Shown one piece after another: positions 1 to 64,000 of a DNA stretch of 64,000 nt (within the stretch, counting starts at the first letter, position 1; every line of letters starts with the position of its first letter). Both the position numbers and the translations under genes were made by a program. The notes below the pieces were generated by a model. That model was not told the origin of the DNA and ran no database searches. It worked only from the letters and a program-made list of their open reading frames with translations. The DNA is taken from positions 118,668,001 to 118,732,000 of the forward strand of contig OZ024742.1 of NCBI GenBank assembly GCA_964016885.1, given 5' to 3'. Source of the stretch: Eledone cirrhosa. Lineage: Eukaryota.

Positions 1-348
1 GGTCAGGACTTTTCAGTTGAGTCAAAGATCTAACAACCTCCCTAGTGCTGGTGCTATGATAAAATGCACCCAATAGTGTGCAGAATTGTATCTAAGTGGA
101 ATACAAGCCCCCTGGCCTATTTAGGAGGTCAGTAACTCTGCTTGAGTACTAACTTGGTGTGTGAAGCCCTGTCCAACCCTTGCTAGCAGGGAAAACAGAC
201 ATTAAATAATAATGATGATGATAAGCAATCTCAGAAAGTTTGAACATGAGGTAAATAAAAGAAAAATAAAGATAAGTTGGAGGGAAATATCTTTACAGTA
301 GACAAAAGCAATGAATGCTTGTCCTTTAACCCTTTAGCATTTACATTA

Positions 349-505
349 TATCGGTAGAGGGTCGGACGCCATGCTTTTCAGCACAGTTACGTCCGTTCAA
401 ATCGCGCCGAGGTTCACTTTGCTTTTCATCCTTACGGGGTCGATAAAATAAAGTACCAGTAATACACTGGGATAATTGCTGGCCTTGTGCCAAAAGTAGA
501 AAAAA
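349..505 (+). mobile_element. tRNA-derived SINE (family with CATCCTTACGGGGTCGATAAAATAA-GTACCAG core)
   Basis: B-box-like GTTCAAATC and conserved core; matches copies at 14141-14320, 24030-24220 (-), 40390-40590, 16294-16500 and 58745-58960 (-). Confidence 0.75.
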
Positions 506-711
506 TTACTCTATATATTTCATTCATTTCATTTCATTTTACGTTCACTTTTCCCTGCTTGCAAGGGTGGGACGGGAACTGATGCTGGCTTGATTTCTAC
601 AGCTGGATGCCCTTCCTAACACCAACCTCATTTACAGTGAGTGCTGGGTGCTTTTTTGCCGTGGCGCCTACACGACCACTTTACAGTGGAATGATAGGGA
701 CCCCAGTCCCT

Positions 712-856
712 ATCATCTCATTTCTACAGCTGAGTAAACTGGAGCAATGTGAAATAAAGTGTCTTGCTCAAGGAAACAACACATCACCTGGTCTGAGAAT
801 TGAACTCACAACCTTTCGATTGCAAGGCCAATGCTCTAACCACTAAGCCATGTGCA
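712..856 (-). mobile_element. tRNA-headed CORE-type SINE
   Basis: The minus strand reads TGGCTTAGTGGTTAGAGC...GAGTTCAATTCTC (A/B boxes), then TGTTTCCTTGAGCAAGACACTT...CTCCAGTTTACTCAGCTG; related copy at 57571-57803 (+). Confidence 0.7.
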
Positions 857-1643
857 TTCATACTATTGTATTTTCGCTGTAAAGGCTTTATCTCACATAA
901 TATTGAATCTATGAGATTTTGATATTATTTATTTTGAGAACAATACATTAACATCAGTATGAGTGGCCAGCTACGGCCGGTTTGAACAGAAAGAGGTGAG
1001 AAAATTCTGGCCAGATACAGCCAGTTTAAATGCTAAATGGTTAAATTATGTTGTTACAGCATGTATTAAGTCTCAAAACACTCTCAATAAAATGAACCCT
1101 GTTCACATACCTAAGCATTTTATAACTACATGCAAATTAAGGGAAAAACAAATCTGCGGATCTGTAAATATTTTAATTCTTAATATAAATATGGAAAAAA
1201 AGACAGTATAGTGATAAATATTATATACTACTAAACTAAATAGGTTGCAGTATTTAGTTACATTTCTGTACATTGTGTTCAAATCCTGCTATGGTCAACT
1301 TTCCTTTATATTCTTCTGAGAGCAATGAAATAAGTAGTAGCAGTGAAATACTGTGGTTGATGTAATTGGCCTACAAAATTGGTGGCTTTGTGCCAATATT
1401 AGAAATCAATATAAAATATGGCAGCCTATGATGACAGTAGAAACAGAGGAATGCTAGATTATGTGTCTCATACTGTTGAGTCATGCCCTAATACATTTCT
1501 GAGTTCAAATAATTTAGGGGTTAACTTTGGCTTTCATCAATAAAATTTAAGTGCAGTAATTTACATATTTTTGGTTGTGAGATCAATATTACCATATTTC
1601 TAAAGAAAGTCACTGTATATGATTTTTTTTATAATTTTAAATA

Positions 1644-1768
1644 CAGTGAAATTCCATTATAACGAAATTCACGGGGTATAAAAAAAATTCTTTATAATGA
1701 GAAAGACCGAAATACATTGAAAAAATTTTTGTTATACTGAAAAATTCGTTATAACGGAATTTTACCTG
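1644..1768. mobile_element. Tc1/mariner-pogo (Tigger-like) MITE
   Basis: TA flanks and TIRs CAGTGAAATTCCATTATAACGAA / TTCGTTATAACGGAATTTTACCTG. Confidence 0.75.
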
Positions 1769-1880
1769 TATAACCAAGAATTTGAAGTGATTTAGTGATA
1801 TAAATAACTTCCTCTTTATTATTTGGTGTTTGGGACATAACTTACATAAAATTTTGGTGGAAGATTTTAAAATGATAATT

Positions 1881-2375
1881 TTAACCCCCCTTCATTGGCT
1901 TATTTCTAATGAAATACACTATTTATGATTTTGAAATAATAAACAATTTGTATGAATTTAGTAAAATAGCTTTTTCATTAAGCTGATGTTTGGAACATTA
2001 CTTAACAAAAATTTCTTACATAAAATTATGATGGAAGGTTTTCATATAACTATGAAATGAGCAGTTTTATATCATAGAGTGGTTTCAAGCAGGTTGTTAT
2101 TAAAAGGGTGAAAATAAGCGGGTTTGTATTGTATAACCAGTACCAAAGGGATTAATCCTTTCATTACTATATTTCTAATGAAATACATTGTATTTGAATT
2201 AATTAATAAAGAATTTGGAGGGATTTATTAAAATTATTATTTCATTATTGTGAGAGTATTTGTAACAACTTGACTTAAGGTTCTTATATCAAGTTATGTT
2301 GGAAAATATTAATTTATGTAAGAATTCTTTAAAATGAGTGGTTTGTTTAATAGAACTAGGGGTGGTTGGTATGAA
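1881..2375 (+). mobile_element. Two tandem degenerate piggyBac-type MITE family 2 copies
   Basis: TTAACCC..TTCATT..TATTTCTAATGAAATACAC start and ...AAAAGGG end; same family at 10410-10631, 20690-21270, 22803-23240, 28412-29063 (-), 30985-32778 and 54355-54569. Confidence 0.6.
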
Positions 2376-2781
2376 AAAGAAATGGAAATATATTTAATCT
2401 TTAATTGATTATTGCTCACTGCAAAGTTTAATTTAGCAAATTTTTAATTTCTCATTTTGTCCATTCTCTTTATTTTAAAATACCTAATACAAAGTGTATT
2501 ATTAATTCTAATCTAAACTATTAATAGCTATTTAGCAGACAACAGTGAGCTGTGAAAATGTAGAAAGGAATTTGACAGTTTTCAACAGTATGGTGGTGGT
2601 TGACTGTAATATATCTTAAGTCAATTCAGTTGATTATCTTTTCCACTGCAAAATTGGCCTTGTGCCCAGTCAAAAGAAATCATTATGGCTAAATGTTTGG
2701 GGTTGGAAAGAAACAGCTGTTGCATACAGTTTGAAAAATAATATATTGTCAAATCCAGAGAAGGAAGATATATCATATCAG

Positions 2782-2936
2782 TTAACTCTTAATGTCCTAT
2801 ACCACATGAAGCCACACTAGTGAGATGTTTTTGAAAAGTACACAACAAATGTTTATAATGATCTGTCCTCTAGTATAGATAATATAAACAGTTGAATTAA
2901 CAAACCCATTTTAAAACACAGGGTGTTAAGAGTTAA
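2782..2936. mobile_element. TTAA-flanked MITE (family 3)
   Basis: TTAACTCTTAATGTCCT ... AGGGTGTTAAGAGTTAA inverted ends; related copy near 47238-47460. Confidence 0.55.
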
Positions 2937-4144
2937 TATTAGAGCTAACTAGGTTGACAAATAAAAGTATTTTTTAAATTGTCTCCATTTATTTAGGCAC
3001 ATAGTTAATATATATTTAGCAAATGAAAACCTGAAAAATAGTACTTAAAGAATGGTAATCTAGTGGTAGCACAAACTCATGTTGACCAAAACTTAGCGAT
3101 TAAATTTAGTTGATGGAAACTATGTGGAGGTCTGTTGGAGGAACAATTCCTGTTAATGGGTGGTAGATTTAATCTGTCACTCAGTTACCACCACCACCAC
3201 CACCTGGCTCTTGGGAGTTTTAACAAAGTTCACATTGTTGCAATCATTTTGACCATTCTCTGGTTTGAGAATAACTTCCTCCTATAATTGTTGAGACCCT
3301 GGCAAAGGTCATGGATACTGCTTTACTCTCCTGACTAAGCCAATATAGTCAAAGTAAGAGTATAGGCCCTGTTGGAGTCATAATTAACTCATTTTAACTA
3401 GGGACTTTTGAAAAAGGTTAGTCTAATGAATGTTGCATTGTCATAGTTTACTAATAAGAGAGAACTCAAGGGAATGTTGAGCATGCCAATAGAATGCAAT
3501 CATTGGGAGATAGAATTTGTTGGAGGCTTTAATCAGATAAGAGGAAAGAGTGCAAGTGTATCAAGCATGCTTATCATAGGAAAGGACAGATTCAATGTTC
3601 AAAATAGTTGAAGTACATCAATATAAACTAATAGATGTGGTTTGACAGTAAATCAAAGGTTGAAAAATGTTTCTGAATGTTGGTTTCCTTATCAAGCATC
3701 TGTTTTTCTTTTTCTTTTTTTCTGAACGCAATATGTGTGTTTTATATGACGTGTGCTCCAGCTTATGGCATGTAGGATATCTTATATGGTTTTAATAGCT
3801 ATTCAAGACTTCTTATAGAATTTTTTTTTTTTAGGTTTTTGCTTTTATGTTAAATAATTGAAATTTCCATGACAAAACATTGGAGATATTTAAAACCTAA
3901 CATATATGAGTGGTGTTGTAAGCTATGTTGTCTGAGTTGTGGGGTAGTAATTTGATTTTGTTACCTTGAGGTGTTTTGGAAGCTCTTATAAATCAGGAAA
4001 GAGCATACAAAACAATGGATATTGAGATGTTCTGTAGATGTTGTTATGTGGAAAATTTAAGAAAAAAGCAAATTCGTATATTTCTGAAAATTTACATGAG
4101 TATTTTAGTTGATATTCATTATTTAACTTGAAGCAAGATAATAA

Positions 4145-6815
4145 TATGCAGGACGGAGACATCGTTATGCTAGCAGGAGATTCAATGGTCATGTTGGACA
4201 GCTCCAGGATGGTTACACTGGGGTACATGGTGGGCACAGTTACGGCTCAAGAAATGAAGGAGTGAGACTTCTTGAATTTTGTGATGCATGTACATTGACT
4301 ATTTGCAACACAAACTTCCAGAAACCTGCCAATCACCTAATAACCTACAAATCTGGTGAGCACATAAGCCAGATTGACTTCTTACTAGTTAGGCAGCGGG
4401 ACAGGCAGATAGTGTCTAATACCAAGGCATACCCTGGGGAAGAATGTACCCCACAGCATAGGTTAGTCGTTAGTGATATCTCAGTAAGCAAGAGATGGAA
4501 TGAGACATACAGGAAGGTGTGGAGAAGAAAGGTCTGGAAGCTAAAAGACCTTTCACTAAAATACAAATTTAGGAAAGCCCTTCAAGATGTATATGACGAA
4601 AAAGAAGACGATTTAGAGACGTATGACATAGATAATAACTGGAATTTCTTACGTGACAACTTGCTGCAGGCTACTGATGAAACTTGTGGCTGGAGCAGAG
4701 CTCCAACCAGACAGAGAGTGACCTGGTGGTGGAACAGCACAGTAGATAAGGCCATTAGAGACAAAAGACTGGCATGGAAAGCTTTGAAAAAGGGTGGGAG
4801 TAGGGAAGAATATACAGCTACTAAGAGAAGCTAGACGTCAGGTGTACTTAGCACGCAGGGAGGCGGAGAGTAGGAGGTTTGCCAATGTTCTGCGACGGGA
4901 AGATCAGAGGCGTGCGGTGTTCCACATTGCAAGGCAGTGTGTCAATGCAAATCAGGATGTTGTTGGAGATAAATGTGTCCGGGATGATGCCGGTGTACTT
5001 AGTGTCACAAATGATCAGAAAAAGGAGGCCTGGAAATGTCATTATGAGAGACTGATGAATGTGGAGAACGACTGGGAGAGAGAGAAATTACCCTTAGTAG
5101 ATCCGACAGAAGGACCAGCTATTGAGATTGACGAATATAGGGTCCAAGAGGCGATTAAGGAAATGAAAAATGGTAAGGCTGCTGGACCATCGGGAAAAGT
5201 TGCTGAGATGCTGAAGGCATCAGGGGACGTAGGCACTAAACTGGTTGCACGCATCATCAATCAGGCTATATATGGTGGTGTCATACCCAAAGACTGGTGC
5301 AGCAGTATTCTCATAAATTGCTACAAAGGTAAAGGGGATGCTCTGGAGAGGAGCAATTATAGGAGTATAAAACTGATGGATCAGGTTATGAAAGTGGCAG
5401 AAAGGATATTAACACAACTAATTAGAGAAAGGGTCAAACTAGATGAGATGCAGTTTGGTTTTGTGCCTGGGAAGAGTACAACAGATGCCCTCTTCTTGGT
5501 GAGACAATTGCAAGAGAGGTTCTTAGAGAAAAATAAGCCACTATACTTAGCCTTTGTTGACCTAGAGAAGGCCTTTGATAGGGTACCCCGATCTGTCATC
5601 TGGTGGTCCCTAAGGCAGCTAGGTGTTGAGGAATGGCTTGTGAGGACAGTGCAAACTTTGTACAGAGGTACTCTCAGTAAAGTCAGGGTAGGAATGGAGT
5701 TTAGTGAGGAATTCCAGATACAAGTAGGAGTACATCAAGGTTCGGTCCTCAGCCCGCTCTTGTTCATTATAGTCCTCCAAGCCATAACAGAGGAGTTTAA
5801 GACTGGCTGTCCATGGGAACTTCTCTATGCTGACGATCTGGTTCTTATAGCAGAATCAGTAGAGGAACTAGAGAATAAATTCTGGCTATGGAAACAGCAG
5901 TTGGAAGCAAGAGGACTGAGAGTGAGCCTAGCTAAGACAAAAGTGTTGATGAGTAGAAAAGAGGACAAAACTCTGATTCCGTCAGGGAAATGGCCATGTT
6001 CGATATGCAGAAAAGGAACTGGCATAAATTCTATAAAATGCACACAATTCAGATCCTGGGTACACAAGAGATGTAGCGGGATAGCAGGCAAACTAACAAG
6101 TAGGGCGAAATATGTATGCAGTAGAAGTAGAAATTAGACAGTAGAAGTCGCATTGATAGACACATTTTTCAAATGCAGCAGGGTGCTATAGAAGTGGTGG
6201 ATAGCTTCCGGTACCTAGGAGATCAAATTAGCATGGGAGGAGGGTGTTCCGAGGCCATAGTATCTAGAATAAGGACGGGTTGGAAGAAGTTTAGGGGGCT
6301 GTTTCCTCTGTTGACGAAGAAGGGTTTCTCTCTGCGTACGAAAGGCCGGTTGTATGATGCCTGTGTGAGGAGTGCGATGCTGCATGGTAGTGAGACATGG
6401 GCAGCAACTGCAGAGGATATGCGACGGCTGGAGAGAAATGAGGCAAGCATGCTCCGTTGGATGTGCAGCGTAAATGTGCGTGAACGACCCAGCATAAATG
6501 TGTTGAGAGAGAAACTGTGTCTGAGAGGGATAGAATGTAGTGTACGGGAGAGGAGACTGAGGTGGTATGGACATGTGATGCGCATGGAGGATGACCGATG
6601 GGTGAAGAAGTGCCAGGAAATGCCAGTTGAAGGAAGACGTGGTAGAGGTAGACCACGAAAAACATGGGCGGGGGTGGTGAGAACAGACCTCAGATCATTG
6701 AAGCTCACGGTGGAGATGACGAAGGACCATGACGAGTGGAGAGATGCTGTGCTGAATAAGACCCGTCCCACCCTTGCAAGCAGGGAAAAGCGGACGTAAA
6801 ATGATGATGATGATG
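4145..6815 (+). mobile_element. RTE-clade LINE, subfamily A, 5'-truncated and frameshifted (APE C-terminal part, RT, Cys/His finger), (ATG)n tail
   Basis: APE motifs (AGD-NGHVG, SQIDFLL, QHRLVV); RT motifs ([33 protein letters not shown]); RTE C-terminal [12 protein letters not shown]...RGRPRKTW; ORF pieces 4262-4834, 4794-6137 and 6173-6799. Confidence 0.92.
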
Positions 6816-6816
6816 T

Positions 6817-7044
6817 TTAACCCTTTAGCATTTACATTAATCTATATTTACTATTATATTTTCATGGTAAAGGCTTTATCTCATAATTATCTCACATAAT
6901 TTCGAATCTATGAGATTTTGATATTATTTATTTTGAGTACAATACCTTAATAACAGTATAAGCAACCGGTTACAGCTGGTTTAAACAGGAAGAGATGAGA
7001 GAATTCTGTTCAGATACAGCCAGTTTAAATGCTAAAAGAGTTAA
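6817..7044. mobile_element. piggyBac-type MITE family 1
   Basis: TTAA-CCCTTTAGCATTTA...TAAATGCTAAAAGAG-TTAA; further copies at 7314-7531, 11886-12111, 12633-12881 (inverted), 14616-14804, 22931-23132 and 36977-37182. Confidence 0.8.
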
Positions 7045-7313
7045 AAGCAGTTATTTTACAGAATTTAAATGTAAAAATTTTAGTTGGTTATTTCTCAACT
7101 AATATGACTAATATTTATATGGAGATCCATCATTATGTGCTTCTAAATTGCTAAATGCAACCAGTCGTTAAAAATAATTGTTCTTTGTTAAAAGCAGGAC
7201 TACAATATTTAGATTGCCTACAATAATAAAATGTTCAATGGCAGAAATTACTGTAATTATTCTTCCATGGAGAATTTCTTTTTGGAAGTGTATAAGAATT
7301 ATATTGCAATTAA

Positions 7314-7531
7314 TTAACCCTTTAGCATTTGCATTACTCTATATTTTCTATTTTATTTTCATGGTAAAGGCTTTATTTCACATAATATCGAATCTATGAG
7401 AGATTTTTATATTATATATTTTGAGAACAATATCTTAACATTGGTATCAGTAGCTGGTTTTGGCCAGTTTGAAAAGAAAGAGGTGAGAGTGTTCTGGGCA
7501 GATATGGCCAGTTTAATTGCTAAAAGGTTAT
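7314..7531. mobile_element. piggyBac-type MITE family 1
   Basis: Same TIRs and internal sequence as 6817-7044. Confidence 0.75.
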
Positions 7532-8729
7532 GATTTATCAATTTGTTGAAAAGCAATATGCAATAATTTGTACAAAAGGAGCGAATGTAACACAATTATA
7601 AAATAGATTAAGTAGAATATATAAAAATTCAAAATTGTCTTTTTAAATAATAGTTTTCAATTAAGGTATAACAGCAATGATTTTGGGGGAAGGGGAAAGT
7701 TGATTATACTGACCCCCATCCAGTACTTTATTTTATCAACCATGGAAGGATGACAGGCAAAATTGACTTCCTTCAGCAGGATTTAAACTCATAACATAGA
7801 AAGTCATAGTTAAATACTACAAAGCATTTTGTCTGATATTCTACCATCACTGCCAATCCATTGCCTATGTGTTTCTAAATAATACAATAAGCAGTTTTGC
7901 ATGTTAATTTTTTAATGTAATATAGAAAAAGCAAGTGAGAGGTATAGTGCAAGCAGAGGCAAAAAACTTAACAAGAGATACACTGCAACCCCCATCTCAA
8001 CTAATTGAACATGAGTTTTAATGGATAGTTTTCCAAGACTGGATAAACTGGATAGGGTGTGAATTGGTGGCGTTGTTAAGGCATCAGATTAAATTGTTAT
8101 TTTTGCTGGTTCACGCCGTGCTGAGGTCAACTTTCCATTTCATCCTTTTGGGATTGATAAAATACCAGTCCATGGGAGGTAGATTAGCAAAATTATTAAA
8201 TTCACAGCATCTATTCTGGCTTTTTATTCTGAGTTCAAATCCTGCCTCTTTTCACCAGAAAAATGGCAATGCTTCTGCCTGCAATTGTGACCAGTAGATA
8301 ATACCAACAATGAAAACAGAGTTTCTTTGGTTTGCTACTGTAATTGACTCCTTAAGATGACATGGTTCAAAAAGGATATTGTAGTTCTCTCAGAAGAGTA
8401 TGTTAGCTGTGACTGTGTGATTACCGTAGTTTTTTATTATCAAGGAATTAATTATAAAATAACATGCATTCTATAAAATTATAAGCTGTCATTGGTTACT
8501 AGCAGTTCTCAACTTTGCTTTAGACAGTATCACCAAACATGAAGTCTCTGATGCAGCCACTTAACCTCCTACTAATTACTGCCATATTTCCCTCAAATTG
8601 CTCTCTACTATCTTAAAGACATGAAGAACATTGGATAATGTTTAAAATGAGGTGTCACAGCTGGAATGCCTTTTCATCATGGATTTGTTCAATGCTGGAA
8701 GCTTTATCTGTCATAACCCATCAGGAAGT

Positions 8730-9390
8730 GTCTGATGCTAAAGTGGCATTATAGTGTGTGGAGTCCAAAAATGTTGCTTATAGATCTGAAGACCAAGCTT
8801 TAGTGAAATACCAATTTGGAGACAGCTGTTATCCAGCTGGGTACCAGTTATTACAATGGTATACCATTTAACCAAGCACCACTGTGAGGCTAAGAGGCAG
8901 AGCTGGAACTAGTCAGTGCTTTTGAAGCAGGTGTACAACAAACCTGTTTGAAACTTTATGAACTGATGGAACAACTGTAGAATGAAGACTAAGTTAAGTC
9001 TAGGTCACATAGACAGATTTGTATTCCCTGATTGTGGAGAACCTATTGATAAGGGCACAAGAGGCAAGTGAAGATAGAAATGCTAGCAATGCTTATGTAA
9101 TCGGAGGACTGAAGACCAAAGTTACCATATCTAATTGGATTATTGTCATCTGGTATTATAGAATCACAGAACTGAGTGTTGAATATCTTCTCCGCACCAT
9201 GTCAGAGATTTTTCAAGTTCGGTGAAGCTGAGTGTCTGGTTGTAACACTGGGTGCTGTAGAAGGTAATAGCTTCATCAGAGGAGGAACATCCCTTTTCAA
9301 AGCCCCTGTGATTGGTTGGTGGAAGGAAGAAAATTATCCCTCGTTCAGAAACCTGGTCCAAATGCTTGCAACAGAGTGGATTCTGCTAAA
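8730..9390 (-). mobile_element. Highly decayed LINE RT fragment (I/Nimb-like)
   Basis: Minus-strand YNQTLSFTELEKSL segment and remnant PDD/DL-A-F-like motifs; GC higher than the flanks. Confidence 0.3.
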
Positions 9391-10914
9391 AGCACTCATC
9401 AGCTAGGTGGTGGTGTTAAACTGTACAGTAGATTTGTTTACGACTTAAGAACTAGAATAGTAACTCCAATGGGCTTACACACAGTTTCTATCTACCAAAT
9501 TTCACTTTCAAGGCTCTAACTTACCTGAAGCTATGATAAAAAACATTTGCCCTGAAACATCATAGTTGCATAGCAAACTTAACTACACGGCTCATTTCAT
9601 TATCAATATATTTTCATGCCTTTCTTCACTGCTATTGGTTGAATGATAAATAAATGAATATTTATATAATTTGTTGAAGCAGGTGGTTTATAACCAGTTG
9701 CCTTTTCCAAGGGAAAGGAATGAAATTTAATCTATGAACACGGAAAAATACTAATGTTGTTGATCTCTTTAAAGTTATTGCTTAGCATAAAATGTAGAAG
9801 CATGCTAGCAATTTATTTTGAATGGAAACTATATTACAGTTTTGTACTCTATGTAATATAATATTAGTAGACCAGTTGCTTCCACTATATTCTCTCAAAT
9901 TTTGTTCTTAGTTCAGTCATTAAAGAAGTTTGGCAAAGTTTTTGGTTTTGTCAATAGTGTTCCAAATAGAAACAATAAATCAGTCAGAATAAATTGTGTC
10001 AGGTGCTGAATTACTTTTCAGTTTTAAATGTCACTGTTTAACACAAGAAACCTTTGCTGCTCTGGGAGTCAAAATAAAGTATAAATTTCATATCAGTAAA
10101 GATTCTAGGAGGTACTAAAATTTGTATTTTCTATGCATATATAAAAGATCATAACTCAGTGCTTTGCCAGTTCTTTGAACTCATTAAAACACAAGAAACT
10201 ACTTCTGATATACTACAAAATATTTAAATCTAAATCTTACTTGAAGTTCTTACTGAGATAATAAGATATTAAAACAACTGAAATTACAAATGTATTATGT
10301 CTAAGGCTCAAAAGCATCATGTTGGGTAATTTACAATAATTTCTGACAAAATTGGAAGTGATAGGATAATAAAATATATATCAGGCTTAAACTTTGTCAG
10401 ACTTTCTTTTCTTACCATATTTCTAATGAAAGTCACTGCTTACAATTTTCAAATAATCTAGAAAATAATCAAGAATTTGGAGGGATTTAATAATATAACT
10501 AACTTTTTCATTATTAAGCTGGTGTCTTAGAACATAAAAGTTCTTACATAAAATTATGTTAGAAGGTTTAAGATAAATATAAACAATTTTATATCATAGA
10601 ACCAGGAGCAGTTTGGTATCAAAATGGTTAAGACACAGCTGAATATTTGAATAAAGTTTTTAAATTATTCTATTTGATATGGATGGTTCATTATATAAAC
10701 ATTAAAAATAGCAAGTAGAAAATAACTGTTTTTAATGCTTCCCATTTTGAAGAAGTATTGGACTAATGGTTCAACTGGGACAAAATATGTCACATGTTTC
10801 ATTTTTTTTTTTGTTAATTTTCAAATATCTTCAAATAAATTGTTAGAAATGGCACTTTAGATATGTACAATTTACTAATAAACAGCACTTAAATATAATT
10901 TACTATAATCTCTT

Positions 10915-11190
10915 TTCACAATGTTATAAAGAGAAATGGAATGAGAGGGTTGGATTAAGTGCTGAAGAAAGATGAAAATGACTGAGTGAGAGGAATGATA
11001 GAAATGAACGTGGAAGGAAATAGAGGAAAGGGAAAACCAAGAGAGACATGGCTAAAGATGGGGGAGGAAATGAAGGCTAGAAGTTGGTAAGGTGGGGATA
11101 CAAATAATAGGGCAAAATGGACAAGCTTGTCATTTGGCCCCAATAACATTAAGCCCCACTGTAGTTGTGGAAATGGCCTTAATATGCTTG
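10915..11190 (+). mobile_element. Old RTE 3' fragment
   Basis: Remnant R-VG-VL-KDEND.VRGMIEMNVEGNRGKGKPRETW followed by an RTE-like tail. Confidence 0.55.
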
Positions 11191-11885
11191 TTCTTTTTAC
11201 ATTTTTCAAACAGGTTTAACTTTTGTTTTTACTTTTTTTTAAATGCAGCTGTGGTGTAAAACACATGTTCTCAATATATTTGCTTATGTAAGCCCACTTA
11301 TTTCTTAAAATAGGTTATTAGACCAGTTGCACCAGTATTAAATTATACAGAGATGTTGTTTATCCGTATAATAGTTTTATGAATAGGTAGAATGTTGACA
11401 ATAACTATTTGTCATGACATCATCATTAGTAGGGTCAGTTTAACCTCTTTACTCTACTTCTAAGGGCTTTCGCTTTAAATTCAAACACAATGAAGTTCTT
11501 CAAAATCAGATCTCTGTTAGTTTTAAATATGTTAGAGGTAGGTTATTATTATCATTCTATTATGCTGAAGATTAAAACGAAATATTTGTTGTTAACCTTT
11601 ATTATAATGAAGCTTATGTAAATATATCTATATATGTAACTGAAACACTACCAACCCTTTCTCTCACTCTCACCAACAAACTCACCCTTGTTCAAGTAGC
11701 CCATATTTCATACTGCCTCTTACACCAACCACCTTTTAAGAAATAGTGTGATAGATTGTTATTGGCTGGTCTTCCAGCTCTATCACTATCTAATAAATTT
11801 TTTTTCTATGTCAGGTGATGTCAGTGTATGTCGACTGGGCTCACTACTCAACTTGTTAGAAATAAGTCAAATTTCCCTCACTATT

Positions 11886-12111
11886 TTAACCCTTTAGCAT
11901 TCAAATTACTCTATATTTACTATTGTATTTTCACAGAAAAGGCTTTATCTCACATAATTATCCCACATAATATTGAAAATATGAGAATTTGATATTTATT
12001 TTGAGAACAATACTTTAACGTCTGTATGAGCAGCTGATTACAACTGGTTAGAATAGAGAAAGGTGAGAGAATTCTGGCCAGATATGGCTGGTTTAAATGC
12101 TAAAGGGTTCA
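11886..12111. mobile_element. piggyBac-type MITE family 1
   Basis: TTAACCCTTTAGCATT...TAAATGCTAAAGGG. Confidence 0.75.
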
Positions 12112-12632
12112 ATATAGATCATATTAAACAATATAGTTACTGATAAGCAAGATGATGAGATGGTTATGACTGGAATGCTTTTCTATTTGATCAGGGCTGA
12201 TCTAGGGTTAAATAACAGCCAAGTTTACATCAAACCAACAAAAGAAGGCCTCTACATGGTTGCTCAACATATGGAAATGACAGCCAAATTTCTCTTACTC
12301 TCTTAAATTAAGAAAAGAATACCTTGGACAATGTAGTCTTATCTATACAAGATGAGATAATATATTACACAAACTTGGCGACTGCTAGGTAGTCTTTCCT
12401 AGTATTAAGAATATTTCATAAGGCATGTTATATGAAATTATTTCATAGAATACTTTACAGATTTAAATATTTGATTTATTTGTTTTTTGTTTATTTATTT
12501 ATGTTTTGAATAAAAATTCTTGAAATTGTTGACAACATGAAATGGTATTTCAATAATGTAATGAAAAATACCTCACTAAATAAATCATTGGGATCAGTTA
12601 TCAATACCAAACTATGGTGTAACTCATATGCC

Positions 12633-12736
12633 ATAACCCTCTAGCATTTAAACCGGCTGTATCCAGCCAGAATTCTCTCACCTCTTTCTGTTCAAACTGG
12701 CTATAACTGGTCACTCATGATGTTAAGGTATTGTTC

Positions 12737-12777
<41 letters not shown>

Positions 12778-12881
12778 AAATCTCATAGATTCGATATTAT
12801 GTGAGATAATTATGTGGAATAAAATTTTTACTATGAAAATATAATAATAAATATAAAGTAATGTAAATGCTAATGTGTTAA
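12633..12881. mobile_element. piggyBac-type MITE family 1 (inverted) with internal (TA)n
   Basis: Reverse complement of the family consensus; (TA)n at about 12740-12775. Confidence 0.7.
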
Positions 12882-13747
12882 GCTCTGGGATTTTAAGGAT
12901 TGGTTCTTAGTTATGGTTTGTAGACTGAAGCAGGTGAAAGATATTTCCTACTCTGTCTATTATAACTTGCAATAACAATTGATTTGCAGTGAATTGCCAG
13001 TCATTAGATTGTGGGATTAAATACCTCAGTATCTGTACCAGCTCTTTGCATTCTGATTTCAAATCCTGCTGAGATCAGCTTTGCCTTATATTCTTTCAGG
13101 GTTCATAAATAAAGTACCTATCCCCGAGTGGTTTGTTGGCAGACTTGTTAAAGAGTTCGATGGGGTACCTTGCAGTATTTGTTTGGCTTTATGTATTCTA
13201 AATTTAAATCTCACTTCCTGTCACTGAAAAAGCAGTAGTGCTTCTGCCAGAATTGTGACAGATAAATAGGACAAATGGAGACTTAGTTTCCTTTGTCTGA
13301 TTTATTAATTGACTCCTTTTCTTTCCTCTTTCCTATACTTACTCTAAGAAATTTACAATCACAATTAGGTAATTAAATCTTTCGTATATTTGATATTAGT
13401 ATTACTTGTCCTGAAAGCAACTATTATTATTCAAATACTTTACAATATCTTCACCATATTTGTCTGTAGAATAAGATATAATAAGGCACTGTTTTTTTAT
13501 ATATGGTTTGTAATAGAGTCGATAATTATTGGTAAAAGAAAAATTTTGAAAATATTTTTGTTTTAAATTAGTTTCACGATGAAGATTTTTTTTTCTATTT
13601 CCATGGCTTAATTGGCATTACGAGTGGCCAAAGCTCTTGCTTATGTTTTATCATTTAGGGGAGGCCTATTTATTTGGCTATTAAAGATCACTGCAAAGAT
13701 GCAAATTTGCATGATGTGATATATGCATATTAATTATTTCACAGTCT

Positions 13748-13840
13748 GTTTTATCTGGTTTAGAATATATAAACCATATCCTTGTGAGTTGCCAGAGGTA
13801 ACTAAAAGGGTTGGCACCAGAAAAGGTATCCAGCTGTAGT
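13748..13840 (+). ncRNA. Candidate structured RNA / hatchet-like ribozyme head of a short RTE-related element (copy 1)
   Basis: Hairpin with GGTTTAGAAT loop, ATCCTT/AAGGGT stem and AGTTGCC/GGTAACT stem followed by AAAA; five copies in the window. Confidence 0.4.
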
Positions 13841-14020
13841 TCAATTTCTCCTGACCATAAATAAGAAGTTCACTTTGCAACCATGTGATTTGAGGTTTTT
13901 CGCTTTTGTCAAGTGTCATCTACTGACCAGTGCTTTTTGAGAGTAGAGTTTGGTAAATCAAAATTGTATGGAAGCTCCTGGGATATATAAATATATAATG
14001 TATATATGTATCATATACAT

Positions 14021-14116
14021 ATGTTTATTTGGTTTAGAATAGGCACACTATATTTCTGCATGTTGTAAGAGGCAACTAAAACAGTTGGTGTCAGGAAGGA
14101 CATCTGGCTGAAAAAC
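14021..14116 (+). ncRNA. Candidate hatchet-like ribozyme element (copy 2)
   Basis: TGTTTATTT-GGTTTAGAAT-AGGCACA...GTTGT-AAGAG-GCAAC-TAAAA...GTTGGTGTCAGGAAGGACATCTGGCTG. Confidence 0.4.
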
Positions 14117-14140
14117 TGCTTTGAAAAGGACCCCATTATT

Positions 14141-14320
14141 AGTTTGGCAGTATCGGTAGAGGGTCGGACGCCATGCTTTGACGCATAGAGTTACGGCCCT
14201 TGCCATTCTGAGTTCAAATCCCGCCGAGGTTAACTTTCATCCTTACGGGGTCGATAAAATAAGGTACCAGTAATGTAGGGATAATTGCTGGCCTTGTGCC
14301 AATAGTAGAAACAATTATTA
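14141..14320 (+). mobile_element. tRNA-derived SINE
   Basis: TGGCAGTATCGGTAGAG (A box), GAGTTCAAATCCC (B box), conserved core and GGCCTTGTGCCAA tail. Confidence 0.8.
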
Positions 14321-17300
14321 GTATATGTGTGTATGTGTCTGTTTATGTTTTGTAACTTAGTAGTTTGACAAATAGAGATAGTTGAAATAAGTAATATAAT
14401 TGACTAAACCCTTGAAGTTGATTTCTCAGCATGACCACAGACCAGTGAAGGAAACCAGTAAACCAATGAATAAACGTATTGTTTATAATTCTAAATCTGG
14501 GAATGAATACAATGAAAATAATTTTTGTTGACTGTTTGTTGCATCATTAGAGGGCTGCATTGAATATTTTTTAATAAAAGATTCTTTAGCTCTTGTTGAA
14601 GAAATTGAAGAGGTTTTAACCCTTTACTCTATATTTACTATTGTATTTATTTCACATAATTATCTCATAATATTGAATTTAAAAGATTTTGATATTCATT
14701 TTGAGAACAATACCTTAACATAAACAGCTGGTTATGGCTGATTTGGACAAAGAGGGCGAGAGAATTCTGGTCGGATACAGATGGTTTAGTTTCTCAAGGG
14801 TTAAAGAATAAACAAGAGTTACAATTTCTTAAAACAAAAAAAAAAAATAAATAAATAAATAAATAAAAGCAATTTTATATTAAATGTTCTAAAACCTAAA
14901 TGTAGTAATAAATGTGGAAATCTTAAATGACAACTAAATTGGAGTGGTAAAGCAGTTTAAATGGGTCAGGATGATAATTTCTATCAGTTGAGTAACTGTA
15001 TATCTACCAACTGATGCACTCTAGGTGGTTGGAGTCCTAATTTTAGCAGACCTTATGTCACAGTAACAGGCATGATAGTGGCAAAGATAATTTTGGTATC
15101 AGTGAAATTAAACAGAAACTATTGCTTTCCTCCTTATGAATAGATTATTAATGTATAATCTCTTTCCAGATTTAAAGACTCTCTACTTTGTGGAAATATT
15201 TCTTTTATTAATTATGAAACTTCAGCCCAGTGTCTGAACAGAGATTTATTATAAATCCACAAAAAGTATATTGTTTGGTGTGTTATCTTGCCTTAATCAG
15301 AGTTTTTTTATAGGTTAAATCACTGTCATTTTATGCTACTATCTAGAAATGTATATTTCTATTATTTCTATTTTTAATATTGCTTTTATAGTGTTTGTTA
15401 TGAAAATGATGTTTACAGCAAATACTAGTGTACAGCTGGTAACATTCCCAGAAGATCTTGTATTTATTCTCTGCAGTTTGTTAAGCTGTAGCATGTTAAG
15501 TTTGCTGCCTAGATACATAACAAAATGTCCACAGCAGGTATGAACTTACAACCTGGCTAAGCAGTGAGGAAGTTTATTTTACAATTATGTGGTTGCAGGT
15601 ATAGCCTTTGTAAGTGATATTTAGAATACAAAAATTGTATGAAAGTCTGTTATGAGTGTGTGTCCATGCATGTGCATGTGGAAGATATATTACAAACATA
15701 GTACTAATAAATTGATGTAACAAACAAGTATACTCAGTAGTATTTGTTCACCAGAGTTGCACTGACACTCTTGAAATTCTGGCCATCAGAATTGCAGTGA
15801 ACTAGTAATTGGCCCATTTGAAAACTAACCAATATTATTGTTTACAAAATCATGAAATACAATTATATAAATAACTCATGTAGCCGATATCAAATATTTT
15901 ATCCACTTGGACATTTTTCTGTTTCACAAGATCTGTTCAGTAATAAAGCAGAGGGTTATAAAAAGGTTATTTTCATCTTGGCTACATTAAATTGCAAATT
16001 AGCCATAATACAGGAGCATATTAAAGAGTTTACAACTTAGTCTTTCTTCCTTTTGGGATTGATAAATAAAGTACTGGTCTAGGGAGCAGTGGATTCATGG
16101 AATTGTTAGAGAGTTGGACATATTGCTTTGTTTTATCCGATCTAGCTCTTGTGCCATTCTGAGTTCAAATCCCACTTCCTTCTGCCAGGAGCTACAACCA
16201 ACAGATAGTATCAGCAATGGAAAAACCAATGAAAACATTGTTTCCTTGGTCTTATCTAATGATTACTTCTTTTCTTTTTCTATTATATAACAAGGGTGGT
16301 GGATTGGCAGTATCAATAGAGTGTTGTACAAAATGCTTTGCAGCATTTAGTTAACAATTTTCTATGTTCTGAGTTCAAATCCCACTTATTTCATCCTTTT
16401 TGGACTGTTAAAATAAAGTACCAGTCACATACTTGGGGTCAATGTAATTGACTTCCACTCCCAAAAATTGTTGGCCTTGTACCTAAATTTGATATAATTA
16501 TATAACTAGCTGAGGCTGCATCAAATAGGTGCACATGCTGAGATCTGTTCAAAGTCTGAGGTGTCTAGAACTTCAATCTGCCACTTGTTCTGTGAAGTTT
16601 CCAAAAACAAGCTATTTTGAAGCACCGTAAAGAGCACTTCTGCTCAGCATACGTTTTTTTGTTGTTTTTTTTTGTAGTTGAATACTTCATCTGTTCTGAA
16701 GATTGGCATAAACTTGTACTGAAAATTGACTGATGTTTTCCGTTCATATATTTACTTCATTGATTAGCACCCTGAGGCTTCCAAGATATATGCATTTCTC
16801 CTCTATATGCACTATCTGGTTAATGGTGCTTCATATAAACTTTTCCTGAAGCAAGCTGAACCATTTTTCTATGTTTTTCTTTTCTTTTCTTTATGTTGTT
16901 TTCCATATTATGACAGTAGCTCCAAACTTTTTGTAGGCAGTAGAAAATTTGTCAATGTTGCACAGCATATCAGAATCTGTAATGGTGTTTGTCATGACCT
17001 GGAATCTTGTTTGAGTCATCTAGTCTAAATCATTACTATTTATATCAATATCAATGTGTTACTACTTTTGTTGTAGTTGTTTTTGTTTATCATTATTATT
17101 GTATTTAACATGTTCTATCATGTTGTCTTGGGTTAACAGTTTGTCATAAAATATTGTCAGTTACTGTGATTCATAGCCATCTGATCCATGAGACTCAGCA
17201 TCCGAGTATCATTTGGTTCATAGTTACAAATTAGAAATACTAATGGATGATTAATGCTATTGACTTCAGGATTGGAGGAATGGGGAATTGTGAGGCTATT

Positions 17301-17355
17301 AGTAACTTAAATGATGTGAAATAGCTCTATCTACCTACCTTAAACAACTTGAACT

Positions 17356-17356
<1 letters not shown>

Positions 17357-17415
<59 letters not shown>
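17357..17415. repeat. (TA)n(GA)n compound microsatellite
   Basis: Direct reading. Confidence 0.9.
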
Positions 17416-17418
<3 letters not shown>

Positions 17419-17619
17419 GGATAGACATGGGCTCTGTAAACCACAAGGAAGACAGTCCATCTAAGAGAGCAGTTCCTCCAAATAAATAAGACTGCGTAGT
17501 GTAGGCATGAATTCTGTTAGACAAAGTGAAGGGAACCTGTCTAAGAGAGCAGTTACTCTGAATTACAACTGACATAGGGAAGGGAAGCCTCTTAATCCTT
17601 CAGCATTTACATTACTCTA

Positions 17620-19120
17620 TCATCATCATCATCATCATCATCACCGTTTTACGTCCGTTCTTCCACGCTAGCATGGGTTAGACGGGTTGTCCTGTTGTGG
17701 GCAGTGTCTGGTCGGCTGACCATGCCTTGCTCATACAGGAACTGATCTGGCTTGATTTCTACAGCTGGATGCCCTTCCTAACACCAACCTCATTTACAGT
17801 GAGTGCTGGGTGCTTTTTCGTGGCGCCTACACGTCCACTTTACAGTGTGGGCTGGGTGCTTTTTTGCCGTGGCACCTCCACGGCCACCTTGCGGGGGGGG
17901 GGGGGGGGGGGGGGGGCATATTGTTTATATGCTTCAGCATGTACCCATGGGAGGTCGGGTACCCTGTATTACTGCGTGACGCCAGAAGTCACGGTCGTGT
18001 GTCATTGACTTTGAGAGGTGTAGTTGGGTAAGGTCGGCTTTTATCACCTCATCCCACGTCATCTTGGGTCTCCCCACTCCGCGGTTTCCATCAACTTCTA
18101 GTGCTCTGCACCTTTTTATGCAGCTGTCATCCTTCATACGCATCACATGTCCATACCAGCGTAACCGCCTCTCCTGCACGCAGCATTTGATTCCTCTTAT
18201 GCTCAGTCTCTCTCTCAATTCATTTATGCTTTGTCGTTCACGTATATTACTGTTACACATCCATCGGAGCATGCAGGCTTCGTTTCTCTCTAATCTACGT
18301 AAGTCTTCCACCTTCAGCGCCCAGGTCTCACTACCATGCAACATCGCTGTTCGGATACACGCATCATACAGTCTGCCTTTCATTCTGAGGGAGAAGCCTT
18401 TTGCAGCTAGCAGTGGTAGTAGTTCCCTAAACTTCTTCCATCCCGTTCTTACCCTAGTTATTGTACTTTCTGAGCACCCACCTCCGTTGCTAATTCGGTC
18501 ACCTAGGTAGCAGAAGCTGTCTACTGTTTCTACAGGGCCCTCCCAGAGATTGGTGGTACTTGTTTCCTGTGGCTGTTTGCTTGCTGTTTCAGCACAGCTG
18601 CTGCATGTGAATCCTACATTCTTAATTAAGCTTCCTGAGATCCCGCTACATCTCTTGTGTACCCATTGTTTGCATTTGGGGCAAAGAATGGAGTTCCTAC
18701 CTACACCTTTCCTACATACTGAGCAAGGCCATTTCCCTGAGGGGATCTGGGTTCTGTTTTCTCGTCTACTTATAAGGACCTTAGTCTTTGTCATGTTGAC
18801 TTTGAGGCCCTTTCTCTCTAGTCCCTGCTTCCAGGTTTGGAATTTATTCTCTAGTTCTACCATAGATTCAGCTATGAGTGCGAGGTCATCAGCATACAGG
18901 AGTTCCCATGGGCATCCGGTCTTAAACTCCTCCGTTATTGCCTGCAGGACTATGATGAACAGGAGAGGGCTAAGAACAGAGCCCTGGTGGACCCCAACCT
19001 GTACGCTAAATTCCTCGCTATACTCATTGCCAATCCTAACTTTGCTGACTGCTCCCCTATACATGGCTTGTACCGCTTTCACAAGCCATTCATCTACTCC
19101 TAGTTTTCTAAGAGCCCACC
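17620..19120 (-). mobile_element. RTE LINE subfamily B, 5'-truncated, inserted in a MITE family 1 copy (17592-19259)
   Basis: ORF 17934-19082 with GVHQGS, YADD, C4HC3 finger and RRLRWYGH; ~310-bp 3' UTR; (CAT)n at 17620; MITE halves on both sides. Confidence 0.92.
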
Positions 19121-19276
19121 TATATATTATATTTTGATACTATTTATTTTGAGAAGAATACCTTAACATCAGTATGAGTGGCTGGTTGCAACCAATTTGA
19201 ACAGAAAGAGGTGATAGAATTCTGGCTGGTTATGGTCAGTTTAAATGCTAAAAAGTTAAGTCCTGTCAGACAACCC

Positions 19277-19470
19277 CGCTAGTATTGGTGGCATGATAAA
19301 ATGCACCCAGTCCACACTGTAAAGTAGTTGGTGATATGAAGGGCATCCTGCCAAAAATTATAGAAAGCACAACCTATAACATTCATACTAACTGCACTTG
19401 CAATATTTGGAGAAAAGCTGTGCTTGAAAAGACCCTTCCAACCCATACAAACATGGAAAAACCGATGTAG
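19277..19470 (+). mobile_element. SINE-like repeat with GCACCCAG..CTGTAAAG unit, GAAGGGCATCC box and RTE-type tail
   Basis: Same modules at 27305-27640 (-), 29957-30350 (-), 31175-31480, 35740-36385, 36590-36880 (-), 55420-55655 (-) and 59735-60040. Confidence 0.6.
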
Positions 19471-19513
19471 AAAGCATATATGATATATCATCATTTTACG
19501 TCCACTTTTTCAT

Positions 19514-19551
<38 letters not shown>

Positions 19552-19708
19552 TTTTCCTCTTAAAGTACTGTACAGTCGGTCAATGGCATGACACCAATTA
19601 AAATACATTTGGCTCTATGTAATTTCAAATTTACGGATAAAATATGAAACATTAAAGAAATTTGTCAACAGTAACTTGACACAATTTAATCTTCCATGTA
19701 TTTTTTTT

Positions 19709-19711
<3 letters not shown>

Positions 19712-19786
<75 letters not shown>
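19712..19786. repeat. (TC)n(TA)n microsatellite
   Basis: Direct reading. Confidence 0.9.
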
Positions 19787-20169
19787 CACCCTATGACCTC
19801 TCTGTCTTTTAATATATTTCTCTTCCTTTCACTCTAACCCCTCTCTCTCAACATAAGGATATTAGCATTGACTTCATTTTACTCAGTAAGTGTTACATTC
19901 TCTAAAATAACAAATCTGATTATGTTAATGTATGTCATCTGATACCATCAAAATGATACTTAAAGATAGAGTATCAGTTCTATTTTGTTAGTTATCCCCT
20001 ATATAATTCATCATTATGGCATGTGAACAGCGGCCAATTAACTTGCTTCATATTTCATTTTCTATGATATGACATATTGTATTAATTCTTGCTGTTAGTT
20101 TTGATTTATAGAATTAATGTTTTGTTTCAGAGTTGTACTTGCCAATGGCTTGATCTGTGACTGTTCAAA

Positions 20170-20410
20170 CTAAAACAATTACATCATAGAAGCCATTTTA
20201 GTAATTTAAAAATACACATAAAAACTGTTAAATTTACTTTATATATATCATTTATTTCATGGTGTTAAAATTTTGAATCTGTATCAATGAACAAGTTGTA
20301 AACAGTGTGGTGGAAATTTTAACACCAAGAAATATATGGTAGATGTAATTTAATAGTTTTGTGTGTGTTTTTGAATGGATAAAATAACTTCTATGTTTTT
20401 GTGTTTTTAA
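20170..20410. repeat. Degenerate foldback (palindromic) MITE
   Basis: Arms AAAAATACACATAAAACTGTTAAATT...ATTTCATGGTGTTAAAATTT / AAATTTTAACACCAAGAAAT...AATTTAATAGTTTTGTGTGTGTTTTT; shorter relative near 57195-57340. Confidence 0.55.
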
Positions 20411-20836
20411 TTATATGATATATATATCAATTTTTTTTTAAAATTACTAATTGTTTATAGGGTTGTCTAGAAAATCATTTAATTTTATAACTTTAGTCAT
20501 GTTTTCATTGCAATAGAGTATTTAAACCTTTGATGTAACACTATTTTGGAATTGTTGAAGTATCATAGGAAACAAAAACTACAGGGATTCTCCAGTGTGT
20601 CTTCCTAGTAAGAACTCTTTTAAGATATATATGTAAGAAGTACAATGTTATTTAGTAGTGTAACATAGGATTGAATGTTAAAGAACTGCTACTCTATTTC
20701 TAATGAAACACTGCCTATGAGTTTCAAATAATTTTGAAAATAATCAAGAATTTGATAGAATTTAGTAATATAATTAACTTTCTCATTATGAAGCTGGTGT
20801 TTGGAACATAACTTAACAAAAGTTTTTTATATAAAA

Positions 20837-21179
20837 CTAGATGAGGGCGATGTCTTCTCCCTTTCTCTCTCACACCCTCACACACTCTCTCTCTAAACAA
20901 ATGACATTCCTTTTCTCTCGATATATGTACATCTCTTTCGCTTGGCGCTCCCCCTCTGTCGTCTTCTCCCCACACACACACACTCTCTCTCTGTAAACAA
21001 ATGACGTTCCTTTTCTCTATCTCGCTCCTCCCTCTATATAAATGAGGGCAATGTCATAACATTTTGTCTATCTCTTTCTGTCACCTCAAAAACACACGGC
21101 AGCGTTCCCATTTCTCTCTATATAAATAAAGTGAGCATGATAGACGAACAGACAGACAGCGCTCTTATTATAATATAGA
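20837..21179 (-). mobile_element. Non-autonomous Helitron nested in a MITE family 2 copy
   Basis: The minus strand begins A|TCTATATTATAATAAGAGCGC and ends CTAG|T; no TSD; MITE sequence resumes on both sides. Confidence 0.7.
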
Positions 21180-21627
21180 TTTTAAAAATAAATATAAACA
21201 TACTAAAATAAGCAGCTTTGTGTGATAGAACCAGAGGTAGTTTCAGGTGGTTTGGTATCAAAGGGGTTAAATGAGGTTCACAAATAAATGTTCAGCATTA
21301 ATTCCCAAGAATGATTTAAGTGCAAATGTAACTGCACCTATCTAGGTATGGTTTTCAAATGAATGTTTAATGGGAATGTGTTGTCAATTGAGGTGGAAAG
21401 TATCTGAACCAAAAGTAGCCTGTACTGTTGGTTCAGTCAGATATACTCCTTCTAAAAAGTCTGGCCATATATTCAGTATATTTTGTTATAGTTTTATGGG
21501 TCAGTAGAACTAGACAATTTGCAGTATCTGCGTTCCAATTCATGCCTTAGTCAACTTTGTCTTTATTCCTGCTGGAGTTGAGGAAATAAGGTCTAAGATG
21601 AATTAAAGTAAAACCCTTTCCATACAA

Positions 21628-22467
21628 TGATCCTTGGCGCACCTCCTTACTCACTGCTACCAAAGCTGAGCTGGCTACATGCAGGAGTGATCTTTGGAGC
21701 ACCTCCTTACTCACTGCTACCAAAGCTGAGCTGGCTACATGCATGAGTGATCTTTGGAGCTCCTCCTTACTCACTACTACCAAAGCTGAGCTGGCTACAT
21801 GCATGAGTGATCTTTGGAGCTCCTCCTTACTCACTGCTACCAAAGCTGAGCTGGCTACATGCATGAGTGATCTTTGGAGCTCCTCCTTACTCACTGCTAT
21901 CAAAGCTGAGCTGGCTACATACATGAGTGATCTTTGGAGCTCCTCCTTACTCACTGCTATCAAAGCAGAGTTGGCTACATGCATGAGTGATCTTTGGAGC
22001 TCCTCCTTACTCACTGCTACCAAAGCTGAGCTGGCTACATGCATGAGTGATCTTTGGAGCTCCTCCTTACTCACTGCTATCAAAGCAGAGTTGGCTACAT
22101 GCATGAGTGATCTTTGGAGCTCCTCCTTACTCACTGCTATCAAAGCAGAGTTGGCTACATGCATGAGTGATCTTTAGAGCTCCTCCTTACTCACTGCTAC
22201 CAAAGCTGAGCTGGCTACATGCATGGGTGATCTTTGGAGCTCCTCCTTACTCACTGCTATCAAAGCTGAGCTGGCTACATGCATGAGTGATCTTTGGAGC
22301 TCCTCCTTACTCACTGCTATCAAAGCAAAGTTGGCTACATGCATGAGTGATCTTTAGAGCTCCTCCTTACTCACTGCTATCAAAGCAGAGTTGGCTACAT
22401 GCATGGGTGATCTTTAGAGCTCCTCCTTACTCACTGCTATCAAAGGTGAGTTGGCCACCTACATGAG
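21628..22467. repeat. 60-bp minisatellite, 14 units, derived from CRE-like retrotransposon coding sequence
   Basis: Unit TGATCTTTGGAGCTCCTCCTTACTCACTGCTAYCAAAGCWGAGYTGGCTACATGCATGAG; homologous to 28628-28680. Confidence 0.95.
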
Positions 22468-22802
22468 TGGCTGTTTCAAACCGTATTCCAAGTCAATGCT
22501 TTCTCCATTCTGTCCACTGGGAGCACGAGGCAGCTTGTATCTGAAGTTCTTCACTCCAGAGAGCATTCTTCCACACTGTCTGGGCTCATATCATTGGTGT
22601 AATGGTGCTTGAGTATTCTTTCTCGTGTTTTCACTGTATTTGTTATCTATGGTACTTTTGTGTTTATTAAAGATATTAAGAATCTATAAGTAGGACTACA
22701 ATTGATGTGCTCTAATCTTTTTCCAATTTCATAATTTGAAGAAATAACCAAAAATGTATCAAATGAAAACAAAAAGCTAGGATTTTTGCAGATCCCAGTA
22801 TT

Positions 22803-23240
22803 TTAATCCTTTTGTTACCATATTTCTAATGTTTCGATTAATTTTGAAAATACTCAGATATGTAGGAATTCAGTAAAATAACTTTCTCATTATTAAGCTA
22901 ATGTTTGGAATATTAGTTGACAAAAATTTCTGAACCCTTTATCATTTACATTACTCTATATATACTATTGTATTTTCAGGATAAGGGCTTTATCTCGCAT
23001 AATATTGAATCTAGATTTTTATATTATTTATTTTGAGAACAATAACTTAACATCAGTATGAGCAGCTGGTTACAGCTGGTTTGAACAGAAAGAGGTGAGA
23101 GAATTCTGGCCGGATATGGCCTAAAGGGTTAAATGAAATTATGATGAAAGGTTTTAATATAAGTATGAACTTTTTAAAATGAGTAGTTTTGTATCGTAGA
23201 GCCAGGACAGTTTCAAGCAGGCTGGTATCAAAAAGGTTAA
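22803..23240 (+). mobile_element. MITE family 2 with MITE family 1 nested inside (22931-23132)
   Basis: TTAATCCTTTTGTTACCATATTTCT ... GGTATCAAAAAGGTTAA outer ends; inner family 1 sequence. Confidence 0.7.
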
Positions 23241-23637
23241 TGTATTTTCCATTGTTGTTTAACTACCAATATCTGAAGGAAACTGTGTGCATGTATTTCC
23301 ATTGACTTTGGTTTTTGTATAATCCATATTTCTGTTGCATTCTGGGTTTCATCTCTTTGGTTTTGAATTTGATATAATCCATCGTGAACTTGAAATTCTC
23401 AGCTTCCTAATAATATCTGAGATACCAGAATGAACACTAAAGCAAAGAGTTCAACAAGGAAACTGGATGACACTTAGGTGTGTTGAATTGAGGAACTATG
23501 GTTGTAGTGTGTGTGTGTTTCAGTATCACCATAAACTAGATGTGAGCCTTCCATGAAGTTTTCTACTCAATTTGTTTATCAGTTGAAGCTATTTTAGTTA
23601 AGTTTTGAAGGAATGTACCAATATCACTACAATACTG

Positions 23638-23820
23638 TGTGTATCCAGTTTAAAATAAGTAGATAATATCCCTGTGTGTCAGCAACTAAAAGAGGTGGCA
23701 CCAGAAAGGAAACCCGACTGTAAAACTTGTCTCATTATAGTCTCACTGATGAACATGAAACGTATCGGTGAGCTCGCAAGGTTTAACCCCCTTTAGCAAA
23801 GAAGATGGCCTTAAAATGAT
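23638..23820 (+). mobile_element. Short bipartite element: candidate ribozyme head plus RTE-like tail (copy 3, complete)
   Basis: GTGTATCC-AGTTTAAAAT...ATCCCTGTGTGTC..CAACTAAAAG..GGCACCAGAAAGG...GTAAAAC ... AACCCCCTTTAGCAAAGAAGATGGCCTTAAAATGAT. Confidence 0.5.
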
Positions 23821-24029
23821 TGGTGTTGTATGTATATCACTATAATTAATCTGTTATTGGTGTTGCATTGTGTCTGTAGATAGTAATCAACTGTAAATAG
23901 CTTAGTCTAAGCAAGTTGTAAATTGGTTCTATGTGGTGAAGGAAAAGTGTGAATATCACAGCTAAACTGACTAGTTTCCCATCTGAATGAACCTGGGAGG
24001 TTGATCATTTATGAACTTACAACTCTAAA

Positions 24030-24220
24030 CATAATTATTTCTACTTTTTAGCACAAGGCCAGCAATTACCCCAGTGCATGACTGGTGCTTTAATCTATCA
24101 ACCCCGTAAGGATGAAAGGCAAAGTTAACCGTGGCGGGATTTGAACTCAGATCATACAGGGCCATAACTCTATGCTGCAAAGCATGGCATCCGACCCTCT
24201 ACCGATACTGCCAATCCACC
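24030..24220 (-). mobile_element. tRNA-derived SINE with flanking ~15-bp duplication
   Basis: Reverse complement of the 14141 family; ACTCTAAACATAATT at 24022 and at 24221. Confidence 0.8.
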
Positions 24221-25681
24221 ACTCTAAACATAATTGTTTCTACTTTAGGCACAAGGCCAGTAATTACCCAGTGCATTGGTCAAGCAATAGTGTTCTTGTT
24301 GCCTTCAATATTTACAATGTTGAGTTGAAACTTCACATGGTACCTATTAAAAACATCTAGACCATTTAGAGTTGAGTGCTTTGGCCATAGACACAATGCT
24401 GTACCAGTAACAGGATACTATAGAGACACTTTGAAATATTAGCTATCAACTACCAACTAACTTTTTCTGTGTATACCTACCCCCCCCCCCTCTCTCTCTC
24501 TCTCTGTATGTATATCTGTCCCTATGTGTGTGTGTGTATCTATCTCCATCTCTCTATGTTGTGTGTGTAAGTATATCTCTGTCTCTCTTGATATATATGT
24601 GTATCTATCCTCATCTCTATATGTGTGCGTGTATATATACATTCACAAGCATTGTACTATTATGGCTTTTCAGAAAACTCATTTCTGTTGTTACTTCCTG
24701 AAAGTATGTGGTCAAAGTTTATATGTATATATCTATATTCTATCTTTCATTGTTTTCCCTTTCGTTTTCTGCCTCTCTTCCTATCCCTCTCTTTCTGTCT
24801 CTGTCTCGTGCATATAAACACTTACAAACTAGAATTATACTATACTGCATTGTTTAGTTGGGAAGATAAGCATATCCTTTATGTACTTCATAAGTAGCAA
24901 TTTTGTTGCTCTTTCTTTACTAGCTTCGTTTTTGCCTTTAGAGGTCATTTCCTTTTTCTCTAATGGATATTACTCATCACACCAATATTGAAAAAAATGT
25001 GTGACTAAACTACTCAGAATATCTTCAGTGTAAAATAGTTTTCAATTCAGATATATATATATTTATCTTAATTCAAGATAAAAGTTTAATTTTAAGTACA
25101 GAAGCAATATGTGAATATATTTAACAATATGTCCTGTAGAATGTTTGGTATGTTTCAATAATTTTTTTTTTTTTTCTGTTTATAACTGTTTATGAATTAT
25201 TATATCTAATGTTTTAAAATGATGCCAGTAAATAAAAAAGCTAAATGTAAAGCTTGGTATTGGTGATTAAAACTGCAGTTCTCTTTTTTTAAAATAGTTT
25301 ACTTTAGTAGATTTTACAAAGTTTAATATTGTTGTCGATGAGGACTATCTCTTTTTGAAATTGTGATAGTTTTAATGAACTCATTCAGCAATCCTGATAC
25401 ATCAATTTAGTATAAACTGTTTTTGTATTTCATGTGAAATTTCATAGTTATTTAAGGACAGCTTTTGTTGCTTTTTTCTTTCTGTTGATATATCAACAGG
25501 TTTCTCATATTTCCCTCTCTCAATCTGTGTGTCTGTGCATATAAATGTATATTTGTATTCACAGAATCATCAGAATGATCCTGCGAATGCTTAGGTGAAA
25601 CTCTAGAGTAACAAAGGTTACCACTTAGCCATTAACTCTACTTTGGATTTGAGTACTTTTTATCATGGCCATCAATAATAC

Positions 25682-25685
<4 letters not shown>

Positions 25686-25770
<85 letters not shown>
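25686..25770. repeat. (TA)n microsatellite
   Basis: Direct reading. Confidence 0.9.
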
Positions 25771-28456
25771 GTATGTATACACATCCATACATACAAGAGA
25801 AAGAACAGTTCCAATTCTTCTCTTAGAGAATAAATTTTGATACATTTTTCAAAATTGAATTCTTTCTTATAAATTATACTACATACTTTTTGTTTCTCTC
25901 TTTCTCTGTCTATATATATATATACACATATATATAATGAGAGAGAGAATAAGTTTCCCTTCTCTCTTCTTAGAACTTTCAAAATTAAAGTCTTATTTCT
26001 TATAAAACTAGACTACATAGATTTTGTGTTAAAATCCTGCACTACTACTTGTTAACAGGAAGACAGCTGTAATAATTGTGAATGTATTTTCTCGGTGGTG
26101 GAAAGAAATGGACCTTTGCCAATAACTGTCACAATGTTGAAATAGAAATCTACTTTGCTCTTAGTTAAAATGAAATAGATATGTAGGTAAACCTACAGTT
26201 CCAGATGTTAGTGAAAAATTTAGAAGTTAAAGCTTCTCTATATGCTTGCTTAATTCGTGGAGTTGATAAAACAGCTGGTTAGTGAATTAGATAACAGATT
26301 GTTATTTTCTGTCAATTCTAAAAATTAGTTCAAATACACTATCTGAAGTCAAGACAACTTCCCTGAACATTATATTGGTGTCATTGATGGTTATTTTATT
26401 TATGGGAAAGACTCTTTACATCTTCTAGTAGATAATTATACTAATAATAGAAAGTTATATCTTCCCAGTGACTGATATTTGTGATGTTTTTTAATCTAAT
26501 TTCCTGTTAAGTTTCTAAGAACGAAAATCATCACAGGCATGTTATTATCATGTATGTAGTTTGTCTATATTCATTAAGAAATTTTGAATCTAAATGTTTC
26601 TAAGGAAGTATATTTTAAAATATTTACAATCCCAACATCATCAGTTTTACACCCACTTTTTGGGTTAGGTGAGACTTGTTTAAGGTAGTATTCTACAGCC
26701 AGATGTCAGTCCTTGTCGAACGGCAGCAGTGTGGGACATATTGTTCTTATGAGACAAGCTATGTCAATGCAATTAAAGGTGTGTAAACACACAGACACAC
26801 ATTCAATAAGATTCTCTAGAGTTTCTGATTATTGTTTTCACTCAGAAAGCATTGGTCAATTTGAAGTTATCGAAGAAAACACAAACCCACATGATTGCGA
26901 AGAGAACTTCTTAAGCACACATCTGCATTGAAATATAATTCACTAAGATTCATTAAAACAATTTACTAATGGAATTTTTACTAAAAAATGTATATAAAAT
27001 AAGATTTCAGAAGTATCAAAAATATTCTATTTATTTAATAAGTAATTTCTCTTTACGAGAAAATTAACTACAATTATTATATTTCATTAAATGCAATGGA
27101 AGTGGGTTTTTATTTTTAGCTATTTATTCATTCTTTTTTTAATTTGGCATATGTTCGTCTAAATGATTCCTTCTCGTTCAACAGAGATTTACATTCCTAC
27201 TCTCTTCATATCATGTAAACTTAATCACTCTCCCAGTTTGAAAACAACCATCTTGCCCTTGAGTGCTTTTAGTAGAATCCATCACTCTTTTACATATCAG
27301 TCAATCATTATTATCATTTTTGTCCATTTTTCATGCTGGCATGGGTTGGATGGATTGTCATGGCCTAAGACATACTAGTCAAAGAATTTTGTCTTGCTCA
27401 AACTTTCAATTTTGGGAATGGTCTCTATGGCTGAATGCCCTTCTTAATGTCAACCATTTTACAGAGCTCACACTGCATTTTATTGTGGCACCAGCACTAC
27501 TATTTTTCAAAGTGTACTGGGCACATTTTATCATGGCACCAGCACTAGAGAGGTTGTTGTATCCTCAACAGGGTTGTCTCCTTTCAAATGCCAACCGCTT
27601 TACAAACAGTATAGGTTGCATTATATTGTGGTGCCAACACTAATGAGTTTGCTTTGAATCTTACAAGACTTAGAGAGAGCTCACTACCCAACATTTTTAT
27701 ATAATTCAATACAGCGAGATCAAAAATGGGTGAATATGAGGCAAGATCGATGACAACCAAGCTGAGTAGACTAAGTTGGAGTGCAGAAATGTTAGAGGGC
27801 AAGGAGACAGTAGCAGCAATAGTATAGAAGCAGTAATGGGATCATCTGGTGGGTTTTAGCTCATAATTCATAATTTGTGAAATAACATAATATACCAGAG
27901 CATTGAAATTAATATCAATTGATATCTTTTATGGGGTGTTATGCAATTTTCCTAAGATGATGAGGGAGAAACCAAGTGTTTAAGCCTTATATTTAAAATG
28001 CAGTGGCTTGTTTTAAAAGAAAAAGATGTGATGTTAATAAGCTGATGAAATCCATTGCAGGTAGATCGAAGACAAGATTAGTGTGTTTTTTGTTCATTAA
28101 AAAGGACACAGCGTGCGAGCACTCTAGAATAGCAGTAAGTTTCCACAGAGCCCAAATTTGATTCACACTTGAACTATTCCACTTTATTCATTTATAGACT
28201 ATAGAAGATAGGTTTCACTAGATTAACTTTATCTCAACAAATTATATGAAGACATATTTTCAGAGGTAATCCTTTTACTAAAGGTAGCCATACATTTTCA
28301 CAATTCATAGACACTGAAAAGTAAGATTTATTCATTAATATTTTTCCTGCTTCACATCCCAATTGTTCTTACTAAAAAAAGCAAAAATAATGTTCAATTT
28401 TTCTCAACATGTTAACCTTTTTGATTCCCAAACTGCCTAAAATTGCCCCTAGTTCT

Positions 28457-28745
28457 ACATATTGTGACACCTTCTCTAGCGGTAACTTGATGCATTTGGT
28501 AAACTAGCCAAGGCTTTGCTGCCTGCCAGGCCAAGGAAGGCAAACTGTCAAAGTATCGACTGCTTTCTGATAGGTTTGTGGTTGAGCCTGTAGCAGTGGA
28601 GACTTCTGGCGTTCTTGGCTCCCAGACCACATCCCTGTTCACTGCTATCAGAGCAGAGTTGGCTGCCTGCAGATGTGAGTACCATGAAGTAGAGTGGCTG
28701 TTCCAGCACATCTCCCTCTCCATCCTGTCAGCTGGGACCATGAGG
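28457..28745 (+). mobile_element. CRE-like (RLE-type) non-LTR retrotransposon 3' ORF fragment, inside a reversed MITE family 2 copy
   Basis: DTFSSGNL...AA..A.EGKLSKYRLLSDRFVVEPVAVETSGVLG...[14 protein letters not shown] resembles the C-terminal restriction-like endonuclease region of CRE-clade elements. Confidence 0.65.
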
Positions 28746-31482
28746 CAGATAACAGGGTAGGAGTAGGCTGGCAGTCTTCAGACGAAAGGGTTAATAATGC
28801 TGACACACATATGCACTCACACAATAATATATGTAATTGGTTTTAAATAATTCTAAACTGTTTATTTCATAGTGTTTATATTTATCTAAATGCCTTCCCT
28901 AATGTTATGTAAAAACCTTTGTCAAGCGATGCTCCAAACACCTGTTTGATAATTAGAAAGTTAATTATATTCTTAAAATCCATCCAAATTCTTGATTATT
29001 TTCAAAGTGATTTGAAAATTATAGGCAGTGTTTTTTTTAGAAATATGGTAACAAAAGAGTTAAGTAAATTGAATTGTTAAATATGATAAAGATGTACATT
29101 ATTGAGTTGCTCTATTTTTAATGATTATATAAAGGCTAGTGTTTATTTTTATCCTTAAACCATTTGTTTATTTTCTCTTGCAAGAATAATCTTATCTGTG
29201 ATGTATCTTTCTTTGGCTTAGTTCCCAAACTTTTGGAAGTTTTATATCTTATATATCTGTATCTGTCTAAGACATATGCACACTACAGTTCACTGTCAGA
29301 CGTCCTTCGTAAGGCCACCTTTCCCTTTCAATCCCTTCCTCGGCAAGCAATATGTAACCCCACATTCTTGTAAGAGAACATACATAAAAAAATAATTCAG
29401 AAATAATAGCTTTAAATTTATTACACTATTTAAATAAAGATTTAGTCAATGTAAAATTGAACTGGTTTGTTTTGTTGATAGAATAACTATTCCGTTCTTT
29501 TTTATCCATTTTTTTAAAATTATTTTTATGGATATTTCACTTTATAGATATTTCACAAAAATAAATTGATTAATTTTGATTATAAGTAAATAGTTCTAGT
29601 AAAACATTGTAAATATTTGAAGTAGTGAAAGTAATATAGAGATGTATATCCGTGTGATGTTGACGGATGCAAGAATGAGTACTCAATACCAAAGTAGAGT
29701 TTAATAATATTCTTTATTATGGCTAAATGATGAGTCTTACTCTTAAGTTTCATGTGTTTACTCACAGGATCACCAGACAAAACAGAATATTCAGTGACAG
29801 AGAGACAATATAAATACAGAAAGACCCAGCAGAGGAGATATGGGGTTTTGGATGGGAGGGGTATGATGATTCTGTGAGCACCTGTCTGGTCTTGGAGCTA
29901 GGGCAGCTTGTCCAACACATGCCAGCATGGTAGGCGAACATAAAATGATAATGATATCATTGTCACCATGATTTAAGATCCATTTTCCATGCTAGCAAGG
30001 GTTGGATGGGGCTTCACAGACTTGAGTCAGTTCTCAAGTGGGGTTTCTGACCTCACAGATGGACTAGGGGCCTGCATCTCGCTTACATACAGTCAGACAT
30101 TATACAGTGTGCATTTTGTCATGATACCAGCACTAGGGAGGTTATTTGTTTGGCAAGTTTTTTACAGCTGGAGGCCTTCCCTATCATCAGTCATTTTACA
30201 GTAGACTGGATGCATTTATTGTGTAGATTACCAACACTAGAGTGGTTGTCATGCTGTTGACGAAACTGAAGGGTCCTCCTGACCTGTTTTGGCATGGTTT
30301 CTAAAACAGGGCGTACTGGGTACATTTTTGTGGCACCAGGACTAAAAAGGTCATTATCTCAACTGAAGAGCCCTCTGTTCTTCAGGGAGGAAGGGAGAAG
30401 GAAGAGAAATATGATGTTATAGGTGTATGTGGTAGGATTTGGTAGGGTGATAAGTAGGAGGGGTGTACTGTTCAGTAGTGTAGACATGGTGTCAGAATTT
30501 TAGAGTTGATGGTGAGAATAGCTAAGTAATGGTGGAGGAAGCATGGGGGTACTGGAATGGGAGAGTAACATCTAAAGTGTAATAATGAGGATAGCTATCT
30601 ATAAACAATATATACATATTGAAATTCATAAACAATGTGATAATTAAACAACTGAAGTTTAATATAAATTATTACAAACAACACAACGTACAACACAACA
30701 TAAAATGTTTCAATAATATTGCAAAATAAAAATAAAAAATAAAAATTGTTTCTCCTGCTAGTCACTACCGAAAGCTCTCACCGTTACATCATCAGCAAGT
30801 TCAGCCTCCATGGAATAATAATCATCCAATCCATCTTTCCTCTTGCTCACACTTCACACCTCTCAGTGAATTCTTCAAATAGTTTTTCATACTTAGTTTC
30901 ATTTAGTACATTTGAAATACCACACTTTTTTAAATACTTTACAAACATACAGTTAGGTATGTTTTCCCAAGTGTCATTCACCCGTTTAAACCTTTCATTA
31001 CTATGTTTTTAATGAAAGACATTGCCTATGATTTTCAAATAATTTTGAAAAAAAAAAAAGAATTTGGCAAGATTTAGTAACATAACTAACTTGCTATTAA
31101 GCTGGTAATTGGAACTTAACAAAGGTTCTTACATAGAATTTTGATGGAAGGTTTTTAGATATATATAAACCTAACCCATTCTGTAAAATTGTAGTGCTGG
31201 TGCCACAATAAAAAGCAACCAGTCTGCACTGTAAACCAGTAATGCTGATATCACAACAAAATCACCTAGTCCACCTTGTAAGGTGGTAGTGCCGGAGTCA
31301 TGATAAAATGCTCCATGTACTCCCTGTAAAAGGGTTGGCATTAGGAAGGACATCCAGCCATAGAGACCAAGCCAAAATCGGAGTGTACAAGCAGGACATG
31401 ATCACCTGACCAATCAAACCTCATTACATGACAATCCATTTAACCCATGTATACATGGAAAATAGCCATTAAACAGTGATGA

Positions 31483-32708
31483 TAATAAATAATAATAATA
31501 ATTAAAAAAATAATTAAAAAATGAAATAATAATGAAAATATTGTGTACAAAAGTGTATGTATAGTACATAGGGTAATGTACAAACGTCAGGAAAATGAAC
31601 AGTGCATGAGTCATGATATACACATGTGTGCATGTGTATGTAAGGGGTACATCAGGTGTAGTTTTGGCAAATTTCGGGAAGCATGAGGGTTTTAAAGGAT
31701 GCAGTGTCTCGGCAGCTAACAACTGACGCAGGCAGTTTGTTCCATGCTTCAGCAACTCTAAGCGTGAAAAAATGTTTCCGAAAGTCATGGAAGCTGTGCT
31801 GTTTTCTGATTTTGTAGGCATGCCCACGTGTGTTAGACACATAGAGATCAAAAAGGTGCTCAGGATTGTTGTTGGCGAGATGGTTAATAACTTTGTGGGT
31901 GTTTACCAAGTCCATTGCCAGATGTCGGAGCTTCAATGAATCCATACCCAGGGAAGCAAGGCGTTCAGAGTATGGTAGGTGTCTGATGGAGGGTATGCAC
32001 TTGGTTGCACGTCTCTGAACAGTTTCCAGGAGGTCAATGTTCTGAGCAAGATAGGGGTTCCAGGCTGATGATGCGAATTCCAAGTGTGGTCGTACCATAG
32101 CTGTATACAGCTTTAAAAAGATGGCTGGAGAGCAGCTAACAAAGGTCTTGCTGAGTGATGCCAAGACACCCTCGGCCTTCTTGGCAATCTTAGAGACGTG
32201 CTTTGTCCAACGCAAATCGCTGTTGACAGTAATGCCCAGGTCATGTTAACAAGAGGACTTCTTGATATCAGTGTTGTGGAGGGAGTATGTAGACGCGGGA
32301 TTTTTCCTCCCAAAATGCATGGTGGTACGCAGCCAGCTTCAGTTGCCAGTCTGTGATCCATTGCTGCATTGTGTCCAGGTCTGATTGTAGGAAAGAGTTG
32401 TAGATTTCAGGATCAGTCCTTTTGATTTCAAGGTACAGCTTGATGTCATCTGCATATTTCAGTACCGTGGCATTCTTTAAGTTGGCATCTATGTCATTAA
32501 TATATGCCACAAACAAAAGGGGACCAAGAACAGATCCATGTGGTACACCAGATGACATCTCATATAGTGAAGAATGCTGTCCTAGAACCGTGACTACCTC
32601 TTTTCGGTTGAGAATGAAGGATTTCAACCAGTTAAAAAGATCATCCCTCACACCCATTGCAGAGAGTTTCACCATAAGTCTTTTGTATGGCACAGAATTA
32701 AAAGCCTT
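31483..32708 (-). mobile_element. CR1-clade LINE, 5'-truncated RT plus 3' UTR
   Basis: KAFNSVPY, SGVPHGSVLGPLLF, YADDIKLY, RPHLEFASSAWNPY, LETVQRRATK, TRGH, FFTLRVAEAWNKLP; (TTA)-rich tail. Confidence 0.88.
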
Positions 32709-33074
32709 ATAAAGATAAGTCCTTTAAAATAAAGTTTTGTATCATAGAATCAGGTGGTGGGAGTATCAGAAAGGTAAACCTGAGGCAACCCACACTCTTT
32801 GTCACTTCCTTATTTTGAAGCCATCCATTCATTCTACAACTTTCTGATACTCATTTAAAAAAGTTTATTGAATGTAACATCCAATAGTAGCAGAATTGAT
32901 GTACGTCTTCCAAGTATAATAATTTTCACCATTTTGTTTTGTTTTAATTTTTGTTAAATCGATTCACACAAATGTGCACATAATTGACCTTACACTAGTA
33001 AAGTTATTGATTGAAGTAGAGCACTGTCAGCTAAACACCACATGCAGTGTTCAATGGTTGCTTTTAACGTTTAC

Positions 33075-33490
33075 AGTCATCTTCATCACCATTTTATGTC
33101 TGATTCTGCATCCTTATATATAGCTTGGATGGGTCCTCCAGCAAAGCCTGCCTCTTCTCTAAGCTTCAGTGTTTTGAGATCAGCTGTAACCACCTTTGAT
33201 CAAGTTTATCTCGGCCTTCTCTGCTACAGCTTCCTTACACTGGCATCGCTGACACCTCACAACCATCATCCATACACATCACATGTTCATATTAATGTAG
33301 CCTTCTCTCTTGCATACAACATCTGATTCCTCTTATACCCAGTTTTTCTCTCAGTTCACCCATATCTTGTTGGTTATGTACATTAACATCATACATCCAA
33401 TGAAACATGCTTGCTTCGTTTCTCTCCAGCCTCCACATATTCTCTGCATTTACTGCCCATATTTTCACTGCCATGCAACATTGCATTTCT
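33075..33490 (-). mobile_element. Old RTE 3' fragment
   Basis: WAVNAENMWRLERNEASMFHWM...[20 protein letters not shown]. Confidence 0.7.
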
Positions 33491-33581
33491 TACATATTAT
33501 GTAGCATGTATTTTGTATTGAGGATTTGTTTGTTCATGAGACATCTCACATGCTGGTTTTTACATTTTTACAAGAGTGTAT

Positions 33582-35417
33582 ATCATCACCATCATCATCA
33601 TCATCACCGTTTTACGTCCCTTCTTCCATGCTAGCATGGGTTAAACGGGTTGTCTTGTTGTGGGCAGTGTCTGGTCAGCTGACCATGCCATGCTCATACA
33701 GGAACTGATTTTGGCTTGATTTCTACAGCTGGATGCCCTTCCTAACACCAACCTCATTTACAGTGAGTGCTGGGTGCTTTTTCCGTGGCGCCTACATGTC
33801 CACTTTACAGTGTGGGCTGGGTGCTTTTTTGCCGTGGTACCTCCACGACCACTTTGCAGTGGGAGGGTGTGGGGGCATATTGTCTATATGCTTCAGCTAG
33901 TACCCATGGGAGGTTGGGTACTCTGTATTACTGCGTGACGCCAGAGGTCACGGTTGTGTGTCATCGCCTTTGAGAGGTGTAATTAGGTAAGGTCGGTTTT
34001 TATCACCTCATCCTAGGTCTTCTTGGGTCTCCCCGCCCCGCGGTTTCCATCGACTTCTAGTGCTCTGCACCTTTTTATGCAACTGTCATCCTTCATACGC
34101 AACCGCCTCTCCTGCACACAGCATTTGATTCCTCTTATGCTCAGTCTCTCTCTCAATTCATTTATGCTTTGCCGTTTGCGTATATTACTATTACACATCC
34201 ATCGGAGCATGCAGGCTTCGTTTCTTTCTAATCTACGTAAGTCTTCCACCTTCAGCGCCCAGGTCTCACTACCATGTAACATTGCTGTTCGGATACACGC
34301 ATCATACAGTCTGCCTTTCATTTTGAGGGAGAAGCCTTTTGCAGCTAGCAGTGGCAGTAGTTCCTTGAACTTCTTCCATCCCGTTTTTACTCTAGTTATT
34401 ATACTTTCTGAACACCCACCTCCGCTGCTAATTCGGTCACCTAGGTAGCAGAAGCTGTCTACTGTTTCTACAGGGCCCTCCCAGAGATTGGTGGTACTTG
34501 TTTCCTGTGGCTGTTTGCTGTTTGCTGTCCCAGCACAGCTGCTACATGTGAAGCCTACATTCTTAATTAAGCTTCCTGAGATCCCGCTACATCTCTTGTG
34601 TACCCATTGTTTGCATTTGTGGCAGAGAATGGAGTTCCTACCTACACCTTTCCTACATACTGAGCAAGGTCATTTCCCTGAGGGGATCTGGGTTCTGTTT
34701 TCTCGTCTACTTACAAGGACCTTAGTCTTTGTCATGTTGACTTTGAGACACTTTCTTTCTAGTCCCTGCTTCCAAGTTTGGAATTTTTTCTCTAGTTCTA
34801 CCATTGATTCAGCTATAAGTGCGAGGTCATCAGCATACAGGAGTTTCCATGGGCATCCGGTCTTAAACTCCTCCGTTATTGCCTGCAGGACTATGATGAA
34901 CAGGAGAGGGCTAAGAGCAGAGCCCTGGTGGACACCAACCTGTACACTAAATTCCCCGCTATACTCATTGCTAATCCTAACTTTGCTGACTGCTCCCCTA
35001 TACATGGCTTGTACAGCTTTCACAAGCCATTCATCTACTCCTAGTTTTCTAAGAGCCCACCAGATTACAGCACGTGGAACTCTCTCTGTCAAAGGCTTTC
35101 TCGAGATCGACGAATGCCAGGTAGAGTGGCTTACTTTTAGCTAGGTACTTTTCCTGTAACTGCCTCACAAGGAAGAGGGCATCAGTGGTACCTCTTCCTG
35201 GTACAAACCCAAATTGCATCTCATCTAGTTTCACTCGGTCCCTAATCAACTGTGCTATAACTCTTTCTGTTACTTTCATGACCTGGTCCATCAGCTTTAT
35301 ACCTCTATAGTTTCCTCTATCTAGTGCATCACCTTTACCTTTGTTGCAGTTGACAATGATGCTACTACACCAATCTTTTGATATGACACCTTCTAGTATT
35401 ACCTGGTTAACAATACG
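33582..35417 (-). mobile_element. RTE LINE subfamily B, 5'-truncated and frameshifted
   Basis: RT motifs in ORFs 35049-35291, 34670-35092 and 34013-34321; near-identical to 17620-19120 and 40693-42450; (CAT)n tail. Confidence 0.92.
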
Positions 35418-35739
35418 ATATGCTATATCAAATACGATATGCTATATCAAATACACTTTCTGGTGTAAAACATGTTTGGAAGCTCATCAATAGGAAAAAA
35501 ATTACACATTAACAATATACAGACAATACATTGCACTTGTCTGTTCTACTTTAGTATGCTGCAATAATAATGAATGGTAACAAACAGTATTTAATTGGTT
35601 TCCTGCTTTGTCAATGAGGATTTTAAAGAGTAAATTATGGGATTCAGGAATTATATTTTGATTATTAATTAGTAAATGGATGATTAATTTGTGTCATTAT
35701 AGTATGAAGTTAATGAAAATAATATCTTATGAAGGGGGT

Positions 35740-36385
35740 TGTATTGGTGTCACAACACGAAGCACACAGTCAACCCTGTAAAGTAGTTGGTGGCATGACA
35801 GAAGGCACCCAGTCTGCCCTGTGGAGTGGTTGAGTTGGGCTGGTTACACAATGGAGCACTCAGTCTACGCTGTTAGATGGTTGTGTTGGTAACACAAGTA
35901 CTCAGTCCACCCTGTAGAATGGTTGTAGTAGAGACACGACAGTAAACACCCAGTCCACCCTATAAAGTGGTTGTGATAGTGACATGACAAAAAGCACCCA
36001 ACCCAACATTGGTAACATGACAAAAGTGCCCAGCCCAACCTTGGTGATGTGATAAAATGCACCCAATCCACACTGTAAAGTGGTTGTTTTGGTGACACGA
36101 CAAAAAGCTCCCAGTCCACACTGCAATGTGGTTGTGTAGTTGCCATGACTCAAAGCACGTAGTCCACTCTGTAAAGTGGTTGTGTTGGTGCCACAATAAA
36201 AAAATCATCCTGTCCATACTGTAAATGTTGTTGGCATCAGGTAGGGCATCCAGCTCTAGAAACCAAGCTAGAAACAGTTCTGAATAAGCAAGACATGGTC
36301 ATCTGATCTGACTTGTCTCACAATGGGACAATTCATCTAACCCATGCTAACATGGAAAAATGGATGTTAAAAATGATAATGATGA
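35740..36385 (+). repeat. SINE-like element with ~11 degenerate tandem 30-50-bp units, then GGGCATCCAGC box and RTE-type tail
   Basis: Recurring GCACCCAGTCCACACTGTAAAGTGGTTGTG units; tail CTAACCCATGCTAACATGGAAAAATGGATGTTAAAAATGATAATGATG. Confidence 0.7.
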
Positions 36386-36976
36386 AAAAGGCAATGATAA
36401 ATGATATATAAAATACTATGATACAATGATTTAACAGAAATATATTCTTTTAATATTTTAGTGTTTATATTTACTCACCACTTATAGATATCCATAGACA
36501 TATTTTGGCTATGTGAAGAGAACTATTTAAAACTCTCTCAACTAACATCACACACAGTGTTGAATGGCTGAATTTGGCTTCTACAGTCATCATCGTCATC
36601 ACTTAACTGTTTTCCCTGCTAACAAGGGTTGGATGGACTGTTACAAACAAAGTCAGTACTTTGTTAGAGTTAGTGACCTCCCAGATTGACTGGAGGCCCA
36701 TGTCTTGCTTACAAATGTTCCCCACTCTTACAGAGTGCATTTTATTATGGCACCAAAACTAGGTAGGTTGTCATATCACAATTGAAGAGTCCTCTTGATG
36801 TTTTGTTTGGTAAGTTTCAAGTGCATTTTATTGACACCAGTACTAGAGAAGTTGTGGTGCCCTTGACACAACTGAAAAGCCCTCTCTATACTATGGGGTG
36901 GGGTAGGTTTTTTTAGGTGCAATTGATAAATCACATGATAGATTTTGTGTTATATTTTCATGGAAAAAGGTGTGAC

Positions 36977-37182
36977 TTAACCCTTTACATTACTCTACTA
37001 TTGTATTTTTGTAAAGGCTTTATCTCACATAATATCGTATTTACGAGATTTTCATGATGACATTATTTATTTTGAGAACAATACCTTAATGTTGGTATAA
37101 GAAGCCGGTTATGGCCAGTTTGAACAGAAAGAGGTGAGAGAATTCTGGCTGGATACAGTCAGTTTAAATGCTAAAGGGTTAA
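36977..37182. mobile_element. piggyBac-type MITE family 1
   Basis: TTAACCCTTTA...TAAATGCTAAAGGGTTAA. Confidence 0.8.
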
Positions 37183-37696
37183 ACATGAATATATGCAGTT
37201 ATTAATTAACTTACTATCTAATATTTGATTGCTCCATGTTGAGAACATACAGCATATAGAAACAAACTGGTTCATGAATATAGAAAGAGTAGGAAATAAT
37301 AAAAATTAAATGTCTAAACAACGTAAAATTATGAGTTATTAACAAATGAAATAACTTTAAGAGAAAAAAAAAAGAAAGAAAAAGCAAAATAACAAGTTAA
37401 TTTTCAAAAGCTTTTCTCTCTTACATGAAAAAAAATAGATGAATAACCTAACTGCTTTTATAGAGAAATATAAATGTGTCAATGACTACAGTGGCAGGTC
37501 TTTGTTCACATAATAGCACCCATATAGCCTTGTCTTCCCAGTTTGTCCAGAAACAATATGAGAAAACCAAGTGTATGTAACTCATTTACCTATCTGGAAC
37601 ATACATTCACACACTCACACACAAAGTATGACTGAAACTACTTAAAAGAAAAAGCTAATGATGAAAATCTTCCATTTCCATAACATTCTTTTATAG

Positions 37697-37860
37697 ATGC
37701 AGGCATGGCAGTGTGTTTAAGTAGTTCACTTCACAATCACATAGTTTTAGGTTCAGTTGCACTGTATGGCATTTTGGGCAGGTGTCTTCTACTGTAGCCT
37801 TGGATTGACCAATGCTTTGTGAGTGAAATTTGGTAGATAGAAACTGTGCCAAAGTGTCAT
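37697..37860 (+). mobile_element. tRNA-headed SINE (third family) followed by TG-rich low-complexity sequence
   Basis: GGCATGGCAGTGTGTTTAAG...GGTTCAGTT...TTGGGCAGGTGTCTTCTACT...TTTGGTAGATAGAAACTGTG; relatives near 9440-9590 (-), 13860-13980, 15550-15660 and 26790-26930 (-). Confidence 0.6.
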
Positions 37861-38830
37861 GTGTTTGTGTGTGTCTTTGTCATTTGACAATGTCTGCGTG
37901 TTCATGCCTATGTGACCATGTCTGTATGAGTGTGTTCATGCCATGTAACCATACCTGTTTATATGTTTGTGTCCAAGTGTGTGTGTTCATGTCACTTGAC
38001 TATGTCTGTGCCCATGCCATCTGACCATAACTGTTAGTATGTTTGTGTCGATGTCATTTGTCCATGTTATGTGACCATACCTGTTTGTATATTTGTGTCC
38101 ATATCTGTGTGTGTGTGTGTGTGTCTATGTCTGTGTCCATGTCATGTCCTTATCTGTGTCTATGTTTACTGTGTGCTTATATCTCGTAAGTTAGCAGTTC
38201 AACGTATAAAGGTTTATAAAACATGTACTATATTTTTAAAAAGCCACACTACTGGTATCTAATGACTGAAACCAGTAAAAGAATATCTGTATGTATTCTC
38301 TTGAAAGTTTTTTTTTTCACCAAACATGTTTATGCTTGTAACCTAAAGTGTATATATATATCTATTATAGTTCTCTAGTACTCTGCAGCAAGTTGACAGA
38401 TCTAGTAGGCACTTAGATTAAATTCTTTAGTACAAGTACTATCTCTGTATAAGCTCTTATTTCAAATTCCACAAAAATCAGTTTTGCCTTTTGTCCTATT
38501 GAAGCCAATAAAATAAGTATCATCGTCATCACTATTTTATGTCTATTTTCCAAGTTTGCATGGGTTGGATAGATTGTTACATTCTGAGGTTAGATAGGTC
38601 AGATTACCATATATCACTCATAAATACTATTCTGGTATGGTCTCTATGACTGGGTGTGTTTTATTGTGGCACCACCACTGACAGAATATGTATATTACAT
38701 TTATTTAATTATAAGTTCATCATTTTTCTTAAATTTCAGAAGACATTTTGGATTATTATAATAAATATATAATTTTTTTAAATGTTTATATTGTATATTG
38801 AATAATATAGGGAATGTTTATGAAAAACAT

Positions 38831-38968
38831 TTGAAGGCCTTTCACTATGAATTTTTAAGATTGTGACCATCGTCACACACCTAGCCTCAGCAAAACCTAC
38901 TCCCTGTTTTTGCTGAGGGTGTGTGACGATGGTCACAATCTTAAAAATTCAAAGTGAAAGGCATTCAA
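38831..38968. repeat. Near-perfect 138-nt inverted repeat (hairpin)
   Basis: 50-bp outer arms with 2 mismatches, plus an 11-bp inner stem CCTCAGCAAAA/TTTTGCTGAGG. Confidence 0.92.
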
Positions 38969-39056
38969 TTATTATTCAATATACAATACATTTATATGGA
39001 TATTGCTATGTTGGATAACCAATACAAGTTTATAACTTTTTTATTTTATTTTCCAG

Positions 39057-39158
39057 GACAATGTTTTAAATGTAATGAGAAGGTGACTGGTAGCAATGAG
39101 GCATGTCAGGCAATGGGGAACCTATATCATACTAAATGCTTTGTATGTTGTTCCTGTG
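39057..39158 (+). CDS. WTIP: LIM gene exon (LIM1 N-terminal part), phase 1-1
   Basis: tttattttccAG|GACAATGT...TCCTGTG|GTAAGT; encodes [34 protein letters not shown]. Confidence 0.93.
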
Positions 39159-42100
39159 GTAAGTACATAGTTTGATTTTTACTTATATGTTTATTTTTTA
39201 TGTTTTCAGGTAGAATTTTGGAATATTAAAATATTTTGCCAAAATTTGATTGGGAATGAGATATAAAACAAAATAGTATTGCAGTTCTGAGTGCTCTCTA
39301 TTTTTCATTGTGAATCAATATTCTGTGCATATTAATATTATTATATAACTTTTAGCAACGTATTACTCTGTGTGTATTTAGTTTCAAATAGATACATAGT
39401 ATCCTTGCATGTCATAGAAGGTGACTAGAATAGTTAGCACCAGGAAAGACATCTGGTTGTAAACAAGACCCCTTGAGAGCCAACAAGGATAACCCTTTTT
39501 CTAGCAGGTAAAATAGCCTTTAAATAATTGAATAATTTTTTAATTATTTTTTTGATAAATACATAGAACCTCAGTACACAAACTTAATTCATTTCTGAAG
39601 CCGTTTGTCACCTGAAATGTTCATAAACCGAAAATATTTTTCCCATGTGAAATGTTGAAAGAGAGACAGTATGTGAAAGACAGATAGATATCACCATAGT
39701 AACTAACTACACAACAAGTGACACTTTCCTGTCAATACTCCCAGCTTGCAACCAACCATTGTTGCTGGCATCCATGTTTGTTACTCGAGACACTGTTGGT
39801 CGCTTGAGACATTTTATGTTCAGAAAAATTGTTCGTGAACTAACATTCCACTGTATTTCCTATCTAATCTCAAACTTTCATATAGGTCAATATAAATGTT
39901 TTTCTAAAACTTAGACAATACTTTCTGAAACTTGTATTACCTAAATAAGAACAGAACAGAAGAGAAAATTTCAGCTCCTTCAATAATACATAAACATCCA
40001 AAATCTTTCTGTTTATTGAAAATCAACAAGTTTCTAATATTAAGGAAGCTAACAATTAATGTAGTTACTACCATGACAATTATAATATAACCTTATTATT
40101 ATATATTCAGGACTTAACAAGTCTAACACAAGCTGTTGGCACCTATAAAATAAGCTGTCAAATTCTAAATACTGCTAGATATCTTTGTTTTAGTAAATGT
40201 GTCACTTGAATAAAATAAATAAATAGACAAAGAAATGAGATTAAAATAAAATAAAAAACAGAATTGTGGAGATAAAAATCAATATTCTATTAATATTCCA
40301 TTCACCACCATGCCTCAATTTTTTATTTTTTCAAGCTCTTATGGGTCGGGACAGATAGCATGAATAGATTTATTTTGTTGTTATTTAGTAGTGTTGGTAG
40401 AGCGTCGGACAACATGCTTTGTCACATAGAATTACAGCCATTTAAGTTCTGAGTTCAAACTCTGCTGAGTTTAGCTTTGCCTTTCGTCCTTACGGGGTCG
40501 ATAAATAAAGCACCAGTAATGTACTGGGGTCAATTTGATCGACTTTCCCCTTTCCCCAAAATTGTCCGCCTTGTACCTAAATCAGAAATCCTTATATGTA
40601 TGATAACAGCACAAATCAACTAATGAAAAGTAGTCATGTTCTTTCATTTGCTCATTTTGTCTTTCTCTAAAATGCAAAATCTTAGGTGGATTTACAAAGG
40701 TAAAGGTGATGCACTAGATAGAGGAAACTATAGAGGTATAAAGCTGATGGACCAGGTCATGAAAGTAACAGAAAGAGTTATAGCACAGTTGATTAGGGAC
40801 CGGGTGAAACTAGACGAGATGCAATTTGGGTTTGTACCAGGAAGAGGCACCACTGATGCCCTCTTCCTTGTCAGGCAGTTACAGGAAAAGTACCTAGCTA
40901 AAAGTAAGCCACTCTACCTGGCATTTGTCGACCTTGAGAAAGCCTTTGACAGAGTTCCACGTGCTGTAATCTGGTGGGCTCTTGGAAAACTAGGAGTAGA
41001 TGAATAGCTTGTGAAAGCGGTACAAGCCATGTATAGGGGAGCAGTCAGCAAAGTTAGGATTAGCAATGAGTATAGCGAGGAATTTAGCGTACAGGTTGGT
41101 GTCCACCAGGGCTCTGTTATTAGCCCTCTCCTGTTCATCATAGTCCTGCAGGCAATAACGGAGGAGTTTAAGACCGGATGCCCATGGGAATTCCTGTATG
41201 CTGATGGCCTCGCACTTGTAGCTGAATCTATGGTAGAACTAGAGAAGAAATTCCAAACTTGGAAGCAGGGACTAGAAAGAAAGTGTCTCAAAGTCAACAT
41301 GACAAAGACTAAGATCCTTGTAAGTAGACGAGAAAACAGAACCCAGATCCCCTCAGGGAAATGGCCTTGCTCAGTATGTAGGAAAGGTGTAGGTAGGAAC
41401 TCCATTCTCTGCCCCAAATGCAAACAATGGGTACACAAGAGATGTAGCGGGATCTCAGGAAGCTTAATTAAGAATGTAGGCTTCACATGTAGCAGCTGTG
41501 CTGGGACAGCAAGCAGCAAACAGCCACAGGAAACAAGTACCACCAATCTCTGGGAGGGCTCTGTAGAAACAGTAGACAGCTTCTGCTACCTAGGTGACCG
41601 AATTAGCAGCGGAGGTGGGTGTTCAGAAAGTACAATAACTAGGGTAAGAACGGGATGGAAGAAGTTTAGGGAACTACTACCACTGCTAGCTGTAAAAGGC
41701 TTCTCCCTCAGAATGAAAGGCAGACTGTATGATGCGTGTATCCGAACAGTGATGTTGCATGGTAGTGAGACCTGGGCGCTGAAGGTGGAAGACTTACGTA
41801 GATTAGAGAGAAACGAAGCCTGCATGCTCCGATGGATGTGTGACAGTAATATACGCGAACGACAAAGCATAAATGAATTGAGAGAGAGACTGAGCATAAG
41901 AGGAATCAAATGCTGTGTGCAGGAGAGGCGGTTGCGCTGGTATGGACATGTGATGCGTATGAAGGATGACAGCTGCATAAAAAGGTGCAGAGCACTAGAA
42001 GTCGATGGAAACCGCGGAGTGGGGAGACCCAAGAAGACCTGGGATGAGGTGATAAAAGCCGACCTTACCCAATTACACCTCTCAAAGGCGATGACACACG

Positions 42101-45100
42101 ACCGTGACCTCTGGTGTCACGCAGTAATACAGAGTACCCGACCTCCCATGGGTACAAGCTGAAGCATATAGACAATATGCCCCCACTGCAAGGTGGTCGT
42201 GGAGGTGCCACGGCAAAAAAGCACCCAGCCCACACTGTAAAGTGGACGTGTAGGCGCCACGAAAAAGCACCCAGCACTCACTGTAAATGAGGTTGGTGTT
42301 ATGAAGGGCATCCAGCTGTAGAAATCAAGCCAAATCAGTTCCTGTATGAGCAAGGCATGGTCAGCCGACCAGACACTGCCCACAACAGGACAACTCGTCT
42401 AACCCATGCTAGCGTGGAAGAACGGACGTAAAACGGTGATGATGATGATGTTACCTCATGGTCCAAGCCAACAGAATTGCGAAGGCATGAATTATTATCC
42501 TTGAGAATATTGAGAGAAATATGCTGAAAGAGCCAATCTAACTCATGGGGCCCGTTTTTGTAGGTGACCAACTCCATGCTGATGTTACTTGTTTCTCTTA
42601 TTCCTTTTGTCAATGAAATTACTATTAAGTTACCTAAAACATTCATTATTTTTACTCACTGCATCTCCTTCAAATCAGAAGACAGTTCTTATAGTCTGCC
42701 TTTTCATATACATTTTCTTTTTATACATCCAGTAGATTATACTTGTCTAATTATTCACCAGCCTCTATCTCAGAGGGTCTCAAACTTTTTGGGCCATCGC
42801 CCCCTCACAGCCACATAATACCTTCAGCGCACCCCAACCCTATTTCCAGATAGACCTGCCAACACGCAAGTTATAGATAATATAATATATACTATATCCG
42901 GATAGTAAACCAAGTAATACAGAATGGGTTCATACCAAATGACTGGCGTAGCAGCAACATCATTAACTGCTACAAGGGTAACGGAGATGCTCTAGATAGG
43001 GGAAACTATAAGGCTTTAAGTTAGTTGACCAGGTCATGAAGGTCACAGAAAGAGTTATAGCGCAACTAATCAGAGAGCGAATTGATCTAGATGAAATGCA
43101 GTTTGGGTTTGTTTGTGTCAGGTAAAAGTACCACAGACGCTCTTTTTCTTGTACGACAACTACAGAAGTACCTAGCTAAAAGTAAACCTGTCTACTTATC
43201 TTTTGTTGACTTGGAGAAAGCCTTTGACAGAGTCTCCCGCTTGACTATCTGATGGGCTCTTAGAAAACTAGGTGTTGATGAATGGCTTGTGAGAGCTATA
43301 CAAGCCATGTACAAAGAAACAGTCAGCAAGGTTAGAATTAACAACGAATATAGTGAAGAATTTAGCATAAAAGTTGGTATTCATCAAGGCTCTGTCCTTA
43401 GCCCCCTCCTATTTATTATCGCCCTTCAGGCTATAACAGAGGAGTTCAAGACCGGCTGCCCATGGGAACTTCTATACGCAGATGATCTAACTCTCATAGC
43501 TGAATCGGTGGCTGAAATAGAGAAGAAATTCCAAACATGGAAGCATGGCTTAGAATCAAAAGGCCTTAAAGTTAACTCGTCTAAGACTAAAGTTCTAGTA
43601 TGTAGAAAGGAAAATAGAGACAGATGCCCTCTGGGAAATGGCTATGCTCAGTGTGTAGGAAAGGAGTAGGCAGAAATTCCATTTTCTGTCCCAAATGCAA
43701 ACTATGGATACATAAAAGATGTAGTGGGATCACAGGTAAGCTATCTAAGAACGTAGATTTTATATGTGGCTGATGCTCAGGTGCAATAAGTAACAAGTGC
43801 CCACAGGATACTAGCTCCTTCAATTGCCCAGATGGTTCTATAGAAATAGTGGACACCTTGGTGACAAAATCAGCAGTGGTGGAGGGTGCTCTGAAAGTAC
43901 AGTAGCCAAAGTCAGAATGGGATGGAAAAAGTTCAGAGAGCTTATACCACTATTGGCACTAAAGGTTTCTCTTTAAAAATGAAAGGCAGATTGTATGATG
44001 CCTGCATACGAACAGCAATGTTACATGGCAGTGGGACTTGAGCATTGTGTGCAGAGGACCTGCGCAGACTGGAGAGGAACGAAGCTTGCATGCTCTGTTG
44101 GGTGTGTAATAGTAATATACGCGAACAGCAAAGCGTAAATGAACTAAGTGAGAAATTAGGAATAAGAGGGATCAGATGCTGTATACTCGAGAGAAGACTA
44201 CATTGGTATGGTCACGTGATGCGCATGAAAGACGACAGCTGTATAAAAAAGTGCAGGGCGATCAAAATTGATGGAAGTTACGGAGTAGGTAGACCCAGAA
44301 AAACCTGGGACGATTTGATAAATTCCGACCTTACACACTTACACCTCTCTAATACAATGTCACTGGACCGAGATCTTTGGCGCTACGCAGTAATACAGAA
44401 GACCCGCCTTGCCTATGTACAAAGCGAAACCTACAGTCAGTAGGCACCTCTTAACCAAATATACACCCCCATCCGACTACCCCCCCCCCCCCCCCCCCCA
44501 CTCCCACCAACACCACCCTTTCTCTGTAAAGTTATGTTGGTACCACAACATCCAGTCCTAAATAAATGAGGTTGTGTAGGTGTCACGACAAAAAAAAACA
44601 CACAGTCCACGCTGTAATGTGGCCGTGTAAGTAACACGGTAAAAACCTCCCAGTCCACACTGTAAACGTGGTTGGTGTTAGGAAGGGCATCCAGCCATAG
44701 AAAACCTGCCAGACAGTCCTATACGAGCGAGACACGGTCACCCAACCAATCTTGCCTCAAGTGGGACAATTCCCATCTAAACCCATGCTAGCGTGGAAGA
44801 TGGACGTTAAACGATGATGATGATACTATGCATAAATGAATATTATATAATTTTTTTTATTTTACTATATATATAATATGTATCATTTGATATTTAATAT
44901 ACTATTATAACATCTCTACAGCCCCCTAGACCACCTCAAGGCTCACCGGGGGGTGGTAGCGCCACTTTGAGAATCTCTGCTCTATCTTATCTACTCAATG
45001 CAAATTCTGCAACAGATTTTTTACATATGCTGTCTATAGCCTGCCTTTTGCCAAGAGCAGGGATCAACAACATTTTGAAACAGCCGACTTTCAATTTTCT

Positions 45101-48100
45101 TTTTGGTTTTACCCATGACCCACATGTATATTATATTATATCTTACATATAAAACTTTGAAACTGTCCAAGACCCACAGAGATCACATCAATGGTTCACT
45201 TTGTTGCCAACCCCTACCCTATATAGAGAAAACATCTAAAGCGGTTCTTGCAGCTCTATTGAACCAGGTCATCATCATGTCAAAGATTTCAAAATATCCA
45301 ATTGTGTGTATTTGTGTTATCGCCTTAAAAACTATAATGAATAGTTGGGGATAAAGTCACAGCTTTGTTGGACACGTTTTTTTACTGAGTTTTTCACTAA
45401 ATTTGCTGCCAATCTTACAACACCATACTATATGTTTTAAACTTCTTGTATGTCATTAATTTACACCTGGTTTTCTCAATCTCCACCAAACTACAGGGTT
45501 TTCTCCAAATCAATGAATGCAAAGTTAAATTCTTAACTAAGAATGCTTCATGCAGTTGTCTCACTATAAATATGGTATCTGTAACCCATGTCTCTGTACA
45601 AACCCAAACTACCCAAAACCAGCCTGATTCTATTCTGCACTAACTTTGCTCTGACTCTTACAACAGCTTTTATTATTGTGTCCATTAGATTTAGGCCTCT
45701 ATAATTGTCTCTCTCCCATACATCTTTGCTCTTTAAGCAGTTTGCAATGCTATTTTGCCCTGTCCGTTATTGGAGATAGTTCCAGAGTACACTACTATAA
45801 ACAACAGCCAAATCTTCCTCTTATCACATCCTACCAATTTTTAAAGGGGAAAGGACACACTGGATAATTATAGTCCTAAAAACACTGTCTGGAGAAGAAA
45901 AGATGGAATGATCACAGCTGGAATGTCTTTGATCATAGGTTTACTCAGTCAGAGTTGAACTGAGGTTAAACAACAACATTTCATATGATCCATTAAAGAA
46001 ACTTTTACATGATAAAGGCATTTTTTTTTTCCCAACAAAGGACTTTCTATGAAACATTTATACATTTCCTCTTGTGAAACACAAATTTAAACAATTTTTG
46101 CAGGTGGCAATTGTCACTAGTTTTCTCAGATGCTAGTGTTTTTTGTAGTTTACCTTCCTGGTTAATGAGTCCCACTCCTTCACAGTTAAAAATATCTAAT
46201 AAAAAAGAACCTATACTACAGTGAAAGTCTTTTTACAGCTGATTGTCCTTTTCCTCACTATTAAACCATTAAATAAGTATTGTAGCTACTGTTCAGTTAA
46301 ATTGAATTAGGCAAATAAAGATCCTACTATTATACCATTCAGAGTATTGGAATTTATATCTCTGGTCCCAAATCTGAACTGCTCAACTATGTTATTCTTA
46401 TTAACTTATTTACTGCTAGACTCTACAGGGAATGAGAATTATCAAGTTTCCTATGAAATAAAAAAACAAAACAACTGTAACAACTATTCACAATTTGACC
46501 TAGTGGATTAATATGAAAATGGACACCAGTGTATAATTTCTGTTTTACTCACATTTGTTAGCTATTTCATTGGCTACAGCTGGTGTTATGCAATTTCTTT
46601 AAATTCAATAGAATCTACTTTTTTTTATATTTCAATATTGTATATTTAGAAAACTCAACACAAATAGTGTTAAAAGTAGATCAAATCTCCTAGTTGTTTC
46701 ACTATGAAAAATATTTGGTAATTTAATTTGGTCACTGTTTTATTTTTCTACTTTTATTAACATTAAAAGATTATTGATTCTAATCTTAGTTTTATCAAAT
46801 TCTTTTACTGCCATTAAATGGATGACATTCTACTCCTTTATTTATTTTGTATTTTTATCAAGCTTGCTGAGATATATTTTCCCTTGTATGTCTTAGTATC
46901 ACTGTTACTTTAGAAATCATTCTGTATGCTACTTTACTTGATATTTTGTACATACTTTAGTATGTTTATAATTGTAAAATATTTATAGAATAGAATAGCA
47001 AAATATAAACAATCTGGGTATATTATTGTTATATAACAGAAGAGTGGAGTTGAAAGTTCTGTAAGTCAGTTACCCTGCTTATTTTTCCCTTTAGTTTTAA
47101 TAGATAATTGTTTTATTTCTTATATATGGTGATGCATTTAACCCAAATGAATTATCAACATAGATTACAATAAAATAAAATAGAATGCCTTCTATACTAC
47201 TAAAAACAACTGTTTAGTATTATTGAGCTATGACATGTTAACTCTTAGTGTCCTGTACTGCAAGAAACCACATTAACAAGGCATTTTTGAAATGTTCAAA
47301 GCAGCACTGAGTGCATCACATTGAAATTTAAAGTTTTTACTTCAGTTTACTACAAACTTTTACAACGATCTGCCCACCAGTAAATATACTATAAACTTTT
47401 AAATTAACAGCAGATTTTAGATATTTTCTACTAAATCATTACCAGATGTTAAATGTTAATAGAATAATTGTCAACTAATTTTCAGCAAGTTAGTGAACAC
47501 TTAATGAATAACATATCTTGGAGGTTAGATGTATTTTGGGATATAATTGGAGCACATATAGTTTTAGAGACACAGATATCTTTTTATATGTTGATGTATC
47601 CAGTACTACCTAACATTTTGGTCCCTTATTTTGAGGTATATTTAATCCACTGATTCTCAACGCGGCATCAGATTTACCATCATCATCATCATACGTCCAC
47701 TTTTCCCTGATTGCGGGTCCTATTCACCATATTAGTTTTAATTAATGATCAGGAGATTTAAATACAAAAATAACCACATTAAAGCTATTATTATATTACA
47801 TGCTATTGAATGAATCTCATATTACTTAAATCAGTTTATTTCAGCACAGAAGCAGAGGGTGCACACCATTAGAATCTATTGTAATTGTAATTAAAAAATA
47901 AGCATAAACCATATAAAACAAATCAGCCATCCAACACATGCAGAACTTCTTTTATAGGATTTTCCAGAGGATGATTTACCAAAACAGTCCTTCTGGAGGT
48001 TCCAGCAGTAATCTGCCGTTACATATTCCACTTTCTCTGCTACTTCTCTTCTATTGTCTTTATATCCTGATGAAATAGTTTTCCTAAATCATTATTCTTT

Positions 48101-51100
48101 TCTGGAAGGTGATCTATGTAACTGGAGGTAATGGATCTTGATACACATGTTACAGCCAATCTTTATAAAATTGGAGAGCATGTCCTCTAACTTGGCCAAA
48201 ATTTTGAACTCTGCATTTAGTAGAATTATGGGCCTGAAATTATTTATGTAGTCCCCCTTGTTCGGGTCCTTTCTCAGCAGCGTTACCGCTCCTCAACTCA
48301 CAGAACTGGGAATTCAGTTGCAGTAGACATCTGCCAAAAGGCTGCTGAACAAGTCTGACACGTGAACATAAAGCTTGTATGGCAGACCATCCAAACCAGG
48401 CGATTTACACCTCGTGTAATTAGTCATTACATCCCATATTTCAGCGGTTGTTATTGGCCTTTCGCAGCAATCCACCTCCATTGTCAAGAGCCATGGCAGG
48501 CTGTCAAGGTAATGAAAAGTCCATCCCATGCCCGCCACTGCTTTCAATCAGTTGAGCAAATTACTGCTGAAAGGCTGCACACATCTGCTTTGTTGTCACA
48601 CTGTGCCTCTGCCATTTGGGCCCATTGAACGGCTTTCATCCCTTCATGTCTAAGAGCCATGAGTAATTGTTAAAATAGTTTGGTTTCATTTTTTGGTGGG
48701 GATAGGGGAGTAAACAACAGCAAACTAGTTTAATGTAAAAGTCTAACATTTGGACTTATTGTGCTCTCTTCTAAATAGCCTACCGAAATAATCCAATTCC
48801 TCCAAAAACATAAGCTATGTGCCACCTTATTCAGTTCCATGTAATGGTTTCATAGAACAGACATATTTTTAGCAATAATTTTAACACCAAACACAATGTT
48901 GAATGATATACTGAGGCAATGTTTTTAGTAGCTGATTCTGTAATATAGTTTTTCACTATATATAAAGAGATTAGCTGAGTGTATTTTGGTTTAGAATAGG
49001 TACATCTTATACCTGCATGTAAGAGACAACTAAAAGACTTGGCATCAGGAAGGACATACCAAAAGTAGTGTTATTCATCTTGTTTTATTTTTTTTTTTTC
49101 ATGTTGTTTACCTTTTTGTCAGTCTTATTAAAATGCAAATATGACATTGGAAATGTTACTCTTGAGTTGCTTTAAATGATTCGTGAATTTTAAAATATTT
49201 CTCTCTTCAGGCCGTACTCTGCGAGGAAAAGCATTTTACAATGTCCATGGAAAAGTTTACTGTGAAGAAGATTACCTCGTAAGTTAATGTTATTTTATTA
49301 AGATAATTATAAGTTTAAATGTAATATTAGTAGTGACTTTTCATAACAGTGATTAGAAAATATCATTGATATAATATTTGCCATTTTATATTCTCATACC
49401 AATGATATTTGACTATATCCCACCATTCTGGAATCCTATTTTGTCACACACTATTGTTTACCACTGTTATTCGTCTTACTTTCTTTAGCCTGAGTTCTTT
49501 GGAAAGGCATTGCTGTAAGTTTTGTCAATTTCATAATTTCATTATCTTTCCTTTTTTCCTGATTTAATTTTTGGGGTTTCTATGTGGGTGCCCATATGAT
49601 GTGTTTAAGATTCAGAGTAACACAATAAATTGTTGGTATTATTATAAGTTTTTCAGTAAACTATTAGCTTTATTATACCATTTTTGTAAAGATATATTTA
49701 ATTAAAAAATATATAATTTGAAAATTCATATTTATTGAGCTTTATAGATTTTCTGATTCTACATCATCACAATTTTATGTTTGTTTTTCTATGTTGGTCT
49801 TGATTGGGTGGGAACATCTCATTACTTGCTTAGGTCTATTGATATCTGACACACTCAACGACAGAAAACCACATGTATGTTTAGGAGGGATACAGTTCTA
49901 TTGTTGACCATTTTACATGGACTGGGTGCATTTTATCAGATCACCAGTAGAATTAAAGTCTCCTCTACTTCTTTATCAGATTTAATTTAGAGTTATTGCT
50001 CTATTAAATATGTTGACTTTGTTATGGTTTGCAGAATCCATGTTTCCTTTGTGTGATTAGGGTACAGCTCTTTTCAAAGGGTGCCTAACTTTCTAGATGT
50101 GTCACTTTAACTACAGTTGGGAAGCTTTATCTCTTAATAATGTTGTGGGGGAGTTAGTTACCAATGAGACTCATTGTGATAGTATAAGGCCACTGGTTGT
50201 TGCTGTGATATTAGGAGGGGAACCTTAATTAATAGGAGGAGCCCAGGTTTAATACAATTGGAATATCAGCTTTCCAGATAGGTCATTTTCGCTACAGCTG
50301 AGAAGCTGATAGGATGCATATATCAACCACTATTGATAATTTCTAAATATTTTAATAACAGCAACAATTTTCAACTCAGTATTTTCACAGAAAAAAAGCT
50401 TCCTGTTTCTCCAGTTATAAGGAGAAATGGCAGTGATGGCAACAAAAATAGCCCCTTACCAACAGCTTAAGTTGGCTGATTGATGCATCTACAACACCAG
50501 AACCACTAGCAATAACACAAACATAAAAAATACAGAAGCTGAGGCAGCAAAAGCAACATAGACAGCAGCATAATTTCTGCTATAACTGAAACTGCTTCCA
50601 CTGTAGCCAATACATCTGTCACCTCCAAAGGCAGCCACTGTAGCAGCAACCATAATAACAATGGATACAATAAAGCAGCTACAAGGACTGGGTCTTTTAG
50701 TAGTGAAGCAACAGTCACTGAGCAACTAGAAATATAATGAAAATCTTGCAAACATATCTAAAAAGAGGACAGGAGAGTCATTTTGGTTGTCACAAATAGT
50801 AAAGCAGGATGTCAACTGTAATATATCTGTGCATAAGCAATGCATGCCAAGATGGAAAAATGCCTGAATACAGTATAGAAGCAAAAACCTTTGTTACTTG
50901 TGCTAAGCAGCATGAACCATGAAGGTTAGAGCCCTCACAGAGGCCAAAACCAAGTCTCACCAATTTTCATAATAGACATGGATTGGTGAGTAACAAAGGT
51001 GACGGTGGTTGATATGTCACAAAAAATTAGCACCTGATATTTAATAACTGGTGGTAACAGGCTTTATCAGGAGAAGTGATTGGATATGGGGCTCTTAGTC

Positions 51101-54100
51101 CTAATAGTTTTGAAAAAACTTGAAAGCATCTTGGACCTGACCAAGCTACCGAAAAGGTATTCAGTAGAAGAGAGAACATGCATGTACCATGAACCACCTA
51201 ATAATCTTCTGCTGACAGCAGAGGACAAATGAAGGAAGGCCCATACTGATTCTAATTCCACAACATCAGAAACTCCCCAAAATAATAACAACAGTAGCAG
51301 ACCCCACCAACACAACAATCCAGAGAGATAGTTCCACCTCAACTAAAAAAGTCCCCCACCTCCTCATCTTCCCTCTGTTTTAGGCTTTTCCAACTCCAGG
51401 ATCATCTTTGAGTGACAAGATTAAGACAAGCCCATTCCAAGACATCATTATTGTTAAGGCAAAGAGGAAAATAGAAACACAAAAATACACATTAAAAAAT
51501 AACAATAAAATCAATAGCTGCAGCAACACCAACAACCAAATAACTGTTTATCAATAACAGCAAAACTTGATTTTATGGTATAGTTAATTGTTCATTACAA
51601 ATCTCAAATGAAATAGATTGGATACTGATTATAGACATTGATTAGTTTGTATATTGGTTATATCAACTTTGATATTGGTTAAATAGGCTTTGATTATTGT
51701 ATCTTTAAACTGCTTGACACTGCTAAATAAGATACATTTTTGCATTGTTAAAGGTTTTTTATTCAATTTGACAATTTGTCTTCATTACTTATATTTCTAT
51801 ACCAATTAGCTATTTTTACATATGTCATCATCATCGTTTTTTCATCTGCTTTTCCCACTTGCATAGGTGGGATGGGTCCTTTTTAGCACAGCATTTCTCC
51901 ACTCATAGTGTTCCTTCTTTTCCTCTGTAAGTTTCAGCAATATGAGATCAGCTCTCACCACCTCAACCCAGGTCTTCCTTGGACTTCCTCTTCTGCAGAT
52001 TCCTTCTACTGAGATTTCTTGGTACTTCTTCACCTAGCAATAATCATCCATATGCATCACGTGTCCATACCAGCACAGTCTTTACCCTTGCACACTACTT
52101 CTGATTCCTCTTAAACCCAGTTTTTCTCTCAATTCATCCAAACTTGTTCAGGTTGTTTCATATTGCAAAATTGCACTTTCCACTGTACTTTTTATGCCAC
52201 ACTTTTCCAGCTGACCATCGATCTTTCTATAAACCTAATAACATTGTCTGGCACTGGAGTAAATGCTAGACACTCTAATATTCAATTTTAGAGGACCATG
52301 TCATAGGCTTTCTTATAGTTCATCCACACCATGGCTAAGTTCTTGTGCCACTCTTTAAAATCTGTAAGGATTGTTTTAGCAATCAACAGTTGATATTTTG
52401 TACCCCTTGTTCTTTTTGCATCCTTTCTGCTCTTCCACTAGAATTTAATTCTCCTTGATGAACTTATACACAGTCCCTAAAATGATTTGTCATTAGTGTC
52501 CACGTTAGTGGCAAGCAAGATATGGGTCTAAAATTATCTACTACATTGCCTTTAGCAGGATCCTTCTGAGATGTTAAATATGGCTTTCTAATTCTTCTCT
52601 TCCACCATGGTTCCTTCCCTTATTTTCCCATTCAATGGATTTACAAATCCTATTTTCCTTGCAACAAACACAACCATAGCACTAATAAGTTTATTTGTAT
52701 CAGATATATTTTCCCTTCTAATATCTGTCAGTACCTCATTCACCCTTTTTGTCGATTCATTCAGAAATGTTCTATCCACCTTCTCCAGTCCCTGTATTTG
52801 GTTCAAATGACCCTCTTTCATGATCTCAATGATCTCATTAATCATCTTATTCTTTTCACTCCTTTCATTCTGCTCTATGATACTGATTATCAACTCTGTT
52901 TTAAGCTCTTTCTCATTCACCCCATTCGTCACAATTTCACCAGTCTCATGATCTTTGTTCTCAGATGTGACTGCTACAGATAATCACTCCTTATTTCTTC
53001 CAACTCGATCTCTGTTAGCCAACTGTTTTGTCAAATCATCAGCATCTGGTCACATAGTCTTTGTTCCGTCACTTTCAACTCTTGTCTCTCCTTCCAGATG
53101 TTATGCATTTGGTTTCTGTAACCACTTACAGGTTTTCCCCTTATCATCGACAGGCCTATTAAAAAAAACAGCTCTCCATTATAGCAACATTCAGTTTTTT
53201 CGACCATCCTGTTCTGGCAGTAGTTGAGTAACGACTAGGCCCATGTTGCTCACCCATGGGACACCTGTCAGACAAGACACCCTCAGCATTTCTGCCTCCA
53301 GCATCATTCACTGTTATTTCTAATCAAATGTTTTTCCATTTCCCTCAAAATGAGGTTAGTGTTGAAGAGGTGCCACAACCACCAGTATTTTTTTATCAAG
53401 ACACCATCTCTAGAAGGTGTTTTAAACAACTCAAAGGAGCCCTCAGACCTTAAAATTGAGGCGAGATATTCTGCACTGGACACCAATGTAGTACTCTATA
53501 CTTCCCAGCATTATTCTTATTATTCTTGTTTACATGTTTCCCGAGCTGTGTATATGTTGTTGTTACTATTGATGTTATTGTTATTGCCTTATTATTATTA
53601 ATTTTTTTTTTTGCTTTTAGTATTCTGGTTTTCAACAAACTGCTGACAAATGCTGTGTTTGTGGTCATTTGATTATGGATATGGTAGGTTTTAATGACTT
53701 CTAGGCAGATACACATTTGCTTAAATTTTATTTAGTTTCTTTCACTTGCATAAATGTTGTGTGTGTGTGTTGTGACAGTGTGTCTATGTAGCAGTGTGTG
53801 CTTGTGTGTTGTGACTGAATCTGTGTTTTATAGCAGTGTGTGTTCTGGTGGTGTGTCTGTATGTTGTAACAGTGTGTCTGTATGTTGTAACAGTGTCTAT
53901 ATGTTGTAACCATGTGTGGGTATGTTGTAACAGTGTGTCTATATGTTGTGACAGTGTCTATGTTGTAACAGTGTGTCTATGTTGTAACAATGTGTATGTA
54001 TGTTGTAACAGTGAGTCTATATGTTGTAACTGTGTATGTATGTTGTAACCATGTGTCTGTATGTTGTAACCATGTGTCTGTATGTTGTAACAGTGTGTCT

Positions 54101-57100
54101 ATATGTTGTAACAGTGTGTCTATATGTTGTAACAGTGTGTGGGTATGTTGTAACAGTGTGTCTATATGTTGTAACAATGTGTATGTTGTAACCACGTGTG
54201 TGTTGTGGCTGGGTATGTGTATTTTAGTAATATCTTATTCATTCAGTGTTATTTTTCTTAGAAGTTCTAATCTCTAATTATTACATCTCTCTCTATGATG
54301 CAACCATAAAATAATTATATTACCAAACTCATCAATTTCTCCCTTTATAAGAATATAACCCAATCTTCTGTTCCCATATTTCTAATAATATACACTTACT
54401 ATAATTTCTAGATAATTTTGAAAAGAACCAAATATTTGATGTTCAGAATATAACTTAAAAAAGTTCATACTTAAAATAATGATGGGAGGTTTTTAGATGA
54501 ATATAAACACTTTAATACAACCAGCTTAGTACTGTACAACCAGCAGCGATTTGGTGTAGAAAGTGTTAAGAAAACAAATATGTTTTTGTTTTTTTAAGTA
54601 TAAAAATAAATATTTTATTTTGTTTTCAGATCTTACAAGCAATGGGTAAAGCTTACCATCCTGGCTGTTTCCGCTGCTGTCAATGTAATGAATGTTTAGA
54701 TGGTGTACCTTTTACAATTGATGTAGAAAACAACATATATTGTGTTGCTGATTATCATAGGTATTTTATTATTATATATATTTATGAATTTGATTTGCAA
54801 GATTCTTGATGTGAAATCATGTGTTGAAACATATATTTGAGGATGGTCATTTTGCCAATAAAAAGAGATGGAGTAAACAAAATAAGACCAGAAAGAAGAG
54901 GGAGCACAGAGAAGAAAAACAAATAGTCATTGAGGAGGTCACAGAATGTGTGATGAAAGGGTTAAGTGAAAGTCAAATAGTGTGTGTGTTTGTTTTGACA
55001 ACTGGTCATCTCCAAATATAACTAATATCATCATCATCATCATCTTCGTTTAACGTCCATTTTCCACGCTAGCATGGGTTATATATATATATGCTTACAT
55101 AGTCTAAGATTCCTAATTTGCCATATTTAATTTTTGCATGGGATAAATGAGGTGTTTTGTGTCAGGTTTTTCTATAGCCAGATATCCATTCTAGTGCCAT
55201 TCCATACCTTATTCTAGGTATGGTATATGCTGCTGACATTTGGCAAACTGCTACATTATAGCACATATTTATTGAAGACAGTCACCACTGACTTTATAAA
55301 TGGTATTGATATGATATTGGCATTGACTGAGGCTTCTGTCCCCGCCCTCTCTCTAATGGTGATTTACCTGGCTTATTCAACTATTTTAATTTGCATTGTA
55401 GCAACTTTTGATAAGAAAATCATCATGGTTTAATGTCCATTTTCCACGTTAGCATGGGTAAGATGGGCTGTCCTGTTGTGAGACATCCAAGTCAGAGGAC
55501 CGTGTTTTGCTCACACAGAACTGATTTTGGCTTGGTTTCTACGACTGGTTGCCCTTTCTAACACCAACCACATTTACAGTGTGTCCCGAGTTCTTTTTGT
55601 CGTGATATCTACACGACCACTTTATAGTGTGGACTGAGTTCTTTTTGTCATGTCAATAGATTTTCAAACTTGCCTTATATCTTTGTAAACTTCCCAGTTT
55701 GCTTAGTCTACCTTCCATACTGGCATGGATTAGATGAGTTGTCAGAGTCTGGGACCAGACAAGTTTGATCAATCCATCCTGCTCGTACATTCCATGGTTT
55801 TTATAGCTACACACACACAGTGGCTTCCTGACAAAAAAGAATGTTTTTCTCCTTTTAGATTATACACTATTCATGTGATGATTATTGTGTTTAGAATAAA
55901 ATACAAAATTATTCTATTATTAGTTTGAATGAGCATATGACACTGCACTAATCTTTATTAAAAATATCTTAAATAAAGACAATAAGATGGATGAATTCAG
56001 ATATTTTTAATTTACTCATAATCTTGATAATGAGCTCTTGATAAGTATCCAGTGTATTTTACATTTTTTGTGCATTGGTATATATATATCATTTGGGAAC
56101 AAATATTTCATTATTGAATTTCCTGCATTTTGTCATAGAATGGAGGTCGTTTGCTATTTTCAAGTTTAGTTGACTGGTAAAGATAAGCCTGTAATATATT
56201 TTTCAAAGCTCTTACACAATGCCTATAATTGGATTGAAACTGCAAATTTAGTGGTCATAGGTTTAATTATATAATCAAATTAGTTTGTTTTTTTTCCTTC
56301 TAACATTTGATATTAACAGGTTTATAGTTTGCCACTCTCACACTAAACTGCCATCCTGTATTTTCCCTTAATTTAGTAATTGCAAATTCATTACCAAATC
56401 AAAGTAATTGATAATAATCTTAAAATAGAGTATTTCCAGATATATTAGTAACTTTTAGTCCAATTATTATCTATTTTCACTGAATAAACAATAAATATTA
56501 TATGCTATTTCTCATTGCCATTTCATTTTCTTTTTTTATAGGATTTATGCTCCAAAGTGTGCAGCCTGTGGGCAAGCAATCACTCCTGTTGAGGTATGCA
56601 TTTATGATATATGATTGACTAAAATCTTTTTTGAAGATTATTTGAGTATAGTCTGTGTTGTTGGTCGGAGTACTAAGGAGTATATGTATAAAGCTTATAA
56701 GCTTTTAGCTTGTTCTTGTCTCAATACTGAGTGAGTAAATGTCTCCCATGATGGATGAAAATCCAGAAACATGCACCTGGCATTCTCACAGCTTAAAACA
56801 TTCATAGTGAGACTTTTATTGATTGAATTCTTAATGATTATTTTTAGTTTTACCTACATGTATAAGGAAATTCTCTGATTTTTAACTTTAGGGCACTGAA
56901 GAAACAGTTCGTGTTGTGTCTATGGACAGAGATTTTCATGTTGACTGTTATCATTGTGAGGTAAGTTATAGATTTAATGGACAATTTATTTCCCTAAGTG
57001 AATATTTTTTTTTTTTTGATAATTTCTTATATTCTTCAAAAGGAATTGGACTAGTACTTGTGTGCCTGTGTGAACAAAGATATTTCTATGATATTAATTC

Positions 57101-60100
57101 AATAGAGCAAGAACTGGTCCCTAAATTTCAGTCAATGTTTTGGAAAACTTATACTTTAAAGTTGTGCTTGATCTGAGGTCATGTGTTGAAATTAAAGCAA
57201 TTATAGCAAAGAAGAAACATTTTAACCATTTAAAAACACCAGAACTCTGCACTTTACATTTAAATCTATTTTTTGGTATTATCAGTTTTTTGTGTGTTTT
57301 TGAATAACTAAAATGCCCTCCAAGCTGTAATTGCTATCATATTTTAACTTAGTCAATAATCATTTGAATTCAGAAGTTGTTGACCTGCTTCGATTCTCAT
57401 TTAGGAAAAGAACTCCAACTTCTCAATGCCACTATGTAGATATTTGGTGATGTAAGAAAATGCATCAATGATTATTGATACACAGTTATAAACTGAAACT
57501 TATAATTATATTACAATTTTTGCAGTTTCTGCATTTGAAATCATGTATGTTGATTTAATATTCACATTAGTGTGGCCTAATGGTTAGGGTGTTGGACTCA
57601 CAATCATGATGTCATGTGTTCAATTCCCAAATCAGATTACATATTTTATTCAGCAAGGTAGCTCAGTTCACTCAGCAGCAGTGGACTGGTATCCTATCCA
57701 GTGGGAAATCTTTTACATTCAGTCACTTCACAGCCATGAAATAAAATATGCCAGGGGCTTCATCCAACCCGTAGAAGCTTAGGAAAATGGTCGTAAAATG
57801 ATAACTGTAACTCATTCACATCAGCTTGACAGCTGATCTCGACAATAGTATGCATTCGTTTTCTGTTTTTTAGCCATACAATAGTATTCAGTTTATTGGT
57901 TGAATTAGTAGCAGTTCTCCTAATATTCTTGACTTTAGAGTTATAAATACATCCAAGAGTATTGATATTTTTAGTGAATTAATCCTTCTTATGATTGCTA
58001 TCACCAAGAATATACAATAATACCTTACAGAAAGACAATGTCTTACTGATAGATTGAACAGCTCCTGTATCATGTTTTCTTTGCCGGATTCAGATAACAA
58101 TGTTTTATTCTGTTGATTTTTGTGCTATCTTTAGTGATATGATAATTGAACAGATTTTGTCAATTTGTCAGTGGCAGCAACTAGTTATGTTAGTATATTT
58201 TAATCAACCATGAATTAAGAGCTGAGCCAAAAGTTCACATTTAGTCCAGTTGTATTTGATTACTGTATTTCCCAGCGTTGAAGACACTACTTTTTCCCTA
58301 AAATAAGTAAAAAAATCTACCATGCATCCTTGGTTGTCAAAATTCGGGTGCGTTTTTCTTCGCCAGGAAATACGGTATATTGCTCAGCGTTTGCTTTAAT
58401 TATATTCACTATTTGAAACTTATTCTTAAATGAGGGTTCAAGTTGGCCAGTCACTGGTTCACTGCTTTTTAGACAATAGCTGTTCTTTCTGTATCCAGCT
58501 TATCTTTTGTGTAGAGCTACTGCAGCTTTCTCTATACATCTGCCCACACTAGTTTCATGTCTATGGTTATACACACAATTTCAGTCCTTCACTCAGAGAC
58601 ACAGTGCAAGACTTTTTTCACTACTCTTGCACACACATCAGTAATCAACTCTTAGCATTTATAAATTGTACATAAAATCTTGTAGGACTTAGTCTTCAGT
58701 ATTTACTATCCACTTTGCTTTTTTCAACTGTAATAATTTAATGGTTTCTGATTTAGGCACAAGGCGAAATAATTTGTTTTGGGGGGGAAAGTCGATTAAA
58801 TCGACTCCAGTGCGTTACTGGTACTTTATTTTATTGACCCTGTAAGGATGAAGGGAAAATCTAATCTCGGCTGGATTTGGACTCAGAATGTAAAGGGAGG
58901 TAACTATTTCGCAAAGCATATCCGATGCTCTTACTGATATTGTTAATCAACTTCCGTTTTAACTGTAATAATTTAATGACCTGAAAGAGAAGTCTCTCTC
59001 ATTCAACAACCAGAAAAACCATAGTAAACAATTTAGTCGTGTTCATCCATGTAGTTTTTGAAAGGATAATTATTATTATTATTTTCCTTCATTTTCTATA
59101 AAACTATCTTGTTTCACTTTGGATATCAGATAAATTTAGAAATAATTTTCACTCATTCAGAAGAAACGAATGTTAATTATTCTAACAAGTAGATTTAATT
59201 ATTAATATTTTATCAACATTTACTAAGTCAGCCAATTTATTACTAGTATTATGATAATGTATAATGAAAAACTATAAAATACATTAACAAAAGGTGTTTC
59301 TATCCATATTTACAGCTGTCAAGACAGAATTAAACAGTAAAATATCTCCTGTTGATTTTTTTTCTCTATAACATATAGCATGTATTATTGAATTCTTCTG
59401 TTTTAGATATTTCGTGAATCCTTTTCTCTTTTTTTTTTTCTTTTACTTCACAGTAGATGTGAATAGTTAAAATTTCCTTCTTATTAAACTAATTGCAGTT
59501 CAAACATTATTGGCATGATAATTACCTGATTAATAAACTTACTACTTACAGTTTTGGGTGATTGACATCTTTTTAAAAAAATTATCAGTTTTGTGTTGCC
59601 ATTTGTTTTTAGTTGTGTAACAATTTAAGTAATAAGAAAACATTCAGAATTTGACATTTAAACTTCAGTGAAATTTAACTTTTAATCTAACAATCTTTTC
59701 TAATTTGTATTTCTTTTTTTAGTTATTGCTCATTGGTTATTTGTGTTGGTGATTTATATGATAAACACACTCTGTACAATCTATAAAATGGTTGGCGATA
59801 GGAAGGGCATCCCACCATAGAAAACCTTCCAAACAAAGGGTAGAGAGGACTGTTAACTGTGCCAAAAACATAACAACTTCCCTTGTGTTAGTGTCAAGAT
59901 AAAACACACTCAGTAGAGTGCAGGATTGTATGTTGAGCCTCAGCCAATCTGGAGGTCTGGCACTCCGCTTGAGTACTGCCTGGTCTGTAACGACATGTCC
60001 AACTGATGCTAGCAATGAAAACGGACATTAAATGATGATTTATGTGTGTGTGTGTGTGTGTATTTATATATATGTGTGTATCTATATATATATATATATA

Positions 60101-63100
60101 TGTACTTTTAGTTGCGTCGGTACTCAAACTTTTACACAAACTCATCATGTATTTCTGCAGCAGTGAGTTTTGTTGTTGAATCTTTATTCCTGGTGGAAAT
60201 TATTTCAGCCCAATTATGTCTGTTGTAAATGTAAAAGTCAAGTATAACAGAATTCCTTTCCTCTTCCCCTGAATAGATTCAGGTTTCTTCATTAAATTAA
60301 AAATAAATAAACATTGAAAGAAACAATAACATTATACCATCAACATTTAAATACAGTTGTCCCCCGGTATTCGCAGGGAAACGTTCCTAAAGCACCCACA
60401 AAGAATGAAAAACTGTGAATATTGGATGTGGTCCATAAAAATGCCTATAAATGTCAAAATATAACGTAAAATATTGGCCGGCAAACACTGTATAATGCTA
60501 TTAATAATTTAGCGTTAAAATATATATTGCCACGAAAACAAGCCATTAAAAAAATCGCTGAAGATATTTATGATTCCGCGAATATGCGGTGATTTCCATA
60601 ACAATTATTAGTTAGGTTCTAAGGAAAATTCCGCGAATAATCAGGGCCGCAAATGCCAGGGGTACACTATATAATGTGTTTGTTTTAAGTAAATCTAAGA
60701 AATGTTATTGTATTGCTTTTTTGCTTCCAGCCTTGTTATCAGTTATTTTAAAACATGTTACTGATTGAATATGTAATATGGTCTAAAATTTATTATTAGA
60801 ATTATGAGAATCTTTACTGATAGACATATGTTTGTAATTGTTTTATTTCATCTGTAAATTATTTCCCTTTCAAATCAATTCTTATTTCTTCTAATAGGAC
60901 AAAATAAATTTTGCCCTTTATATTTGAAAAACTGCAAATGGAAATCGATTTAATACATGTTTTAGTCATATTTTTAATTGGCAGATGAAATTAGTCCACT
61001 GATTTGTGTATATGTTTAAAACATTTATATATTTTATTTGCTAATTAGGTGTTTTCCTCCTTAATCTGGTGTTGTTATTATTATTTTTTTTTTTTAATGT
61101 GATTCCACACCGATTTCCAGTTGGAGATTGAATATAGTTCAGGAGAATTAGCTCTATTATTATATTATTACATTATTATTATCTGTATTGTACTGCACAT
61201 GGGTCTCTCCTATCGACTACATTAATTATCAACAGAATTATTTGTGGAGTTGTTTCCCTTTTAATCTACACCTCATTCATTTGCGAAAAAAATAATACGT
61301 TAATCATTCACATCATCGTATCTGAATAAAGTTTAATGCTTAGCATTAAATAAGATATCCAAAACACTGCAGTGTTTTGTGGAATACGCATCATACCAGG
61401 GAGGAGGACGACTATATTACCAACATTAATATAGAAGATACGAGAAAATCTTTCTTGCAGCCAGTAAAAATTGGCAAATACTTGTATAGTTATTAATAGA
61501 AATTCGTATGAAGATTGTGAAATTTGGCTTGAAATCTTTTCTGCATGAGTCTGATTGTATCTTTCTTGCATGGTGGATTTGGTTTCTTGCCTTTTAAAAA
61601 GTGTTTGCAGTTATTTTAGCATCATTACTGCAGACTCCTAAGTGAACAAATAAATAGATTCAGGCATTAAATACTATCAAAAAAACTCAATGTAAAAAGT
61701 AACAAATATATAAAATGGAAGGAAAAGACTATGTATTTCATATACTTTTTTGTGCTCTTAAAAGAAGTAGGGTGAAAGTAATAGTGCTCATGAGTTATAT
61801 AGCTCTTTTTGAAGAAGATTGGGGTTCTGTGTTTGAAAGATTGCTTAGTGGAACATAATTTTTATCTAAATCTGTTCTAAGAAGATGCAGTTCCAAGGAG
61901 GAAAAGTGTCTGCTGTTTTAAGTGTTGAAGGGAGAGGAGAAAGAGAGATAACTTTATACCTTATCAGGCTTTAATTTTAATTGGATAAAAATTCAATTAA
62001 AATTAAATTAACTTTTTACATTTATGATTCCCCACCTCCCAAATGAGATTTGATTGTTGCACAAAAAATATTTTAATCTAAATGTCTTTATATTTCTTTA
62101 AAGTTTTTAAAACCAACAATGAGAGTGTAGGATGGCTGAATCAACATGATACCGGATGACTAACTGCGGTATTAGCTATGTCTGTCCTGCACCAGAAAGC
62201 CAAAAGACCTGCCTTGCAAGCTCTTATATCTCTCTAGCTGCAGCTATGTAGTTTGGATGTTGTTAAGAGGATGTTTTCCAATTTTTTCAAGCTTTCTTGC
62301 CCACCACTTCTCAAAGAGGCTCTCTCAACAGTAGCCTTGCTGTTATATTCAAGATCAATTTTATTTCTCTATGCACTAATCTCCTCAGGAGTTTCCTTCA
62401 TTCTAACAGCATTTTTTCTGCTTTAAAGAAATCTTAATAACATAGTCATTAAGTGGTAGCATTTCAAAATCATTGGAGAGATATTAAAGTTTAAATAAAA
62501 CATGTCAAACATCTTGAATATAATTAAATATTTATTAACAAAAGCATTTCAATGATCTCATTGGTTCTATCCCTCTTTGTGCTTGTATGTCTTATAAATA
62601 GTCAATATTTGATTGAATTTTCAATGCCTATATTTGGCATGGCATAACTTCATCCAGGCTATTGCTGCATGTTTCCAACATTGGCTTTATTAGATTGTAA
62701 AAGAGGCTTAGAATTAGCGAATGACTAGTAGCAAAAAGTAATACATACTACTATTAACTCAGTGGTGTCTATTTTAAACACTGTAAATTGTGTATATTTA
62801 ACGAAATAAGTTCTGGAAATTACCAGTCGTTTTTCATTAAACATTTTTTACAAGGAATAAATATTTTTAGGGAATAGCTTCTTAGACTAAACAAACACAT
62901 TAAGCAGTATTTTATTTCATCCCTCTTGGTTTTAAGATCAAATCCCTCAGGGATCAATTTTAATTTTTATCCATCACTGGTACTGTTAATTGCCAGGGAT
63001 GATTCATCCAACTACATTCCTCTCTTCTAAATTAAAATTTGTTAAAAATATTAATATTTTCAAATTTGTTTGAAAGAGATTTTGAAATAAACTGGTTCCT

Positions 63101-63606
63101 TTAATAATTTCTGTTTTCTTTCACGCTTGTAGGATTGTGGTATGCAACTAACAGATGAACCTGATAAGCGGTGCTATCCATACCAAAATGTATTGCTCTG
63201 CCGAGACTGTCACATAAAACGCCTCAATGACCGCTATCCCGATGAGCAGTTTTGCATTGATCCAGTTACTCAGCTTATTAAAACCATAAATAATGAAAAC
63301 TCTAAAGTGGATTCTCAAGGTGGCTCTCTTGGTGGAACTGTTGGAGACTTTGCTCCTGCCACTATCAGTGTTCTTACAGCTCCACGTATGAATACACCAG
63401 CTGGTTATCGTGGCTCATATTGCAGCAATAGTACTGTAGGAGATGCAAATGGTGCTAACTCCAACACTAATACACACAATTTTAGTTCTGGCCAAGAACA
63501 GTATTTGCTATCTAACAACTATCAATCACCACAAAGACCATATGATCAAAAAGCACCTCTATCTCCTGTAAAATCTTCTATGAAATACCAAATAACAGAA
63601 CTTTGA
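39057..63606 (+). CDS. WTIP: Ajuba-family LIM domain protein (WTIP/LIMD1/AJUBA, jub ortholog), 5'-partial; 7 coding exons: 39057-39158, 49211-49278, 53621-53683, 54630-54760, 56542-56593, 56892-56960, 63133-63606
   Basis: The exons (102, 68, 63, 131, 52, 69, 474 nt) have AG/GT borders and splice in frame to [10 protein letters not shown]...[70 protein letters not shown]...[60 protein letters not shown]...CRDCH...YQITEL*. This gives three LIM domains with the Ajuba-family signature [11 protein letters not shown]. The symbol is the closest family name; invertebrates typically have one ortholog. Confidence 0.93.
39371..39528 (+). mobile_element. Short bipartite element: candidate ribozyme head plus RTE-like tail (copy 4, complete)
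   Basis: TGTGTATTT-AGTTTCAAAT-AGATACATA, GTCAT-AGAAG-GTGAC-TAGAA, GCACCAGGAAAGACATCTGGTTGTAAAC, tail AACCCTTTTTCTAGCAGGTAAAATAGCCTTTAAATAAT. Confidence 0.5.
39560..39854. mobile_element. Degenerate Tigger/pogo-like MITE
   Basis: TACATAGAACCTC...TTCCACTGTA ends; internal TTTCCCAT motif. Confidence 0.45.
40390..40590 (+). mobile_element. tRNA-derived SINE
   Basis: GGTAGAGCGTCGGAC...GAGTTCAAACTC...CCTTACGGGGTCGATAAATAAAGCACCAG. Confidence 0.75.
40693..42450 (+). mobile_element. RTE LINE subfamily B, 5'-truncated (premature stop at about 41005; YADG)
   Basis: ORFs 40636-41007 and 41011-42162; 3' UTR and (GAT)n tail. Confidence 0.92.
42455..42645 (-). mobile_element. CRE-like RLE C-terminal fragment
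   Basis: [21 protein letters not shown], homologous to 28684-28735. Confidence 0.55.
42771..44979. mobile_element. hAT-type non-autonomous DNA element carrying an RTE insertion
   Basis: TIRs CAGAGGGTCTCAAA / TTTGAGAATCTCTG; perfect 8-bp TSD CTCTATCT (42763-42770 and 44980-44987). Confidence 0.85.
42896..44822 (+). mobile_element. RTE LINE subfamily C (diverged from B), 5'-truncated and decayed
   Basis: RT motifs ([14 protein letters not shown]) and RRLHWYGH; long 3' UTR; (GAT)n tail; probable TSD ATACTAT (42889-42895 and 44823-44829). Confidence 0.9.
45400..45740 (-). mobile_element. Old RTE RT fragment
   Basis: Minus strand has [42 protein letters not shown]-like remnants of RT domains 2-3. 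Confidence 0.5.
48165..48630 (-). mobile_element. L1/Tx1-clade LINE ORF2 fragment
   Basis: PITTAEI...[13 protein letters not shown]...[31 protein letters not shown]. Confidence 0.75.
48979..49060 (+). ncRNA. Candidate hatchet-like ribozyme element (copy 5)
   Basis: GTGTATTTT-GGTTTAGAAT-AGGTACAT...ACCTGCATGTAAGAGACAACTAAAAGACTTGGCATCAGGAAGGACAT. Confidence 0.4.
49211..49278 (+). CDS. WTIP: LIM gene exon (LIM1 C-terminal part)
   Basis: ctctcttcAG|GCCGT...TACCTC|GTAAGT; encodes [23 protein letters not shown]. Confidence 0.93.
51826..52140 (-). mobile_element. RTE subfamily A 3' fragment
   Basis: [10 protein letters not shown]...[14 protein letters not shown]...[12 protein letters not shown], with (GAT)n tail. 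Confidence 0.8.
52140..53300 (-). mobile_element. Decayed 5' part of an RLE-type LINE (R4/Dong-like)
   Basis: Remnant [27 protein letters not shown] and EPWWKRR-like segments. Confidence 0.4.
53621..53683 (+). CDS. WTIP: LIM gene exon (start of LIM2)
   Basis: ttgcttttAG|TATTCT...GATATG|GTAGGT; encodes [21 protein letters not shown]. Confidence 0.93.
53755..54200. repeat. ~21-bp minisatellite (ATGTTGTAACAGTGTGTCTRT)
   Basis: Direct reading; located between LIM2 exons. Confidence 0.85.
54630..54760 (+). CDS. WTIP: LIM gene exon (LIM2)
   Basis: tgttttcAG|ATCTTA...CATAG|GTATTT; encodes [43 protein letters not shown](R). Confidence 0.93.
56542..56593 (+). CDS. WTIP: LIM gene exon (start of LIM3)
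   Basis: tttttatAG|GATTTAT...GTTGAG|GTATGC; encodes [17 protein letters not shown]. Confidence 0.92.
56892..56960 (+). CDS. WTIP: LIM gene exon (LIM3)
   Basis: aactttAG|GGCACT...TGTGAG|GTAAGT; encodes [23 protein letters not shown]. Confidence 0.93.
57571..57803 (+). mobile_element. tRNA-headed CORE-type SINE with RTE-like tail
   Basis: TGTGGCCTAATGGTTAGGG...GTTCAATTCCC; GCTCAGTTCACTCAGC; tail TCCAACCCGTAGAAGCTTAGGAAAATGGTCGTAAAATGAT. Confidence 0.65.
58261..58377. mobile_element. Tc2/pogo-type MITE
   Basis: TACTGTATTTCC ... GGAAATACGGTA terminal inverted repeats with TA flanks. Confidence 0.65.
58745..58960 (-). mobile_element. tRNA-derived SINE
   Basis: Reverse complement of the core (CTGGTACTTTATTTTATTGACCCTGTAAGGATGAA) and of the tail. 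Confidence 0.7.
60354..60669. mobile_element. Tigger/pogo-like MITE
   Basis: TA-CAGTTGTCCCCCGGTATTCGC ... GCAAATGCCAGGGGTACACTA-TA; internal CCGCGAATA repeats. Confidence 0.65.
63133..63606 (+). CDS. WTIP: LIM gene last coding exon (end of LIM3 plus C-terminal extension, stop TGA)
   Basis: cttgtAG|GATTGTGGTATG; encodes [31 protein letters not shown]...KYQITEL*. Confidence 0.92.
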   Translation, partial: DCGMQLTDEPDKRCYPYQNVLLCRDCHIKRLNDRYPDEQFCIDPVTQLIKTINNENSKVDSQGGSLGGTVGDFAPATISVLTAPRMNTPAGYRGSYCSNSTVGDANGANSNTNTHNFSSGQEQYLLSNNYQSPQRPYDQKAPLSPVKSSMKYQITEL

Positions 63607-64000
63607 TACTGTTGATATAGTTGATATAATAATATACATAGTGAAATTATGTAAATTTTTTATTTTGGTTCGTTAATTAAAAAAGTAATAATGAAATCTG
63701 GAAAAACATATTCAAGTTTGACAGGAAAATAGCTAAAGCTTGATATGTCATGAGTTTCTTTAAGATAGTCAACCAATTTTATTCTGTTGGAATATCATAG
63801 AAATTTATCCTTTTCATTATTTATTATTTATCAATGCTTATGAATAATTTCTATTGAATATAATTTTATTGACTGCCACCCCAAGATCTGAAGTTTTGAG
63901 AAAGATAATTCTTAAGTATTTTACATAACCATTTGGTTGAAAAAGTTAGAATCTCTCGTTTCCAATCTGGCAAAAAATATTTTTATCCTTTAAGGTTTAA

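Follow-up and report, generated by a model that had tools for sequence, protein, structure and literature searches.

The closest described counterpart of the repeats analysed here is the LP (LINE-promoter) domain, about 70 bp long, with which Nimb/I and RTE LINEs and certain mollusc SINEs begin, with the 5′ domains of Nimb-17_LMi, I-3_DR and RTE-9_CPB as comparators; it was proposed as a DNA promoter, a role untested there (Matetovici et al. 2016, PMC4758252). Bipartite non-autonomous RTE derivatives, which join a LINE 5′ end to a LINE 3′ tail without a Pol III head, have also been described (Kojima 2018, PMC5786205). Among structured RNAs, exoribonuclease-resistant RNAs (xrRNAs) came to light in 3′ UTRs, where they can stand in tandem; they require a pseudoknot and are present in Tombusviridae, and a review regards in its abstract cellular examples as still to be discovered (PMC8374639). 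The hatchet ribozyme is marked by a conserved C20–A22 linker and by U28–G31, with G30, G31 and a G31–C64 pair (PMC4604424, PMC6561176).

The window, that is, the whole 64,000-nucleotide stretch analysed, contains five plus-strand repeats that a sequence-only reading had described as short elements headed by a hatchet-type ribozyme. The repeats were present where that reading had placed them, each being recovered by a profile built from the other four (5/5, E 2e-16 to 3e-21), with 0 matches in a reversed-sequence control and a pairwise identity of 51–68%. With starts revised to 3–4 nt 5′ of the first hairpin, the copies lie at 13746..13839 (copy 1, head and middle module, 3′ part missing; model R1 E 1e-7), 14019..14142 (copy 2, head, middle module and the beginning of tail A, interrupted by a tRNA-headed SINE at 14146; model R1 E 2e-11), 23635..23825 (copy 3, a full-length element carrying tail A; model R1 E 0.0016), 39368..39530 (copy 4, head, module and an internally shortened tail A; model R1 E 2e-9) and 48975..49057 (copy 5, head and beginning of module; model R1 E 6e-6). 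Hairpin 3 of the head is destroyed in copy 3 by a 6-nt deletion and carries a deletion in copy 5. The tail noticed earlier as common to two complete copies was found again in copies 3 and 4, and the observation that tRNA-type A/B boxes are absent held for all copies (boxes in 0/5, no tRNA detected). All five belong, as decayed copies, to one short non-coding retroelement family, and the window copies are likely inactive.

Copy 1 lies in intron 1 of a LIM-domain gene and copies 4 and 5 in intron 2. Because the LIM-domain exon at 39057..39158 (+ strand) fixes the orientation of this gene, all five copies are intronic and in sense; a following LIM exon lies at 49211..49278 (+ strand; weak Pfam match, E 0.018) and a further one at 54630..54760 (+ strand). 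Genome-wide, the sense count was 59/106, not significant by a flank-skew proxy that is itself weak (13/20 in calibration).

The family is old, genome-wide and non-coding, about 190 nt in length, with LINE-derived tails that end in a microsatellite. Seven of 37 old copies are flanked by exact target-site duplications of at least 7 bp, whereas shifted controls gave 1.2. A LINE of this genome has one of the tail types as its 3′ end, tail B following directly on a LINE ORF. A young 5′-truncated LINE in the window (4148..6815, + strand), with an endonuclease remnant and a reverse transcriptase (RT), has a 3′ end resembling tail B and, at a greater distance, tail A, a similarity which makes it a candidate for the mobilising lineage; its C-terminal motifs and its single endonuclease–RT frame suggest that it is RTE-like. 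A search of this genome for a LINE that carries the head gave none among 60 endonuclease/RT loci, where three matches proved to be separate short copies, or in 20 long stretches, and none of 25 young-LINE 5′ regions carried the head, an old copy adjoining one of them (L649).

By its sequence, the head of the window family is the LP domain. In the scallop ‘Nimb-17 homology’ rows and in Pan_3, the 5′ terminus shows the AGAAT-ended hairpin together with the CGTAAGAGGCGACTAA core, and LP SINEs likewise have no A/B box and a LINE-type tail (PMC4758252). The window family shares with LP SINEs the head at the 5′ extreme, a non-coding body with a LINE-type tail, and target-site duplications, but has a middle module and tails of its own. 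In its accessible part, PMC4758252 gives a sequence-level description without structure, viruses or a cephalopod family; it was the only source on this domain, and no structural description of the head was found, in the literature searched (subscription journals, Repbase reports and bioRxiv supplements lay outside the search). The bipartite RTE derivatives are similar in build (PMC5786205), whereas here the head is common to LINE clades and the autonomous LINE bearing it was not found in the genome. New here are the covarying double-pseudoknot fold, the start of the element on a pseudoknot strand and the occurrence in viruses.

The 5′ boundary is sharp. Elements of this genome begin at −4 relative to hairpin 1 and those of three metagenome families at −7, −7 and −5/−6, with random flank beyond. 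The sequence-only reading had set the boundary at the base of the first hairpin and had itself named a boundary elsewhere as counting against it; across independent families the elements start 4–7 nt upstream of hairpin 1, on the 5′ strand of a predicted pseudoknot; each element thus opens with the bases that would pair into the loop. Two LINEs show the order head, ORF1 and endonuclease ORF2.

The first ~70 nt of the element are predicted to form three side-by-side hairpins and two pseudoknots. In copy 4 (all + strand) the 5′ strand of pseudoknot 1 (39368..39370, partner 39379–39381, decayed in this copy) is the element start; hairpin 1 (39372..39397, 7 bp) carries at its loop end the conserved AGAAT, mutated here; hairpin 2 (39398..39409, 4 bp) abuts hairpin 1; and hairpin 3 with the subsequent TAA (39411..39428) has 4 bp and a 7-nt T-loop-like loop, both CpGs being decayed. 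Pseudoknot 2 joins the loop of hairpin 2 to bases downstream of hairpin 3. The pairing ATCCTT/AAGGGT, taken earlier for a closing stem, is real and belongs to a pseudoknot, not to an enclosing stem.

Hairpins 1 and 2 and pseudoknot 2 covary across unrelated families. Paired positions numbered 94/105 for hairpin 1, 54/60 for hairpin 2 and 52 for pseudoknot 2, against 78.3, 35.8 and 37.2 after partner swap, the observed counts being reached in 0 of 5000–20000 swaps by controls that ignore kinship among families; two-sided changes were seen in 11 pairs against 6.3. Pseudoknot 2 is missing in 2/15 sequences (L155, L156). Pseudoknot 1 covaries weakly (43/64 Watson–Crick pairs against 38.4, reached in 986/20000 swaps, 16 sequences); in seven sequences 21/21 cells of this putative pseudoknot are paired, with one two-sided change. 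Alignment A3 comprised 7 rows and left out L041a/b, L050, L163, L026, L086, L161, L385 and the window copies, most of the sequences left out being taken in by the 15–16-row pairing tests. The loop of hairpin 3 fits the T-loop pattern in 17/17 sequences, a count partly fixed by the search pattern, and in the model would dock the AGAAU loop. About 25 bases of the head are near-invariant, most of them fixed by the search patterns.

Within this genome, the pairing evidence offered earlier did not survive its controls. The first hairpin, said to keep its pairing despite divergence, had 375/441 paired positions against a mean of 376.7 after shuffling partners among copies, and the distal stem 197/252 against 198.9. 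Of 88 copies taken from the whole genome, 42 have lost both distal-stem CpGs to decay, with 15 compensatory against 27 non-compensatory cases; the accompanying caveat that CpG decay could explain part of the covariation was borne out, none being found beyond it in own-genome copies.

No Rfam family, any ribozyme or xrRNA included, matched the head in the window, one copy, 43 own-genome candidates or 13 intact-head loci. For hatchet (RF02678), 0 matches were obtained in the window (E ≤ 10), one copy, 43 own-genome candidates and the 13 intact-head loci (E ≤ 5). The head resembles this ribozyme in that AGAAU closes the loop of its 5′ hairpin and an A-rich strand lies towards its 3′ end, and differs in topology, in the absence of the conserved core and in a boundary away from the hairpin base (PMC4604424, PMC6561176). 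None of the five testable defining features of the class was found. The four-stem layout, with P2 enclosing L2-P3-L3-P4, is absent, one 4-bp hairpin standing at the P3-L3-P4 position. The hatchet linker was rejected because what had passed for a CAA linker and a UGGG strand proved to be strands of covarying stems: the first pair at the C20–A22 equivalent is CG in 4, AT in 4, TA in 4 and GC in 2 (n = 15), and the U28–G31 equivalents vary (TGCG, AGGC, CACG, TGCT, CGGA) and are base-paired within hairpin 2. An HDV-like fold was discarded on inspection, as the interval from the candidate P2 strand to CUAA is too short to hold P3-L3-P1; the twister, pistol and hairpin ribozymes were discarded on the misfit of their topologies and the lack of an Rfam match. 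Of the proposal of a ribozyme-headed, RTE-mobilised, promoter-less SINE, what stands is a promoter-less, LINE-mobilised element with a structured RNA at its 5′ end; the hatchet assignment is not supported.

The same motif occurs in viruses. In six small virus contigs, tombus-, noda-, tetra- and toti-like, it is in sense and lies 6–123 nt 3′ of the last stop codon (6/6) and 89–183 nt from the contig end (6/6); three of the six encode an RdRp, and the motif is tandem in two. In one large DNA virus it lies between two same-strand ORFs. With a tightened pattern 8/8 matches were of this kind and none lay in a phage, and loose viral patterns gave only the contigs already in hand and chance matches in long phage-like contigs. 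L674 and L683, weak matches without hairpin 1, were dropped as viral heads. Cross-family covariation together with the sense 3′ position in viruses indicates that the head acts as RNA.

The reading we prefer, at a little under an even chance, is that the head is an exoribonuclease-resistant RNA that trims promoter-less elements from host introns. The element would be transcribed from host promoters as intron or read-through RNA, and a 5′-to-3′ exonuclease degrading that RNA would stall at the knotted 5′ strand; an element-sized RNA would remain, to be copied by a LINE reverse transcriptase from the borrowed tail. In viruses, a stall of this kind would leave behind a short non-coding RNA from the 3′ end. 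Tolerance of five sense copies within one gene is expected for a decay block, and less so for an efficient cutter. Viral xrRNAs (classes 1 and 2, Tombusviridae/Luteoviridae) share with the head a position at the 3′ UTR start, tandem copies, 5′-terminal bases in a pseudoknot, which in the head is a predicted one, and a second pseudoknot as latch (PMC8374639), whereas the head has no enclosing stem or three-way junction and no Rfam match, and sits at retroelement 5′ ends. Its secondary structure belongs to none of the described xrRNA classes, and it might, with a probability again just short of even, represent a new class common to animal LINEs and SINEs and to unrelated RNA and DNA viruses, and the first cellular xrRNA. 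On the other side, pseudoknot 1, the key feature of such a block, is the weakly covarying one; the near-invariant bases suggest catalysis or factor binding over a mechanical block; the connectivity is that of a ribosome-binding TSS; and in this genome neither a head-bearing LINE nor, by the weak proxy, a sense bias was found.

A new class of small self-cleaving ribozyme, which would cut 1–2 nt before the 5′ pseudoknot strand and so free the element, is unlikely though well within consideration. It would account for 5′ boundaries sharp to a single base after random upstream flank, and a double pseudoknot with many invariant bases is like known ribozymes. Among LINEs, the clades that give rise to short bipartite elements (RTE, Ingi, R2) have ribozymes at their 5′ ends (PMC5786205), ribozymes, also as tandem pairs, are known in linear RNA viruses (PMC13725137), and the position between two same-strand ORFs in the DNA virus would suit a cutter. 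Self-cleavage fits poorly, however, because the motif stands in the 3′ UTRs of linear RNA viruses: it follows the last ORF in each of the six small viruses, and cleavage there would cost the genome its 3′ end, whereas the viral ribozymes described in the accessible part of the source lie in the 5′ UTR or before an ORF. The lack of an Rfam ribozyme match and the five sense copies in one gene also count against it.

By analogy with the TSS of turnip crinkle virus, the head could be a tRNA-shaped ribosome-binding element, its 5′ end being made otherwise, a reading we consider rather improbable. It might then serve as a 3′ cap-independent enhancer in viruses, in cap-independent start in LINEs and as a ribosome dock in SINEs. 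The TSS has three hairpins, the first two stacked, in a viral 3′ UTR; its first loop pairs upstream and its second at the base of the third hairpin (H4a/ψ3 and H4b/ψ2 stacked, with ψ2 joining H4b to the H5 base; PMC5336357). The head has this connectivity, the same 3′ UTR location in the tombus-, noda-, tetra- and toti-like contigs, and the partly search-fixed T-loop pattern of hairpin 3. In contrast, its third hairpin is tiny (4 bp, far shorter than H5) and invariant, the five upstream adenylates that the TSS requires are absent, it spans ~70 against ~100 nt and it is common to retroelements; a ribosome dock would also leave unexplained why varied non-coding elements start exactly on the knot.

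The published proposal that the head works at the DNA level as an internal RNA polymerase II promoter, to which the 5′-terminal position and the 77-bp L1Tc end, both promoter and ribozyme, lend support (PMC4758252), has little probability as the explanation of the head, since the stems covary while the sequence changes and the motif occurs in RdRp-bearing viruses without a DNA stage; the head may have a second, DNA-level role alongside that as RNA. A hatchet-class ribozyme, which the order of AGAAU-ended loop, stem, GAC and UAAAA recalls, is very improbable given the failure of both architecture and boundary.

The LP head, filed in 2016 as a possible promoter and with its conservation then unexplained, now emerges as a covarying RNA with a predicted double pseudoknot at retroelement 5′ ends and in viral 3′ UTRs, a structured RNA module that moves between LINE clades and virus lineages. 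Each reading would be new if true: a cellular xrRNA (an open goal according to PMC8374639), a class of ribozyme, or a module that binds ribosomes and is common to viruses and transposons. If the preferred xrRNA reading is right, there would be a third route to a retroelement 5′ end, neither promoter nor ribozyme, in which host decay is stalled at a knot.

The five plus-strand copies described in the sequence-only reading (copies 1 to 5, starting at 13746, 14019, 23635, 39368 and 48975 of the window) were present at these places; each one, when left out, was recovered with a profile of the remaining four (E 2e-16 to 3e-21), and pairwise identity was 51–68%. Queries of the 3.0-Gb Eledone genome with three heads (the ~70-nt 5′ part, or LP domain) and one tail gave at least 40–41 matches each, the best 40 candidates being scored, and the fetched loci held 125 distinct head copies. 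Heads were unevenly spread: five in the window versus two in the flanking 400 kb and one in 200 kb of scattered stretches, with none in the reversed control; because of these densities, the genome is roughly estimated to hold heads on the order of ten thousand. Complete elements with tail A were about 190 nt long (median 189, n = 37). Seven of these 37 were still flanked by identical target-site duplications of at least 7 bp, versus 1.2 in controls. Loose motifs assigned tail A to 102 and tail B to 26 of the 125 copies, a few being counted twice; the middle module is also present in other SINEs of the window. The family is a new LP SINE member. Its own-genome copies are fossils: all helices were intact in only one of 63 ungapped copies (locus L031), and each window copy showed broken pairs or deletions, in agreement with their earlier description as degenerate.

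Three tRNA-headed SINEs were also seen, at 14146–14350 (+), 793–850 (−) and 57566–57638 (+), the first adjoining copy 2, an arrangement repeated 3′ of the copy in locus L015. In good copies tail A opens with an extra hairpin, CCCCATGA...TCATGGGG (23700–23760, +), and over the same interval copy 3 carries a hammerhead-like CTGATGA...GAAAC absent from the other copies.

All five copies lie within introns 1 and 2 of a plus-strand LIM-domain gene, presumably Ajuba/LIMD1/LPP-like (39057–63600 plus about 12 kb upstream); the gene's first coding exon lies about 12 kb before the window begins. No genome-wide sense bias of copies was detected by a weak proxy (59/106). Copy flanks were CpG-poor (94/106 below 0.45 versus 27/80 random bins; 20/20 at tail-selected loci) and would in this respect resemble methylated gene bodies. 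The CpG observed/expected ratio falls from 0.5–0.9 outside the LIM gene to 0.2–0.35 inside it. A near-perfect 90-nt inverted repeat with a weak Rfam miRNA-like match (38855–38944) stands 110 nt 5′ of a LIM exon.

Tail B lies immediately 3′ of LINE reading frames in the Eledone genome, one of them at 4148–6815 (+), and tail A has the same terminal hairpin in a more divergent form. The RTE-like tail proposed from sequence is retained as LINE-like, the RTE identity of the LINE being presumed from sequence motifs rather than from a tree. The GGAAGGGCATCC module common to the Eledone family seems to be of LINE 3′ UTR rather than 5′ UTR location. The LINE at 4148–6815 belongs to a young family (98–100% identity in 40/40 scored copies) with a related tail but, at the 5′ end, a different region made up of tandem repeats. 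These repeats (also in loci L630–L654) are of ~170 nt, variable in number and monomer-promoter-like, with no LP head. On the question of whether full-length RTE 5′ ends start with the motif, no head-bearing LINE was found in this genome among 60 endonuclease/RT loci, 20 long stretches and 25 5′ regions of the young LINE. In four LINE fragments (17800–19140 −, 33750–34670 −, 41000–42480 + and 43600–44860 +) the reading frame reaches its end, and after it come a tandem-unit region, then the GGAAGGGCATCC module and then tail B.

The stem covariation claimed for the window copies proved to be CpG decay, pairing in 88 copies being equal after shuffling; neither the first nor the distal stem of own-genome copies paired above shuffled expectation. 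The distal stem is GTCG/CGAC, with one CpG per side. Both CpGs had decayed in 42/88 copies, 15 in a compensating and 27 in a non-compensating manner; among 12 copies selected by tail only, the counts were 0 and 6.

As a sequence, the head is already known. In the portion consulted of Matetovici et al. (PMC4758252), Nimb-17_LMi, I-3_DR, RTE-9_CPB and several mollusc SINEs are described as beginning with a ~70-bp domain, for which a promoter role is proposed there, and the “Nimb-17 homology” rows have the same hairpin loop and core as the Eledone head. A metagenome pattern scan returned at least 121 stretches, animal-like repeats of three main families, with 119 distinct heads among the matches listed. 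The 18-base core pattern, without an upstream requirement, matched five viral and five prokaryote-collection contigs, AGAATA standing at the correct distance in 8/9 with sufficient upstream DNA. Two of the prokaryote-collection contigs (L160 and L163) are LINEs ordered head, ORF1, endonuclease ORF2, and are probably host DNA within symbiont assemblies; L159 and L161 are likewise animal-like retroelements in bacterial assemblies, probably through host contamination. Among other loci, L020 (1700–1900 −) and L585 (2465–2593 +) carry 40-nt tandem repeats of the pseudoknot-hairpin 1 part alone before a full head, and L041 (1371–1517 +) has an element 5′ end with two complete but different heads in tandem. 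In family C (L050 at 2723–2819 +, L080, L065) the head precedes a tRNA-derived segment that looks intact, which independently parallels the scallop MESC SINEs. A family B element (L122, 280–450 +) of 163 nt is internally deleted, with head fused to tail and a 13-bp target-site duplication.

The motif was also present in six distinct small virus contigs (L154, L155 with its near-identical L157, L156, L158, L380 and L385). RdRp domains were found in L156, L158 and L380 and capsid domains in L155, L156 and L385; L154 gave no Pfam hit. In 6/6 the motif is in sense orientation, 6–123 nt 3′ of the last stop and 89–183 nt from the contig end, and in L154 and L385 it is in tandem. In the 212-kb contig L379 it lies between two ORFs of the same strand. 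A tightened pattern retrieved exactly these eight contigs from the whole collection. Since RdRp viruses have, to our knowledge, no DNA stage, the motif, judged from where it occurs, must work as RNA.

RNAalifold on an unfitted MAFFT alignment of seven sequences (six viral, one own; L041a/b, L050, L163, L026, L086, L161, L385 and the window copies left out) predicted three adjacent hairpins, with two-sided changes in 10/16 pairs. Adding the 5′ pseudoknot gave a structure in which 96.8% of cells were paired, and 0/500 shuffles matched any measure, the structure deriving partly from the same alignment. In swap tests on 15 family-level sequences at fixed offsets, whose controls ignore relatedness, hairpin 2 was paired in 54/60 (35.8 after swaps), its loop with bases 3′ of hairpin 3 in 52 (37.2), and hairpin 1 in 94/105 (78.3 with a re-optimised control), no swap being as high in any of the three. 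The first bases of the motif are complementary to the hairpin 1 loop across a single U, which suggests, less strongly, an H-type pseudoknot geometry (43/64 versus 38.4; 986/20,000 swaps). Hairpin 3 was invariant in this set and its loop matched the T-loop pattern in 17/17, most bases of both being fixed by the search patterns; a pattern with a relaxed hairpin 3 stem gave zero further members.

With positions numbered relative to the first base pair of hairpin 1, own-genome conservation was 0.76 at −3, 0.46 at −4 and 0.35 (background) at −5 (79/125 copies), and in three young families it dropped sharply at −8, −8 and about −7 (anchored 32/43, 35/57 and 12/19). Because of these drops, the element starts 0–2 nt 5′ of the pseudoknot strand, not at the hairpin base as had been supposed.

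By analogy, the head may be a block to 5′–3′ decay, an exoribonuclease-resistant RNA, which we put tentatively at a little under an even chance. Such RNAs are described, in the part of PMC8374639 consulted, as pseudoknot-dependent, located in 3′ UTRs and present in tandem copies; the counterpoint is the absence of a LINE with this head from own-genome searches. A self-cleaving ribozyme, possible but unlikely, would account for the elements equally, and LINE 5′ ribozymes are established (sections of PMC5786205, PMC6765202), but cleavage would remove viral 3′ ends, and the viral ribozymes in the text consulted of PMC13725137 are in 5′ UTRs or 5′ of an ORF. Less probable still is a TSS-like element binding the ribosome: the connectivity of the head is that of the TSS as presented in the part consulted of PMC5336357, and the viruses would be explained, but the element boundary would not. 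That the head is only a promoter is highly improbable, a purely DNA promoter being rejected because of the fold and the match to viral 3′ UTRs. The hatchet identity first proposed has next to no chance, all testable features failing and Rfam RF02678 giving no score, against a class which, in the consulted parts of PMC4604424 and PMC6561176, has four stems and a conserved C20-A22 linker, U28-G31, G63-G66 and A73-A75, is cut at the base of P1 and shows no high conservation of the L1 bases.

The head fold, the viral 3′ UTR match and the rejection of a purely DNA promoter appear to be new here, none being found in print by a search that excluded subscription journals, Repbase reports, figures and bioRxiv supplements. 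Non-coding elements that lack A/B boxes need a sharply defined 5′ end, which a decay block would supply, and the same single activity would also be useful to linear RNA viruses just 3′ of the last stop codon.
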